Of a stretch of 54,901 nucleotides of DNA, positions 1 through 54,901 are shown in pieces. Source of the stretch: Gammaproteobacteria bacterium (GTDB lineage Bacteria; Pseudomonadota; Gammaproteobacteria; Eutrophobiales; Eutrophobiaceae); assembly GCA_047517145.1 (NCBI GenBank), contig JAKZTI010000074.1, forward strand, positions 1 to 54,901, in the 5' to 3' direction. A model generated the notes under the pieces. That model did no database searches, was not told the DNA's origin, and saw only the letters and a list, made by a program, of their open reading frames with translations. Position 1 is the first letter of the stretch. Each line of letters begins with the position of its first letter. The position numbers and the translations under genes were made by a program.

Positions 1-219
1 GCACTTGTCGCAGGTGCTGATGGTATGCAGGCAATTAATATGATTCTTGAGAATGCAAATCGCTATCTCGCCAGTAATGCTTCACTATTGATTGAACACG
101 GCTATGATCAAAAACAATTAGTTCAAGAGGCTTTCCTGAAACACGATTTCAGGCAGCTTAAAACATTTCAGGATTTATCCGGGCAAGATAGAATTACCCG
201 TGGACAAGCTACAGATTAA
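1..219 (+). CDS. prmC: C-terminal fragment of release-factor glutamine methyltransferase (PrmC/HemK); the 5' end lies outside the window
   Basis: Frame 1 is open from base 1. The tail ...LLIEHGYDQ...FQDLSGQDRITRG looks like a PrmC C-terminus. moeB follows 2 nt later, as in prfA-prmC-moeB clusters. Confidence 0.55.
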   Translation, partial: ALVAGADGMQAINMILENANRYLASNASLLIEHGYDQKQLVQEAFLKHDFRQLKTFQDLSGQDRITRGQATD

Positions 220-221
220 TT

Positions 222-965
222 ATGGATAACGATAAACTACTACGCTACAGCAGACAAATGATGCTGCCGGAAATAGATGCTGAAGGTCAGCAACGGCTGG
301 CAGATGCGCGTGTCCTGATCATAGGCCTGGGTGGGCTAGGTTCATCTTCATCCGTTTATCTTGCTGCGGCTGGTGTCGGCCATCTGGTATTGGTCGATTT
401 TGATGAAGTTGATATTTCCAATCTACAAAGACAAATTGTCCACGCAACTAAAGATATCGGCCGGCTCAAGGTAGACTCTGCCGCAGAACATCTGCTTGAG
501 CTCAATCCTGAGATACAGGTCACAAAGGTTGATCACAAGATTGAAAATGAAGAACTGGAAGAACAGATAAAATCATCTACCGTCGTGCTCGATTGTAGTG
601 ATAATTTTCAAACACGCTTTGCTATCAATGATGCCTGTGTTAAATATAAAATCCCTTTGGTATCTGGTGCGGCGATTCGTTTCGAGGCACAGGTCAGTGT
701 CTTTGATAGTCGTCATGAAGGCTCGCCCTGTTATCGCTGCCTGTATGGCAGTGAAGCAGAAGTTGAGCAAAGCTGTACGGCGAATGGCGTGATTTCTCCC
801 TTACTCGGGATTGTTGGCAGTATTCAAGCCTGTGAAGCCATGAAAATAATTATGCAAATAGGTGAGACCCTGGAAGGCAGGCTACTACTTCTGGATGTCA
901 TGCATATGGAATGGCACACCGCGAAACTTAACAAAGATCCTAAGTGTCCGGTTTGTAGTCACTAG
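222..965 (+). CDS. moeB: Molybdopterin-synthase adenylyltransferase, ThiF/MoeB family
   Basis: LRYSRQ motif, Rossmann GLGGLGS nucleotide loop, and two CxxC pairs (CYRC, CPVC). At 247 aa it matches MoeB length, and it sits after prmC. Confidence 0.8.
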   Translation: MDNDKLLRYSRQMMLPEIDAEGQQRLADARVLIIGLGGLGSSSSVYLAAAGVGHLVLVDFDEVDISNLQRQIVHATKDIGRLKVDSAAEHLLELNPEIQVTKVDHKIENEELEEQIKSSTVVLDCSDNFQTRFAINDACVKYKIPLVSGAAIRFEAQVSVFDSRHEGSPCYRCLYGSEAEVEQSCTANGVISPLLGIVGSIQACEAMKIIMQIGETLEGRLLLLDVMHMEWHTAKLNKDPKCPVCSH

Positions 966-1327
966 ACCATAAACTGAGCAACGCCATCACGGAATGACCA
1001 GTCGATATCGTGATTTTCAACAATCGTAATCAAAACATTAGCAGGGTCAATGCCCGGATCGGCGGCAAGATTTTCAACCGCCCTGGCATAAAATGCCTGC
1101 TTTGATTTATCCGATCGTCCTGCTCTCATGGTCAAGTGCATCATGACACGATCACCTGTTCTTTCCTGCAGCTGTAAACAGTGCGGCTCGAGCTCATGAA
1201 TAATCTGGTATCGATCATCATCGGGGAATCCCATAGTCTCAATAACAGCTGAATTAATACCATCGGCGACCGCCTTGACGTATTCCGGTGATTTACCTTT
1301 TAATATTGATATGTTGACTAGTGGCAT
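962..1327 (-). CDS. Tautomerase-family protein (4-oxalocrotonate tautomerase-like)
   Basis: The 121-aa product starts MPLVNISILKGKSPEYVKAV, giving the catalytic Pro1 after Met removal, which is typical of the long tautomerase family. It is convergent with moeB and overlaps it by 4 nt. Confidence 0.6.
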   Translation of the reverse strand: MPLVNISILKGKSPEYVKAVADGINSAVIETMGFPDDDRYQIIHELEPHCLQLQERTGDRVMMHLTMRAGRSDKSKQAFYARAVENLAADPGIDPANVLITIVENHDIDWSFRDGVAQFMV

Positions 1328-1433
1328 TCTATTTCTCTAGATTTATGATAGGTATGATTATACACAACTGCCTACCTGATTTAGATAGTGTATAAAAAAT
1401 TATGGATATGAAAGGAATATCTATTAAAAATAA

Positions 1434-1509
<76 letters not shown>

Positions 1510-1605
1510 ATTTTCTAAATGCTTACTACTAAGTTGGTAATATCAAAGAGCGCGTATTAAACAGACCTTGTTCCAATTCGTCAAGTCCGTACGACTCCCA
1601 TTGAA

Positions 1606-1878
1606 TTATTCCTCAGGCGGAACGAATTCATCGGGTCGCTTTGAACCAGAACCAAAAAAGAATTTTTCCATTTCTTCTTCAAGAAATTTACGTGCCTTGG
1701 GTTCGATCGGCGTTAAGCGATATTCATTGATTAACATGGTTTGATGTTGCAACCATTCTTGCCAGGCTTCCTGGGAAACATTCTGATAGATTCTTTTGCC
1801 CAGTTCACCAGGATAAGGCGGTACCTTTAACCCTTCCCCTTCTTTATTCAGTTTTACACACTGTACTATCCTGCTCAT
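1606..1878 (-). CDS. yggX: Fe(2+)-trafficking / oxidative-damage protection protein YggX
   Basis: [17 protein letters not shown]...[32 protein letters not shown] is a typical YggX sequence. The ATG at 1878 has AGAGG 8 nt upstream and is preferred over the TTG at 1899. The gene pairs with mutY. Confidence 0.9.
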
Positions 1879-1918
1879 TAAGATACCTCTTTCATTCAAT
1901 ACCTGAGTTAATTGACCG

Positions 1919-2977
1919 TTATTCTGACATAGTCAGTAATAAATTTTTAACTGGTGTCGGGACACCGAACTTCAAGGCATCACCTGACGAGCACCACTGC
2001 TGGCCACTCACTTCTTTAACATTATTGCATTGTTTTACCTTTAAATGGACAGGCAAAATCTCCATGTGGAAATGCGTCAACCTATGCTTAATGATTGACA
2101 GTTTCTGAATAATAGAACCACTGAAACCGGTTTTGGCCAATAACCATTCTTCGATATCATCATCAGGCAAGCACTCCGGGAAACACCATAGACCACCCCA
2201 TATCCCTGTTGCAGGACGCTTTTCAAATAATATTTCACCTTTTTTGTTCTCCAGTAACAGAAAAACCGTTTCGCGTAGTGGGATTGTTTTTTTCGGTCTG
2301 GGGTTTGGATATTTTTGCTGTGATTCTTGTTCCCTGGCAAGGCATCCCTGAGATACCGGACAAATACTGCATTGTGGTTTCGTGCGAGTGCAAATAGTTG
2401 CGCCCAGATCCATGATCGCCTGTGTGTACCGGGCAACATTTTTTTCTGGCGTTAGATCTTCCGCCAAATGCCATAACTGCTTTTCTACTGCTGACTCCCC
2501 TGGCCAACCGTTCACTGCATAAAAACGGCACAGTACCCGTTTTACATTACCATCAAGAATGGCATAGTGCTGCTTGAAAGCCAGCGCCATAATCGCGCCA
2601 GCAGTAGAACGTCCAATACCCGGTAGCGTTAGGAGTTTTTCTTTATCCGCGGGAAGATCACCATCAAAATTATCACAAATCATCTTTGCAGCACAATGCA
2701 GATTCCGCCCTCGTGCATAATAGCCTAGGCCCGCCCAGTGACTCAAAACATCATCGATATCTGCATTCGCCAGTGATTCGATGGTAGGAAATTTTTCAAG
2801 AAAACGATTGTAGTAGGGAATGACTGTCGCCACCTGCGTTTGTTGCAACATGATTTCGGAAAGCCATACGTGATAGGGGTCAGGTTCCCGTTGCCATGGC
2901 AGATCATGCCGACCGTATTTTTTGTGCCAATGAATAAGGGTTTTAGAAAAACTATCCATCAACCGGATATCAAACAC
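1919..2977 (-). CDS. mutY: A/G-specific adenine DNA glycosylase MutY
   Basis: HhH-GPD region ([12 protein letters not shown]), Fe-S cluster cysteines (C..C..C...C) and a NUDIX-like C-terminal domain. The start is either GTG at 2977 or ATG at 2959. Confidence 0.9.
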
Positions 2978-2991
2978 TTCCGAGCATCCAT

Positions 2992-5900
2992 CTAGAATGG
3001 AAGACTATCTAACACAGATTCTAAAAGCGCCTCTTCAACGCTTTTGGATTCTTTCTTCGGCTGTTGTGTAGTATCAGTTGCCGGTGGCTGCGTTGTCTTT
3101 GTCGTTGTTTCTGGCGTCGACTGTTTTTGACCAGAAAGGTCTATACCGATTGCATCTCCCAGTGCATCAAGTGCGCCTTTTTGTATGGCCACACCCAGAA
3201 GCTTCCCATAATCAGGTTCACAGGCCGAGGCAAGGTCATCTAATGAACCACGGCATCTAATTGGTATCGCATAACCACCAATATTATAATTTTCCGATCC
3301 TCGCGTAGCGCTGTCTTCAACCACAGCAACACTTAGATCATATTTAATAGAATTGTTGCGTAGATTCCCAAGCGTATCTTTTTTATTGACGCCGCCATTG
3401 ACCTTAAAGCCTGGTGCCGTGATAAGCAGGTCATTATTCTTAATTACACCATTTTTGATGTTCAACGTGCCAGTTAATTGATCGAAGCGGGTTTCACCAC
3501 CCTGCTTTACTGTACCAAGTCGCTTACTTTCAAGTAAAACTTCTGCCTGCTCCAGCGTTTTTCTGACATCGATGCCACGCAAAACTCCATTCGTCACAGC
3601 AAGCCTGGCCTTGCCACTCAGCCCATGTTTAAGTTGAAGTGCATTGCTGCCTTTGGACGATACCTTGGCAGTAATGTTGGCGACCCCGGCAAGCTGGCTT
3701 TCTGGAGACTGGGTATAATCTTTCAGGAGTGGCTCAATTTGCACACCACTTAGTTGCGTCTCCTGTTGAAGTACTGCTGACTTGCCTCTGGCGTCCAGCG
3801 TGATGCTGCCATTATATTTCCCCTGATATAAGTCAGCCGATATTGGATCCAGCTTAACAATCCCATCGTTGGCATTGACACCTAATCTGATATTACTTAA
3901 ACGAAGATTTGAGTAAATTAATTTACCAATAAGCAAATCACCTTTGCCATTTAGTTTTCTCAATGTTTCCAGCGGCAAGTCAGTCGCTGACGTTGCCACA
4001 GCTTTCTGCTTTTCTCCTGCCCCTGCCTTCGCTTTTTTTACTGGTTTTGCCTTTGCTGATTTTACTTGGGGTGGTAAATACCGGTCCACATTGATGTTAT
4101 CGATGCCAATGCCAAAATCGAATCTAGGCTGGGTAAAATGCCTTACCGAAAGATTTCCTTTTAAATTTGTATCATCCAGCAATAAAGCAAGATCTTTTAA
4201 TTCAAGATCGCTGCTAGAACCCGAAAATTTTGTCTTCAAGGCTACTTTAGTCAGCACCTTTCTATCTGCAGTGATTGGCACTTCTTGTTTCATCTGCTTC
4301 ATAAAATTCCTAAGATTAAACTCAGTGATTGCCACATCACCATTGAATGCTAGTTTATCTTTTATTTGCGTGGCATTGATGTTCGCCTTCAAGTCCAGAC
4401 CAAGTCCATTTAAACTCATGTTATTGACAGAAAGTGTCTGCTTATCCAGATTCATTTTTGTATTTGCTGACATTGTCAAATCGACGGGAGAGTTCGGTAT
4501 ATCTTTTCCGGCAAACGTCGCTTTGATATTGAACGGACTCAGATCTATATCACTGCCGGTTCCCTTGATACCAATATCTACCGAGATTTTCTTCAGTACG
4601 CCTGCGAGCGCACCCTGATCAATAGCAACCAGAATGGCAGATAAATCCTCACCTTTTAATGCCAGCTGACCATCTATCTGACCTTTGTTACTGTTAAAAT
4701 CCGTCGCAACCATCTTTCCATTCAGTGTCAGGCCCAGTCCTTTTGCTGATAAAGAAGATAGATTGATGTTACCCTTTTTCATGTCCGCATTGAATTTTGC
4801 TGCCACATTAAAATTCTTTTTGGGCGCCTTTGATAAACGTTTACCATATTCGGCCAGCCTTGGATCATCACCACCTTCAAACTGACCCACGATTTGTAAT
4901 AAAGTTGGCAAATCAGGTCCGGTGGCGGTTAGCTCACCACTGATAGCGGGGGTGTTTGTTTGTATGTTCTCGGCAGCAAACTGTCCCTTGATCATGGCAT
5001 CCAGCATGTTGACATTCAGCGCTGAGACATTGAGTTTCCCGGTTGCTATATTCGCATCAAAATTCGTTTTAACTGAAAAGGATTTATTTTTTAGTTTATT
5101 TATCTGTTTTGCAAGGGGATCGTTTCCAAGCAGCTTGAAGATCAATCCCAGATCTTTTCCTTTGGCATCAAGCTTGCCTTTGACCCCCGGGGTCTCTGAA
5201 AGAAACTGACTGACATTCATATTCCCCTTAACATCCAGACCAAGACCCGTCACTGCCATTTTGCTGATAGTTATTGTCTGCTTGTCTAGATTTATTAGTG
5301 TATTGGCATTCAAGGACACTTTGGCAGGTGAATTAGGTACTTGTTTCCCCGAGAAAATTGCCACAGCTTTCACTGGGCTCATTTTGATATCATTTCGGTT
5401 GCCTTTAACGCCAACATCAACAGCTATTGAGCGTAAATTTTTCGCCAAACCATGTTGTCCCAGTGCAGCAAGGACGCTGGACAGCTTTTCACCCTGTAGT
5501 GATAACTTGCCATCAATATTGCCTTTATTACTGTTGATGTCATTCGCCTGTAATTGTCCGTCGACTGATATCCCAAACGTCTTAATCGACAAGGCAGGCA
5601 CATTGATATTGCCAGAAGCCAGATCAGCATCAAATTCAGTATTAACTTCGAAACTTTTGTTAGAAGCTTTGGATAATTTCTCACCGAGTATCTTGAGTTT
5701 CGGATCTTCACCACCTTCAAACTGACCAGCGACCTGAAGGAGAGTAGGTAAATCAGGCCCTGATGCCTTTAATTTCCCCTTCATGGCGGGGGTGTCAGAA
5801 TCAATATTACTAACCTCTACCTGCCCCGAAATAGAAGCGCCTATCAGGTTCGCCTTTAGATCAGAGATGGCAACATTGCCTTTACCCATATCAGCATTCA

Positions 5901-6903
5901 AGCTTGCTTGCAGATCAAATGATCGATCTTTTAATTTCGACAACTGACTTGCCAGGGGTTCGATCCCGGCGACCTTAAACAGACGGGCTAAATCATCTCC
6001 GGATACCGAGAGCCGCCCTTCAGTTATCGGCTGACCTGAATTGATATTACTGGGATTTAATTGTGCTTTGACAAGTGCCCCAAGGCCACTAAGCGTCAGA
6101 TCATTAATCGATGCAGTATCTTCTTGCAGGTTAAATGCGACGCCCATATTAAATTTAAGCTCAGTCTTTCCACCAGGAATATTTTTTCCTGTCAGTTTTG
6201 CCGTTACCCCAATCGGATCGAACGCATATGTTTCTGCATCAAGATCGTAGGATGCTGTTCCCTGCATGTTTATATCTGCTGTAATCGCAGGCTGACTGGA
6301 CTCTGCCTTTAAATCCATTTTGATATCGATAGGCTTGCCAAAAATCAGCTCCCCGGTGGACATATTCATGTTACTGATCCTGAACGTTTGGCCTGTGCTC
6401 TGATCGTCCCAGGTAAATCGAGTATCTTTTATATCAACACCACCCAATATCACGGCAGCCAGTTTTATCGGCTCCTGTTTTTTCGAATCATCCTTTTCCT
6501 CACGTACAAGATCGTCCCAGTTGTTAACCCCTTCCTTGTTCTTTGCCAGATTGATTTCGACACCATGCAGCTTCAAGGTGTCTAGCTCATATTGTTTATC
6601 TAGTAACGGCATGGTTTTAATGCGCAGAGCTACCACATCGGCATGTATAAAAGGTGCATCCCCAAAGCCTTCTGCATTTCCCAGGGTCACGCCACTAACT
6701 TCAAGCCCCAACCAGGGGTAATAGCTAAGATTAATATCTCCTTCCAGTTTGAGTTGCCGACCAGTTTCTTCTTCGACCTTGGCAATAATTCGATCCTTAT
6801 GGTCATTCGGATCGAAATACAACACAGCAGCAAGCACAACCACGCCGAAAAGCAATCCCACCAAAATAGTTGCGCCCAGTAAAAGCTTGATCAATTTACC
6901 CAT
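2992..6903 (-). CDS. Large AsmA-family outer-membrane biogenesis / lipid-bridge protein (about 1,303 aa)
   Basis: N-terminal signal anchor MGKLIKLLLGATILVGLLFGVVVLAAV followed by an AsmA-type N-domain (FDPNDHKDRI..LEGDINLSYYPWLGLEV). ATG at 6903 with AGAGGA upstream is preferred over GTG at 6909. It lies next to mutY-yggX as in pseudomonads and contains a 280-aa internal duplication. Confidence 0.8.
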   Translation of the reverse strand: MGKLIKLLLGATILVGLLFGVVVLAAVLYFDPNDHKDRIIAKVEEETGRQLKLEGDINLSYYPWLGLEVSGVTLGNAEGFGDAPFIHADVVALRIKTMPLLDKQYELDTLKLHGVEINLAKNKEGVNNWDDLVREEKDDSKKQEPIKLAAVILGGVDIKDTRFTWDDQSTGQTFRISNMNMSTGELIFGKPIDIKMDLKAESSQPAITADINMQGTASYDLDAETYAFDPIGVTAKLTGKNIPGGKTELKFNMGVAFNLQEDTASINDLTLSGLGALVKAQLNPSNINSGQPITEGRLSVSGDDLARLFKVAGIEPLASQLSKLKDRSFDLQASLNADMGKGNVAISDLKANLIGASISGQVEVSNIDSDTPAMKGKLKASGPDLPTLLQVAGQFEGGEDPKLKILGEKLSKASNKSFEVNTEFDADLASGNINVPALSIKTFGISVDGQLQANDINSNKGNIDGKLSLQGEKLSSVLAALGQHGLAKNLRSIAVDVGVKGNRNDIKMSPVKAVAIFSGKQVPNSPAKVSLNANTLINLDKQTITISKMAVTGLGLDVKGNMNVSQFLSETPGVKGKLDAKGKDLGLIFKLLGNDPLAKQINKLKNKSFSVKTNFDANIATGKLNVSALNVNMLDAMIKGQFAAENIQTNTPAISGELTATGPDLPTLLQIVGQFEGGDDPRLAEYGKRLSKAPKKNFNVAAKFNADMKKGNINLSSLSAKGLGLTLNGKMVATDFNSNKGQIDGQLALKGEDLSAILVAIDQGALAGVLKKISVDIGIKGTGSDIDLSPFNIKATFAGKDIPNSPVDLTMSANTKMNLDKQTLSVNNMSLNGLGLDLKANINATQIKDKLAFNGDVAITEFNLRNFMKQMKQEVPITADRKVLTKVALKTKFSGSSSDLELKDLALLLDDTNLKGNLSVRHFTQPRFDFGIGIDNINVDRYLPPQVKSAKAKPVKKAKAGAGEKQKAVATSATDLPLETLRKLNGKGDLLIGKLIYSNLRLSNIRLGVNANDGIVKLDPISADLYQGKYNGSITLDARGKSAVLQQETQLSGVQIEPLLKDYTQSPESQLAGVANITAKVSSKGSNALQLKHGLSGKARLAVTNGVLRGIDVRKTLEQAEVLLESKRLGTVKQGGETRFDQLTGTLNIKNGVIKNNDLLITAPGFKVNGGVNKKDTLGNLRNNSIKYDLSVAVVEDSATRGSENYNIGGYAIPIRCRGSLDDLASACEPDYGKLLGVAIQKGALDALGDAIGIDLSGQKQSTPETTTKTTQPPATDTTQQPKKESKSVEEALLESVLDSLPF

Positions 6904-6908
6904 TAACA

Positions 6909-8345
6909 CTAATCCTCTTGTATACGAACAACTCCAAGGCGTTCGTGTCCAGAATGTATGGCCTTGTAAACCTGTTCCGGTGCGGTACCACCCTGATGAG
7001 CACGCGCCGCAACTGATCCTTCCAGACTCAGGAAATCAAAGACATCATCATCTATGACTTGACTGAATTGCTTTAATTCATCCAGCGTTAATTCAGATAA
7101 ATCCTTGCCTGCTTCAATTGCATATTGCACGGACTGTCCAACCATCGCATGTGCATCCCGGAAAGTAATATCTTTGCGTACCAGATAATCTACCAAATCA
7201 GTCGCCGTGGTAAAGCCCTGCATGGCTGCTTCGCGCATGCGTTCCTTGTTCACCACTATTTCAGGCACCAAACCTGCGTAAGCATGTAAACAGTCTTTGA
7301 CGGTATCTATCACATCAAACAAAGACTCCTTGTCTTCCTGATTGTCCCGGTTATAGGCCAGTGGTTGGGCTTTCATCAAGGTCAACAAGCCCATCAAATG
7401 TCCATACACCCGTGCAGTTTTGCCGCGAACCAATTCTGGAATATCCGGATTTTTTTTCTGCGGCATAATCGAAGATCCCGTACACCAGGCATCGCCCAGA
7501 TCAATAAAACCAATTTGCTGCGACATCCATAACACCAGTTCTTCCGAGAAACGAGACAAATGCATCATGATCAAGGCGGAACAACTGCTGAACTCGATGG
7601 CAAAATCCCGATCACTGACAGCATCCAGGGAATTATTCGTTACTGCAGGAAATTTTAATAATTCAGCCGTGTACTGCCGATCAATCGGGTAGCTGGTACC
7701 TGCCAGCGCAGCGGATCCCAGTGGCATAACATTAATACGCACATGACAATCAGCCAGACGCAGACAATCCCGGTAAAGCATTTCAAACCAGGCCATCATG
7801 TGGTGACCAAATGTTACGGGTTGTGCCGTTTGCATATGTGTAAAACCGGGCATGATTGTTTCGGCCTCGCGTTCGGCCAGATCCAGTAAAGCTGACATGA
7901 CATTAACCAGCAAGTCCTGAATCTCAGCCACTTCATCACGCAAATAGAGACGAATATCTGTAGCGATCTGATCATTCCGTGAGCGCCCGGTATGCAGTTT
8001 TTTTCCAACATCACCAACACGGGTGACCAGCGCGGTTTCAATATTCATGTGCACATCTTCCAGCGTGCCCTGCCACTCGAAGTCTCCCTGATCGATCTCT
8101 GCTTCGATCGATTGTAGTCCTTCAATAATTTGTTCAGATTCCTGCCGCGAAAGCACACCGACCTTGGCCAACATGCTGACATGCGCCACTGATCCCATAA
8201 TGTCATAATGGTAAAGACGTTGGTCGTAAGAAACAGACTGTGTGAACTGTTCAACAAAGGCATCAGTGGATACAGAAAAACGTCCCCCCCATGGCTTATC
8301 TTGCTTAGACTTATCTTGTTTGGTTTTATCGGTTTTATTTGTCAT
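6909..8345 (-). CDS. argH: Argininosuccinate lyase
   Basis: [17 protein letters not shown]..., the fumarate-lyase signature region [12 protein letters not shown], and 478 aa including a 17-aa K/D/Q-rich N-terminal extension. Confidence 0.95.
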
Positions 8346-8452
8346 TTTTTACGTACAATCGATGTTTTTGTTTTTATACCCAAACTACTTGGAAATATGT
8401 TTGATAATTTCCGACAGTATAACGTAAGCTACCTTTGAAAATTCATTATTTT

Positions 8453-9511
8453 ATGACAATGAACCAACAGCAAGCACATTCTTTTTTACCGGATTTTTGC
8501 AGCGTCCGTATGCTTTTCGTCGTACTTCTCCTAGGCGAATTACTTGCTATTATTCTGACGCTAACACCTTCAACACCAGGCCAGGATCGTATTGAAAATT
8601 TGGCTTTATATTCACTCTTCATACAGTGGGTAGTCTTGTCTTGCACCGCGGCACTCTGTCTCAGTAGAAACTATCTGAACCGCATGTCAGATTTTTGGGC
8701 AGCCACCTTGAGTTACTGCCTGACCCTGCTGATAGCTCTGGTAATTACAGAGCTGGCCTGGTGGATATTCCATGTAAGGCCTGCACTGGCAGACAGGGTG
8801 GCCGGACACGGCAGCTTCTTCTTCGAATGCATGGGGATCAGCGCCATTGTTAGCGCGCTTTCATTACGCTATTTTTATATACAGCATCAATGGCGAAAAA
8901 ACATTGAATCAGAGGCCGAAGCGCAGGTACAGGCACTACAATCACGGATTCGACCGCATTTCCTGTTTAATTGTATGAATACTATTGCCAGCCTGACACG
9001 CAAGGATCCGAAGCTGGCTGAGGAAGCCACTGAAGACCTGGCCGATTTATTTCGCGTCAGTCTGCAGGAAGCCAAACGACTGTCTACCGTGGCCGAGGAA
9101 ATCTCCTTGTGCAAACGCTACCTGCGTATTGAATCACACCGCTTTGGTGATAGATTGAAAACTATCTGGGAAACGGATGATTTGCCTGGACATGCGCAAC
9201 TTCCCAACCTGACGCTTCAACCTATTCTTGAAAACGCGATTTATCATGGTATCGAGCCCTTGCCTGAAGGTGGTGTGATTCATATTCGCGGTCAATCACA
9301 CGCTAATGAAATATCCATCACAATTGATAACCCACTGCCTGCCGGAGAAAATGCTGATCATCATAAGGGGAATCAAATGGCTCAGAACAATATTCGGCAA
9401 CGCTTGGCTGCCCACTATGGAGACAAGGGGCAATTGCTGACAAAGGTGGAAGATCATCGTTACATCACAAAAATCATTTTGCCTTATCCTTATGAAAATA
9501 CTGATCGTTGA
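8453..9511 (+). CDS. algZ: LytS/AlgZ(FimS)-type sensor histidine kinase
   Basis: Polytopic N-terminus, LytS-type H-box RPHFLFNCMNTIASL and a C-terminal HATPase (ILENAIYHG). It overlaps a LytTR regulator gene and follows argH, as in argH-algZ-algR of P. aeruginosa. The ORF opens at TTG 8435; the first ATG is at 8453. Confidence 0.75.
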   Translation: MTMNQQQAHSFLPDFCSVRMLFVVLLLGELLAIILTLTPSTPGQDRIENLALYSLFIQWVVLSCTAALCLSRNYLNRMSDFWAATLSYCLTLLIALVITELAWWIFHVRPALADRVAGHGSFFFECMGISAIVSALSLRYFYIQHQWRKNIESEAEAQVQALQSRIRPHFLFNCMNTIASLTRKDPKLAEEATEDLADLFRVSLQEAKRLSTVAEEISLCKRYLRIESHRFGDRLKTIWETDDLPGHAQLPNLTLQPILENAIYHGIEPLPEGGVIHIRGQSHANEISITIDNPLPAGENADHHKGNQMAQNNIRQRLAAHYGDKGQLLTKVEDHRYITKIILPYPYENTDR

Positions 9512-10226
9512 TGACGAAATCCTGGCCAGAGAACGGCTAGTGAGTCTGGTTTCTGAATTGAATTCTGATTTTTCAATCTCGGAAGCTGAAAACGGCGTTG
9601 CAGCACTGAAAATGATCAGCAAGGAATGCCCGGAACTCATACTGTTGGATATTCGTATGCCGGTAATGGACGGTCTCGAAGTTGCGCATCATCTTGCCGG
9701 ACTGGAATCACCCCCAGCAATCATTTTTACCACAGCCTATCAAGACTATGCCCTTGATGCCTTCGATGCGCACGCAGTCGATTACCTAATGAAACCAATT
9801 CGTAAAGAACGCTTGCAACAGGCCATTGACAGGGCCAAAGCCCTGAGCAAAGCCAATATTAATGTATTAAGAGACCATCACGATTCAGATAGCAGCCGTT
9901 CTCATCTGAGCACGACCGTTCAGGGAAATCTGCAAATCATTCCTATAGAAAAGATTTACTATCTGAAAGCTGATCAAAAATATGTCACGGCGGTCTGGCC
10001 TGAAGGGGATTTATTAATTGATGATTCCCTGAAATCACTTGAACAGGAATTTTCTTCGCAGTTCATACGTATCCATCGTAATACACTGGTAGCATTTGAA
10101 TATATTCTGGGGTTGGAAAAAGACAAGGAAGGCAACCCCGCTATCAAATTACAAGGAATAGAAACACGACTACCAGTAAGCAGGCGCCACGCTAGTCATA
10201 TCAGAAAAGTGCTCAAGCATTTATGA
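9492..10226 (+). CDS. algR: LytTR-family response regulator (AlgR-like)
   Basis: REC domain (MKILIVDDE..LLDIRMP) plus a LytTR DNA-binding domain (YLKADQKYV..FIRIHRN). It overlaps the kinase gene by 20 nt. Confidence 0.85.
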   Translation: MKILIVDDEILARERLVSLVSELNSDFSISEAENGVAALKMISKECPELILLDIRMPVMDGLEVAHHLAGLESPPAIIFTTAYQDYALDAFDAHAVDYLMKPIRKERLQQAIDRAKALSKANINVLRDHHDSDSSRSHLSTTVQGNLQIIPIEKIYYLKADQKYVTAVWPEGDLLIDDSLKSLEQEFSSQFIRIHRNTLVAFEYILGLEKDKEGNPAIKLQGIETRLPVSRRHASHIRKVLKHL

Positions 10227-10240
10227 CTGGCAATTCAAGC

Positions 10241-11533
10241 TCATTGGGATAATAACGCCTCAGATTCTCTCGCCGCTGCCAATAATGCCAGCCTGGCGAT
10301 CACGCCATAGGCGTAGAAACGATTTGGATGCGCATCAGCATCCATGTCTCTTTCAGGGGAGATACAGCAATCATCAAATGCCAGAGGCTCGAAACGCATT
10401 CCAGGAGTGTTGAGATTCTCATTTGCGGCACGGGCATCATGAACCCGATAGAAACCGCCGACGACATTATGGTCAATCATGTAAACAACAGGTTCAGCGA
10501 CCGTTTCTTCTTCCCCCCAGGTTTCGTGTGTATAGACCCCTTCCTGGATAATTACTTTGGTCACTTTCTGACCTTCTTTGATAGTTGACATACGGGTACG
10601 CTGCTTGCGATTTAATTCGGCAATATCTTCAACGCTGTTGACCGTCATGATGCCCATGCCATATGTACCGCTGTCGGCTTTTACGATGACATAAGGCCGA
10701 CACTTTATATCGTATTCATCATATTTCTTTTGTATCTCTTTCAGCAGGGCATCGACATTTGTTTCCAGACAGGAACCACCTGCACGCTGCATGAAATCAA
10801 TCTCGCCACAATTTCTGAATAAAGGATCAATAAACCAGGAATCAATTCCAATATACTCGCCAAATTCGGCGGCTATTCCCTGATAGTGTCTGAAGTGAAC
10901 GGACTTCAAGCGATTAGACCATCCCAGGCCAAGCCCTGGTGTCACCGTCTGCTCTAAAGATTCAAGGATCGCCGGTCGCCCTGAAGAAAGGTCATTATTC
11001 AGGACAATCAACTCAGGCACAAAGTCACCGACGGAGACCTTATCTTTACTTCTTTGTAATGGTTCCAGAAACACTGACTTCCCTGATTCCAGGTCAATGT
11101 TCACTGATTCTGACATATCCTCCATTATCGAACCCAATTTCACCTGAAACCCGGCCTTCTCTATTATTTGCTGAAGGGCAACCAAACTTTCCAGATAAAA
11201 AAGATTGCGAGTATGATTTTCAGGAATGATTAAAATCCTGTCTACCTGATGCGGCAAGCGCTCAATGGCTAATTGTACTGCCTGTATACACAACGCTTCG
11301 AATGCCGGGTTAAGATTATTAAAGCCTGCAGGAAAAAGGTTCGTATCTACCGGTGCCAACTTATATCCGGCATTGCGTAAATCAACAGAGGTATAAAAAG
11401 GTGCCGGGGTTATTCGCCACTGGCTTCGAAACCACGACTCAATATCTGATTGGTGATCAACCAAATGCCGTTCGACCTGGTGTAATGGACCAGTCAGTGC
11501 TGTGGTCAGATGCGGAACAGGGTTAGGGTTCAT
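10241..11533 (-). CDS. gshA: Glutamate--cysteine ligase, Acidithiobacillus/Xanthomonas-type family
   Basis: The 430-aa product carries FYTSVDLRNAGYKLAPVDTNLFPAGFNNL, which I recognise from that GshA family. The assignment is from memory of the family and was not searched. Confidence 0.6.
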   Translation of the reverse strand: MNPNPVPHLTTALTGPLHQVERHLVDHQSDIESWFRSQWRITPAPFYTSVDLRNAGYKLAPVDTNLFPAGFNNLNPAFEALCIQAVQLAIERLPHQVDRILIIPENHTRNLFYLESLVALQQIIEKAGFQVKLGSIMEDMSESVNIDLESGKSVFLEPLQRSKDKVSVGDFVPELIVLNNDLSSGRPAILESLEQTVTPGLGLGWSNRLKSVHFRHYQGIAAEFGEYIGIDSWFIDPLFRNCGEIDFMQRAGGSCLETNVDALLKEIQKKYDEYDIKCRPYVIVKADSGTYGMGIMTVNSVEDIAELNRKQRTRMSTIKEGQKVTKVIIQEGVYTHETWGEEETVAEPVVYMIDHNVVGGFYRVHDARAANENLNTPGMRFEPLAFDDCCISPERDMDADAHPNRFYAYGVIARLALLAAARESEALLSQ

Positions 11534-11613
11534 GATTTTTTTCCAGCTACCTTTTTAAACCAATGTATTAGGATAATCTGATTAAGCTACACTTTCATGT
11601 TTATTTGTCAGGC

Positions 11614-12027
11614 TCAGGAAAAATCGCCCCACAACATCTGGCCGGCACTGATAGCAGCCAAAGCGGCTGTTTCGGTTCTTAAGATTCTCGGGCCAATGTT
11701 GATGATCTGATTGCCTGCTTCACAAGACCTTTTAATTTCACTGTCTGAAAAACCTCCGTCAGGGCCAATTAACAGCGTAAGATTCCCTGCTGGTTTGGAT
11801 AATTTTGCCAAATTTCTTCCAGACTCAGGGTGCAATATTAAATTTGTGAGTCCGGTACCCAGTCTAAGCCACTCATCAACCGCTAGTGGTGCAACAAGCT
11901 CTGGTATTTTGTTACGTCCAGACTGCTCGCAAGCACCAACGATTACCCCTTGCCAATGCTCAATTTTCTTTTGTTGACGCTGCTCATCAAGATGTACATT
12001 TTTGTGCTCTGTTTTAATGTAACGAAT
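11614..12027 (-). pseudogene. rsmE: 5'-truncated 16S rRNA m3U1498 methyltransferase RsmE remnant
   Basis: The frame reads (stop)IRYIKTEHKNVHLDEQRQQKKIEHWQGVIVGACEQSGRNKIPEL...LLIGPDGGFSDSEI...GPRILRTETAALAAISAGQMLWGDFS. This aligns with E. coli RsmE from about residue 115 to the end. An in-frame TAA sits at 12028-12030. The first possible start is TTG at 11835, which would give only 73 aa. Confidence 0.8.
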
Positions 12028-12162
12028 TTACTTTGGTGAATATCTCTGAATTGGTAAACTCTCAGAATGACAACACAATATGCGAAAATTCAGAAAAATC
12101 TGATTCATTATTAATCTCAAGTGTTTAAAACTTTCAACCTGTAATAGCTTATAATCCAGCAC

Positions 12163-13593
12163 ATGGAAATTCCTGGTTACAAAATACACCATCAAGTTGG
12201 TCAGGGCGGCATGGCAACTGTTTATCTCGCCTTACAGGAATCATTAAACAGATCCGTTGTCCTCAAGATACTTGATATCCATGGCCCGACTGCCAATGAG
12301 ACGCTCATCGAAAGGTTTCTATCAGAAGGTCGCATCGTCGCAACGCTTAACCATCCAAATATCATTACCATATTTGATATTGGTGTTACAGAGGACTCTT
12401 TATACATCTCCATGGAATATATTGATGGTGGTGATCTTAAAATGCGTATGGAATTACCAATAAACTCTGATACCGCACTCGACTATCTTGCCAAGATAGG
12501 CTCAGGACTGGACGCAGCACATAAGATGGGTGTGGTACACCGAGACATTAAACCAGCAAATATCATGTTCAGGGATGAAAACACGCCTCTGATTACGGAC
12601 TTTGGTATCGCCAAGCAGACCGATGCCGCAGACAACGATTTAACATCTACCGGCCTGTTTCTCGGGAGTCCGAACTATGTCAGCCCTGAACAGGCCGACG
12701 GCATTGAAATTGATGGCCGTGCTGACATTTACAGCCTGGGCTGCTTGTTCTATGAAATGCTGACCGGTAGCAAACCCTATGTTTCAGCAACTATTTTTGA
12801 TGTCATTATTAAACACAAACAGGCGCCCATCCCTGTTTTTGAGGAAGGTCTCACCGAATTTCAGCCCTTATTAGACATGATGATGGCAAAAAATCGAGAT
12901 GAGCGATTTAATGATGCAGCCGAGATGGTACAAAGCATTAAGAAATTACAAAAAATAAGAAAAGCTTCAGCCACGATCACGGATTTCGATATTGCTGGCA
13001 CCGTGCCCTCCGACGCGACAAAACAAAACAAGACCCAAACCCTGAATATTTTGTTGCTGCTTATGATAACTTCGGGTGGAATTTTAGGAACCTTGCAATA
13101 TGCACAATCAAAGATGAACAACACTTCACTAAAAATCGAAAACGTGCCCATTAATGCAGATTTACCTGACAACATCGGGCCATCAATTTTTGATGATTCT
13201 GCACAGCCATTGCGCTCAAGTGCAGCTACAGCACCAGTTAAAATTTCTGACGATGTTGTCCAGGCACTGCATTGGCTGGGCAAGAAGAGTCTTGAAGAAT
13301 ATCGTCTGACTTTTCCTGAAAAAGATAATGCTTATTATTATTATTCGAGATTACTTGAAGCTGACCCAACGGATAAAGTTGCAGCAGCGGGCCTACTCAA
13401 TATTGCTGATAGATATGCATATCTGGCAGAGCGATCAGTTCTTGATAACGATTACGACAAAGCACAAGCCTACATTAATATCGGCCTGAAATTTAACTCA
13501 AACCATGCAGCCTTGATTAAATTGAAAGAACTAAATGTGGATGTTGAAGAAAAATCATTTATGGAAAAACTTAAGAATTTATTCACGAGTTAA
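12163..13593 (+). CDS. Hanks-type Ser/Thr protein kinase with one TM helix and a TPR-like extracytoplasmic domain
   Basis: Kinase motifs GQGGMATVY, VLK, HRDIKPANI, DFGIAK and SPE. TM segment LNILLLLMITSGGILGTL. The C-terminal region is helical-repeat-like. Confidence 0.85.
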   Translation: MEIPGYKIHHQVGQGGMATVYLALQESLNRSVVLKILDIHGPTANETLIERFLSEGRIVATLNHPNIITIFDIGVTEDSLYISMEYIDGGDLKMRMELPINSDTALDYLAKIGSGLDAAHKMGVVHRDIKPANIMFRDENTPLITDFGIAKQTDAADNDLTSTGLFLGSPNYVSPEQADGIEIDGRADIYSLGCLFYEMLTGSKPYVSATIFDVIIKHKQAPIPVFEEGLTEFQPLLDMMMAKNRDERFNDAAEMVQSIKKLQKIRKASATITDFDIAGTVPSDATKQNKTQTLNILLLLMITSGGILGTLQYAQSKMNNTSLKIENVPINADLPDNIGPSIFDDSAQPLRSSAATAPVKISDDVVQALHWLGKKSLEEYRLTFPEKDNAYYYYSRLLEADPTDKVAAAGLLNIADRYAYLAERSVLDNDYDKAQAYINIGLKFNSNHAALIKLKELNVDVEEKSFMEKLKNLFTS

Positions 13594-13611
13594 GTACCAG
13601 GAATTCTCTAC

Positions 13612-14148
13612 TTATTTTTCATATGATTCTTGCTGCAATAAAGCCTTGGCCTCTTCTGTGCGCATGTTTTCCCAGGCTGAAATCAGCGCCTTCAGTTTTT
13701 CAATTGATATATCGTCTTCCCTGGTTTCTGTTTCCATCAATTCTTCATCTTCAGGGGTTTCCATCGCCATGGCTTCACTTGAATCCATCTGAGGTTCCCC
13801 CGTTCCCTCCTCATTACTTTTTTCCATCGCTGCTTTTAATCTAGCAGCTTCCATTGCCTTCTGCTTTGCAGCAAGCCGATCTTCTTCAGCACTGACAAAG
13901 GCCTTTGTACGTAAAGAAATGCGTTGTTCATCAGAAATTTCAATGCCTGTATCGTCAATAATTTTGCCCCGACTGAAGACAAAGACCCGCGGCCCTCCTT
14001 CAGCACTACGATACCAGGCAGGAGGTTTGCCAGATAATTGCGTTGTTCCGGTTTCAGGATCGGCCCATTGATACATCTGGGCCTGAACAGATTGACTAAG
14101 GATAGTCTGACTAAAAAGCATTAACCCAATTAAGCAATAGCGATACAC
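13612..14148 (-). CDS. Secreted DUF4124-like protein with a charged coiled tail
   Basis: Signal peptide ...LSQSVQA, then MYQWADPETGTTQLSGKPP, which matches the DUF4124 motif (Y.W.D..G....S..PP). The start is GTG. Confidence 0.55.
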   Translation of the reverse strand: MYRYCLIGLMLFSQTILSQSVQAQMYQWADPETGTTQLSGKPPAWYRSAEGGPRVFVFSRGKIIDDTGIEISDEQRISLRTKAFVSAEEDRLAAKQKAMEAARLKAAMEKSNEEGTGEPQMDSSEAMAMETPEDEELMETETREDDISIEKLKALISAWENMRTEEAKALLQQESYEK

Positions 14149-14247
14149 TCTCGAATCCTCTTCGTGATACTGATAAGATTATAACATTCTTCGCCCATAC
14201 CCAAACTATCTTGATACCCCAATATTTATAAAATTGAGACAAAAAAA

Positions 14248-15477
14248 ATGAATTTGTTTGATATTATTGCCCTGCTTATCACCCTGACGGCTGTATTCAG
14301 CTTTATCAATCATTGCACGCTTAAATTACCGATGACGATTGGCGTCATGCTCATTGGCCTGTTGATGTCTTTAGGTTTATTGATACTCAAACCTCTAGGC
14401 CTGGATTTAACCATTCAGGCAACTGCCTTTCTAAAATCAATTGATTTCAATCAAACTCTCATGCATGGCATGTTGAGTTATCTGTTATTTGCAGGTGCCC
14501 TTCATGTAAACCTGTCTGATTTGGCCAGACAAAAATGGTTGATTGCATCATTGGCAACATTGGGTGTTATCGCGTCTACCGCCATCGTCGGTGGTTTACT
14601 ATGGCTTGTTCTGGGTTTTGTCGGTATCGACTTACCTTTTATATATTGCCTGGTCTTTGGTGCTTTAATATCACCTACTGATCCTATCGCTGTACTCGCA
14701 ATACTTCGCACTGCTCACGCACCAAAATCTCTGGAGACACAAATTACCGGGGAATCATTATTTAATGATGGCGTAGGTGTGGTTATCTTTTTGTTGATAA
14801 GCGGTTTCGCGTTTGGCGGAATCGACATCACAGTCAGTTCAGTGATCATTTTCTTCCTGGAAGAAACGCTGGGCGGTGCAGTCTTCGGATTTGTAGCGGG
14901 CGGCATCACTTATGCCATGCTGAAACGTGTTGATAATTATCAGGTCGAGATATTACTGACACTGGCTCTGGTTACTGGCGGCTACGCACTGGCTGAAGCA
15001 CTGCATTTATCTGCGCCCATCGCCATAGTCGTTGCTGGGCTTATGATTGGTAATCAAGGCCGCACACTGGCAATGAGTGATACCACCAGAGAACATCTGG
15101 ACACCTTCTGGGAACTTATTGATGAAATACTTAACGCTGTTTTATTTGTTTTGATTGGTCTTGAAATATTAATAATCAATTTTGAGTCCCAGCTGCTAGT
15201 TGCAGGCGGCATCTCTATCATCATTGTGTTAATTGCCAGGTTTATCAGTGTTAGCATCCCTGTATTTTGTATCAAGAAATTCAGAGAACTGTCTCCGGGT
15301 GTTACTAAAATTCTGACATGGGCTGGATTACGCGGTGGTATTTCAGTGGCATTAGCGCTGTCTTTACCCGCCAGTGCAGAGAGAGAAATAATATTGGCGA
15401 TTACTTATTGTGTTGTTGTCTTTTCAATCCTGGTACAGGGCTTGACCATCGGCAAGCTGATTAAAAGATATACCTGA
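14248..15477 (+). CDS. Cation:proton antiporter (CPA1, NhaP-like)
   Basis: 409 aa with about 11-12 TM segments, plus motifs ISPTDPIAV and GESLFNDG typical of the Na+/H+ exchanger family. Confidence 0.8.
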
Positions 15478-15529
15478 TTATCCGAACAACGGATTTAAGT
15501 AACTGCCATTCGGGATAAGAGTGGGTAAA

Positions 15530-16249
15530 TCAAGCACTCACACAAGTAAGATACGCCTGTTCCAGATCCTTGGCTTTATACGTGCTTGTACATTCCTCTA
15601 TAGTGCCGATAAACGGAATGCATCCTTCATGAAGAATTGCGACACGATCACACAAGACCTCAATATCTGCCAGCATATGGGTACTGAAGAAAATTGTCTT
15701 ACCGGCCTGTTTCAGTTCGATCAGGTGTTGTTTTAAAAAGGCCCTGGCTTTTGGATCCAGACCACTCATGGGTTCATCAAGCACCATCAAATCTTTCTCA
15801 CTCATCAGACAGGCTGCCAGGCCCAGTTTCTGCGCCATACCTTTTGAAAAATCCCTGACGGGTTTCGATAGTGCTAATATGTCCAGATCAAGAATTGCAA
15901 ATAGATCTGTAGCCTTATAACTACTGTATTCAATCCCATGAAGTTCAGCCATATACACCAGAAAGTCCTTCCCTGTGAGGTAATAAGGGGGCATAAATCT
16001 TTCCGGAAGAAACACCAGATTTTGTCTTGCTTCTTTCTTTGTGTGAGCAGTACCGAATATTTCAATGTTACCAGATGTTACATCACAGAAATCCAGCAGG
16101 CACTTAATCAGCGTTGTTTTACCCGCGCCATTGACACCAATTAAACCAGTAAACTCACCTGCACTGACAGTCAAATCAATCTCATCCAAAACCCGGGTAT
16201 CGGCAAAGGATTTACAGAGTTTTCTAATGTTGATTACTGAATCAGTCAT
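15530..16249 (-). CDS. ABC transporter ATP-binding protein (ABC-2 type)
   Basis: Walker A GVNGAGKTT, signature SKGMAQKL, Walker B LMVLDEP and an H-loop (FFSTH). Confidence 0.9.
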   Translation of the reverse strand: MTDSVINIRKLCKSFADTRVLDEIDLTVSAGEFTGLIGVNGAGKTTLIKCLLDFCDVTSGNIEIFGTAHTKKEARQNLVFLPERFMPPYYLTGKDFLVYMAELHGIEYSSYKATDLFAILDLDILALSKPVRDFSKGMAQKLGLAACLMSEKDLMVLDEPMSGLDPKARAFLKQHLIELKQAGKTIFFSTHMLADIEVLCDRVAILHEGCIPFIGTIEECTSTYKAKDLEQAYLTCVSA

Positions 16250-16342
16250 AACATCATTTTTTCGACATATTACCGCTTGTTAAATTTACAGTCTTCATTA
16301 CTCAATTTAATCATAAAAAAATGCCGATAAATGATAAAGTCG

Positions 16343-16377
16343 CATAAAAATTAAAGCCCGCTATTGCGGGCTTTAAT
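16343..16377 (-). terminator. Rho-independent terminator downstream of the major pilin gene
   Basis: Perfect 10-bp stem TAAAGCCCGC/GCGGGCTTTA (16352-16361 and 16366-16375) with a 4-nt loop. On the minus strand it is followed by AATTTTTAT. Confidence 0.75.
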
Positions 16378-16402
16378 ATGGATAACGCTACAATAGAAAT
16401 AT

Positions 16403-17176
16403 TTAGTAAACGAACACCTGCCCACAATCCTGAGAGTCATCAAAGACATCATAGATATCTGTTAACGCATTAGTGCCAGCTGCATTTGCCGGAGCAACCA
16501 CCCCCGCTGTTGTCGTACAATTAGCAAATTGTGGTATGAAATTTATTGGGTCGAAGACAACAGTTGTACCTGTGGCACCGGCACCATCAGCTATGGTTAA
16601 ACGTACCACACCAGAATTAGGCAGACCATCGTCCACCTTAAGATCCAGTTCCCGCGCAACATTAACCGGGACGTTCCGGCCCATGTGCAGATTTAGACGC
16701 ACTGAACGTACTCCCGAATACCCTGCATTTCGAGTCAATATTAAAGGGCCATTAAAGGCGTTGACTGGCCCAGCCAGAAGTGTTGCATAAAATGTCTCAG
16801 TTGTAGGATCGGCGATTGCCGGTGTAAAACCACCCGATATAAATTGGGAAGCGGCTAGTTGTGTCCATAATGCTGAGGCTTCTAAAGTCGTATTATCAAT
16901 ACGTCCGTTGCCATTGCCTCCAATGAGCTGAGCAACTGCTATACCCAGTGCCGGTGATGCATTTGCTGCAGACCAGTCACCCGGGACCTGACGATAGCGA
17001 TCGATAAAGCCGAAGTAAGCCGCTTGAATGCCGGAGTTCTGATCCGCAAGGTTTCTTACTCTTGCACTATTAATGAGTTCCTGGCCCTTTAAAATACCAC
17101 CCAGTAAAAGGCCAATAATCACCAATACAATTGCGATTTCTACGAGTGTGAAACCCGCCTGTTTTCTGTTGTTCAT
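16403..17176 (-). CDS. Type IV (MSHA/T2SS-like) major pilin precursor, unusually long at 258 aa
   Basis: MNNRKQAG|FTLVEIAIVLVIIGLLLGG is a class III signal peptide with Gly-1, Phe+1 and Glu+5. A C-terminal Cys-Cys pair (CTTTAG...DSQDC) resembles a pilin D-region. The gene has its own sigma54 promoter and terminator. ATG at 17176 was chosen because the longer ORF (to 17260) would run across the promoter. Confidence 0.85.
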   Translation of the reverse strand: MNNRKQAGFTLVEIAIVLVIIGLLLGGILKGQELINSARVRNLADQNSGIQAAYFGFIDRYRQVPGDWSAANASPALGIAVAQLIGGNGNGRIDNTTLEASALWTQLAASQFISGGFTPAIADPTTETFYATLLAGPVNAFNGPLILTRNAGYSGVRSVRLNLHMGRNVPVNVARELDLKVDDGLPNSGVVRLTIADGAGATGTTVVFDPINFIPQFANCTTTAGVVAPANAAGTNALTDIYDVFDDSQDCGQVFVY

Positions 17177-17230
17177 CTCTATTGTTCTCACTTTACACTC
17201 CTCTTTCATCCAGTATTTGCTTATAAGTAC

Positions 17231-17246
17231 AGCAAATGTCATGCCA
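17231..17246 (-). promoter_or_regulatory. Sigma54 (-24/-12) promoter of the pilin gene
   Basis: The minus strand reads TGGCATGACATTTGCT, against the consensus TGGCAC-N5-TTGCW with exact GG/GC spacing. It lies 55-70 nt upstream of the pilin ATG. Confidence 0.75.
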
Positions 17247-17284
17247 TATTTATAACTCATTGATTTATTTAGTTTTATATCTGC

Positions 17285-17330
17285 TTCAAGCTTGAAAAAA
17301 ACAAGCTCTTTTGATGAAGCATCATCAAAA
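17285..17330. promoter_or_regulatory. Two perfect palindromes upstream of the sigma54 promoter (candidate enhancer-binding sites or a terminator)
   Basis: TTCAAGCTTGAA (17285-17296) and TTTTGATGA-AGCA-TCATCAAAA (17309-17330) lie 40-85 nt upstream of the -24 element. The function is not established. Confidence 0.35.
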
Positions 17331-17388
17331 CTGTCGAGATATCAACAAACTGGTGAACGTCATATGGTAGTGCGACAGGATGAGTCCA

Positions 17389-18129
17389 CTATTTGTCTTT
17401 ATCATTTTCACGTTCTAGTCTATCGAGCCGATCAAGTAGAAATTTAAGCTCATGGGCATCTGTGATTGCACCACTTTCCAGTAAACCGCCAATCAATACT
17501 TTTGCACTTTCTATTTCGCCCATATCCTCCAGAACATATATTTCCATTTGCTTTACCCAGGGAGGGATATCTTTCACGGTTACCTGTTGGGCAACTGCAT
17601 GCGCATATTCTAATGCCAGTGGATAATCTTTAAGCCTGTGCTTGGCAACATAAATCGCATGAATCATGGACGGCCAGCGCCGATCTGGATCTTCGGAAAA
17701 TTTTTCAGAAATAAACTCCAGCATTTGACGTTTTTTTTCATCGTCTGTAACAACACCATAAACACGACCCGCAGCCAGTAGCGGATACTGGCCTTTGGGA
17801 TCCAGCGTTAAAATTCTTTCCAGCCAGTTGATGACCCGTTGATAATCGAGATTTTTAAATGGCACACTGACCCCTGGTTGATTATCAAACGCCTGTAACC
17901 AGAGCATAAATAATTTCGAAATCGCAATAGAATCTCCCAGACCCATCAATTGCGACTCTATTTTCGAAGGCGGCTCAGGCAGTGACTTGATATTTATCGT
18001 TGCCAGCGCACCTGAACTTGACCAATAAATTTGAAAAAGAAAAGCAACAATTAAAGTAATGATGATAACTGCAGGAACATCTTTTACTGAACGTTCATCT
18101 GATCTGTTGAGTAAACGCCAAAAATTCAT
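17389..18129 (-). CDS. Membrane-anchored helical-repeat (TPR-like) protein of unknown function
   Basis: 246 aa with a single N-terminal TM (VPAVIIITLIVAFLFQIYW) and an all-helical remainder. I recognise no family. It lies between the pilin gene and the ABC-2 permease gene. Confidence 0.5.
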   Translation of the reverse strand: MNFWRLLNRSDERSVKDVPAVIIITLIVAFLFQIYWSSSGALATINIKSLPEPPSKIESQLMGLGDSIAISKLFMLWLQAFDNQPGVSVPFKNLDYQRVINWLERILTLDPKGQYPLLAAGRVYGVVTDDEKKRQMLEFISEKFSEDPDRRWPSMIHAIYVAKHRLKDYPLALEYAHAVAQQVTVKDIPPWVKQMEIYVLEDMGEIESAKVLIGGLLESGAITDAHELKFLLDRLDRLERENDKDK

Positions 18130-18169
18130 ATGTCAGTAGTACCCTTAGTCTTATGATTTAAAATAAACA

Positions 18170-18252
18170 TGTCATCCCGAACCGAAGGAAGGGAGGGATA
18201 TTATAGGTTTAGATATCGAGAGCAAGATCCCTCCCTTCGGTTCGGGATGACA
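18170..18252. repeat. Long imperfect inverted repeat (83-nt hairpin) between two co-directional genes
   Basis: TGTCATCCCGAACCGAAGG(AAGG)GAGGGAT ... ATCCCTCCCTTCGGTTCGGGATGACA forms 26 bp of pairing. One arm carries a 4-nt bulge and the loop is 27 nt. Confidence 0.8.
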
Positions 18253-18311
18253 GTAAGAATAGTGGGACGTTAACCAAAACGGCAATTCTAGTATGAACAA
18301 TTGTGAAAACA

Positions 18312-19088
18312 TTAAAAATTCTTTCTGTTTAAATCAAAACATGCTGCAGCGAATAGCAAGACAACATAGATAATCGTCTGTCCGGCAACAAACATATATT
18401 CACTGCCACCACCTCCACCATAGACCAACCATTCCGTTTTGCTAAATTGATCAAGTTCGGGGAGCAAGGTTGCTATGATATCGACAACCACATTAATTAT
18501 TTTATGAGAGATTGCTGCCGTTCCCAGAATAGGACTATCGCCCATCAACTGGATGGTACTGATCGTCCGTGCCAGTAAATAGAATGCCACAACTGAAGAA
18601 AATGCTGTGGTAACATTTTTAAATGTGATAAGGCATAACAAGGATAAGGCCGTGAGAATCCATAGTTCACAAATCAAAGAAAAACACCATAAGATCAGCT
18701 GTGAAGTAGTATCGATTAAAGCCAACGGAATGCAGACGATTATGGCAATAAACACAGCCAATAGACAAAAACCGAGCATCTTTCCAGCAAGATATGAATA
18801 TCTATCCACTGGAAGAGAAATAATTAATTCAAGTCCCTTGTCATTAAATTCCCTTATTGTGCTTGTGATCACAAAGATGCAAGTGATAAACACAGCAAAA
18901 AGTCGCAGAATCATCCCTGTTATCGCACTTTGAATTTGCGTAGTTTCAGTAACTGCCAGCTCACCAATGAACTGCGTTAATCCGAACAGGCATACGACAC
19001 CTACCAACACCACTGTAAACAGACGGTTCTTGATACTCTCTATTAGAGTAAACCTGGCAATCGTTAATATGGGCTGTATCGTTGTCAT
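18312..19088 (-). CDS. ABC-2 family transporter permease
   Basis: About 258 aa with six predicted TM segments in a NosY/ABC-2-like layout. The likely partner ATPase is at 15530-16249. The ORF opens at TTG 19106; the first ATG is at 19088. Confidence 0.6.
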   Translation of the reverse strand: MTTIQPILTIARFTLIESIKNRLFTVVLVGVVCLFGLTQFIGELAVTETTQIQSAITGMILRLFAVFITCIFVITSTIREFNDKGLELIISLPVDRYSYLAGKMLGFCLLAVFIAIIVCIPLALIDTTSQLILWCFSLICELWILTALSLLCLITFKNVTTAFSSVVAFYLLARTISTIQLMGDSPILGTAAISHKIINVVVDIIATLLPELDQFSKTEWLVYGGGGGSEYMFVAGQTIIYVVLLFAAACFDLNRKNF

Positions 19089-19172
19089 ACTGTATTCTGT
19101 TTGCAATCCATGAGTACTATACTATAGCGCAGTTAATTGAATGGCTTCCTGCATAAAACTTTATTCCAGATA

Positions 19173-20846
19173 ATGATAATGTTACCCAAAATAGTGAAAA
19201 CAAGACAAGAAGAGCTGGTTCTTCTGACAATGCTGGAGACGTTCCATTTCGCGATATGGTACGAAATCGGGAACTATGTAAGCCAGTCACTATTACTCAT
19301 TCATTTTGGTATGTTCCTGATCTGGCAACCAATCCTGAAAGAAAATCAGGATATCACATGGGCCAAAAGCCTCCTGTTTATTGCTTTTACACTGATCCTG
19401 GTTTACTGGGTCAACTGGATTTCGATAACACTGTGGCTGGTGCTGCTCATCGGATTTGTCGGTGGCCGTGTCACCACCAGACGTCATGAACGAAATGTGT
19501 ATATGTTCGTGATGGCATTCCTGATCTTTGAATTACTGATTTCTGTTGTCCCACAGATGTTTAGCCTGTCGCTAAACAAAACTATTTATAATGCGTATCT
19601 AATTGGAATGCCGTTTATACCCCTAATATTACTGATAACACCAAACACTTTTACTAGGAAACGCGATGAAACTGTCGATATCCTGCTTGCCACAACGATC
19701 TCATTTATGGCAGTTATTCTGGCGCTCGGTAGTCTGGTCTTGATGTACCACAATAATACCGATTACATTATCTCTCTGATTCAAACGTTGCTTGCTGTTG
19801 GTATTCTTTTGATTTCTATCAGCTGGCTTTTGTCTCCCCATAGTGGTTTTAGCGGTCTCTCTCAATTATGGACCACATCTTTATTAAATATTGGAACACC
19901 ATTTGAACAATGGCTTGCTAAGCTTTCCAGGCAAAGACAAGCACAACAATCCCCGGCAGATTTCCTGGACACAGCAATGAGGGAACTGGTTTCACTACCA
20001 TGGATAGCAGGAGCCACATGGACAGGAGGCTCAACACATGGAATTTATGGTGAATTAACAAGGCATGAAATACATCTGGATATTAGTGATCAACCACTTA
20101 CTTTATTTACACATGTCGCCCCCGCAGGTGTTATGTCTTTACATTGTAACTTGCTGGTTCAGTTAATAGAGACATTTTACACCGCAAAGAAACAGGAACG
20201 GGAGCTATCACAACAGGCCCACTTACATGCTATCTATGAAACAGGCGCCAGGGTTACCCATGATATAAAAAATTTACTGCAGTCGTTACAGACAATGACA
20301 ACACTGCTTGACACAACTTCTGATGAAACGAAGGAAAAATCTATCGTACTATTAAAAAAGCAACTGCCTCATATTAGTCAACGATTACAGCTCGCACTAA
20401 ATAAATTGCAGGCACCAGAACAGAAATCAACAAAAAACATCCTGGCAACGATCTGGTGGAAAGAAATATCGACCCGCAGGGAAGACTCACAAATTAATTT
20501 CCAGAGTGTCATAGATAAAGATACTCTGATCCCGGAAGAATTATTCAATAGTGTCATTGAAAACCTGCTTGAAAATGCAATTCAAAAAAGACAGGTTGAT
20601 CCAGATATTGTAATCAGCGTCACCCTGAAAATTGAATCAAGCTCAATTGTACTCGCTGTCACTGATACGGGTCATGCCGTTAACGAGACAATTACAAAAT
20701 CTATATTAAAAGAACATGTCACATCAGATAATGGACATGGTATTGGGCTTTATCAGGCAGCTAAACAGGCTGAATCATTAAACTATATTTTACGGCTTAC
20801 AGAGAATCGCGATGGCAATGTCAGCTTTGAACTATCCAGGAAATAA
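19173..20846 (+). CDS. Polytopic sensor histidine kinase (PilS/PrsK-like architecture)
   Basis: About 250 aa of TM helices, an H-box ARVTHDIKNLLQSL and a HATPase_c domain (LLENAIQK...DTGHAV...GHGIGLY). The ORF opens at TTG 19137, with ATGs at 19173 and 19179. Confidence 0.8.
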   Translation: MIMLPKIVKTRQEELVLLTMLETFHFAIWYEIGNYVSQSLLLIHFGMFLIWQPILKENQDITWAKSLLFIAFTLILVYWVNWISITLWLVLLIGFVGGRVTTRRHERNVYMFVMAFLIFELLISVVPQMFSLSLNKTIYNAYLIGMPFIPLILLITPNTFTRKRDETVDILLATTISFMAVILALGSLVLMYHNNTDYIISLIQTLLAVGILLISISWLLSPHSGFSGLSQLWTTSLLNIGTPFEQWLAKLSRQRQAQQSPADFLDTAMRELVSLPWIAGATWTGGSTHGIYGELTRHEIHLDISDQPLTLFTHVAPAGVMSLHCNLLVQLIETFYTAKKQERELSQQAHLHAIYETGARVTHDIKNLLQSLQTMTTLLDTTSDETKEKSIVLLKKQLPHISQRLQLALNKLQAPEQKSTKNILATIWWKEISTRREDSQINFQSVIDKDTLIPEELFNSVIENLLENAIQKRQVDPDIVISVTLKIESSSIVLAVTDTGHAVNETITKSILKEHVTSDNGHGIGLYQAAKQAESLNYILRLTENRDGNVSFELSRK

Positions 20847-20858
20847 TAAAAGATACCC

Positions 20859-21620
20859 TTAAGGAAGTATTCCCGCCTTAACAGTCATAGTCCTCATGAT
20901 ATGCGGAGATATCCAGATCAGCAAATCATCAAATTCAGCACCTGCTGTTGCGCTATAATCCTTTTCTACAAAAATAAGATCGCCATTGGTATTCTCAGTT
21001 TCATCCGGTGAGGCTGCAGTCGACCAGTTTATTCCATGAGAAACCACAACAGCAGGTATATTGATTGCAACGGTATTCCCGGCTACAGCAGCATCATTAA
21101 TGATTATCTCTCCATCTGAACAAAGTGAAAAAGAGACATTCAGCGTAGCCGAAGCTGTTTCACAACCCGTTCCATCAGTTGTCGCATTACCTCTGTCTGC
21201 GAAGGTATCATCAACACGATAAGTAAAGTTGTTACTCCACTGATCTGCGCCTTTTACCCCCAGCGTGCCCCAGGGTAAATTTCCTGTTTCAGTAGCACAT
21301 GTAAGTCCACCACCAGCGGCAACAGTATCTTCTACTCCATCATTAATATCTAATGGATCGGCTGCATTGACAGCTATACAATTAGCATTCCAAGTGCTCG
21401 TGGGACAATCCGGACAAGGAAGATAATTATTCTGTAATACATGTCCGTAAAGAATTGCCTCTATATTGTCGAGCTGGAGTTGTGTGTTGTTTCGTTCCTC
21501 TTGCTCAACACGCGAAGCTAGTGGCTCCAGAAAGCTGGTCATCAATAGAGCCAGGATGAAAAGAACCATTGTTATCTCTATCAGGGTGAAACCTTGTTGT
21601 GCAGAATATTTCATTTTCAT
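20859..21620 (-). CDS. Minor pilin / pseudopilin with a canonical prepilin N-terminus
   Basis: MKMKYSAQQG|FTLIEITMVLFILALL. It shares LPCPD and G.LPW.TLG motifs with the giant upstream protein, and its ATG lies 8 nt after that gene's stop. Confidence 0.8.
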   Translation of the reverse strand: MKMKYSAQQGFTLIEITMVLFILALLMTSFLEPLASRVEQEERNNTQLQLDNIEAILYGHVLQNNYLPCPDCPTSTWNANCIAVNAADPLDINDGVEDTVAAGGGLTCATETGNLPWGTLGVKGADQWSNNFTYRVDDTFADRGNATTDGTGCETASATLNVSFSLCSDGEIIINDAAVAGNTVAINIPAVVVSHGINWSTAASPDETENTNGDLIFVEKDYSATAGAEFDDLLIWISPHIMRTMTVKAGILP

Positions 21621-21628
21621 ATCGTTAA

Positions 21629-22504
21629 TCAGGGTGATGTATCCAGAACACGGACCTGATCGTTAAATGTACCCATTATTTCGCCAATTTGGAATCCATC
21701 ATCTCCGGCATTATTGTTCCCATTTTCATAGTAATCGCTGATACTGCCTGAAGTCCTGTCCTGAGTTGGCAGTGGGTTTGCAAGGGGCTCACCGGCACTG
21801 ATCACAATTGCCCGTTTGTTATCGTCTGGAGATCCCCCGCCAGTAAGCGTAAGGCAATCAGTACTCACAGTACATATCGCGCCGCCATTTGGACTATCCC
21901 CGGCACTATAGGCAATATAAATCAGCTGGTGCCACTTGTTTGTGAGAAGCCAGGAAGGGAAGTCGCCATTATTCTCCCACAAATAATAATCAACATTACT
22001 CAGGCGAATACTTCCGTTACTTGCTGCACTAGGCGTAAATGTGGCCCGGCCAACTTCAGTTGTTTCATCTTCTTCATAATCACGTAATGTCATTAATGGT
22101 GTGCCACCATTTCCAGAAAAATTAACTGCTGCTGTAGCGCTACAGTCTGCGTTGTATCCCATGCAGACATCTCTTACGCGTTTTTCTGAGACAGTATTGG
22201 TTGCCTGATTGCCCCTATATTTTGCATGAAAGATATGCTCGCGCGAAAAAACATAATCATGGTAGACCGTATAGGTATTACCAACCGCAAAATCATTTGG
22301 GGCCCCGTTGTACAATGTTGTTTGTATCCCTGTTCCAACTACTGCTGTAATTTCACCAACTGCACCAATGGAAGTATTTACAACAATATCCCCAACGCTG
22401 ATACCTTCTGCTAAAAAATTTGCTGATGCGTCTCTAAATCTGTCCGGTGTGCCCGTTGATAAAACACTGGTAACCGTGCCGCTATATGAATTAGCAGCAG
22501 GCAT
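21629..22504 (-). CDS. C-terminal portion of the giant pilin-like repeat protein (annotated ORF)
   Basis: There is no signal peptide or RBS of its own. The same frame stays open upstream to 22729 and keeps encoding the repeat motif (PIEFRVGDSYTIF, PDFDTAEYYRI), so this ORF continues 22597-24795 after a 1-nt frameshift. Confidence 0.7.
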   Translation of the reverse strand: MPAANSYSGTVTSVLSTGTPDRFRDASANFLAEGISVGDIVVNTSIGAVGEITAVVGTGIQTTLYNGAPNDFAVGNTYTVYHDYVFSREHIFHAKYRGNQATNTVSEKRVRDVCMGYNADCSATAAVNFSGNGGTPLMTLRDYEEDETTEVGRATFTPSAASNGSIRLSNVDYYLWENNGDFPSWLLTNKWHQLIYIAYSAGDSPNGGAICTVSTDCLTLTGGGSPDDNKRAIVISAGEPLANPLPTQDRTSGSISDYYENGNNNAGDDGFQIGEIMGTFNDQVRVLDTSP

Positions 22505-22596
22505 AATGCGATAATATTCAGCAGTATCAAAATCAGGGGCAATCGCTGAAGTATAATTAACAGTGCTTAATTGTGTTTCGCTAGAGACGCTTGTAA

Positions 22597-24795
22597 CTAC
22601 TGCTTTAAATGGTTGGAATATTGTATAACTATCACCAACCCTGAATTCAATCGGAGTAGCGGCTCCCCTACATAACTCACTGCTTCCAGTGTATCCGCGT
22701 CGATAATATTGGCTACTACGCCTTGTATCCTACTAACGCCTAGATCTATTTCCAGAGTATTGTTCTGAATCACATAGCTATAGGGTTCATATACACTGAA
22801 ATCTACAGCTGCATCAACTAAAGTGGTACCTGTACTTCCAACATCGGCCGTACCTGATATAACGGATGTTTCGTCATCGTAATCTTGCGCTATATCGCCA
22901 CGTTTAATTCCATTGGTATTAAATTCGGCAGTAGTGTCGGTGATGACTACCGTATTAGTCCCCGATGTTATTGTGCCAGATATATTGACAAAATCTTTAA
23001 AGCTGCCATAACAGTCCGCTGTATCTGCCAGCAACCAGATGCATGTACCATTTGAATTAGCAAAGGATTGTGTTCCACCATCTTCCGCATAGGAATCCAG
23101 ATAGGTCTCAACGGCCGTACTGTAGGTAGCCTGTACACCCGGAAATGTGACTGCATCAAAACTGATATCGGCAGCTGCGGCGGTAACAAAATCCCAGTCA
23201 ATATCAAAGGCTGTTGGAAAATGTTTCCCTACCTCATGAAAGGCAAGCAAGCCTTCACGCGCATTATTATCTGCAGTGTTGCGAGGCAAAAAATAATAAT
23301 CGTTAACTTCGAAAGAATTGTCTGATCCAAAATAGAGTGCATCAACGGTTAAAACGTTTACTGCAACAGCAGAAACCCTGCCAAAAGAACCATCAGTAAG
23401 ATTGATAATCAGATCACCAGCCTGAACGTCCATAACTACAAAATTGTTATTGGCATCTTCCAGGGTCAAGCTATTCGTTCCTGCTGCGGCCTGGCCATGT
23501 TGGCTACGAATTCTATAATTTTCACCATTGTCAAAATCATTTTCAGCACCACCACTGAGTGTCAGGGTATTGGGTAATGTTAAAAATGTTAGTTCATTTG
23601 CAGAGACTGTATCCACCACGCCACTGGAACCGTCGGTAAGATTATCAACAATATCACCGGGGCTGATGTCCAATTCGGAAAAATTATTTGCAGCGTCCTC
23701 CAAGGATGCGTTGTTATTGGCGTTTGTTGCAACCCCTCTTAATTGACCTAAACCAGCCAGTGCAGCTGGATAAATATAGTACTCATCATTATTATCAAAA
23801 TCGTTTCCTGTACCCAGGCTCATTCCCCCGCCGATAGTCAAGGTTGTTGCAGCCACTGCCGTTACTGTACCGACTGAGCCATCTGTAAGGTTCCTTACAA
23901 CATCACCGATAGCAACGCCCCATACGCTAAAATCTCTGGTTGAATCAGTCAAGGTTGCAGCACCATTACCACCATCATGTTCACCACTTAGTGCGAATTT
24001 TGATGCCTTGGGATCTGCAAAAGGGGCCAACCATGGATAAGCCCCGTGTGTATTAAAATAGGTAGTTAAAATCTGACCAACTTCCCCAAGCACACGTTTC
24101 TCTACAGCCTGCATTAATTCCTGCCGAGTGATGACGACGAGTCTGTCATTAAAATCACCATTCGCAGTTGTTACAAATGATGTATCCAGATTACTATTAT
24201 CATCTTCCAGATAATTTGTTACATCATTAACAGCAGCAACTCTATCCTGATTATCAAAGGGTTCACCGGGGGCAAAAATAATGGCAACAATATCAGCCGT
24301 GCCATTTATAGAGAGCTCGGCACTTGAAGGTGATTCGCTATTCAGCGGAATTGTTTTGTTATTCCCAAAACGGAAATTCTCAGAGAGTGCATACCAAAGC
24401 CTCTGACCGCTGGCATCCCTCAGTTCTTCCAGCCTGAGAGTCTGGTTTGGTAATCTACCTATTGTAGTGTTCCCGGCGAGCGAACAATTGGCGGCGGCAC
24501 TGCCATCATTATTAAGGTCAGGGCACGGCAAATAGCCCGGACCATCAACCACCCCACTGACATCATGATCCGGGAATGTTATTGCGTAACCAATCAGGGC
24601 GTTCCTGGCAGCATTCAAAGCAATGCCTGTCTCCTGAGAATGTTGGGTTTTAGCCAGATTGGTGTTTAATTTTCTTGCGAGATAGTAGGATGAAGCAATA
24701 ATGATAAGTAGTGTAAATGCCAACAGGACAGCCCCTGCTTGGCCTTTGGGAAAGGTGCAACGATGATTACCGTGGTGGTGATTATTAATAGCCAT
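22597..24795 (-). CDS. N-terminal portion (732 aa) of a giant pilin-anchored repeat protein (in the position of MshQ/GspK-like tip proteins)
   Basis: Non-canonical pseudopilin-like N-terminus PKGQAGAVLLAFTLLIIIASS, then a GYLPCPD / RLPNQTL module. Tandem 65-70-aa repeats follow, carrying GD(I/V)(I/V).NLTDGS.G.V..V....LT ... NDFDN.(D/E).Y.I. Confidence 0.7.
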   Translation of the reverse strand: MAINNHHHGNHRCTFPKGQAGAVLLAFTLLIIIASSYYLARKLNTNLAKTQHSQETGIALNAARNALIGYAITFPDHDVSGVVDGPGYLPCPDLNNDGSAAANCSLAGNTTIGRLPNQTLRLEELRDASGQRLWYALSENFRFGNNKTIPLNSESPSSAELSINGTADIVAIIFAPGEPFDNQDRVAAVNDVTNYLEDDNSNLDTSFVTTANGDFNDRLVVITRQELMQAVEKRVLGEVGQILTTYFNTHGAYPWLAPFADPKASKFALSGEHDGGNGAATLTDSTRDFSVWGVAIGDVVRNLTDGSVGTVTAVAATTLTIGGGMSLGTGNDFDNNDEYYIYPAALAGLGQLRGVATNANNNASLEDAANNFSELDISPGDIVDNLTDGSSGVVDTVSANELTFLTLPNTLTLSGGAENDFDNGENYRIRSQHGQAAAGTNSLTLEDANNNFVVMDVQAGDLIINLTDGSFGRVSAVAVNVLTVDALYFGSDNSFEVNDYYFLPRNTADNNAREGLLAFHEVGKHFPTAFDIDWDFVTAAAADISFDAVTFPGVQATYSTAVETYLDSYAEDGGTQSFANSNGTCIWLLADTADCYGSFKDFVNISGTITSGTNTVVITDTTAEFNTNGIKRGDIAQDYDDETSVISGTADVGSTGTTLVDAAVDFSVYEPYSYVIQNNTLEIDLGVSRIQGVVANIIDADTLEAVSYVGEPLLRLNSGLVIVIQYSNHLKQ

Positions 24796-24843
24796 ATCCG
24801 TATAGTATATGCTATATCGGCCAGTTAAATTATGACTGAAGTC

Positions 24844-25482
24844 TCAATTCTCTGGTATTGCTATTTCATTTTCACTTTCCACAATATCAAGCAGGATTCC
24901 ATCATTTGGTTCGTAGGTCTGCCCTACTTTAAGATCAAATTCAAGATTAACCTCTGGGACAGTCACAGATACTTTCTCACTGTTAATGTCACCCGTATTG
25001 ATGCGGAAATATTCAGAGGCGAGACTACCCTCATAACTGTTAGTACCATTTATCCATACAGTACTTTTGCCGCCTTTTCTGTATACAAGGCCATTTAAGG
25101 TAATCCCCTCGATATCGGGCTCCTCAATTTCTTCAGCTACTTCGTCAATTAATTCAACAGGGATTTCAATTTCCTCAATGGTTTCTGGTTCGGGTTCTGC
25201 GTAACGTAATGCCTGTAATTTCCTTCTCTCTTCCGGTGTCGTAAACAATCGACCAAAATCATCGGATGCTGCCTGGGTAAAAGAAATACCACTCAATGCA
25301 AAACTTAATGTTAGTAAACTGCCTGAAATAAATTTAAGGTATCTCTGATCAAGTATGCACTCCGTCATGCTGGTGAATACCAGCATCCAGTAAGTAATTG
25401 TTTTGACTAGATTCTGGCATGCGCCAGAATGACGACTTAATGTGTTTTGGGACTTAATCAGAGGCTCCTTAACATTATTCAT
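24844..25482 (-). CDS. Bitopic or periplasmic assembly protein (MshK/PilP-position)
   Basis: Hydrophobic segment LKFISGSLLTLSFALSGISFTQAA followed by an acidic linker and a beta-rich C-terminus. Its start overlaps the upstream stop (ATGA). The family was not recognised and the call is positional. Confidence 0.35.
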   Translation of the reverse strand: MNNVKEPLIKSQNTLSRHSGACQNLVKTITYWMLVFTSMTECILDQRYLKFISGSLLTLSFALSGISFTQAASDDFGRLFTTPEERRKLQALRYAEPEPETIEEIEIPVELIDEVAEEIEEPDIEGITLNGLVYRKGGKSTVWINGTNSYEGSLASEYFRINTGDINSEKVSVTVPEVNLEFDLKVGQTYEPNDGILLDIVESENEIAIPEN

Positions 25483-26102
25483 GACAGCTTAATCTCACTC
25501 CCATCAGCCATTCTGATATTTAGCCATTGCAGTTCACAGTCCGCTGTAATATTTTTTGCATTATGATGCTCAATGAGTATCTTGCCTGATCGTATGAATG
25601 TACATTTGGTTAATGTAAACATTCCCTCCGCGTTTTCATTCATATCTTTGATCAAACGTAAAAAATCTCCTTCATGCAACATGCTTATGTTCAGCTTCAT
25701 GGTGCTACTGTAAAGCGCAAACCTCCCCAGATTAATACTGAATCCCGGGGTATATATTTCTTGTGGAGAAATACCGTAGGTCAGTCCGGGTAATTTGATC
25801 CGTTCACTGGATGCTCGCAATGTTTCGATCCAGTTGAGTCTGTGTTCTCGCCCAACAATACCTTTTTTATATAAGGCAATGAATTCAGGGTAATGCTGCC
25901 TGATAATTTTCTCATCTTCATCGACGGCAAGATATTTCTGGCTAATGGTGGTAAACCGCACCTTGTTTTTTTTGTGTTCGCTCAACATTTTTTCCTTGAA
26001 TGCCCAGCTGCCACCGATCAAAGTAATACTTACCAGTACAATAATAACAAAAGTTATGGTGGAAAATTTAATCACAGGCCAATCAAGTTCGTCACGCGTC
26101 AT
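25479..26102 (-). CDS. PilO/MshJ/GspM-like bitopic inner-membrane assembly protein
   Basis: 207 aa with a short cytoplasmic N-terminus, one TM (FSTITFVIIVLVSITLIGGSW) and a periplasmic domain. It overlaps both neighbouring genes. The call is mostly positional. Confidence 0.4.
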   Translation of the reverse strand: MTRDELDWPVIKFSTITFVIIVLVSITLIGGSWAFKEKMLSEHKKNKVRFTTISQKYLAVDEDEKIIRQHYPEFIALYKKGIVGREHRLNWIETLRASSERIKLPGLTYGISPQEIYTPGFSINLGRFALYSSTMKLNISMLHEGDFLRLIKDMNENAEGMFTLTKCTFIRSGKILIEHHNAKNITADCELQWLNIRMADGSEIKLS

Positions 26103-27714
26103 CTTTCACCCCCAATACCACTCTTACAGAGAAATTGGATTTACCTGCACTTTCCCTTGCAGAACCCTGCAAGCTTGCATCCGAACCGATGTCCAGCGGC
26201 AAGCTAACAACACTGACATCATGCACTGAATCCAGCTGCCTTATAGACTCAGAAAATCGATCGATCGTATCAAGCACTTTCCTGTAGTCACCATCAAAAT
26301 CATCGATGTAGGCATTAAAAATTGCAATCTGGTAATAGATATAAGCTGTTTCAGTATCGCTAATATTGCTTAAGCCAAGCATGGCCTGATCCCTGTCATC
26401 AATAACACTACCAGGATTTCCACCACCAACATTAAGGTTTGGATTTGTATTTGCTGCCCACTGTATCTGGCTGATTTGTATCTCGGGAAATACTTCCAGA
26501 CCTTTACTGATTACCTTGAACATATCAACAGGATCAGCTTTATGTGTATTCAGAATTTTCTTTGACTCAACAACGGTTGTCAGATCAGCGGGTTCAACAG
26601 GTAAAGCAGATATTCTTTCCCGTGCAACTTCATACCTGACGGTATAAAAATCTGCTTTCTTTGCATCAGCTCTATATTGTTGCCTGTAGGTAAAACCTTC
26701 AAGTACATTCAAACCTCCCCAAATAATGCCTGAAATCATGAATATAAAACTGGCGACCCGAAGTGACGTGTTTATCTGCCGCATCTGAAAATAACGCGTC
26801 TCTTTACTCACCGCGTAATAATTTTTGCACTTATGCTTCAATAGTTGATAAGTAAAATACTTATCACTGAAAGGTGTCTTTATCTGTTCAACGAAACCAC
26901 ATTTATTGGCCAGCTCACCAGTGTCAAAAAAATGGTAGCGAATCATCGCAGAATTGATATGTGTCTTGCCTAATTCAGCCAATAGCTCCTGATCACCAAA
27001 AAAGTAAATATCCAGAGGCTTGTCTTTATCAATAAAATGCGCACTATCGATATAACGCCTGACCTTTACCAGTTCCTCCGTCAGCATAGGTACGTAGGAT
27101 TCTGTACCATAACGTGGGACTTTTACCAGGCGACTAAACTTAACTAACTTGTCCCGGAAAAAAGATTGACGCAAACCACTGATACTTTGCAAACAGAAGA
27201 CAAGTGTATTACCAGCCATGTCGGGGATAATATATTTGCTTTCCTGCAGTAGTAATGGAACTGATATCACCCCTGCGACTGGAATTTTATGCTGTTCCAG
27301 TATTTTCAGCCAGGGTTGAATCACCTCCGGGTTAGTAATTGCAGAAAGCATGATAATGTCATCGCGCCGGCCTGATTTTTCTCTTCCCTGAAAATCTGTA
27401 TGCAGATATGGTGTCCCTCGAAAAGCGCGGTCCTGCTTTCTTTCTATGAGTGCCCGTCGATCTGCCCCGAAGACATGAGGTATTGTATCCAGTCGATATT
27501 CTTCTGCAGCCGTATCCAGCAACACATAAACGGGATCTTTCTGAACTTCGCTCAGGTAACGGCCAAAAAATTCAAAACCTTCTGCTGATGCATCAAATAG
27601 GTATGAACTACCGAGGTTATCATTTGCCCAGTGATAAACGGCCAGCTTGTCTACGCCAATAAGTAATGCTCTTCTTGTAGAAGATTTAAATTTTGATTTT
27701 AGTGATGAGATCAT
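26092..27714 (-). CDS. MshI-like fused PilM/PilN-type assembly protein
   Basis: 540 aa: a cytoplasmic domain of about 315 aa, one TM (LRVASFIFMISGIIWGGLNVL) and a periplasmic domain of about 200 aa. It follows the platform gene directly. This architecture matches MshI. Confidence 0.45.
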   Translation of the reverse strand: MISSLKSKFKSSTRRALLIGVDKLAVYHWANDNLGSSYLFDASAEGFEFFGRYLSEVQKDPVYVLLDTAAEEYRLDTIPHVFGADRRALIERKQDRAFRGTPYLHTDFQGREKSGRRDDIIMLSAITNPEVIQPWLKILEQHKIPVAGVISVPLLLQESKYIIPDMAGNTLVFCLQSISGLRQSFFRDKLVKFSRLVKVPRYGTESYVPMLTEELVKVRRYIDSAHFIDKDKPLDIYFFGDQELLAELGKTHINSAMIRYHFFDTGELANKCGFVEQIKTPFSDKYFTYQLLKHKCKNYYAVSKETRYFQMRQINTSLRVASFIFMISGIIWGGLNVLEGFTYRQQYRADAKKADFYTVRYEVARERISALPVEPADLTTVVESKKILNTHKADPVDMFKVISKGLEVFPEIQISQIQWAANTNPNLNVGGGNPGSVIDDRDQAMLGLSNISDTETAYIYYQIAIFNAYIDDFDGDYRKVLDTIDRFSESIRQLDSVHDVSVVSLPLDIGSDASLQGSARESAGKSNFSVRVVLGVKDDA

Positions 27715-28891
27715 ATATTGGACCTAGAACAGAAAACATAACCCAGGCAATAATTCCTCCAAGAATCACAGTCATTCCCGGTTCGATCATTGTTTGTAAA
27801 CGCTCAATCGATTCTTTCACATCTCGGGTATAAAAATAGTTAATATTCTGTAGTGCAACCTCCAGCGCACCAGTGCTTTCACCCACACGTAACATCCTTA
27901 GCACTAATGGCGGAAACAATTTGGCAGATTCAAAACTACTACTTAATGTTGCGCCATCAGAAATATTGACACCGACCTGATGCACTGCTTCCTCCATCGC
28001 CTTGTTCCCAACAATCTGTTCACCTGTCTCGATGCAATCAAGAATAGTGATACCTGACGCATACATTATGGCAAAAAAGCCCGCGAGTCGCGCCAATATT
28101 ATTTTTCTGAGTATCGGTCCCACTAATGGAATCTTGAGCTTAAGTAAATCTACCTGATAATGAATCTTCGGATTGGTTTTTACACCAATAGATATTCCTA
28201 TTGCGATAATTGCCGGTATTCCAGCTATCAGGTACCAATAATTAACAAATATATTCGAGACAAAAATGAGTGCCTTGGTGTGGCCAGGAACCTCCTGTCC
28301 CATGTTGCGAATAAAGCTTAATAATTCCGGAACCAGATAAATCATCAGAAAAAATATTACCCCGATGACAACACTTCCAACAAAGAGTGGATACATAAGC
28401 AGCTTTCTGGTCATTGCTGCCTGCTCATCCTGCCATTTAAGGTTCTCTTCTAATTCAAAAAATATCTTGCTGATTTCACCAGATTCTTCGCCTGCCTTAA
28501 CCAGGCTAGAAAACACTTTGGAAAAAACCTTGGGATAGTCACTCATGGCAGCAGATAGTGTTTTACCACCTTCAATCGATTCATACATTGCTGATAGAAT
28601 TTCCCGCATTCTTGGATTTTCGGCACTATCCCTGAGATCTTCCAGACTCTCCAGGATTGGCACACCAGCCTTTGATGTTTGTTCCAGATGAAAACAAAAA
28701 GTAATCAGATCTCTTCTCTTGATGCCACTAGCACTGCCTCTTGGCCCTGTTGCACCTAAATCCTTGCACTTAACAAGATCAAGATCCATCTTCTGCAGCC
28801 GCATTTCCAGATCAGCAATATTTGCCGCATCCATCTTGCCAGCGTTGACTCTACCTGCACCATCAACTGCTTTGTATTTAAAGACATTCAT
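27686..28891 (-). CDS. GspF/PilC/MshG-family inner-membrane platform protein
   Basis: 401 aa with two T2SSF-type repeats, three TM segments and conserved ...MLRVGESTGAL... Confidence 0.9.
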   Translation of the reverse strand: MNVFKYKAVDGAGRVNAGKMDAANIADLEMRLQKMDLDLVKCKDLGATGPRGSASGIKRRDLITFCFHLEQTSKAGVPILESLEDLRDSAENPRMREILSAMYESIEGGKTLSAAMSDYPKVFSKVFSSLVKAGEESGEISKIFFELEENLKWQDEQAAMTRKLLMYPLFVGSVVIGVIFFLMIYLVPELLSFIRNMGQEVPGHTKALIFVSNIFVNYWYLIAGIPAIIAIGISIGVKTNPKIHYQVDLLKLKIPLVGPILRKIILARLAGFFAIMYASGITILDCIETGEQIVGNKAMEEAVHQVGVNISDGATLSSSFESAKLFPPLVLRMLRVGESTGALEVALQNINYFYTRDVKESIERLQTMIEPGMTVILGGIIAWVMFSVLGPIYDLITKIKI

Positions 28892-28898
28892 GAATTCA

Positions 28899-30614
28899 TC
28901 AAGACTGTTTTAATCTTATGGAAAGATCTACCACTCTGGAAATTTCTTCAAGACTGGAAGAACCATCAAGAACACGGTCAGTCCCGACTTCGATTAATGG
29001 TTTAAAGCCCTTGGACAAAGCAGTTCGTAGTAAATCACTTTGACTGCCCTTCTTGGCAAGTACTTCATCCATCTCATTATCAAATGTCAAAATCTCTACC
29101 AGGGCCAACCGCCCTTTATAGCCCATATTATCGCAGGCCTGACAGCCTTTCGCTTTATAGATTGACTGTTCTCTATCAGTGGCTTTCAACCCGAGTAAGT
29201 TTCTTTCCAGACTTCCCAAGACATAGGATTCGCGGCATTTCTCACATAATTTTCTCGCCAGACGTTGGGCAACAATGCCTATCAAATTGCCAGCAAGAAT
29301 TTCCGCTTTTACACCAATATCTAATAGTCTTGGAATGGCGCCTATTGCAGAATTTGTATGCAGCGTTGAAAAAACCTGATAACCAGTCATTGCCGCACGT
29401 AATGCCATACTTGCCGTATCTTCATCACGTATTTCACCCACCAGAGTAATATCCGGATCCTGACGCATCAGAGATCGAATCCCGCTGGCAAAATCAAGTC
29501 TGGCTGTTTCGCTGATTGATGTTTGGCGTATCAGGTTGGTTGGATATTCCACCGGGTCTTCAAGCGTCATAATGTTTACTGACTCGGTATTAAGATAATT
29601 CAATATCGAATAGAGTGTTGTTGTCTTACCACTACCGGTAGGGCCAGTCACCAGGATGATCCCTTCAGGTCTTGCTACCATTAATCTTAAAGCCTCCATG
29701 GCATCTTCTCGTAGCCCCAGCTCATCCAGACCAACAATCCCCTTCTGCCTGTCAAGGATACGTAATACGATATTTTCACCATGAACTGTTGGTAACGTCG
29801 ATACGCGAAAATCAACCTGCCGTCCTGAAAAAGTCAGGGAAATGCGACCATCTTGCGGAGCACGAACTTCTGCGATATCCATACCAGCCATAACCTTCAC
29901 TCGAACAGCAATTGCTGACCAATAGCTCTTGTGTAAACTGCGGATTTGTCTCAGCACGCCATCAATGCGATAGCGAAACCTGAGAAACCCTTCCTCTGGT
30001 TCAAAATGTAAATCTGAAGCACCACGTTTTACTGCATCCGTTAATAAAGCATTCACCAGACGTACCACAGGCTGACTATATTCATCACTAGCTGTGTCCA
30101 TACTTTGATAATCAATTTCGCCTGTCTCGATTTCATTTAAAATGCCATCAACAGATAGTTCGAATCCGTAAAACACGTCAATGGCTTTTTCTATTTCAGC
30201 TTCGCCGGCAAGTAATGGCATAATTTCAATATCTTGCCCAACATGAACGCTTATTTTATCTGTTAAAACAACGTTAAACGGATCTGTCATTGCAATGGTC
30301 AACTGATTGGTATTACGTTCAAAAGTGAGTGGCAATATGCGCAGTTGCCGTGCCATATCTTTCGAGATCAAATTGATTGCATCACTATCTGGAATAGCAC
30401 GATCGAGATCGACACTTTCCTGGCCAATCGCACCACCAATGACATCACGAATGATTGCTTCTGTTGCAAACCCAAGGCGCACCAGAATTTTCCCTATCAG
30501 ATCACCGCTACTTTTTTGCTCAGTTAGTGCAATATCTATCTGATCGGAAGTTGTAACCCCCTGTTTGACGAGGATCTCGCCTATACGAAGCGCTTTCTTA
30601 TGTGTGCCAGTCAC
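28899..30614 (-). CDS. GspE/PilB/MshE-family assembly ATPase with an N-terminal MshEN domain
   Basis: Walker A GPTGSGKTT, Asp/His boxes, a tetracysteine motif (CEKC...CQAC) and an N-terminal RIGEILVKQGVTTSDQIDIALTEQ-KSSGD-LIGKILVRLGFATEAIIRDVI. The GTG start overlaps the upstream stop by 1 nt. Confidence 0.9.
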   Translation of the reverse strand: MTGTHKKALRIGEILVKQGVTTSDQIDIALTEQKSSGDLIGKILVRLGFATEAIIRDVIGGAIGQESVDLDRAIPDSDAINLISKDMARQLRILPLTFERNTNQLTIAMTDPFNVVLTDKISVHVGQDIEIMPLLAGEAEIEKAIDVFYGFELSVDGILNEIETGEIDYQSMDTASDEYSQPVVRLVNALLTDAVKRGASDLHFEPEEGFLRFRYRIDGVLRQIRSLHKSYWSAIAVRVKVMAGMDIAEVRAPQDGRISLTFSGRQVDFRVSTLPTVHGENIVLRILDRQKGIVGLDELGLREDAMEALRLMVARPEGIILVTGPTGSGKTTTLYSILNYLNTESVNIMTLEDPVEYPTNLIRQTSISETARLDFASGIRSLMRQDPDITLVGEIRDEDTASMALRAAMTGYQVFSTLHTNSAIGAIPRLLDIGVKAEILAGNLIGIVAQRLARKLCEKCRESYVLGSLERNLLGLKATDREQSIYKAKGCQACDNMGYKGRLALVEILTFDNEMDEVLAKKGSQSDLLRTALSKGFKPLIEVGTDRVLDGSSSLEEISRVVDLSIRLKQS

Positions 30615-32365
30615 TACTGCAAATCGGCCTGATTTGACAATGTGTTGATGCGGGAAATAACCACGGCGCTGTCAAAACTTACTGCAGAATTATCTGCCAG
30701 ATCCAGTGCTACATTATAATAATCAATAGCTGATTTCTTTTGACCAACATGCTCAAGGCTGACAGCCAGATTAAAGGCATAATCAGCATTTGAAGATTCT
30801 ATTCTGTGCGCATCAAAAAATGATTGTTGCGCCTCAGGCCAGCGGGTCTGTGCAGCATAAAGACGAGCCAGGGAATAATGTAGAAAAGAATTATCAGGCT
30901 CACTCTGCAGAAAAGTCTTAAGGATACTTTCACTTCTTGAATGGTCTCGATTGTCCTTAAAGTTTATTAGTGCTGCTTCTGCAACAATATCCCCGGGATA
31001 TAATCTTAGGACTTCAAGATAATTGATATAGGCCTGGCGAACATCGCCTCTATGTAATGATACCGCTGCCAGTCCCAGTAACGCATCACGATTTTCAGGT
31101 AAATTATTTAAAACAATAAGATAATTTTTTTCAGCAGAGTCAAAATTACCTGCGAGATATCCCTCATAGGCTTTGTTTACTAACACACTGCTCTTATCAA
31201 CTGATTTACTACGACTGATTTTAATTAATTCTGGTTCAGGTGTTATTTTTTCTGGCAAGGACAAGGCAAGCTCTTCAACAAGCTCATCTCTGGTAGCATT
31301 TTCTTCAAAAGAAATATCGTCTGACGGATACCAGATTTTTTCCTCGGCCTCATCTGCTGCACTAACAGAAGCCTCTGTTATCACCTCTTGCACAGGTTCA
31401 TTGATAGCAACACTTTCATCTGCAGGTGTTTCCTGGCCTTCAACAACGGTGACATTCTCTTTCTCAATGACATCGGTAATCTCACCTGTAAACAACCTGC
31501 TATCAACCTCTGCAGCAAATACTAAATCTTCTGGTATCTCAATTGCTGGCACTGGCTCGGATTGTGTTTCAATATCCCTGGCAACTAATGGGGATTTAAT
31601 CGATCGTTCAACTGGAACAGTGTAGTTAAACACAAAGAAAGACAAGGAAACTGCAATAACAAGACACAGAATGGCAAAGACACCCCATTGAAAGATCTGG
31701 TTGCTAGTGCTTCTGGAAGTTGCCGTAAACACCGTCTGTGCAGCAACCGGAGTCGGGCTATCAGCACCTATGTCCTCTGCTAATTGCGCAACAGAAACTG
31801 TTGAACTGAAATATTCATCTGCAGCATCTGATATAGTCTCAGAATAAATTGGCTGCTCTGCCTGAACCGTATCCTCTGCATCGCCCGTTGAGGTTTCAAC
31901 AGTTTCATCCTGCACTGATGTGCCTTCAGAGACAGTAATTTCACCGATTTCCAGTTCCAGTTCTGGCTTATCGGCCATTGCAAGCTGCTCTTTTTCCTCA
32001 ACAGATGATGAATCTGTTGTTGACGTCTCGGCGTGTGACAGATCCTGTCTTGATGGATCATCACTTTCCTTGCTTTCAGCAATTGGCTGCTGGTCTGTAT
32101 TGGGCGAAAGTGATAAATCTTCCAGCTGGCTGGTAATATCCAGCTCATCCTGATTTTCGACAGGCGGTACCAGCTCTTCATCGTTCTGATCAAGATCAAT
32201 TGAATGATCTTCCATGCTCAATTCTTGTATAGCCACATCGTCAGCCTGACTATCTTGCTGAGACAATTTATCCTGGGGCAAGTTGTCTTGCGCTTCTTTT
32301 AGACGTTTTGCCGCCGCTTTTTTATCCTGTTCCGCCTTTTTCAAGGCGTCCATCAACAGGCTCAT
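30614..32365 (-). CDS. TPR-repeat protein (MshN-like) with a long acidic N-terminal region and one TM
   Basis: Residues 25-205 are D/E/S/T-rich. The TM is IFQWGVFAILCLVIAVSLSFFVF. The C-terminal ~200 aa carry several TPR-like repeats (AYEGYLAGNFDSAEKNY..., ALLGLAAVSLHRGD...). Confidence 0.6.
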   Translation of the reverse strand: MSLLMDALKKAEQDKKAAAKRLKEAQDNLPQDKLSQQDSQADDVAIQELSMEDHSIDLDQNDEELVPPVENQDELDITSQLEDLSLSPNTDQQPIAESKESDDPSRQDLSHAETSTTDSSSVEEKEQLAMADKPELELEIGEITVSEGTSVQDETVETSTGDAEDTVQAEQPIYSETISDAADEYFSSTVSVAQLAEDIGADSPTPVAAQTVFTATSRSTSNQIFQWGVFAILCLVIAVSLSFFVFNYTVPVERSIKSPLVARDIETQSEPVPAIEIPEDLVFAAEVDSRLFTGEITDVIEKENVTVVEGQETPADESVAINEPVQEVITEASVSAADEAEEKIWYPSDDISFEENATRDELVEELALSLPEKITPEPELIKISRSKSVDKSSVLVNKAYEGYLAGNFDSAEKNYLIVLNNLPENRDALLGLAAVSLHRGDVRQAYINYLEVLRLYPGDIVAEAALINFKDNRDHSRSESILKTFLQSEPDNSFLHYSLARLYAAQTRWPEAQQSFFDAHRIESSNADYAFNLAVSLEHVGQKKSAIDYYNVALDLADNSAVSFDSAVVISRINTLSNQADLQ

Positions 32366-33982
32366 TTACCTTGCCCCCGATCCTTCTAGTGGCAATGTTC
32401 CTTGAGGTGGCAATAATGATTCTCGGGAAGGATTGAGGTACTGTCGATAATCACTCAGGTCACCAGCCAGACTGGGGTCCTGAATAATGGTCGGCTGTAT
32501 AAAGATGACCAGCTCCGTTTTTTCGTAGTCCTTGGTTGTCGTTTTGAAAGCAGCACCTGCCCCCGGCACAGCAGAAACACCTGGCAACCCATCGACGCTA
32601 TCCGCAGAGACATCCTGCATCAAGCCGCCTAACACACCAATCTGTCCATCGCTCAGTCTCAACATGGATTCAATTTCTCTAACTTCAATCTGTGGTACCG
32701 GATTCGTTTGGCCCGCCGGGATAGAAGGATTAGGGTCATTAACAAACTCAGTGACTCGCGAGATAGTCGGTCTGACATTCAGGGAAATTGTTCCATTCGC
32801 GGAAATCTGAGGGGTCACCGACATGACGATGCCAACTGGTACAGTTGCTGCAGTGGTATCTACTGTCGTCACTGAACCTCCTAATGCGCCAATCGTAGTA
32901 TCTGCTTCAATCTCAAAATAGACAATATTTTCGACAACCTTGAGAGTCGCTGTCTGGTTATTCAATACCATGATCTGTGGGCTGGACATGATCCTCACAT
33001 TACCAAATTCATCCAGCAGACTGACCGTCGCCTCAAACTTATTGTCCCTGTTGGTATTGGGATCCTGATACTCAATAATGAAATCGCTAAGGGTCCCGAC
33101 GGGCACCCCTGTAAGGGTCGTCGAGATAATATTGATACCTGCCTTGGTTACCGATTGTAAGATTGACCAGTCAATCCCCGCCTGATATTTATCACTTAAT
33201 TGCACCTCGGCGATGGTCACCCGAATCAGCGCCTGCCGTAGAACACTTTTTTGGGTCTGGTCGATGAATTCCTGTATCTGCTGATGTTGCGCTGCCGTTG
33301 CCCGCACGGTGACGATGCCTGCTTCCGGATTGGGAATGACTGTATACTCACCACCTGCTTCCTCTCCTAGGATCGCGGAGATATTCAACATCAGTGTTTC
33401 CCAGAAATGGTGATTCGAGATACTAGTAACGTCTGTGGTGGAATTATTGCCTCCCCCACCGGAGTCTTCCCCTCCCCCACTGGTAGAGGAAATCTGGGTA
33501 GCTACCGTATTAGTACTAACGGTGTCACGCGACATATTGACGTAATCGATTGTGTAGGTCCTCAGATAAGGCACATCCGGCTGGATAAACAGATTTTCCC
33601 CGTTAAATTCATACCTTAAATTTACCTGCCGCGCGATACGATCAAGGATCTGGGGAAAGGTCTGATCAATGGCATTAATCGTCACCACACCTTCAATCGT
33701 AGGATCAATATCAACATTAACCTGGGCATCCCGAGCCAGTGCAAACAACAGTTCTTTAACGGGCACTTCATTGACAACAACAGTATATTTTTCGAGTTCG
33801 ACTGCGGGTGCGGGTGCCAGCAATACGGGTACCTGCGTCACCAGTTCAGGGATATCACCTGCAGCTTGAGTCTCTTCACTGATGTGCCCGGGTGAGGGAA
33901 CAAATGGCTTAGGTTCGATTTCTGAACAAGCGGTTAGAAATAATATCTGAGCTAAGCTGCTGATTAATATGAGTTTCTTCAT
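32366..33982 (-). CDS. Outer-membrane secretin, lipoprotein type (MshL-like)
   Basis: Lipobox LFLTAC|SE, a Gly/Ser-rich linker and a secretin C-domain (SSPQIMVLNNQTATLKV...GIVMSVTPQIS...VPG.GAAFK...ELVIFIQPTI). Confidence 0.9.
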   Translation of the reverse strand: MKKLILISSLAQILFLTACSEIEPKPFVPSPGHISEETQAAGDIPELVTQVPVLLAPAPAVELEKYTVVVNEVPVKELLFALARDAQVNVDIDPTIEGVVTINAIDQTFPQILDRIARQVNLRYEFNGENLFIQPDVPYLRTYTIDYVNMSRDTVSTNTVATQISSTSGGGEDSGGGGNNSTTDVTSISNHHFWETLMLNISAILGEEAGGEYTVIPNPEAGIVTVRATAAQHQQIQEFIDQTQKSVLRQALIRVTIAEVQLSDKYQAGIDWSILQSVTKAGINIISTTLTGVPVGTLSDFIIEYQDPNTNRDNKFEATVSLLDEFGNVRIMSSPQIMVLNNQTATLKVVENIVYFEIEADTTIGALGGSVTTVDTTAATVPVGIVMSVTPQISANGTISLNVRPTISRVTEFVNDPNPSIPAGQTNPVPQIEVREIESMLRLSDGQIGVLGGLMQDVSADSVDGLPGVSAVPGAGAAFKTTTKDYEKTELVIFIQPTIIQDPSLAGDLSDYRQYLNPSRESLLPPQGTLPLEGSGAR

Positions 33983-34116
33983 AATATATTGTCCACGATC
34001 ACAGTAAAGGGTTAAACTCCTTCATAGTATAAACTAAAAAATCATAATATTGCTATAAGCACTTAATATTTCATGGTTTTTACAGAATCATTCTGGAACC
34101 AGACTTCTTCGTAAAC

Positions 34117-35583
34117 CTATAAAATAGGCCTGTATATAATGGATGAACATTTTTCGCATATCACCCCGGAACTTCCCCCTGATTTAAATTCAGGTGGAAT
34201 CTCCAGCAACTGTTGCTTAAAACGCTCAAACTCGGATTCACTCATGCCAATGGCGATTGGTTCAGGCAACACCAATGATACATCTTCCTTTTCTGATATA
34301 TAGGAGGTTTCTTTTAATTTATCATCCTCAAACAAGGCATCCAGGTCAGAAGGAGATGTAATCTTTTTATCTTTAATCAATGCACCCAGGTCCGTCAATC
34401 TACTATCTTCATTGCTCGTAACATTCTCTTGTCCGGATACCAGTTGCTCAGGCTCCACTATTTCCGAGAACACAAATACTTCATCATGCTGAGGTAAATA
34501 TTTTGTTTCGACTTGCTCTTCCTCAGCACTACTTTCTATCACTTCAAGGTCATCAGTCTGCTCCAGTCCAGAGACCTCGGCCAGGGTCTGATCTTCAGTA
34601 GAGACAGATGCCTCTGTAACCTGGGCATTTGTTGTCTTTGCATGGGTATCTAATGACTTTTGTATTGTCTGTATTCCCTGATTGATTTTTGCAGGAAATA
34701 AGAACCCCGCCGTCAGTACAAGAAATATCAAGACGACCATGGAGACCATAACCGGTGTCAGAGATGTTCTGCGTTTGTGAAATTCGCTATCGCGCGCAGC
34801 AGCCTTTACATGGCTTGATATTACCTTGTGCGTATTCCCGGCATAGGCAGCAATCAAAGCCTTGTCCGCCAGGATATTGATGCGCCTTATCAGACCTTTT
34901 GAATGCTTTGAAATGGCACGAACTGCGGAGGGTGAGAAAACATCCTCCGAACGATAACCGCAAATCCGCATCCGGGAATTCAGATAATCCCTGACCTCAT
35001 CTATCTTGAAAGGTGCTAATAGAAAACTATAGGTAATTCGTTCCTTTAACTGCCTGATCTCGCGTGTCGCAATCTTCTCGTCAAGTTCGGGCTGGCCAAA
35101 CAGCACAATCTGTAACAATTTATTTTGCGTGGTCTCCAGATTGCTGAGCAATCGAATTTCCTCAAGCGTAGCAATGGGCATCCCCTGAGCCTCTTCGACA
35201 AACACAACAATCTGTCGATTATCTGCATGCCTGTCGAGCAAATAATTTTGCAACTCGTTCATCACCTTCAGGCGATTGTCCGTTTCGGTGACATTCAGCT
35301 TCAACTCAAAGGCGATCGCGTGCAGTATGTTCTCAGGAGATAAACTGGGATTGGCGAGATAGACAACCTCAACATTTTCGGGCAACTCAACTTCTAGCAT
35401 CCTGCACAGCATGGTTTTTCCACTACCAACTTCTCCCACGACTTTGACGATACCTTCACCTTCTGTGATGGCATAAATGAGTGCCTCAAGTACAGCACCA
35501 CGATTTCCACCCGGGAAGAACAGACTGGTGTCTGGCGTAATTTTAAAAGGCGGTTGTTTTAGCCCAAAGTATTCGTAGTACAT
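34117..35583 (-). CDS. ExeA/MshM-like AAA+ ATPase with a TM helix and an acidic C-terminal extension
   Basis: MYYEYFGLKQPPF..., Walker A GEVGSGKT, Walker B VVFVEEAQ, and a TM at residues 276-297. The 190-aa acidic tail shows no recognisable peptidoglycan-binding domain. Confidence 0.8.
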   Translation of the reverse strand: MYYEYFGLKQPPFKITPDTSLFFPGGNRGAVLEALIYAITEGEGIVKVVGEVGSGKTMLCRMLEVELPENVEVVYLANPSLSPENILHAIAFELKLNVTETDNRLKVMNELQNYLLDRHADNRQIVVFVEEAQGMPIATLEEIRLLSNLETTQNKLLQIVLFGQPELDEKIATREIRQLKERITYSFLLAPFKIDEVRDYLNSRMRICGYRSEDVFSPSAVRAISKHSKGLIRRINILADKALIAAYAGNTHKVISSHVKAAARDSEFHKRRTSLTPVMVSMVVLIFLVLTAGFLFPAKINQGIQTIQKSLDTHAKTTNAQVTEASVSTEDQTLAEVSGLEQTDDLEVIESSAEEEQVETKYLPQHDEVFVFSEIVEPEQLVSGQENVTSNEDSRLTDLGALIKDKKITSPSDLDALFEDDKLKETSYISEKEDVSLVLPEPIAIGMSESEFERFKQQLLEIPPEFKSGGSSGVICEKCSSIIYRPIL

Positions 35584-35586
35584 TAG

Positions 35587-37092
35587 TTATGTTGTCTCCA
35601 CATCAATGCCCAGGCGCTGCATCCTGCTATAAAGTGTCGTGCGATTTAATCCAAGTAATCGCGCAGCCTTGCTCAGGCTGCCGCCGCTTAGACGCATGGC
35701 ACCCAGGACATATCTCTTTTCACGTTCGTGCAGCACAGTATCCAGTTGAAAAGTGCCGCTTGATAATGCCTTTTCGATTCGCGAGAACTCATTATCCGTA
35801 TCATCACTGGGTGGAATCAGAATATTTGTTTCTAGCTCAGCCTGTAACTGGTCGGCACTGACTTTTTTCCTGGAGTACTTGGCACCCAATCGAATGACGA
35901 TATTGCGTAATTCCCTGACATTCCCGGGAAATGAGTATTCCATTAGTAACTTCTCAGCATCTGGTGTCAGGGAGAATAAATCCGCACCAGTGGAATAAAG
36001 CTCACGAAAATGATTTAGTAACAGCAAACAATCACCTTCTCTTTCGTTCAAGGGCGGTACGTGTACAGTCAGGACGCTGATCCGATGATATAAATCCTGC
36101 CGAAACTCTCCAGCACGAACAGCCTGTTTCAGGTCTTTGTTGGTCGCAGCAATAATTCTCGCTTTGGAAACCCGTGTGCTGGTCTCTCCCAGCCGATAAT
36201 ATTCACCATTCTCCAGCACTCTTAAAAGTTTTGCTTGAAGATTAAGCGGTAACTCACCAATCTCATCCAGAAACAAACTGCCCTCTCCAGCATCTTCAAA
36301 AAATCCTGTTCGAGTTGTGGTCGCGCCTGTGAAAGCACCTTTTGCATGGCCAAACAACTGTGCTTCCAGTAATTCGGCAGTGAATGCCGCGCAATTGATG
36401 ATCAGGAAAGGTGCTTCGGATCGAGCACTTTTATTATGCGTATATTGTGCAACCAGTTCTTTACCACTGCCTGATTCACCTTCAATTAAAACCGGGAAAG
36501 GCGTATCAGAAAATTGATCAATCAACTGGTGTAATGTGGTTATCGCAGGACTTTCGCCAAGTAGACTGCTATCACTTTGACTCTGTTCATCTTCAGCTAA
36601 TTCTGCTTCAAGCATCATCATCTGATGGTTCAGCCTTGCCTGTAATAATTTTACATCACAGGGTTTGGGCACAAAATCGACGGCCCCAAGTGTCAGTGCA
36701 TGCCGAATGTTGGCCTTTTCACTTTGACCGGAGAGCACAAGAATTTTTATGTTGTAATTGAAGGCCAGTAATTCATCGATTAAGGCAAAACCTTCATCTG
36801 GCAAATGTTGCACAGGAGATAGTCCCAGATCGACCAGAGCCAGAGAAGGAACCTTGTCCATTTTTTGCAAAAGTGAGTTTGCTTGCGCACGACTTTCAGC
36901 AACAGTGACCTGAAAATCTTCCTCAAGCACAAGTGCCAGAGGTTCGGCGATCAGTGGATCATCATCAACAAGGAGTAACGCAGGTTTGTCCTTTTTGACC
37001 CGATCTACCCTTTTATCTTGATCTAGGTGAGCAATGTTTGTTTTCGCCAAGACGTCTCCCTCTGCGGGATTCGAGAAAGGTTGAACATACAT
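35587..37092 (-). CDS. Sigma54-dependent response regulator (NtrC/PilR class)
   Basis: REC domain (LLLVDDDP...LVDLGL), AAA+ domain with GESGSGKE and the sigma54-contact loop GAFTGA, and a C-terminal Fis-type HTH (LSKAARLLGLNRTTLYSRMQRLGI). ATG at 37092 with an AAGGGG RBS is preferred over TTG at 37131. Confidence 0.9.
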   Translation of the reverse strand: MYVQPFSNPAEGDVLAKTNIAHLDQDKRVDRVKKDKPALLLVDDDPLIAEPLALVLEEDFQVTVAESRAQANSLLQKMDKVPSLALVDLGLSPVQHLPDEGFALIDELLAFNYNIKILVLSGQSEKANIRHALTLGAVDFVPKPCDVKLLQARLNHQMMMLEAELAEDEQSQSDSSLLGESPAITTLHQLIDQFSDTPFPVLIEGESGSGKELVAQYTHNKSARSEAPFLIINCAAFTAELLEAQLFGHAKGAFTGATTTRTGFFEDAGEGSLFLDEIGELPLNLQAKLLRVLENGEYYRLGETSTRVSKARIIAATNKDLKQAVRAGEFRQDLYHRISVLTVHVPPLNEREGDCLLLLNHFRELYSTGADLFSLTPDAEKLLMEYSFPGNVRELRNIVIRLGAKYSRKKVSADQLQAELETNILIPPSDDTDNEFSRIEKALSSGTFQLDTVLHEREKRYVLGAMRLSGGSLSKAARLLGLNRTTLYSRMQRLGIDVETT

Positions 37093-37161
37093 GCTTGACC
37101 CCTTTTGAGCAAGCCTGTACGCCCAGAACAAGCACGTTTTTATCTTTCTCTTTCGGTCTGA

Positions 37162-38025
37162 TTACGATCTACAATCACCCAGGTTCAGATTGTTCCAGAT
37201 TGTCTCCACTGCAGTAGATTGATTCATAGTATAGAAATGAATCCCTGGGGCACCTTTCGATAGCAAGTGATCACACAGCTCTGTAGTCACGTCGATTCCA
37301 AATTCGCGAATAGCTTTCCTGTCATCGCCAAACTCCTGCAGCCGCTTCAATATCCAGCGCGGAATTTCGGCGCCACAAGCATCAGAAAACCTACATAACT
37401 GCGTGCATGTCACAATTGGCATGACACCTGGCACTATCGGAATATCAATCCCTAATTTCTCACAACTGTCGATATACCTATAATAGGCATCCGGATTATA
37501 AAAATATTGGGTGATTGCGGCATTCGCCCCTGCATCAATCTTACGTTTGAAATTCTCAATATCTTTTTGTGCGCTTAGAGCCTGAGGATGAAATTCGGGA
37601 TAAGCCGCAACTTCAATATGAAAATGATCGCCGGTCTCCCTGCGGATTAATTCTACCAACTCACTCGCATAGCGCAGAGATCCCGTACCGATCGAGCCAG
37701 AAGGTAAGTCTCCGCGCAAGGCCACGACTTTTTTGATCCCCTCGTCCATATAAGTATTAAGGACGTCTTGAATCTCTTCCATAGTACTACCAATGCAGGA
37801 AATATGCGGCACACCATCGATACCTGTTTTGTGATAGATATCCATGACCGTCTCAAAGGTACGCTCGCGCGTACTGCCCCCTGCACCAAAAGTCACTGAA
37901 AAGAAATCAGGTTTAAGCTCAGCCAAACGTTCCTGGGTCGTCTGCAGCTTCCCCACCGCTTCAGGCGTCTTCGGTGGAAAAAATTCAAAACTGAATTTCT
38001 TCGTGAAATTTTTTTGTGATTCCAT
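37162..38025 (-). CDS. metF: 5,10-methylenetetrahydrofolate reductase
   Basis: FSFEFFPPKT...FFSVTFGAGGSTRE is typical MetF. It lies downstream of ahcY. Confidence 0.9.
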   Translation of the reverse strand: MESQKNFTKKFSFEFFPPKTPEAVGKLQTTQERLAELKPDFFSVTFGAGGSTRERTFETVMDIYHKTGIDGVPHISCIGSTMEEIQDVLNTYMDEGIKKVVALRGDLPSGSIGTGSLRYASELVELIRRETGDHFHIEVAAYPEFHPQALSAQKDIENFKRKIDAGANAAITQYFYNPDAYYRYIDSCEKLGIDIPIVPGVMPIVTCTQLCRFSDACGAEIPRWILKRLQEFGDDRKAIREFGIDVTTELCDHLLSKGAPGIHFYTMNQSTAVETIWNNLNLGDCRS

Positions 38026-38064
38026 AATTAATATATCAACCTTTATCTAAAAATTAGATAATTT

Positions 38065-39480
38065 CTAATACCTGTAATGTTCTGGTTTGTATGGCCCATC
38101 GACCGTAACATTAATGTAATCAGCCTGTTCCTCGCTCAACTGTGTCAACTTCGCACCGATGCGATCCAGATGTAATCTGGCAACCTTTTCATCAAGATGT
38201 TTTGGTAACACATAAACATCTTTTCCGTACTCGCCACTTTTGGTGAACAGTTCTATCTGCGCCAGTACCTGATTGGTGAAAGAATTGGACATCACGAAAC
38301 TTGGATGACCGGTAGCACAACCCAGGTTTACCAGGCGACCTTTGGCCAACAGAATAATGCGTTTACCATCAGGGAAAATTACATGATCAACCTGTGGTTT
38401 AATCTCAACCCATTCGTATTTTTCCAGGCTGGCCACTTCTATCTCATTGTCAAAATGACCAATATTACAAACGATGGCTTCGTTCTTCATCCTGACCATA
38501 TGGTCATGTTGAATCACACCAAAGTTACCCGTTGTTGTGACAAAGATATCAACCTGATCACATACTTCATCCATACGTACCACGCGATAACCCTCCATAG
38601 ATGCCTGCAGTGCACAGATTGGATCAATTTCTGTGACCCAGACAGTAGCACCCAAACCACGAAGTGACTGTGCACAGCCCTTGCCAACATCACCATAACC
38701 CAGCACCAGAGTAACCTTGCCGGCAATCATGACATCGGTTGCACGCTTGATACCGTCGACCAGAGATTCACGACAACCATATAAATTATCAAACTTGGAC
38801 TTAGTCACCGAGTCATTGACGTTAATAGCGGGAAAAGGCAACTCATTATTCTTTACCATTTGATATAAACGCTGAACACCAGTGGTGGTTTCTTCTGTCA
38901 CACCCTGTATGTTTGCCAACGTGCGTGAATAAAAATCTCCGTCCTCAGCCAATTTGTTCTTGATGGCTGCATACATCACCGTTTCTTCTTCAGAACCCGG
39001 GTTATCAAGGACTGAAATATCCTTTTCAGCCTTGGTGCCAAGGATCAATAACATGGTCGCATCACCACCATCATCCAGGATCATATTGGGTGTTCCACCA
39101 TCACCCCATAACATCATGCGGTGGGTGTAATCCCAATATTCTTCCAGCGTTTCGCCTTTAACAGCGAAGACCGGGATTTCTTGATCAGCAATGGCCGCTG
39201 CCGCGTGATCCTGTGTAGAAAAGATATTACATGAGACCCACCGCACCTCTGCGCCCAGTGCCACCAGAGTCTCAATGAGCACGGCGGTTTGAATGGTCAT
39301 ATGCAAAGACCCGGCAATACGCGCGCCTTTTAAAGGTTGAGTGTCGGCAAATTCCTGTCGAATCGATACCAGACCTGGCATCTCGGTTTCAGCAATACGA
39401 ATTTCTTTATGACCCCATTCGGCCAGAGATAGATCAGCAACAAAATAATCAGAAAATACATTGGAAGCGGCTACGCTCAT
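38065..39480 (-). CDS. ahcY: Adenosylhomocysteinase
   Basis: [27 protein letters not shown], an NAD-binding GYGDVGKG motif, and ATG at 39480 with a GGAGG RBS. The 50 codons upstream in the ORF track are riboswitch RNA. Confidence 0.95.
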
Positions 39481-39496
39481 CTGGTTTTCCTCCAAA

Positions 39497-39584
39497 TCAA
39501 GCGAGCACCGTTTGAAAATGCTATCTCCCAAGCCTGGCGGCCTACAAATATTACTTCTGGCCGTCGCAGTGCTCCTCAGGATAT
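39497..39584 (-). ncRNA. SAH (S-adenosylhomocysteine) riboswitch in the ahcY 5' leader
   Basis: The minus strand reads CUGAGGAGCACUGCGACGGCC...GGCCGCCAGGCUUGGGAGA...CAAACGGUGCUCGC. This matches the conserved GAGGAGCGCUGCGAC / CAGGCUCGG / AACGGCGCUC blocks of the SAH element and ends about 15 nt before the RBS. Confidence 0.8.
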
Positions 39585-39912
39585 AGTTGTACCATGAATA
39601 ATCTTTAAGGCATGGCACGTTGTAATTCAATCACTTGAAGGGTCAGAGACTCAACAAGGGCTGGGAATTATAGCGCTGTATCTCTGAGAATCAAGTAGTT
39701 GTTGACCTTCTATAACAAAATTAATAGACACTAAACAGTGATACAGTAGTCTTTACCATTCGCTTAGTTTCCTGTCTTTCCTTCACTCGCAATAAACCTT
39801 GTATTTCATCCACGGTAGAATGCTGTCGTGCAGTTCGTCTATCTTGACGATGGGAATATATTAATGAAAAAAATCGTCATCAATCAAACTCTTTTAAATA
39901 CGTTTTTTTATT

Positions 39913-42048
39913 TCATTTGAATTCATCTGTTCCAATTAAAACCTGGACTTTCCCGAAATGAAACCCCTGAACAAAATCTACGCCTATCTTGTTCAATTTA
40001 TCTAGTATTTTTTTATTCTCAACAAATTCTGCGATCGTTAGCAGTCCCATTTCATGTCCAATGTCATTAATTGATTTAACCATTGCAAAATCAATTGGGT
40101 CATCACCAATATCCTTGACAAAAAAACCATCAATTTTCAAATAATCAATATGTAATGTTTTTAAGTATGCAAAGGATGAAAGGCCACTTCCAAAATCATC
40201 CAAAGCGAATTTACATCCCCCTTCCTTCAGGGTGTCAATAAATATATTAGCCTTAGCAAGGTTGGCTATTGCTGCAGTTTCGGTTATTTCAAAACATATT
40301 TTATGTTGTGGAATTTTATGTTTTTTAAAGGCATTTAATACAAAATCAAGAAAATTATCATCGCTGATTGATTGACCTGATATATTAATCGCAATTTCTT
40401 TTGTGTTCTTCAGGAGCTTCTTATTTTCATTAAAATAAATATATGCAGTATTAATGACCCATTGATCAATTTTTGTCGCAAGCCCATATCTCTCTGCCGA
40501 TGGCAAAAAATCATTGGGAAGTATAACTTCATCGTCTAGTTGTAATCGGAGTAGCAGTTCGCAGCGTCTATGTTTAGTTTTGGATTTAGATTTTTTGAGA
40601 GGTATTACTGGTTGATATACCAGGAAAAACAAATCTTCATCAAGCGCTCGATTTATGATGGTAATCCATTGCATCTCGCCAAATTGTTTTGCAAGCTGTT
40701 CATCATTAACTTTGTATACATGAATACGGTTTCCACCTTGGTCCTTCGCTGCATAGCAAGCCGCGTCGGCATTTTTAAGCAAATTTATGATATCACCAGA
40801 TGTTTCATCAATAGTGACTAATCCGATACTTACACCAACATTAAATTGTTTTTCTTCCCATAGGAATCTAAATTGATCAACTGCTTTTTTTAATTTTCCA
40901 GCAACCCGTTTTGCTTGTTTCAGCGAACAATGTTCCATGAGGACACCAAATTCATCCCCGCCCAGTCTTGCCACGGTATCTCTTTTTCTAACGACTTTTG
41001 CCAATAATAAGGCTACTTGGCGCAATAATTCATCGCCTGCAACATGGCCACATGAATCATTAACTATTTTAAACTGATCCAGATCTAAATATAGCAAAGC
41101 GTGCTCTGTAATATTTTTCCTTGAACTTAATAAAATTCTTTTCAGACGACTCTCAAATTCTCTACGGTTTACCAGTCCGGTTAATGCATCATGACTCGCT
41201 TGAAAAGATAGTTTTTCTGATAACTCATGTGACTCTGTATTATCAAAAATAGCACCATCCAGATATACCAGTTCATCATTTTCATTAAATATTCCTTGTC
41301 CTTTTTCATAAACCCACTTAATAGTCGAATCCTTATGAATTATTTTATAGTCAATAACATAGGGCTCTTGCTCTTTGAGTCCTGCTGCTACCGTATGCTC
41401 CACCATCTCTCGGTCATCAGGGTGAATGATGCTAGTAAATGTTCTTTTATTATTATCGATGAAATCTTCTGCAGGATATCCACATATTTTGTAAATAGTT
41501 GGACTAAGATAATGCATGGTCCAGTCAGAATTATTTTCACATCGATAAACAGCGCCAGGTATATTTGTTACTAAATCAGAAAATTTTTGTTCGCTTTCCT
41601 TGAGTAAATTCTCAGCAATCAATTTATCCTCGATCAATTTAGCTTTTTCAAAACTCCTGTCCAATACAGTAAATAAATCGTTAGGGCCAATCGGTTTTCG
41701 TAGAAAATCATAAGCGCCTATTCTCAAACTACTGATTGCCGTCTCCATTGTTGCATAAGCAGTCAACATTACGCAGACGATGTTAGGATTTTTATCAACG
41801 ATAATTTGTAATAAATCTATCCCGCTGCCATCATCCAGACGAATATCAATTAGAGCTACTTTTGGACTAGATTCATCAATAAGCTTTTTAGCAGAAAAGA
41901 TGTCATTTGCTGTAATTACACTGAAACCTCTTGTTTCAAGTAACTCTTTCAAAGAATCAAGAAAATCATTATCATCATCAACGATGATAATGGGATTATC
42001 TGAATAATCTTTATGTTCATCATTGACGTTAATTTCGGCTTTGATCAT
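39913..42048 (-). CDS. Response regulator with REC-PAS-GGDEF-EAL domains (c-di-GMP turnover)
   Basis: REC (IIIVDDDN..LIDIRL), PAS, an intact GGDEF motif (RLGGDEFGV), and an EAL domain with an ELL variant motif plus DDFGSG. Confidence 0.9.
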   Translation of the reverse strand: MIKAEINVNDEHKDYSDNPIIIVDDDNDFLDSLKELLETRGFSVITANDIFSAKKLIDESSPKVALIDIRLDDGSGIDLLQIIVDKNPNIVCVMLTAYATMETAISSLRIGAYDFLRKPIGPNDLFTVLDRSFEKAKLIEDKLIAENLLKESEQKFSDLVTNIPGAVYRCENNSDWTMHYLSPTIYKICGYPAEDFIDNNKRTFTSIIHPDDREMVEHTVAAGLKEQEPYVIDYKIIHKDSTIKWVYEKGQGIFNENDELVYLDGAIFDNTESHELSEKLSFQASHDALTGLVNRREFESRLKRILLSSRKNITEHALLYLDLDQFKIVNDSCGHVAGDELLRQVALLLAKVVRKRDTVARLGGDEFGVLMEHCSLKQAKRVAGKLKKAVDQFRFLWEEKQFNVGVSIGLVTIDETSGDIINLLKNADAACYAAKDQGGNRIHVYKVNDEQLAKQFGEMQWITIINRALDEDLFFLVYQPVIPLKKSKSKTKHRRCELLLRLQLDDEVILPNDFLPSAERYGLATKIDQWVINTAYIYFNENKKLLKNTKEIAINISGQSISDDNFLDFVLNAFKKHKIPQHKICFEITETAAIANLAKANIFIDTLKEGGCKFALDDFGSGLSSFAYLKTLHIDYLKIDGFFVKDIGDDPIDFAMVKSINDIGHEMGLLTIAEFVENKKILDKLNKIGVDFVQGFHFGKVQVLIGTDEFK

Positions 42049-42056
42049 GATTGCTA

Positions 42057-42782
42057 CTAATCTAGTTTTAATTTTCTTATTTTAGTTAGCAACTCATCAG
42101 GTTCAAATGGTTTACTTAAAAGCTCAATTTTTGAAGTTTGCATTATTTCTTCAATTTGATTCATAAAATCATCTGAATGGCCGGTAATAAAAATCGTTGG
42201 TACATCATGATGATTTTCTTTTGCATAGTTCCAGACATCGATTCCAGTTCCTCCATTTATCCGTAAATCAAGTAATAGTAACTGTATATTGTCATTAATA
42301 ATAAAATGTTCAGCCTGTTTAGTATTATAGGCAACTTGAACATTGTATCCTTCGTCAAATAGAACCGTAGATAGAGAATCTGCAAAATCCTTGTCATCAT
42401 CCAATAAGAGAATATGTTGTAGATTAGAAACACCAGCAATGATCTTCATCAGTTTGTTAATATTAAATGGTTTGTCCAATGTATCAACAACGCCCTGTAG
42501 CTTTGCGTCATTAATAATTTCTTTATTTGCATGAGCAGTCATCATAACAACGGGGACAGTAGAATCTAGCTTCCTTATTTCAAAGAGTGTTTCGATTCCA
42601 TTAAGACCGGGCATCTTGAAATCAACAAGAATAATATCTACGTTATTTTGTTTAAATATTTTAAGTGCTTCCATGCCATTATAAGCAAGTATTGGTTGGT
42701 GGCCTTCCGACTCAACCAGATCTCCCAAACTTTCAGCAAAATCTTTATCGTCATCTACTATCAAAATGCGTATCGACTTCAT
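42057..42782 (-). CDS. Tandem-receiver (REC-REC) response regulator without an output domain
   Basis: Two CheY-like halves: ILIVDDDKD...LVDFKMPG and ILLLDDDKD...LLDLRING. Confidence 0.85.
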   Translation of the reverse strand: MKSIRILIVDDDKDFAESLGDLVESEGHQPILAYNGMEALKIFKQNNVDIILVDFKMPGLNGIETLFEIRKLDSTVPVVMMTAHANKEIINDAKLQGVVDTLDKPFNINKLMKIIAGVSNLQHILLLDDDKDFADSLSTVLFDEGYNVQVAYNTKQAEHFIINDNIQLLLLDLRINGGTGIDVWNYAKENHHDVPTIFITGHSDDFMNQIEEIMQTSKIELLSKPFEPDELLTKIRKLKLD

Positions 42783-42807
42783 GAGAATTTCTCCTTGTGT
42801 TTATTTA

Positions 42808-44928
42808 TTAGGGAAACCATAACTTAATACTAGTTCCTTCGCCTAGTTTGCTACTGACTGATATTCCACCAGAATGGTGTTCCATTATTTGTTTAACTAT
42901 GGGAAGTCCTAAACCGACGCCATAGGTTTTAGTGCTATAGAGCGGTTCAAATATTTTGCTTAATTCACTCTTAGCGATACCTGGTCCGGTATCATTAATT
43001 TCGATCCATGTCTTATTATCTGATTGGTTCGTTAGAATGTTCAACTTTAGTGGTTTTCCTAAATCACTAATGTCAGTCTGAAGCATTGCCTGACAGGCAT
43101 TATTAAGGATATTGATCAGGCAACGTCTTATTTTCTCTCTTTCCATATTAACTGTTGCACCAGATGATAAGTTTTTAACTATTTCTATATCATCGGGGAA
43201 TTCATATTCATTGAGAATCTCATTGCACCAATCATCGAGCGGTGTCTTTTCAAGGCGCAACTCGGAAGAGCGAGTAAAATCCAGTAATTCTTCAATAATT
43301 GTGTCACATCGAACCACATTTCTTTCAGCACGGGCTATTTGTTTTTCTAATAACGTTTGGCCCTTCCCAGTGATTTTTTGCGAAATGGTGTACAAAGAAG
43401 TATGAATGGTACCCAAAGGGTTGCGCAATTCGTGACTGACGGTTGCTAATAGTTGACCCAGTACGGCCATTCGTTCTTTCTGTAATAATTCTTCGCTAGT
43501 ACGTAACGCCAGGACCCCATAAGTCAGATTCTCAGCGAGTTCTGCCATTAGACTGGTCTCTTCATCTCCAAAATAGTTTATTCCTGTTGAGAAAATCGTA
43601 AGCGCTCCAAACGCTAAATTATCTTTATCCAGTAGTGGAAATGCCGCAATCGAGCAAATGTCTAGTTCAATAGCGTGATCACGCCATGATTCAAAGCGGG
43701 GATCCTTTAATGTATTTGTTATCAGGACAGGATTTGCAGTTCGTATTGCGGCACCAGTAGGGCGTTGCCCATACTCCACATCAGCCCATGTCAAATTCAG
43801 GTTCTCAACATAATCTTTTTCAACTCCATGTACTGCCATGGGTTGTAAGGATTTATTTTTATCATGTACTGGATAACAAACCCAGGCCATACTGTAATTT
43901 CCCACTTCGACAATAATTCGGCAAATCTCATCAAGAAGTTTCTGTTCATCTGTCGCATGAATCATGGCGTGGTTGCTTTGACTAAGGGCTTTCAGTGACA
44001 GACTTGATTTTGTGAGATTCGCGCGTACTTGTTCCAGATCAGCAGTACGTTCGCAGACTAGTTCTTCCAGCTTATCTTTATAATGTGTGAGTTCAATCTC
44101 CGCTTTCTTTTTATCATCAAGATCTCGTACAGAACCTGACATTCGAGTTGCTTTGCCGGTATCATCCCATATTGCTTGTCCTCTTGATCTATACCAACAG
44201 TACTCGCCCGATTTTTTTCTAAAGCGATACTCGATATCATAGGGAGATTTATTTTCAAGATGGTTACTGACAGCATTCCAAACCTCATCTGCATCGTCAG
44301 CATGGAGGTGACCTTTAAAAGAATCTAGACTATTTGGAAATTCTTCTTCTGTATAACCTAATAATTCTTTAAATCTTGGTGAATAGTAGACTTCATTTGA
44401 TTGAATATCCCAATCCCAAAGACCATCATTAGAGCCTGCTACTGCCAGTTCAAATCTTTCTTCACTTTCCTTGAGCTGTTTTTCAATTCTTTTCCGTTCA
44501 GAGATATCCAGTGAATAACTAATGATTCCTATTATTTCTCCGGTTTCATCGGCAAGGGGCGACAGAGAATTATGCACATGAAAAATCTCACCGGATTTTC
44601 GTATCATGGTCTTTTCTATTTCAATGCTACCTTTATCTTTTAAGATAGCTAATACATCCGTGGTTAGATCATAATGTCCCTCTTCAGGATAGAGACGGTA
44701 GATAGGACGGCCCACTACTTCAGTTGATGTGTAACCGAGCTGACGTTCTGCACCTTTGTTCCAGGAAATGATAATACCATTCAAATCAGTTGCTATTATG
44801 GCATCATGAATTTGGTCAATCACATATTTACTATGCAACAAAGCCTCTAACCTGACTTTTATTTGGCTATCTTTGTCACTAGCCTGTTCGTTTAGCCTAA
44901 TGTCTGACTCGAAGGAGTCCCCTTCCAT
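42808..44928 (-). CDS. Cytoplasmic PAS-PAS-GAF histidine kinase
   Basis: Two PAS/PAC modules, a GAF-like region, an H-box TVSHELRNPLGTI and a HATPase_c domain (DTGPGI...GVGLGL). No TM segment. The ORF opens at TTG 45009; the first ATG is at 44928. Confidence 0.85.
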   Translation of the reverse strand: MEGDSFESDIRLNEQASDKDSQIKVRLEALLHSKYVIDQIHDAIIATDLNGIIISWNKGAERQLGYTSTEVVGRPIYRLYPEEGHYDLTTDVLAILKDKGSIEIEKTMIRKSGEIFHVHNSLSPLADETGEIIGIISYSLDISERKRIEKQLKESEERFELAVAGSNDGLWDWDIQSNEVYYSPRFKELLGYTEEEFPNSLDSFKGHLHADDADEVWNAVSNHLENKSPYDIEYRFRKKSGEYCWYRSRGQAIWDDTGKATRMSGSVRDLDDKKKAEIELTHYKDKLEELVCERTADLEQVRANLTKSSLSLKALSQSNHAMIHATDEQKLLDEICRIIVEVGNYSMAWVCYPVHDKNKSLQPMAVHGVEKDYVENLNLTWADVEYGQRPTGAAIRTANPVLITNTLKDPRFESWRDHAIELDICSIAAFPLLDKDNLAFGALTIFSTGINYFGDEETSLMAELAENLTYGVLALRTSEELLQKERMAVLGQLLATVSHELRNPLGTIHTSLYTISQKITGKGQTLLEKQIARAERNVVRCDTIIEELLDFTRSSELRLEKTPLDDWCNEILNEYEFPDDIEIVKNLSSGATVNMEREKIRRCLINILNNACQAMLQTDISDLGKPLKLNILTNQSDNKTWIEINDTGPGIAKSELSKIFEPLYSTKTYGVGLGLPIVKQIMEHHSGGISVSSKLGEGTSIKLWFP

Positions 44929-45239
44929 GGTGTTTTCTGCAATGTTCTTAACCAAGGGGTTTTTTCCTATACTCAGTTTAAATATAGGTTGTATTGGAAT
45001 TTGATGCAACGAACATAGGTAAATAAACGTAGAAAATCGTAATTTAATGTAAAGACTGTCGTTAGTTATGGGAGGAACAAGAATGGTTAAGCAAATTTAG
45101 AATACGAATCCTCCATCCATGGAGGTCAAAAATCAAAAGAGTGCAACTTTTAATAATATTGAAACTAAAAGAAAATATTAGACTAAAGTACCAAATGAGA
45201 CCAGTACTAATTAGTGAGATTTGAAATTAAGATAAAAAA

Positions 45240-46397
45240 CTAACCCAATGCCAATTTCAAAGCGTCAGCTTTATCCACCTTCTCCCATGGAAGATCAATA
45301 TCCGTCCGACCAAAATGCCCATACGCCGCTGTCGGTTTATAAATCGGTTGCAACAAATCCAGCATACTAATAATGCCTTTCGGTCGAAGATCGAAATGCT
45401 CTCTCACCGCAGCGACCAGTCTAGATTCATCGACCGTGCCTGTGCCAAAAATCTCAACGCTGATCGAAGTCGGCTCAGCCACACCAATGGCATAAGACAC
45501 CTGCACTTCACACTTGGTAGCCAAACCCGCCGCAACAATGTTCTTTGCCACATAACGTGCGGCATAGGCTGCAGAACGATCCACCTTGGAGGGATCTTTA
45601 CCAGAGAATGCACCACCACCGTGACGCGCCATGCCACCATAGGTATCGACAATAATCTTACGACCCGTCAGGCCACAATCCCCTGCGGGGCCACCAATGA
45701 CAAAACGTCCAGTAGGGTTAATATGGTACAGAGTTTTCTCATGCAACCACTTTTCAGGTAGCACTGGTTTAATCACTTCTTCCATCACAGCTTCACGCAG
45801 ATCTTCTGTACTAATATCATCAGTGTGTTGCGTAGATAAAACCACGGCATCAATCGCTACCGGCTGCCAATCTTCATAACGGAACGTTACCTGACTTTTG
45901 GCATCTGGTCGCAGCCAGCTTAAAGTGCCATTTTTCCTGGCCTCGGCCTGCTTGCGTACTAATCGATGTGCATAATCAATAGGGGCAGGCATCAGGGTAT
46001 CAGTTTCATTGCATGCAAAACCGAACATCAGGCCCTGATCTCCGGCACCCTGTTCCTTGTCTTCACCTTCATCCACACCCATGGCAATGTCATCTGACTG
46101 TTTGTCCAGTTTCACCATGACATCACAACTATGGCCATCGAAACCGATATCGGGATCGTTATAACCGATTTCATTGACGGTCTCTCGAACAATGGGTTCC
46201 AGATCGACGTCGGCATCCGTCGTCACTTCACCGGCAATCACTGCCAAACCCGTGGTCACAAGGGTTTCACAGGCGATCCTTGATTTAGGATCCTGCGCGA
46301 TCATCGCATCAACAATTGCGTCTGAAATCTGATCAGAAACCTTGTCCGGATGACCTTCTGAGACAGATTCTGATGTAAATAAATAATCTTTTGCCAT
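45240..46397 (-). CDS. metK: S-adenosylmethionine synthetase
   Basis: [35 protein letters not shown]. Confidence 0.95.
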
Positions 46398-46549
46398 TTA
46401 CCCTATTACCTGAGATTTAACCGTGTATTTTGAATTGTAAAAATGCCACGAAACTAAATGAGCGGCGCAGTTTACCTGATTCCGATTCGCTTGACGATGC
46501 TATAATCGGCATATAATTAGCTAATTACCTCAAGAGGGTTCATTCAAGT

Positions 46550-47104
46550 ATGGTCTTAACAGAATCACCTGTATGTGACTTTGGAGAAGACGCGATTGAT
46601 TTCAGCCTGACCGATACTGACGGCAAACTCTGGACGCTGGAAGATTGTCGTGGTGAGAAAGGCACGCTGGTGATGTTCATCTGCAATCATTGTCCCTATG
46701 TCAAAGCCATTCAGGAACGCCTGGCGCGTGATACAGGAGAACTGGTGCATCTCGGTATAAAAAGCGTTGCTATTATGTCCAACGATATTAATGACTACCC
46801 CGAAGATTCCCCTGAAAATATGCGAAAAATCGCTGAACAGTATCAGTACCCGTTTCCTTATTTGATAGATGAAACACAGGATGTTGCCAGAGCCTATGGT
46901 GCCGTCTGTACGCCGGATTTCTTCGGCTATAACACAGACCTGAAACTACAATACCGTGGCCGTCTGGATGCCAGCCGAACCGAGGCCGCACCAGATAACG
47001 CGACCAGAGAATTATTCGAAGCCATGAAACTGGTTGCTGCCTCAGGCAAAGGACCTGAAGATCAAATAACAGGACTGGGCTGTTCAATAAAATGGAAGTC
47101 CTAG
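46550..47104 (+). CDS. Thioredoxin-fold / AhpC-TSA-like redoxin family protein
   Basis: 184 aa with a CNHCPYV motif and a thioredoxin-like layout. Confidence 0.6.
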   Translation: MVLTESPVCDFGEDAIDFSLTDTDGKLWTLEDCRGEKGTLVMFICNHCPYVKAIQERLARDTGELVHLGIKSVAIMSNDINDYPEDSPENMRKIAEQYQYPFPYLIDETQDVARAYGAVCTPDFFGYNTDLKLQYRGRLDASRTEAAPDNATRELFEAMKLVAASGKGPEDQITGLGCSIKWKS

Positions 47105-47374
47105 AGTAAGGAATCTAGACATAAATTTGTACTGAAAGCCAGACAAAAATCAGCAAATAGATTCCAATAGCCCTGAAAAAGCGCCAAATTTACCCACTAC
47201 CCTTGCCCGAAAACCGCGCCTGAGAGACAATGCGCGGCTTGAGAAAACTTCTTCCAGAAGTACACAGATAATTAGAACAAAAATTAAGTACATGTAAGCC
47301 TGGAAAAGCCTGCACAGAGTGACCGTAGCAGCTCAGATAACATTCTAAAATCAACTAGCTATCAGGAGATTTTT

Positions 47375-49375
47375 ATGCCTTCAAGGCGTGAACTTGCCAA
47401 CGCGATCCGTGCATTGAGTATGGATGCAGTGCAAAAAGCAAATTCTGGTCATCCAGGTGCGCCGATGGGTATGGCGGACATGGCTGAAGTGTTGTGGAAC
47501 GATTTTCTTCAACACAACCCGGCGAACCCAGACTGGCCAGACCGGGATCGATTTGTCATGTCTAATGGTCACGGCTCAATGCTTTTGTATTCCCTGCTGC
47601 ATCTGACTGGTTACGACCTCTCGATTGAAGATCTCAAACAGTTTCGCCAACTACATTCGAAGACACCGGGACACCCGGAATATGGCTACACCCCGGGTAT
47701 CGAAACCACGACGGGCCCGCTGGGGCAGGGCGTTGCCAATGCTGTCGGTATGGCCATAGCGGAACGTGCATTGGCCGCAGAATTTAACCACGATGATCTG
47801 AATATTGTTAATCACCACACCTATTTCTCTGTGGGTGACGGTTGCTTAATGGAAGGCATCTCGCACGAAGCCTGTTCATTGGCTGGCACCCTGCAACTCG
47901 GCAAGCTCATCGGATTTTATGATAGCAACAGTATATCCATTGACGGCGATGTTGCAGGCTGGTTTACCGATGACACAGCTGCACGCTTCGAGGCATATGG
48001 CTGGCATGTGATTCATGATGTCGATGGGCATGATGCGGATCAAATCATTGCTGCGCTAAACGACGCTCGATCAGAAACCAGCAAACCGACACTGATTTGC
48101 TGTACCACGGTGATTGGCTGGGGCTCACCAAACAAACAGGGCAAGGAATCCAGTCATGGTGCACCACTTGGTGATGATGAAATTGTACTGACCAGAGAAG
48201 CACTGGGCTGGAAACATGACGCCTTCGTTGTTCCCGATGAATATTATGCGGGCTGGGATGCCAGAGAACGTGGTGCGGAACTGGAAGCAGAATGGAACAA
48301 GAAGTTCAGCGCTTATCAGGAAAAATATCCGGAACAAGCCGCAGAGTTTCAACGCCGAATCGAAGGTAAGCTCCCGGATAACTGGGCAGAATCTTCTGCC
48401 GATTATATCAAGGCCACTGCCGAAGCCGGAGAAGATATGGCTACGCGCCAAGCCTCACAAAAAGCGCTGAATGAGTATGGTCCACTGTTGCCCGAGCTTA
48501 TTGGTGGCTCTGCAGATCTGGCCGGTTCCAATCTGACCATCTGGTCAGGCTCGAAAAGAATCGATGGAAAATCAGGGGCAGGCAATTATATCTATTACGG
48601 CGTGCGGGAATTTGCCATGTGTGCAATTAATAATGGTATTGCCATACATGGTGGCTTCATCCCGTATGCTGCGACCTTCCTTATATTCTCGGACTACGCA
48701 CGTAATGCGTTGCGTATGGCCGCACTAATGAAACAACGCAATATCTTTATCTTCACCCATGACTCCATTGGCCTGGGTGAAGATGGGCCAACGCATCAGG
48801 CTGTTGAGCAGGCATCGACATTACGTTTGATTCCGAATATGACCGTATGGCGTCCCTGTGATGCCGTCGAGTCAGCAGTAGCCTGGCAAATGGCGATTGA
48901 GAAATCCACTGGTCCATCTTCATTACTATTTTCTCGCCAAAAACTGGCACATATATCTCGCTCAGCAGAGCAAATTGAAAATATCAGGAAAGGTGCTTAT
49001 ATATTGCTGGATTGCGAAGGTAAGCCTGAAGTCATCATAATTGCCACGGGCTCTGAAGTTGAACTGACCATGATCACTGCAAATAAACTCAATGCAACCG
49101 GGCAAAAGATCCGGGTTGTTTCCATGCCTGCCACGGATCTGTTTGATACCCAGGACCAATCTTATCGTGATTCAGTCTTGCCCCCTGCTTGTCGGCAACG
49201 CATTTCAGTAGAAGCAGGTGTCACTGATTACTGGCGTAAATATATCGGTCTGGATGGCAAGGTATTAGGGGTCGATAATTTTGGTGAATCTGCCCCGGCG
49301 AATGATGTTTTCGAACACTTCGGCCTGACTGCAGAAAAACTGGAAGCAATGATTCAAGACCTGACGAACACGTAA
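47375..49375 (+). CDS. tkt: Transketolase
   Basis: [27 protein letters not shown], and a ThDP-binding motif in the GDGCLMEG region. Confidence 0.95.
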
Positions 49376-49420
49376 CTAGGTAATTATTATTCAAGAATAA
49401 ATGAAGACGGAGAATTAAAG

Positions 49421-50434
49421 ATGACTATTAAAGTTGGTATTAACGGTTATGGCCGTATTGGACGAAATATCCTGCGCGCTGTATATGAGTCTGGTCGTAC
49501 GGATGAAATCCAGATCGTCGCCATTAACGACCTCGGCGATGCCAACACCAACGCACATTTAACCCAGTATGATACGGCCCAGGGTAAATTCCCGGGGGAA
49601 GTCTCTGTTGATGGTGACTACATGATCATTAACGGCGACAAAATCAGGGTGTTATCAGAACGCGATCCAGCCAAATTGCCCTGGGGAGAACTCGGTGTTG
49701 ATGTGGTACATGAATCAACAGGATTCTTTACCAACAAGGAGAAAGCCAGTGCTCACCTTGCAGGTGGCGCAAAAAAAGTCATCATCTCAGCACCAGGTGG
49801 TAATGATGTTGATGCGACAATTGTCTACGGTGTTAACCACGGAGTGTTGAAGGCATCGGATACCGTTATTTCTAATGCCTCCTGTACAACCAACTGTCTG
49901 GCACCGCTGGCCAAAGTATTGCATGAAGGCATTGGCATTGAACAAGGTGTGATGACTACCATTCATGCCTACACCAACGACCAGGTACTAACCGACGTCT
50001 ATCACAGCGATTTACGTCGGGCACGTTCGGCCACCATGTCCATGATCCCGACGACGACTGGTGCGGCTGCGGCTGTTGGTCTGGTGTTACCTGAACTCAA
50101 TGGCAAACTGGATGGCTACTCCATGCGCGTACCAACCATCAATGTTTCAGTGGTTGATTTATCTTTCTCTGCAGCAAGGAAAACAACAATCGACGAAATC
50201 AATTCCTTAATGAAAGCGGCGGCCGACGGTGAGATGAAGGGGGTATTGGCCTATAATGATAAACCACTGGTATCGATTGATTTCAATCATGACCCGGCTT
50301 CATCTACCTATGATTCAACACAGACCAGAATCATGGAAGGTAAACTGGTAAAAGTCATTGCCTGGTATGACAACGAGTGGGGCTTTTCAAACCGCATGTT
50401 GGATACCACCATAGCATTAATGAACGCGAGCTAA
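49421..50434 (+). CDS. gap: Glyceraldehyde-3-phosphate dehydrogenase (type I)
   Basis: [11 protein letters not shown] and the active site [12 protein letters not shown]. Confidence 0.95.
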
Positions 50435-50460
50435 ACGACAAATATTGTAACCATCCCAGC

Positions 50461-51672
50461 ATGACTATTTTGGTAAAAATTGCAGATCTGGACCTGAGCG
50501 GAAAGCGGGTACTGATACGTGAGGACTATAATGTCCCGCTCAAGGATGGAGAGGTTGAGGACGATACACGAATCTACGCCAGTCTATTAACCATCAATAA
50601 GCTGCTTGATGCCGGGGCTAAAATTATGATCATGTCCCACCTGGGTCGCCCGAAGGAAGGAGAGTTCGACGACGCATATAGCCTGGCGCCGGTAGCAAAA
50701 TGCTTGTCTTCGCTACTTGATAGGGAAGTGCCACTTGTCAGAGACTGGCTGGACGGCATTGACATGGAAAATAGAGATATAGTCCTATGCGAAAATGTAC
50801 GCTTTGAAACCGGGGAAAAAGCCAACGAAGATGATGTCGCCAGAAAGATGGCGGGCTTATGTAATGTTTACGTCAATGATGCCTTTGCTACTGCACACAG
50901 GGAACAGGCATCTACTCATGGTGTTGCCAAATATGCGCCTATCTCTGCTGCTGGACCACTTCTGATTACAGAATTAAAAACCTTATCCAAAGCACTCAAA
51001 AAACCGGCTAAACCCGTGGTCGCCATTGTTGGAGGCTCCAAGGTTTCTTCCAAGTTAACTATCCTCGCTTCTCTTGCAGAAAAAGTAGACCAGCTTATTG
51101 TTGGTGGAGGAATTGCCAATACCTTTCTCAATGCAGCAGGGTTCAATGTCGGTAAATCACTTTACGAAGAAGATCTGGTTGAAGACGCAAAAAAATTAAT
51201 GGCTGCGGCAAAGGAAAATGGTGCAGAAATCCCCTTGCCGATCGATGTGGTTTGCGCAAAAGAATTCAGTGAACATACTGATGCAACTATCAAGAGTATC
51301 GATCATGTTGAGGATGACGATATGATTCTGGATGTTGGTCCCGAAACCATTGCGAAATTCACAGACTTGTTAGAACAGGCAGAAACCATTGTCTGGAACG
51401 GTCCGCTGGGTGTTTTCGAATTCGATCGTTTTAGTGCTGGAACCAGAGCACTGGCAGAAAGTATTGCCATAAGTGATGCTTTTTCTATAGCTGGCGGAGG
51501 GGACACCTTATCTGCCATTTCAAAATTCGGCGTATCGAACAAGATTTCCTATATCTCCACAGGAGGTGGTGCTTTTCTGGAGTTTCTTGAAGGCAAAAAG
51601 TTACCCGCTGTTGCGATACTGGAAGAGGCAGCGCGTGCGTGGGCAGCAATGGAAAGGGCACGCGAATACTAG
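50461..51672 (+). CDS. pgk: Phosphoglycerate kinase
   Basis: [22 protein letters not shown] and the ending [15 protein letters not shown] at 50461 is preferred; the ORF-track start at 50377 would overlap gap. Confidence 0.95.
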
Positions 51673-51747
51673 ACAGTTTTTTAGTTTCACAAAATCAATG
51701 AAATTATTTAACAACACACAAGCCAAGGGGATAAGATCGTAGTTTAA

Positions 51748-53190
51748 ATGAGAAGAACAAAAATAATAGCAACACTAGGCCCGGCAACCGATGAACCAGG
51801 TGTATTGGAAGATCTTTTCAAGGTAGGGGTGGATGTATTCCGTCTTAACTACTCACACCAGACTCATGCACATCATGAAAAAAGACTGAATGAAATTCGT
51901 GCCTTATCAAAAAAATACACACATGCCGTTGGTGTCATGGCAGACCTACAGGGCCCGAAGATCCGCATCGAGCATTTTGATGGTGGCAAAGTTCAGCTTG
52001 TTGAAGGCGCAGATTTTGTCATCGATACCGATCTGGGTATCGAGGAGGGTGATGAAAAACATGTTGGTGTAAGTTACAAAAACTTACCCAGAGATGTGCG
52101 TGCCGGAGACACCCTGCTGATTGATGATGGCCGTATCGTTATGCGCGTCAAGGAAGTCGGCGAGCACGAAGTTAGTTGTGAAGTCATCACCGGCGGAGAA
52201 CTCTCGAATAATAAAGGCCTTAACCTTCAGGGCGGTGGTCTTTCGGCAAATGCACTAACTGAAAAAGACATACGTGATCTGGAACACGCTGTGAGTATAG
52301 GTGTTGATTTTGTGGCTGTTTCCTTTCCACGCCTTGCCTCTGATATTATTCATACACGCGGATTACTTAAACAACTTGGAAGTACAGCACATATCATCGC
52401 CAAGATAGAAAGAGCTGAGGCACTCGATGACATCGAGGCTATTATCGAAGCCTCCGATGCCATTATGATTGCACGTGGTGATCTTGGTGTTGAGATTGGG
52501 GATGCCAGTCTCCCACCTGTCCAAAAAAGACTGACTAAGATGGCCAGAGGCATGGATCGTGCCGTCATCATCGCCACACAGATGATGGAATCCATGATTG
52601 AACACCAGACTCCAACACGCGCTGAAGTATTTGATGTTGCCAATGCTGTGATTGATGGTGCCGATGCCGTGATGCTCTCAGCCGAAACCAGTTTGGGTCA
52701 TTTTCCAGCCAAGGCCGTTGAATCGATGTCTGGTATTTGTGAAGAAGCAGAGAAACAAAAAAGTGTAACCGTTTCAGATCACCGTATTAACAGACGCTTT
52801 GAATCTATTAATGAAGCAATCGCTATGTCGACCATGTATGCGGCAAATCATATCGGCGCAAAGGCCATTGCCGCACTTACAGAAACAGGTGGCACCTGTT
52901 TGTGGATGTCACGTATCAAATCAGGCATCCCTATTTTCGCATTTACACGACATGCATCTACCCGCAGAAGGGTTTCCTTGTACCGTGGTGTTTATCCCAT
53001 GAAATTTGACATCACACATACGGATCCACTGGAAGCCAATAAGGAAATTCTTGAAGAACTCGTGACCAATAATATTGTGCAAGACGGTGACTACGTCATT
53101 ATTACCAAGGGCGATCTACGTGGAGCACGAGGTGGCACCAACAACATGAAGCTCCTTCGCGTCGGTGAAGCAACAGAACATACCATCTAG
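51748..53190 (+). CDS. pyk: Pyruvate kinase
   Basis: MRRTKIIATLGPAT and IMIARGDLGVEI. Confidence 0.95.
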   Translation: MRRTKIIATLGPATDEPGVLEDLFKVGVDVFRLNYSHQTHAHHEKRLNEIRALSKKYTHAVGVMADLQGPKIRIEHFDGGKVQLVEGADFVIDTDLGIEEGDEKHVGVSYKNLPRDVRAGDTLLIDDGRIVMRVKEVGEHEVSCEVITGGELSNNKGLNLQGGGLSANALTEKDIRDLEHAVSIGVDFVAVSFPRLASDIIHTRGLLKQLGSTAHIIAKIERAEALDDIEAIIEASDAIMIARGDLGVEIGDASLPPVQKRLTKMARGMDRAVIIATQMMESMIEHQTPTRAEVFDVANAVIDGADAVMLSAETSLGHFPAKAVESMSGICEEAEKQKSVTVSDHRINRRFESINEAIAMSTMYAANHIGAKAIAALTETGGTCLWMSRIKSGIPIFAFTRHASTRRRVSLYRGVYPMKFDITHTDPLEANKEILEELVTNNIVQDGDYVIITKGDLRGARGGTNNMKLLRVGEATEHTI

Positions 53191-53233
53191 TAACAAATTT
53201 ACATTAATTAAATTTATAGTACAGAGGCAGAAT

Positions 53234-54262
53234 ATGAGTATAAAAGAACTGGACCAGACAGCCGAGGCAATGGTTGCCGCAGGTAAAGGTATTCTTGCTA
53301 TTGACGAGAGTTTCCCGACCATCAAAAACCGTTTAGACAGTATTAACACTGAATCTACAGAAGCCTCGCGTAGAGCCTACCGTGATCTTTTAATCACCAA
53401 CCCTGGTGGCAGTGAATACATCAGCGGCATGATCTTGTTTGACGAGACTATCAGACAGTCCACTGCAGACGGAATACCGTTTGCAGAAGCCCTGGAAAAG
53501 CAAGGCATTTTGACAGGAATTAAGGTTGATACAGGCGCTAAAGATCTTGCCGGTCATCCTGGTGAAAAAGTCACCGAAGGCCTCGATGGTTTACGCGAGC
53601 GTTTGTCTGAATATAAAAAACTGGGTGCCAAATTTGCTAAATGGCGTGCCGTCATTATCATTGGTGAAGGAATCCCGAGTTTGGGCTGTATCGAAGCCAA
53701 TGTTCATGCCCTGGCACGCTATGCCTCTCTTTGTCAGGAGGCAGGTATCGTGCCGATGGTCGAGCCAGAAGTCTTAATGGACGGAGACCATAATGTTGAA
53801 CTTTGTTATGAAGTTACTGAAGCAACGCTGAAAGCATTGTTTAATGAATTGTATAAGCAAAGCGTCTCTCTGGAACACACCATCTTAAAGGTCAATATGG
53901 TTGTTTCAGGCAAGGATTGTTCCGAACAGGCCGATGTTGATGAAGTTGCCGGTCTGACCGTCAATTGCTTATTGAATACAGTGCCTGCATCACTACCAGG
54001 CATCGTCTTTCTTTCCGGTGGTCAATCAGCCGAGAAGGCAACAGAACATCTGAATGCAATGAATGCAATGAATGCAACATATGGCCCACTACCATGGCCC
54101 TTGAGCTTTTCATATGGACGCGCACTTCAGGCACCTTGCCTGGCAGCCTGGCAAGGTAAAGAAGAAAACGTCGAAAAGGCACAGGCAATACTTCTACACC
54201 GTGAGAAGTGTAATGGTGAAGCATCACTTGGTGAATATGATGCCGAGAGTGATGCAGCATAA
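53234..54262 (+). CDS. fba: Fructose-bisphosphate aldolase, class I
   Basis: GKGILAIDESFPTIKNRL and FLSGGQS...LSFSYGRALQ. ATG at 53234 has an AGAGG RBS. Confidence 0.9.
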   Translation: MSIKELDQTAEAMVAAGKGILAIDESFPTIKNRLDSINTESTEASRRAYRDLLITNPGGSEYISGMILFDETIRQSTADGIPFAEALEKQGILTGIKVDTGAKDLAGHPGEKVTEGLDGLRERLSEYKKLGAKFAKWRAVIIIGEGIPSLGCIEANVHALARYASLCQEAGIVPMVEPEVLMDGDHNVELCYEVTEATLKALFNELYKQSVSLEHTILKVNMVVSGKDCSEQADVDEVAGLTVNCLLNTVPASLPGIVFLSGGQSAEKATEHLNAMNAMNATYGPLPWPLSFSYGRALQAPCLAAWQGKEENVEKAQAILLHREKCNGEASLGEYDAESDAA

Positions 54263-54269
54263 GCAGTAA

Positions 54270-54545
54270 ATGTCCGACGCAACTGATAACGACGAACTTC
54301 CTCCCGTCGCCCAGGCGGCATGGGAAGCCTATCTACGTATGTCAGCGACAAAGAATACCTATTACGAATTTATGCAGGCACTTGACCAGAAATACGATAA
54401 AGGTGAAGCCCCTTCTGAGGAAGAGAACCAGAAACTTACTGTGATGCTGCAGGCTCATAGCGGAACCGTCTCTGAATTTAATGATGCAATGCGTAAAGTA
54501 AACGATGCAGATGAAAGAATGTTACTGCTAAAGAAAATGGGGTAG
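54270..54545 (+). CDS. Small acidic hypothetical protein (91 aa)
   Basis: An ATG ORF 8 nt after fba with ordinary-looking codon usage. No family was recognised. Confidence 0.4.
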   Translation: MSDATDNDELPPVAQAAWEAYLRMSATKNTYYEFMQALDQKYDKGEAPSEEENQKLTVMLQAHSGTVSEFNDAMRKVNDADERMLLLKKMG

Positions 54546-54570
54546 TTCCCCGATTCTTCCTTTCATAGAT

Positions 54571-54901
54571 ATGTATATTTCACTGTCAAGCGGTACCGAA
54601 GTTTTCTATAGAGCAATACTCCTTATTGGGAGCATTTTCTTTATGAGTTCCTTTCTCTCGACACACGCCTTTGCTTTTGATGAGGAACTAGAAAAGGAAT
54701 TCATGGTGGCATTGGCAGCAGATGGAGCAGGCGACTGTGATAAAGCACTGCCTCTTTACGTTAGTTTGGCCGACGAAGGTGTCTCAGGTGCCATGATCAA
54801 TCTGGGGAATATGTACCTGATAGGCCGCTGCGTTGAAATAGATCCTAAGAGGGCTTTAGCACTACTGAATGTTGCCGCATCCTATCAAACACCTGTGGCA
54901 C
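54571..54901 (+). CDS. Sel1-repeat (SLR) protein, N-terminal fragment running off the window
   Basis: My translation from ATG 54571 gives MYISL...ILLIGSIFFMSSFLSTHAFA (signal-like), then GAMINLGNMYLIGRCVEIDPKRALALL, which fits the Sel1 consensus. The frame is open to base 54901. Confidence 0.55.
   Translation, partial: MYISLSSGTEVFYRAILLIGSIFFMSSFLSTHAFAFDEELEKEFMVALAADGAGDCDKALPLYVSLADEGVSGAMINLGNMYLIGRCVEIDPKRALALLNVAASYQTPVA

Follow-up and report, generated by a model that had tools for sequence, protein, structure and literature searches.

Gene content of the locus

The window, i.e. the whole 54.9-kb stretch of gammaproteobacterial DNA that was analysed, carries a 21-kb cluster of surface pilus genes that is related to, yet clearly distinct from, that of the Vibrio MSHA pilus. 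ORF calls and Pfam and NCBIfam searches recovered every core machine gene listed in an earlier note on this DNA, on the minus strand and in the order it gave. All features described below lie on that strand except the histidine kinase gene.

The string starts with an NtrC-type sigma-54 response regulator with REC, AAA+ and Fis HTH domains (Sigma54_activat 217 bits, Response_reg, HTH_8 in Pfam). Its gene spans 35587-37092, with M14 at 37092 as the probable start, or 35587-37131 if the ORF is followed to a TTG; the NCBIfam scores for NtrC (346 bits) and PrsR (336 bits) are both under the cut-off. Next to it lies the gene for an ExeA/MshM-like AAA ATPase, the M protein (34117-35583; AAA_22, 92 bits in Pfam), which is predicted to be bitopic, with an AAA domain at residues 1-270, a membrane segment at 278-296 and an acidic periplasmic tail. 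It is 41% identical to Aeromonas MshM (227 bits) and has no significant match to E. coli GspA. The product of the following gene (32366-33982) is a lipoprotein secretin with the lipobox LTAC that scores 242.3 bits against the MshL model TIGR02519 (cut-off 250.2), versus 153 for GspD and 96 for PilQ in NCBIfam; in blastp it scores 163 bits against Legionella MshL and 150 against Aeromonas MshL, versus 64 for GspD. These sequence matches clearly assign both the M protein and the secretin to the MSH type. At the MshN/TadD position, a 583-aa TPR protein (30614-32365; TPR_16, TPR_2 and related Pfam matches) is likewise predicted to be bitopic, with an acidic cytoplasmic N-terminus, a membrane segment at 228-246 and periplasmic TPR repeats, and is weakly similar to MshN of Legionella and Aeromonas (E 0.015-0.03).

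The extension ATPase (28899-30614; T2SSE 424 bits, MshEN 46 bits in Pfam) has a c-di-GMP-binding type N-terminus, whose motif model NF053729 scores 52.5 bits, above the NCBIfam cut-off of 38, and whose tandem motif reads RIGEILVKQGVTTSDQIDIALTEQ-KSSGD-LIGKILVRLGFATEAIIRDVIG. Its identity to Aeromonas MshE is 37%; its catalytic part is closest, among the references, to E. coli GspE (45%; about 40-45% for the ATPase core). The adjoining gene (27686-28891; T2SSF 161 bits in Pfam) encodes a GspF/PilC/MshG-type inner-membrane platform, 29% identical to Aeromonas MshG and scoring in blastp 171 bits against MshG, 169 against PilC and 150 against GspF. Phylogenetic placement of these two proteins, which the earlier note had proposed, put them in a clade of their own with 100% support, unjoined with support to the MSH, T2SS or T4aP references: in three trees, grouping of the family with MSH received 7%, 34% and 29%, and grouping with T2SS or with T4aP at most 4%.

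Three presumed alignment proteins follow. The 540-aa I protein (26092-27714) is predicted to have a PilM/GspL-like fold: in its AF2 model (pLDDT 77) a cytoplasmic actin-fold domain (1-295) is joined by a long helix with a membrane segment (303-367) to a periplasmic alpha/beta domain, and the top Foldseek matches are PilM (E 1e-9 to 1e-11) and the GspL/EpsL cytoplasmic domain (TMt 0.56). The 207-aa bitopic J protein (25479-26102; membrane segment 11-29) has the position and topology of PilO, GspM and MshJ; it gave neither a Pfam match nor a profile match to Aeromonas MshJ. The K protein, at the PilP/MshK position (24844-25482; 212 aa here, about 165-212 aa in the family), starts with what reads by eye as a signal peptide and contains the conserved motif 'GKSTAWING'; it had no Pfam match, and comparison with the Legionella MshK-position protein yielded a 10-column hint alone (E 0.019).

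The next gene (21629-24795), whose extent was established by reading the frames and from relatives, in which it is a single ORF, would encode a giant pilin-like protein of 1055 aa when intact. It has a pilin-type N-terminal helix that lacks E5, small beta-barrel repeats of varying number and a conserved C-terminal domain; the AF2 model places a helix at 17-73 and a terminal strand at 1047-1052. The giant had no Pfam match, and Foldseek with the whole chain turned up no meaningful counterpart among solved proteins. I, J, K, the giant and the 246-aa protein described below are covered by no Pfam or NCBIfam model, and for the first four neither sequence nor profile comparison with the tested Msh proteins of Aeromonas and Legionella revealed similarity. 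Beside the giant lies a 253-aa minor pilin with the leader MKMKYSAQQG|FTLIE (20859-21620; N_methyl 26.7 bits in Pfam, TIGR02532). Known systems have three or four minor pilins, as against the one canonical representative here; the claim of a single canonical minor pilin beside a giant non-canonical one was confirmed, just two ORFs in the whole window, those of this protein and of the pilin, having a canonical prepilin motif.

As had been noted, a polytopic histidine kinase is embedded divergently at this point (19137-20846, plus strand; HATPase_c). It is predicted to contain 6-7 membrane segments, without a large periplasmic domain; its best NCBIfam matches, PrsK and AtoS, are far under the cut-off. 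Beyond it come an ABC-2 type permease with six membrane segments (18312-19106; ABC2_membrane_3, 33 bits in Pfam) and a 246-aa bitopic protein that is absent from the earlier note (17389-18129); blastp of the latter against the Aeromonas and Legionella Msh proteins and E. coli GspA returned the last, marginally, as the sole match. The 257-aa prepilin with the leader MNNRKQAG|FTLVEIAIV (16403-17176; N_methyl 32.6 bits in Pfam) is the candidate major subunit; it is unusually large and has no detectable similarity to MshA. Its gene is monocistronic, lying between a sigma-54 -24/-12 element, TGGCATGACATTTGCT (17231-17246; differing from the consensus at one position and lying some 55 nt ahead of the ATG), and an intrinsic terminator (16350-16377; a 12-bp stem with six G-C pairs, then a T-tract). 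A DrrA/GldA-type ABC transporter ATP-binding subunit (15530-16249; ABC_tran, 81 bits in Pfam) completes the cluster. The pilin, reported to sit about 4 kb away with its own promoter and terminator, is indeed 3.7 kb from the minor pilin gene and bracketed by ABC transporter genes. In a Pfam scan of called ORFs of at least 100 aa, neither a prepilin peptidase nor PilT was found in the window, in agreement with the earlier note.

Integrity of the cluster in this strain

The giant gene is split here into two ORFs (22597-24795 and 21629-22504) by a 1-nt deletion at about 22662, where the window lacks one A that is present in the sibling locus L092; the site is not in a homopolymer run. A genome sharing 99.86% identity with the window encodes the intact protein (P0121). 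The giant had been placed correctly in the gene order but described in a truncated form, the next ORF belonging to the same gene. Because of the frameshift, the pilus may be defective in this strain. Close relatives carry other lesions: L092, the 99.86% identical sibling, has a nonsense codon in the TPR gene, and in L001 (94-98% nucleotide identity) an IS element occupies the place of the giant and minor pilin genes, the M and TPR genes are both interrupted by in-frame stops, and an indel lies close to the start of the secretin gene. The genomes concerned are also small (2.3-2.4 Mb). The system appears to be in decay in this strain's clade, and the frameshift and the sibling lesions suggest that it may be non-functional there. 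That the locus is in this genome a remnant without any current function, its arrangement telling of ancestry and not of present use, nevertheless strikes us as unlikely: one gene is affected in the window and all others are intact, as are the promoter and the terminator, a misassembly of the long-read metagenome could account for the indel, and more distant relatives retain every gene intact. Decay would in any case bear on the state of this strain's locus, not on the identity of the system.

Conservation of the gene order

Proteins similar to I fall into 1080 clusters at E<=1e-30, and the close relatives are all MAGs. A survey of the gene order, also proposed earlier, showed that the string is no one-off: the order MTHFR-RR-M-L-N-E-G-I-J-K-giant-minor pilin-kinase-ABC2-246aa-pilin-ABC is repeated in dozens of species-level MAGs. 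Presence was counted over 39 full loci. The J protein and the minor pilin are found in all 39, K in 37, the permease in 34 and the 246-aa gene, a conserved part of the block, in 32; the 246-aa protein is 41-77% identical across alignment members. The giant is a single ORF of 400-1170 aa in relatives, and the N-terminal 30 residues of the pilin are nearly invariant.

The kinase, the regulator and the M protein are gained and lost jointly. The last two are both present in 31 of the 39 loci and both absent from the other eight, and the kinase accompanies 28 of the 31 loci with the regulator and none of the eight without it, making it the probable partner of the sigma-54 regulator. Matches to the sigma-54 pattern are at chance level across the window (31 found versus 32.7 expected); what speaks for the pilin promoter is where it lies and that relatives conserve it. 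In 16 of 21 related loci the element stands ahead of the pilin start by 56-141 nt (by 56-71 nt in 12 of them), and it precedes the pilin in 13 of 19 loci versus 0-10% at each other gene. Of four loci with a pilin and without the regulator, three lack the element.

The permease, 246-aa gene, pilin and ATPase keep their order in every locus reaching that far, down to 37-40% I-protein identity and even where other genes are inserted: the 246-aa gene is always between the permease and the pilin, and the ABC ATPase gene follows the pilin in every relative whose locus extends there. It could be argued that the ABC genes, the 246-aa gene and perhaps the kinase have nothing to do with the pilus and are held beside it by the genome synteny of one lineage alone. 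The housekeeping gene metF likewise adjoins the locus in 30 of the 39 full loci, a Na+/H+ antiporter recurs on its other side, L095 and L097, both distant relatives, possess the core string but not the genes in question, and in L067, L073, L074 and L076 the latter are missing within 10 kb. Given the synteny that includes metF, the linkage between the ABC genes and the pilus may partly reflect vertical inheritance. We regard mere neighbourhood as rather improbable, however, in view of the constant place of the pilin inside the ABC block, the restriction of the kinase to loci with the regulator, and the precedent of the pilA-pilGHI arrangement in M. xanthus (PMC3724824).

A putative MSHA-related pilus and its relation to known systems

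On balance, we favour as the likely product of the locus an MSHA-related, probably adhesive type IV pilus gated by c-di-GMP. The kinase and the NtrC-type regulator would act like PilS and PilR, the former with six membrane segments, which together with sigma-54 control pilA (PMC6058289), and would switch on the conserved promoter of the monocistronic pilin gene. The ABC ATPase, the permease and the 246-aa protein may, by analogy, have a role in pilin supply or export like that of PilGHI, an ABC transporter homologue needed for M. xanthus pili (PMC3724824, PMC6060248). Cleavage of the prepilin at G|F would fall to a peptidase whose gene lies outside the locus, which is the rule in all MSH systems. 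The ATPase with its MshE-type tandem motif could polymerise the pilin on the GspF-type platform at high c-di-GMP levels, such control of MshE and the MSHA pilus being documented (PMC4624765). The I protein, given its predicted fold, presumably docks the ATPase and, with the 207-aa and 212-aa proteins, would link it to the secretin, which by homology the bitopic M ATPase and the TPR protein may help to assemble. A reduced tip complex of the minor pilin and the giant, the latter perhaps a GspK/PilX-class pilin fused to a variable adhesin, would prime the fibre. If this reading is right, the locus combines a PilS/PilR-like pair that drives the conserved sigma-54 promoter of the pilin with an ABC module of the PilGHI kind and a tip adhesin resembling GspK.

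All five mandatory gene classes of the TXSScan MSH model (A, E, G, L and M) are present in the locus; with the clearly MSH-type secretin and M protein, a permissive MSH model would probably call it MSH. Since the arrangement recurs in many uncultured Gammaproteobacteria, we see in it a conserved, undescribed variant of a known machine and not a new kind of machine. The earlier suggestion of an undescribed sub-class is defensible in that sense, the variant having its own ATPase and platform clade, but not as a new machine; the non-MSHA gene order and the reduced, divergent accessory set on which it drew are real. Two of the supposed anomalies, the missing prepilin peptidase and the detached ('loner') major pilin, are normal properties of MSH systems (PMC6668835). 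Nor is the lack of a retraction ATPase anomalous: V. cholerae MSHA pili use PilT (PMC9815625), and the Aeromonas MSH locus (L084) has no such gene within it either.

The locus also resembles T2SS in several respects: the 540-aa protein has GspL architecture and fold (a family member is named 'GspL cytoplasmic actin-ATPase-like domain-containing protein' in UniRef), the topology of the 207-aa protein is like that of GspM, the AAA ATPase shares the bitopic layout of ExeA/GspA, the extension ATPase has its catalytic part nearest GspE, and no retraction ATPase is encoded in the locus. An apparatus in which these proteins served as GspL, GspM and GspA, and a short pseudopilus of the 257-aa protein pushed substrates, possibly the giant itself, through the secretin is nevertheless very improbable, as MshL is a far better match for the secretin than GspD, the M protein finds its counterpart in MshM rather than in E. 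coli GspA, the trees give T2SS next to no support, GspC and the GspH, GspI and GspJ set are missing, no peptidoglycan-binding domain was detected, pilin matches to GspG span the N-terminal helix only, and an MshEN motif together with a sigma-54-driven monocistronic pilin with its own terminator is typical of pili that make much subunit.

The closest known counterparts of the giant are adhesin-bearing minor pilins, Caulobacter CpaL and the GspK-class tip pilins (PMC13533445). Like them, it has at its N-terminus a pilin-like helix without E5, an N-terminal domain that is conserved, a middle that is long and variable, and an extreme C-terminus that is again conserved and predicted as a beta-strand; CpaL and GspK each donate a strand from this end within their tip complexes (PMC13533445). 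CpaL, however, is of the Tad (T4cP) class, and the giant has no sequence or whole-chain structural match to solved proteins.

With T4aP clusters (pilS-pilR-pilA-pilGHI of Myxococcus xanthus and Desulfuromonadales, PilS/PilR of Pseudomonas) the locus shares the pairing of a polytopic kinase and an NtrC-type regulator, a monocistronic pilin gene that depends on sigma-54 (PMC6058289) and, by arrangement, genes beside the pilin for an ABC ATPase, an ABC-2 permease and one small accessory protein (PMC3724824, PMC6060248). Its machine genes, however, are not of the T4aP type: separate PilM, PilN, PilO and PilP, PilQ, and PilT or PilD in the locus, are lacking.

The closest counterpart is MSHA itself (mshHIJKLMNEGF, mshBACDOPQ; Vibrio cholerae, Aeromonas; 'MSH' in TXSScan). 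Both have an MshL-type lipoprotein secretin, an MshM-like AAA ATPase, a TPR protein at the MshN position, an ATPase with the MshEN c-di-GMP motif, a GspF-type platform and a PilM-PilN-type fusion in the MshI role, with a nearly identical M/L-N-E-G sub-order, in a single locus without prepilin peptidase or PilT and with a separable major pilin (PMC6668835). In the present locus, however, I-J-K follow G instead of preceding L, M precedes L, the I, J and K proteins are not recognisable as MshI, MshJ and MshK, and MshH, F, B, C, D and O are absent. The M and TPR proteins are bitopic and larger here, one minor pilin and the giant stand in place of MshD, O, P and Q, the pilin has a length of 257 aa, and the locus incorporates a two-component system, a sigma-54 promoter and an ABC module.

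Gene content, order and conservation

The string of genes described in the earlier note was recovered on the minus strand by an open reading frame (ORF) listing and Pfam and NCBIfam scans of the window. It consists of a sigma-54 response regulator (35587–37092), an ExeA/MshM-like AAA ATPase (M; 34117–35583), a secretin with the lipobox LTAC (L; 32366–33982), a TPR protein (N; 30614–32365), a T2SSE ATPase with an MshEN domain (E; 28899–30614), a GspF platform protein (G; 27686–28891), three proteins of 540 aa (I; 26092–27714), 207 aa (J; 25479–26102) and 212 aa (K; 24844–25482), a giant ORF of 732 aa (22597–24795), a 291-aa ORF (21629–22504) and a prepilin of 253 aa (20859–21620). The non-canonical order M-L-N-E-G-I-J-K-giant-minor pilin claimed in that note is indeed the one found here, as is the divergent polytopic histidine kinase (six or seven membrane segments) on the plus strand at 19137–20846. 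Beyond the kinase lie an ABC-2 permease (18312–19106), a 246-aa protein of no known family (17389–18129), a second prepilin, which is the candidate major subunit and is referred to here as the pilin (16403–17176), and an ABC ATPase (15530–16249). According to the Pfam scans, ORFs of at least 100 aa outside the locus are housekeeping and signalling genes only, and the same scans of called ORFs of at least 100 aa detected neither an A24 prepilin peptidase nor PilT in the window, in line with the impression that both were missing from it.

The gene-order survey proposed in the earlier note used one genome per species. Relatives were found in 164 stretches; the best 80 of these loci were retained, all of them from MAGs mostly labelled Gammaproteobacteria, and every window protein was compared with them by tblastn. 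The gene order proved to be identical in nearly every locus that was long enough, down to 37% identity of I: metF (the MTHFR gene beside the regulator), regulator, M, secretin, TPR protein, ATPase, platform, I, J, K and giant protein, followed by minor pilin, divergent kinase, ABC-2 permease, 246-aa protein, an optional insert, pilin and ABC ATPase. Among the 39 loci having both 10-kb flanks, the secretin, TPR protein, ATPase, platform, I, J, giant protein and minor pilin are present in all 39 and K in 37. The regulator and the M protein, always together, are found in 31 of these loci, the ABC-2 permease in 34 and the 246-aa gene in 32, and metF is syntenic in 30. The kinase (28/39) is confined to regulator-positive loci and occurs in none of the eight without a regulator. 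The optional insert (1.3–2.3 kb), which separates the 246-aa gene from that of the pilin, is seen in many relatives (loci L002/L003, L022, L023, L029, L058, L066, L068 and L081) and is absent from the window and its close relatives; in L002/L003 (18262–19512) it is an opposite-strand gene that encodes a guanylate/adenylate cyclase domain.

A profile search with I among 1.84 billion cluster representatives returned 1080 clusters at E ≤ 1e-30 and 2509 at E ≤ 0.001, and most of the 150 matches listed are full-length proteins of 500–570 aa. The wider family extends into Beggiatoaceae, including Candidatus Parabeggiatoa, Thioploca and the cultured Beggiatoa leptomitoformis and Thioflexithrix psekupsensis, the last two of which could allow experimental work. 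T. psekupsensis carries the string TPR-ATPase-platform-I-J-K together with further unknown genes. A distant 2.4-Mb contig encodes secretin-TPR-ATPase-platform-I-J-K followed by a 698-aa protein, and has no regulator, M protein, kinase, ABC genes or pilin. Thus, the core of the system is L-N-E-G-I-J-K-giant, and the window's lineage carries the regulatory and the ABC-pilin genes as an add-on module. Parts of the machine are also found dispersed: the platform-I pair of B. leptomitoformis (L096, 8783–11602) lies apart from the rest, and in the NCBI MAG GCA_016745055.1 (L093, 10001–12302) the I-J pair is separated from the machine and located beside RHS/YD-repeat toxin genes.

Putative tip protein, pilin and families without domain models

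The canonical prepilin motif G/FTL[IV]E occurs in just two ORFs of the whole window. The earlier count of one canonical minor pilin plus a giant protein stands with respect to the canonical prepilins, with the correction that the giant ORF and the 291-aa ORF are one gene. The repeat motif of the 732-aa ORF runs on, in a different frame, into the 291-aa ORF, and in relatives both portions lie within a single ORF of 400–1170 aa. The intact version from a near-identical genome, P0121, has 1055 aa and is 100% identical across the 732-aa portion. Over 23 kb, its contig (L092) and the window share 99.86% identity, with just two indels, one of which is an A absent from the window at ∼ 22662 (GAG-ACC to GAG-CC). 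Thus, the giant gene spans 21629–24795 and is frameshifted in the window strain.

In an AF2 model of the giant protein (P0121 with 26 sequences; pLDDT 73), a pilin-like N-terminal helix of 57 residues (17–73) is followed by several small beta-barrel repeats, a confident beta-rich centre and a last beta-strand at 1047–1052. In the alignment, the N-terminal domain and the C-terminus, which ends in FNDQxRV, are conserved and the middle varies. The N-terminal sequence, KGQAG/AVLLAFTLLII, which has no E5, resembles those of GspK/PilX/MshP-class minor pilins. No Pfam or NCBIfam model matched the giant protein, and Pfam scans of all alignment members at lax E-values gave just scattered chance matches. 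Whole-chain Foldseek comparison yielded TM-scores of 0.05–0.1, meaningless as a fold match; the small repeat barrels alone were matched, to the N-terminal barrel of F1-ATPase. In overall layout the giant protein parallels Caulobacter CpaL, which resembles a minor pilin, carries an inserted adhesin and contributes a C-terminal strand of its own to the tip complex (PMC13533445). A two-protein tip complex may be envisaged for this filament, with a single canonical minor pilin and a single pilin-adhesin fusion in place of the usual three or four minor pilins. The system offers a natural test of the minimum number of minor pilins per filament, which bears on the recent tip-initiation model (PMC13533445).

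The pilin shares only its N-terminal helix with known pilins: a PDB sequence search returned N-terminal helix matches only, at E > 0.1, and comparison with the MshA structure 9lab gave E 0.67. A −24/−12 element, TGGCATGACATTTGCT, is located at 17231–17246, ∼ 55 nt upstream of the pilin ATG that yields the leader MNNRKQAG/F. Sigma-54 patterns across the window are at chance level (31 found versus 32.7 expected). Of 21 related loci, 16 have the element 56–141 nt ahead of the pilin start (56–71 nt in 12), and in a control scan it preceded the pilin in 13 of 19 loci, compared with 0–10% for each other gene of the locus. A terminator with a 12-bp stem follows the pilin stop codon (16350–16377). These data bear out the notion of a separate pilin gene with its own sigma-54 promoter and terminator between ABC-transporter genes.

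Five conserved proteins, namely I, J, K, the giant and the 246-aa protein, have no Pfam or NCBIfam model, so that an entire branch of type IV filaments goes largely unseen by domain-based annotation. Pfam scans of all alignment members of J, K and the 246-aa family at lax E-values gave scattered chance matches only. The ∼ 300 close homologues of I are all unnamed or 'hypothetical' and have no Pfam domains, none of the distant I-family clusters bears a name, and almost all giant- and I-family members with a source name are 'hypothetical'. A tblastn search of plasmids with I and the 246-aa protein found no match; against the reference loci by blastp alone, the 246-aa protein had one marginal match, to Escherichia coli GspA. 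Comparison of I, J, K and the giant protein with Aeromonas and Legionella Msh proteins by hhalign gave nothing significant (E 0.02–0.5), a weak test since the templates were single sequences. The AF2 model of I (14 sequences; pLDDT 77) has an actin-like domain (1–295), a long helix with a membrane segment (303–367) and a C-terminal alpha/beta domain. Its best Foldseek matches were PilM (5eoy and 2ych; E 1e-9 to 1e-11), FtsA and the GspL/EpsL cytoplasmic domain, the last with a TMt of 0.56. The initial reading of I as a PilM/N fusion is supported by this model, which fits the GspL architecture equally well.

Regulation, neighbouring genes and possible decay

As in PilS/PilR systems, the locus combines an NtrC-type regulator and a sigma-54 pilin promoter with a polytopic kinase that lacks a periplasmic sensor, and the kinase-regulator pair appears to resemble PilS/PilR functionally, orthology aside. 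Most regulator-positive loci have the sigma-54 element, and three of the four regulator-less loci with a pilin do not, which, small as the numbers are, supports a link between regulator and promoter. The best-supported model of the system is a c-di-GMP-gated, sigma-54-regulated adhesive pilus. Directly in its favour, at the level of fold, motif, homology and synteny, are the folds and families of the components, the c-di-GMP motif, the conserved promoter of the pilin gene and its terminator, the fact that regulator and kinase occur together, and the preservation of the block as a whole among relatives. In such a pilus, the pilin would be under PilS/PilR-like autoregulation, for which there is precedent (PMC6058289), the M and TPR proteins would aid secretin assembly and the ABC module might play a PilGHI-like role, as its position and gene classes suggest (precedents in PMC3724824 and PMC6060248). 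Since metF, too, is syntenic in 30 of the 39 loci, adjacency by itself is weak evidence of function in this lineage.

The ahcY-metF pair lies directly upstream of the pilus regulator with a gap of ∼ 30–70 nt and, given the conservation of metF, read-through from this methyl-cycle operon is conceivable. An Rfam scan found no c-di-GMP riboswitch at the pilin, reporting just a tRNA and an SAH riboswitch. The latter (RF01057; 39496–39583, minus strand; 45 bits versus a gathering score of 37) is located upstream of ahcY (38065–39480), so that the start of the listed ahcY ORF at 39630 is over-extended. Between ahcY and metK, a stretch of low GC content (39913–45009; 34–39% versus ∼ 43–45% around it) encodes a REC-PAS-GGDEF-EAL protein (39913–42048), a double-REC protein (42057–42782) and a PAS-GAF histidine kinase (42808–45009), and might act locally in supplying or removing the c-di-GMP that the MshEN ATPase senses. 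The Na+/H+ antiporter beside the locus is flanked by a PknB-like Ser/Thr kinase (12163–13593, plus strand) and a 178-aa protein of no family (13612–14148, minus strand); L092 has both genes as well, and that of the 178-aa protein is seen again at the ends of L001 and L002.

In addition to the frameshift in the window (1-nt deletion at ∼ 22662), lesions were found in two sibling genomes. In L092, the TPR gene (2443–4182) is interrupted by a nonsense codon (NEPV-stop replacing NEPVQ). L001 has an IS with an rve transposase in place of the giant and minor pilin genes, stops within the reading frames of both the M gene and the TPR gene, the TPR stop being at another codon than that of L092, and a 1-nt insertion close to the secretin start (lesion regions 2149–7101 and 12785–14640). 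The lesion-bearing siblings belong to one species-level clade with small genomes of 2.3–2.4 Mb, and the different lesions in the three suggest relaxed selection on the system, or ongoing decay, in this clade. An indel in a long-read metagenome assembly could be an error; for a nonsense substitution this is less likely. The two independent TPR stops, at residues ∼ 321 (L092) and ∼ 306 (L001, 5362–7101), fall near the same boundary, close to the point at which the TPR position of L095 (5113–6806) is split into two genes of 294 and 269 aa; the N-terminal half, which is anchored in the membrane, may constitute a unit of its own.

Relationship to MSH, T2SS and T4aP

The reference set comprised the Aeromonas caviae MSHA region, unannotated at source and with ORFs assigned from order and size, the MSH-like locus of Legionella adelaidensis, Acinetobacter pilBCD, the etp genes of pO157, E. 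coli K-12 gsp and hof, and Neisseria pilF. The secretin is apparently MshL-like: TIGR02519 (MshL) is by far its best model at 242.3 bits, slightly under the trusted cut-off of 250.2 (GspD, 153; PilQ, 96), and blastp gave 150–163 bits to MshL versus 64 to GspD. The M protein is 41% identical to Aeromonas MshM over 274 aa (227 bits, E 6e-74) and 38% identical to its Legionella homologue, had no significant blastp match to E. coli GspA, and is bitopic, with an additional membrane segment and an acidic 190-aa tail. The ATPase has the MshEN domain (NF053729, 52.5 bits, above the cut-off of 38) with the tandem c-di-GMP motif of the MshEN type; it is roughly equidistant from each class, with identities of 37% (MshE), 40% (GspE) and 39% (PilB), its PDB scores are alike for PilB/PilF and GspE, and an exact look-up found no identical sequence on record. 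The platform is marginally closest to MshG (171 bits versus 169 for PilC by blastp).

In neighbour-joining trees (200 bootstraps, split counting), the family including the distant L095 was monophyletic at 100% for the ATPase, the platform and their concatenate. With few references, its grouping with MSH received 7% (ATPase), 34% (platform) and 29% (concatenate), and that with T2SS or T4aP at most 4% each, so that no sister relation is supported. Given the thin reference sampling and simple method, these trees indicate the distinctness of the ATPase and platform, not their placement.

Three of the features that the earlier note had listed as anomalies are canonical for MSH, according to the properties of this class described by Denise et al. 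(2019; PMC6668835). All MSH loci are without a prepilin peptidase and MSH is encoded in one locus, as is the system studied here. V. cholerae MSHA pili use PilT (PMC9815625), and the Aeromonas MSH locus L084 has no retraction ATPase within it. The TXSScan MSH model has mshA, E, G, L and M as mandatory genes, of which mshA may be a loner, and requires at least three of these five and at least four genes in all (PMC6668835). Candidates for all five mandatory gene classes are present here and, with these thresholds, a positive MSH call is likely.

The locus is an MSH-related variant that is conserved, widespread and for practical purposes unannotated. It is set apart by a separate ATPase/platform lineage, I, J and K proteins of its own, a reduced minor-pilin set that includes a giant pilin-adhesin, and an integrated regulatory and ABC module. 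The earlier proposal of an undescribed sub-class is partly supported: several of the absences that it listed are normal for MSH, and candidates for every mandatory MSH class are present. It is possible, but in our view rather doubtful, that the locus represents a distinct, widespread type IV filament class equal to MSH, T2SS and T4aP. Such a class would be marked by its own assembly subcomplex of I, J and K without Pfam models (I with its 1080 clusters at E ≤ 1e-30), by a tip complex collapsed to a giant GspK-like pilin-adhesin and one minor pilin and, in one lineage, by a built-in pilin-supply module (PilSR-like pair, sigma-54 promoter and ABC exporter). It would span uncultured Gammaproteobacteria and Beggiatoaceae and could have a role in the surface motility or adhesion of gliding Beggiatoaceae filaments. 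A link to PEP-CTERM/XrtA, raised by weak PrsK, PrsR, PrsT and TIGR03015 matches, is dismissed, as all of these fall well short of their cut-offs and the combination of ATPase, platform, secretin and pilins marks the locus as a filament machine.

Compared with the known systems, the variant differs from canonical V. cholerae/Aeromonas MSH in gene order (I-J-K-L-M-N-E-G-F / B-A-C-D-O-P-Q in the latter), and the canonical set of MshI/J/K, minor pilins MshB/C/D/O/P and MshQ was not recognised in it. T2SS has GspC, a GspD-type secretin and GspG/H/I/J/K, whereas this locus has an MshL-type secretin and one minor pilin, and Pfam and NCBIfam scans found no GspC-like or PDZ/HR protein in it. T4aP has separate PilM/N/O/P, the PilQ secretin, PilB, PilT and PilD; here, a single protein joins the PilM-like domain to a membrane and periplasmic portion, the secretin scores 96 bits with the PilQ model (cut-off 284), and neither PilT nor PilD was found in the window. 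The ABC ATPase, ABC-2 permease and small accessory protein next to the pilin gene are of the same classes as Myxococcus xanthus PilGHI, which also adjoin a pilin gene (PMC3724824). A single operon-scale block unites MSH-type outer-membrane parts and a GspL-like platform with T4aP-style PilSR/sigma-54 control and a PilGHI-like ABC module, and this combination illustrates the recombination of modules within the superfamily.

Follow-up and report, generated by a model that had tools for sequence, protein, structure and literature searches.

A 1,055-residue pilin-like protein with barrel repeats, a candidate tip-capping minor pilin of an MSH-like filament machine in uncultured Gammaproteobacteria

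A minus-strand gene on contig JAKZTI010000074.1 (the window is the whole stretch analysed, 54,901 nucleotides) of an uncultured, marine-type bacterium encodes a pilin-like protein of 1,055 aa, here called the giant protein, and all members of its family come from uncultured organisms. With moderate confidence, we read it as a modular minor pilin of the tip-capping kind (PilK/GspK/CpaL-like), part of an MSH-like type IV filament machine conserved in uncultured Gammaproteobacteria. Its layout is a full pilin module, then ~780 residues including six barrels, and then a C-terminal duplicate of the last strands of the pilin fold. The gene and its parts are as follows.

21629..24795, minus strand: whole giant pilin-like gene, 1,055 aa, stop codon included (ORFs and intact relative)
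24565..24795, minus strand: leader, class-III-like signal (KGQAG/AVLLAF..., slash at the cleavage site) and long alpha1 helix, residues 1-77 (AF2 and family alignment)
24127..24564, minus strand: globular pilin head of the N-module, residues 78-223, with GYLPCPD, invariant Cys91/Cys104 and the FNDRLVVIT end (hhalign)
23980..24126, minus strand: second helix (224-250) and conserved linker AYPWLxPFADPKA, residues 224-272 (secondary structure, conservation)
23767..23979, minus strand: barrel B1, residues 273-343, core 280-343 (87 bits, family repeat HMM)
23503..23742, minus strand: barrel B2, residues 352-431 (80 bits, family repeat HMM)
23281..23502, minus strand: barrel B3, residues 432-505 (83 bits, family repeat HMM)
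22984..23280, minus strand: 'mid' module outside the repeats, residues 506-604; one helix, invariant Cys585/Cys595 (conservation, AF2)
22843..22983, minus strand: B4a, first half of the split barrel B4, residues 605-651 (HMM positions 3-28)
22613..22842, minus strand: B5, divergent barrel nested in B4, residues 652-728, holding the frameshift site (repeat HMMs)
22662..22663, minus strand: 1-nt deletion GAG[A]CCGCT at codon 712, within B5, which breaks the reading frame
22499..22612, minus strand: B4b, second half of the split barrel B4, residues 729-766 (HMM positions 30-61)
22259..22483, minus strand: barrel B6, residues 772-846, the last of four repeat examples quoted before (70 bits, family repeat HMM)
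21632..22258, minus strand: C-terminal module, residues 847-1055, with Cys878/885 invariant and Cys975/981 near-invariant (conservation)

A mechanical ORF list splits the giant gene into two minus-strand ORFs, 22597-24795 (732 aa) and 21629-22504 (291 aa). These are one gene split by a frameshift, as a sequence-only reading of the same DNA had proposed, and the intact relative P0001 has the full 1,055 aa. Once a single base is repaired, the window's gene too encodes 1,055 aa, with 4 residue differences from P0001, which lies in a 99.8% identical contig. When the window is compared with locus L001, they are 99.86% identical over 23 kb with 2 gaps, one of which is the deletion at 22662/22663. 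Among the 120 homologues listed, the protein length ranges from 925 to 1,209 aa.

The leader of the giant protein in the window reads KGQAG/AVLLAFTLLIIIASSYYL, which fits a class III signal, where a short hydrophilic leader with a terminal Gly or Ala precedes ~20 hydrophobic residues. Gly occupies position -1 in 78/78 family sequences aligned at that column, with Q or E at -3 (leader Q-x-G/AALL), while position +5 is A, I, L or V and never E in the 88 family sequences aligned there. This Q-x-G/A-x-L N-terminus is what we take to be a PilX/GspK-like motif. In the AF2 model, residues 1-19 are disordered and followed by a 58-residue alpha1 helix at 20-77 and by strands up to residue 223. Further on, linker columns P254, W255, P262 and K263 are near-invariant.

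Neither Pfam N_methyl (PF07963) nor TIGR02532 matches the giant protein at E <= 1; the neighbouring 253-aa and 285-aa proteins match. The N-module does align with the family of the adjacent 253-aa pilin (hhalign 99.7%, E 1.6e-25, 193 columns), a resemblance that had been seen before from shared signatures, and is homologous to that canonical pilin. The earlier description of the protein as pilin-anchored is supported by the homology to a neighbour that passes N_methyl, by the predicted 58-residue alpha1 and by the conserved Gly-ending leader. Because the absence of Glu5 is expected for an apical subunit (PMC10191384), it points to a pilin subclass and does not speak against pilin nature.

The repeats had been placed at 22250-23964, which was accurate: their cores, read along the minus strand, run from 23958 (residue 280) down to 22259 (residue 846). 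All four examples quoted at that time were found, at residues 280-343, 363-431, 443-505 and 785-846; the pattern given for them is right overall, with the spacing from F to GD being 7 residues instead of 6. The four canonical cores are ~63 aa each with a period of about 80 aa, and in pairwise local alignment they score z = 11-22, the observed score being reached in 0/1000 shuffles. The divergent copy (652-728) gives z about 3 and 5-15/1000 shuffles pairwise, 7.1 bits (i-E 3e-4) with the four-seed HMM and 37 bits with the family HMM.

Two further stretches cover complementary parts of the profile, as residues 614-645 correspond to HMM positions 3-28 and residues 733-766 to positions 30-61. When joined, they align over the full length with 46 bits (E 6.6e-15), compared with 10.5 bits for the best of 500 shuffles, so that the canonical and the joined copies both far exceed shuffled sequence. 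Because the two 'partial' copies are halves of one repeat, the seven HMM stretches amount to six domains (four canonical, one divergent, and one split by the nested divergent copy), and the former count of seven or eight copies has to be lowered. The split-and-nested arrangement occurs in 38/120 listed homologues under strict criteria, and the copy number across the family is 4 to 9. Each repeat position is orthologously conserved, B3 scoring 73-84 bits in 10/10 members inspected, and no DNA-level tandem repeat or homogenisation was found in the giant gene.

The mid module has no similarity to the pilin modules by hhalign. At the C-terminus, the closing part of the pilin fold recurs in the last ~60 residues (RAIVISAGEP...FNDQVRVL), as had been noticed before; N-module and C-module match in BLAST (E 8e-5) and in hhalign (96.6%, E 6.7e-10). 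D1046 is invariant and N1045 near-invariant in this stretch, and conservation across the protein is highest in the C-terminal strand and the pilin module. An extracytoplasmic location is suggested by the four conserved Cys pairs.

The repeat had earlier been matched to no named adhesin or Ig-like family, and the database searches place it in no established family either. Two outcomes had been named as refuting, a significant hit to an established Pfam domain and repeat statistics no better than in shuffled sequence; both were looked for and neither occurred. With the 1,055-aa protein, Pfam-A (2025) and NCBIfam (20.0) gave nothing at E <= 1 save one noise hit, and with the repeat, PHROGs (v4) gave no match, sequence profiles run against PDB nothing better than E 0.9, and Foldseek against PDB a best E of 7e-3 with none at E <= 1e-3. 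Judged by profile searches, it is an unnamed domain that is widespread and not peculiar to the giant pilin. Its profile matched 3,468 cluster representatives, and 53 of the best 150 matches are non-pilins. The matches include phage tail fibre J, tail sheath and tail fibre/spike proteins (P0146 with E 1.4e-67, P0187 with 1.1e-44 and P0245 with 4.5e-27) as well as surface proteins with Big_5, SpaA, Ig-like and fn3 domains.

AF2 predicts the repeats as small beta-barrels, with B1 having five strands plus a lead-in strand (pTM of the three-repeat model only 0.58). The whole-protein model (pLDDT 89.8, pTM 0.83) is compact and not beads on a string. Foldseek against BFVD gave 20 matches with E no higher than 1e-3, among them proteins of tail sheaths and tail fibres and a baseplate J-like type; values reached with phage tail entries such as A0A6J7X8S1 and A0A516L4L6 include E 8.7e-9, and 49% identity over 72 columns with rmsd 1.7 A. 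The uncharacterised phage tail proteins, from tail fibre J, sheath and tail fibre/spike N-terminal families, have the same repeat domain by sequence profile and predicted fold, but they are viral and without a pilin module, and the domain has no described function there either. In phage tails, the barrels may be structural or decorative and not adhesive. The best single-domain Foldseek matches are the N-terminal beta-barrel of F1/V1-ATPase alpha/beta and the barrels of riboflavin synthase/lumazine protein (72-75 residues, rmsd 3.0-3.5 A, probability ~1, E only 0.03-0.1). As these share no sequence similarity with the repeat and their biological context is unrelated, the likeness to the F1-ATPase N-terminal barrel appears from the model to be fold-level only. 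The analysis of the giant protein revealed no ligand, metal site or binding pocket.

The giant gene lies within a cluster of pilus machinery genes, listed here from the upstream end.

34117-35583, minus strand: AAA_22 ATPase (Pfam/NCBIfam)
32366-33982, minus strand: MshL-like secretin (best match TIGR02519 pilus_MshL, 242.3 bits, cutoff 250.2)
30614-32365, minus strand: TPR protein (Pfam/NCBIfam)
28899-30614, minus strand: MshE/PilB-type ATPase with MshEN c-di-GMP-binding domain (Pfam, NCBIfam)
24844..28891, minus strand: upstream machinery genes, namely the platform protein and three unannotated proteins of 540, 207 and 212 aa (conserved order)
27686-28891, minus strand: GspF/PilC-type platform protein (best NCBIfam match GspF, 283 bits)
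20859..21620, minus strand: downstream 253-aa pilin with canonical signal G/FTLIE (Pfam N_methyl E 3.9e-6, TIGR02532, hhalign)
18312-19106, minus strand: ABC-2 permease, in the conserved distal part of the cluster (15530..19106)
17389-18129, minus strand: unannotated protein of 246 aa, conserved distal part
16403-17260, probable start near 17176, minus strand: second prepilin-type protein, 285 aa, conserved distal part
15530-16249, minus strand: ABC ATPase, conserved distal part

The order of secretin, TPR gene, MshE-like ATPase, GspF, three unknowns, giant gene and pilin is nearly invariant in 80 relatives and L001, where loci are long enough to show the flanks. The 253-aa pilin is a paralogue of the giant protein's N-module and lies directly downstream in loci long enough to show that gene. 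A relative of the giant protein is encoded in 290 stretches of the species-genome collection. The MshEN domain of the ATPase scores 46.5 bits with PF05157 (cutoff 23.1) and 52.5 bits with NF053729 (cutoff 38). For the 540-, 207- and 212-aa proteins, the Pfam and NCBIfam searches turned up no match, also none of the MshI/J/K type, and the 540-aa protein has no PDB sequence relative. No prepilin peptidase gene lies within the window.

The layout is comparable to that of modular pilins such as PilB (with vWA) and PilC (with lectin) of Streptococcus sanguinis, in which non-pilus-specific modules are grafted onto an N-terminal pilin module (Raynaud et al. 2021, PMC8179133). In the giant protein likewise, the pilin module is fused to a domain that is also found outside type IV filament biology. 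The extra part is larger here, ~830 residues consisting of six barrels, the mid module and the C-terminal partial pilin duplicate, and the 1,055 aa exceed the 860-aa 'most extreme case' of that survey; the host is a diderm with a secretin, unlike S. sanguinis. The survey, being built on IPR012902, probably would miss the giant protein because its N-terminus is unmatched by IPR012902/PF07963. Many more modular pilins, with modules that have no database signatures, were predicted by the same authors, and a bulky head was argued to fit only at the filament tip (PMC8179133).

PilK, PilX, GspK and MshP resemble the giant protein in lacking Glu5 after the Gly cleavage site, in the Q-x-G/A-x-L type N-terminus, and in being encoded with other pilins beside the machinery, and GspK also has a large extra domain. 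This is a ~180-residue alpha-domain within the sheet (PMC13533445), whereas the giant protein has an all-beta array after a complete pilin module. The Pfam and NCBIfam models PilX_N, T2SSK, PilY1 and MshQ-type all fail to match it. In the GspK/PilX/PilK class, a C-terminal beta-strand completes the pilin sheet and a trimer is formed with I/J-type pilins. No PilI/PilJ-type partners were recognised by models, the only further pilins being one 253-aa paralogue and one 285-aa pilin. PilY1/PilC and MshQ are similar in size (~1,000-1,200 aa), in gene position after the assembly genes and beside minor pilins, and in a presumed tip-adhesin role in T4aP and MSHA systems, the same as presumed for the giant protein. 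However, they have no pilin module and depend on a separate PilK/MshP, while the giant protein carries a pilin module itself and gives no Pfam or NCBIfam match to the C-terminal beta-propeller of PilY1.

A similar layout is found in the PilK analogues CpaL/TadG of Tad pili and ComZ of Thermus, with a minor-pilin-like N-terminal domain, a several-hundred-residue body in an adhesin role, and a conserved strand at the extreme C-terminus (Ellison et al. 2026, PMC13533445). The giant protein matches this layout, its N-module containing FNDRLVVI and its C-terminus FNDQVRVL, although no sequence similarity was found, the bodies differ (vWA in CpaL, a beta-solenoid in ComZ, other domains here), and its machine is MSH/T2SS-like and not Tad.

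Equivalog scores for the machine are all below cutoff, so that neither the MSH nor the T2SS assignment is firm. In another reading, the machine would be a T2SS-like one for secretion or export, and the giant protein would cap its short periplasmic pseudopilus as GspK does, with barrels that contact cargo or gate the secretin, no display on an extended pilus, and the ABC-2 transporter taking part in the same export process. We consider this unlikely. It would agree with the lack of a retraction ATPase in the cluster, the weak GspG/GspH-type N-terminal matches in both canonical pilins, GspF as the top NCBIfam match of the platform protein (283 bits), the retention of the ABC-2 permease and ABC ATPase genes, and GspK itself, which likewise has no Glu5 and has a large inserted domain (PMC8179133, PMC13533445). 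However, no matches to GspC, GspL or GspM were found, the model that fits the secretin best is MshL of the MSHA pilus (242 bits, cutoff 250), the ATPase has an MshEN domain and slightly favours the PilB model (517 bits) over GspE (507 bits), and the barrel domain elsewhere occurs in exposed structures, namely phage tails and surface proteins. A distinctly unlikely variant keeps the filament but makes the barrels inert spacers or decoration, the giant protein only priming assembly as PilK and PilY1 do together, with no specific ligand binding. Orthologously conserved repeat positions, the lack of homogenisation, the compact model and the conservation peaks in the C-terminal strand and pilin module can all be cited for it. 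Against these stand the variable copy number, the recurrence of the domain with adhesin-type modules (Big_5, SpaA, Ig-like, tail fibres), and the retention of ~500 barrel residues family-wide in the 290 stretches, which argues for a function beyond priming; in CpaL, moreover, the middle region houses the adhesin domain even though the tip complex was modelled to be stable without it (PMC13533445).

The broken reading frame could also mean that the gene is a dead pseudogene in this genome, with nothing functional encoded there, or that the frameshift is an assembly error, an account to which we assign very little probability. The 1-nt deletion is outside any long homopolymer, and if real, it would cut the giant protein short ahead of the conserved C-terminal module. 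On the other hand, the sister assembly has an unbroken frame here but a frameshift in its TPR gene, whose frame is unbroken in the window. The remainder of the giant gene is free of stops and departs from the intact copy at only 4 residues. One indel per assembly in 23 kb looks like assembly noise. Family-level conclusions are unaffected in either case.

For the modular tip-capping minor pilin that we favour, the following course can be proposed. The giant protein would be processed by prepilin peptidase, built into the filament as the first subunit and retained at the tip, because a protein with no Glu5 and a bulky ~100 kDa head would fit only there. The barrel array would then be presented outward as a ligand- or surface-binding, adhesive head, and the conserved C-terminal strand would lock the body back to the beta-sheet of a pilin module, whether in the giant protein itself or in the neighbouring 253-aa pilin. 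Such docking would correspond to the licensing by 'beta-strand addition' known from PilK/PilY1, GspK and CpaL. Modular pilins carrying grafted adhesive modules are an established kind (PMC8179133), and in PilK-type proteins such as CpaL, ComZ and others, a large insertion separates the sheet from the donor C-terminal strand (PMC13533445).

The barrels are most likely displayed at the pilus tip. The suggestion of a surface-display or tip-adhesin domain fits the presence of the domain in phage tails and in Big_5, SpaA, Ig-like and fn3 proteins together with the absent Glu5, while adhesion, like processing, tip location and strand docking, is inferred. The giant protein looks like a single-chain equivalent of PilK plus an adhesin.

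On the minus strand, the giant pilin gene (21629-24795) is listed as two ORFs, one of 732 aa (22597-24795) followed by one of 291 aa (21629-22504). Three-frame translation locates a shift of the reading frame near 22665, and one added base yields a protein of 1,055 aa. P0001, an intact relative, is also 1,055 aa long, and its contig is 99.8% identical to the window in DNA. Compared with that contig, the window is without one A (GAG[A]CCGCT) between 22663 and 22662 on the minus strand, at codon 712 of the gene. With the extra A supplied in this relative-guided repair, the giant pilin differs from P0001 at only 4 residues. Programmed frameshifting was also weighed, since a -1 slip on a GGGG run could bring the frame back. 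It was rejected as the simplest explanation: the 99.8% identical relative carries an additional base and its ORF is intact, and the 120 listed full-length homologues (925-1,209 aa) are likewise uninterrupted.

The gene could instead be dead or mis-assembled in this strain. Between the window and L001, a 99.8% identical contig with an intact giant pilin gene, there are 31 mismatches and two gaps over 23 kb. Besides the gap at codon 712, the other interrupts the TPR gene of L001 (321 + 256 aa), a gene that is intact in the window (583 aa). Because one gene is split on each side among so few differences, the 1-nt deletion is as likely an assembly error as a true pseudogene mutation. One indel per assembly in 23 kb suggests assembly noise over biology. 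If the deletion is real, the C-terminal module (residues 847-1055) is lost and the giant pilin should be inactive.

The sequence-only reading had described at least seven or eight tandem copies of a repeat in this protein, quoting four of them. An HMM built from these four recovers all of them (residues 280-343, 363-431, 443-505, and 785-846) and, more weakly, stretches at 618-638, 658-727, and 753-765. In pairwise local alignments the four canonical copies reach z = 11-22, and none of 1000 shuffles attains the observed score, so that the repeats stand and a chance repeat is excluded. A further copy at 652-728 is divergent (z ~3).

The count of seven or eight does not stand. Residues 614-645 correspond to the first half of the unit (HMM positions 3-28) and 733-766 to the second half (positions 30-61). 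Put together, they cover the whole unit in a single alignment of 46 bits (E 6.6e-15), against a maximum of 10.5 bits from 500 shuffles. The pattern of a half, a whole copy or copies, and a half is found by strict criteria in 38 of the 120 homologues, with one or two copies nested. From the joined alignment and the homologue pattern, the two partial repeats were taken as one split repeat with a nested insertion, and their reading as decayed copies was rejected. As two of the seven HMM stretches are halves of one unit, the count comes to six domains. Judged from its sequence, the giant pilin contains six small barrel domains: B1, B2, B3, the split B4, B5 nested within B4, and B6.

The repeat core has 63 positions, the start-to-start period is ~80 residues, and each core is preceded by a conserved lead-in, sGTAt. 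The most conserved core positions are L3, D5 (98%), F10 (95%), G18-D19, N23 (89%), and T25-D26-G27-S28, followed by G30, F53 (91%), D57, and Y59 (97%). A Ca2+-binding motif in N-x-T-D-G-S, considered on account of the many conserved Asp and Asn residues, does not fit the DxDxDG pattern and is speculation only. Copy number varies from 4 to 9 across the giant pilin family. Tandem Repeats Finder detected no DNA-level tandem repeat in the gene, so recent duplication or recombination was rejected and the barrel duplications are considered old.

AlphaFold2 modeling of P0001 with 90 homologues gave a mean pLDDT of 89.8 and a pTM of 0.83. The predicted chain begins with a disordered stretch (1-19), a helix (20-77), a beta-rich head to 223, and a second helix (224-250). 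After this come repeat units that are entirely beta, each of five strands and a lead-in strand, then a mid module containing a single helix, and finally a beta-rich C-terminal module. A three-repeat segment modeled alone (pLDDT 82.6, pTM 0.58) has no Foldseek match in the PDB at E <= 1e-3. The best single-domain matches there are the N-terminal beta-barrels of F1-ATPase alpha/beta (72-75 residues, rmsd 3.0-3.5 A, probability ~1, E 0.03-0.1), along with riboflavin-synthase/lumazine-protein barrels, all resembling the repeat at the fold level only. The whole 1,055-aa model returned low-TM multi-domain noise from the PDB (TM 0.04-0.07), which was discarded. Among predicted viral structures, the three-repeat segment has 20 matches at E <= 1e-3 (best E 8.7e-9), one of them aligned over 72 columns with 49% identity (rmsd 1.7 A). 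A cyanophage tail sheath is among the 20, as are a baseplate J-like protein and tail fibres.

No established family accounts for the repeat. Pfam-A and NCBIfam gave nothing for the giant pilin at E <= 1 except one noise match, and nothing usable for the consensus repeat; PHROGs matched neither the whole protein nor the consensus unit. PDB sequences matched neither a profile of 97 diverse repeat units (best E 0.9) nor the full-length giant pilin profile. A known domain is thereby excluded.

The 63-position profile was then searched against 1.84 billion cluster representatives (50% identity clusters), and matched 3,468 proteins at E <= 1e-3; of these, 646 have E <= 1e-10 and 124 have E <= 1e-30. 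The best 150 of the 3,468 divide into 97 of the giant pilin family and 53 with other architectures. Three to six copies occur in proteins of phage-tail type, namely a tail sheath, a central tail fibre J, and a tail-spike-type protein. P0146 (2,915 aa) matches Pfam Phage-tail_3 and the PHROG "central tail fiber J", and P0245 carries the repeat in a tail fibre/spike N-terminus. P0187 is a 1,035-aa tail sheath (Phage_sheath_1) encoded at 6803-9910 of L082, a phage-like contig, and its six copies fill the N-terminal half (residues 241-643), before the sheath-model match. Other carriers contain Big_5, fn3, SpaA-type, or HYDIN/VesB-like Ig domains or a beta-helix, several with lipoprotein-like N-termini. 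One non-pilin carrier is named "putative Ig domain-containing protein" in its source, and the other names are uninformative. With 3,468 profile matches and no family model, the barrel domain is by these searches unnamed yet widespread, and its other homes are exposed structures.

The N-terminal part of the giant pilin had been likened to the adjacent 253-aa pilin, pilin253, and this kinship is confirmed. Pilin253 matches Pfam N_methyl (E 3.9e-6) with a G|FTLIE signal, and a profile of giant pilin residues 8-222 aligns with the pilin253 family profile at 99.7% (hhalign, E 1.6e-25, 193 columns). Because the alignment extends through the last strand, the N-module is a complete pilin module. The leader conserved in the family is [KR][KR]-Q-x-G|A-A-L-L-A-F; every sequence aligned at the Gly column has the Gly, and Glu never occurs at position +5. 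The giant pilin N-terminus is not recognised by N_methyl models, and signature-based surveys would probably miss the protein for this reason.

The proposal that the C-terminal module repeats the end of the N-terminal fold also proved correct. The final ~60 residues (RAIVISAGEP...FNDQVRVL), one of the best conserved stretches of the giant pilin, are homologous to the N-module end (AIIFAPGEP...FNDRLVVI), with a BLAST E of 8e-5 and an hhalign probability of 96.6% (E 6.7e-10). Four conserved Cys pairs (91/104, 585/595, 878/885, and 975/981) fit an extracytoplasmic protein.

The giant pilin lies in a cluster of ~15 genes, containing AAA_22, secretin, TPR, MshEN-ATPase, GspF, three unannotated proteins, giant pilin, pilin253, histidine kinase, ABC-2 transporter genes, and a second pilin.

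Genes flanking the giant pilin in the window.
34117-37131, minus strand: sigma-54 response regulator and AAA_22 ATPase, upstream
Upstream, minus strand: secretin, closest to the MshL model (242 bits; cutoff 250)
Upstream, minus strand: TPR protein
28899-30614, minus strand: PilB/GspE-type ATPase with MshEN c-di-GMP-binding domain (NF053729, 52.5 bits)
Upstream, minus strand: GspF/PilC platform protein
24844-27714, minus strand: three conserved proteins of 540, 207, and 212 aa, between platform protein and giant pilin
Downstream: pilin253
19137-20846, plus strand, divergent: histidine kinase, after pilin253
15530-19106, downstream of the pilin genes: ABC-2 permease, 246-aa unknown protein, second prepilin-type protein, ABC ATPase
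16403-17260, minus strand: 285-aa ORF of that second protein, pilin285, with a 28-residue extension before MNNRKQAG|FTLVEI

No Pfam or NCBIfam model recognises the 540-, 207-, and 212-aa proteins, and PDB sequences include no relative of the 540-aa one; by gene position the three should be PilM/N/O/P- or MshI/J/K-type inner-membrane assembly parts. Pilin285 probably starts at an internal ATG near 17176, giving 257 aa. Its N-terminus resembles the major pilins MshA, PilE, and PilA in weak PDB matches, and it may be the major subunit.

Synteny was surveyed in a genome collection that represents each species once, where 290 stretches encode a giant pilin relative. The 80 listed, all fetched, are MAGs, nearly all labeled Gammaproteobacteria, some Thiotrichaceae or Chromatiales, and a few with other labels. 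In these loci and L001, the genes from secretin through pilin253 follow one constant order wherever the contig is long enough, which bears out the co-occurrence with the pilus gene set that the sequence-only reading proposed to test. The ABC/pilin tail is present in most fetched loci and the divergent histidine kinase in many. Such an ABC exporter is an unusual and so far unexplained member of a type IV filament cluster.

A few kb upstream (39913-45009, minus strand) are genes for a REC-PAS-GGDEF-EAL protein, a double-REC protein, and a PAS/GAF histidine kinase. The MshEN ATPase and the nearby GGDEF-EAL/REC genes hint at c-di-GMP control of filament assembly. Models of the XrtA/PEP-CTERM system are among the better matches of the AAA_22 protein (pepcterm_ATPase, 205 bits), the response regulator (PEP_resp_reg, 336), and the histidine kinase (PrsK, 44); because all three scores are below cutoff, kinship with exopolysaccharide/PEP-CTERM systems is distant and regulatory. 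At 2992-6909 (minus strand), a 1,305-aa AsmA-family protein is encoded among the housekeeping genes for argininosuccinate lyase, a MutY-like glycosylase, and GshA. Elsewhere the window carries ordinary chromosomal genes, those of glycolysis and the SAM cycle included.

Pilins with grafted adhesive modules are known, and such pilins then fit only at the tip (PMC8179133). PilK-type caps require a terminal beta-strand, provided in trans from PilY1/PilC (and, by prediction, MshQ) or in cis in GspK and CpaL. The giant pilin has exactly the same layout of pilin module, body, and terminal strand, and is therefore proposed as an apical subunit. We infer that it would cap the filament of this machine, displaying the six barrels as a binding head, while the conserved C-terminal strand would dock back onto a pilin sheet.

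The protein could instead cap a T2SS-like pseudopilus. Speaking for this are weak GspG/GspF-type matches, the lack of any retraction ATPase, and the conservation of the ABC-2 genes; speaking against it are the MshL-like secretin and the exposed nature of the barrel's other homes. The protein could also be an assembly primer whose barrels are inert spacers.

As a proposed apical subunit, the giant pilin is of a known kind, a modular, tip-type minor pilin, and current understanding is not overturned but a gap in it is filled. What is new is the protein family, whose retrieved source names are all uninformative ("hypothetical protein" and one generic PulG pseudopilin label), the unnamed barrel domain common to phage tails and the giant pilin, the nested-repeat architecture, and the union of cap, adhesin-like body, and terminal pilin-fold duplicate in one chain within a conserved, unstudied gene cluster. 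The "modular pilin" idea is extended to a 1,055-aa diderm example, a natural single-chain case in which to test the licensing of filament tips by beta-strand addition, as recently proposed. The barrel family, joining pilus tips, phage tails, and large surface proteins with no Pfam, NCBIfam, or annotated PHROG model, deserves a name and could enter domain databases straight from the alignments made here.

A highly conserved, entirely uncharacterised filament gene cluster is hereby flagged in a broad group of uncultured Gammaproteobacteria. A bolder reading has two parts, and that both hold together we regard as rather doubtful: the cluster would be a distinct, undescribed branch of type IV filament machines, and the barrel an adhesive family moving between phage tails and bacterial surface organelles. 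For the former, the ~15-gene cluster may join a PilK-type cap, a PilY1/MshQ-type adhesin, and the licensing C-terminal strand in a single chain. If the latter is true, one shared module would let the phages and the pili of these uncultured Gammaproteobacteria grip ligands of a single class, whether environmental or on cell surfaces.
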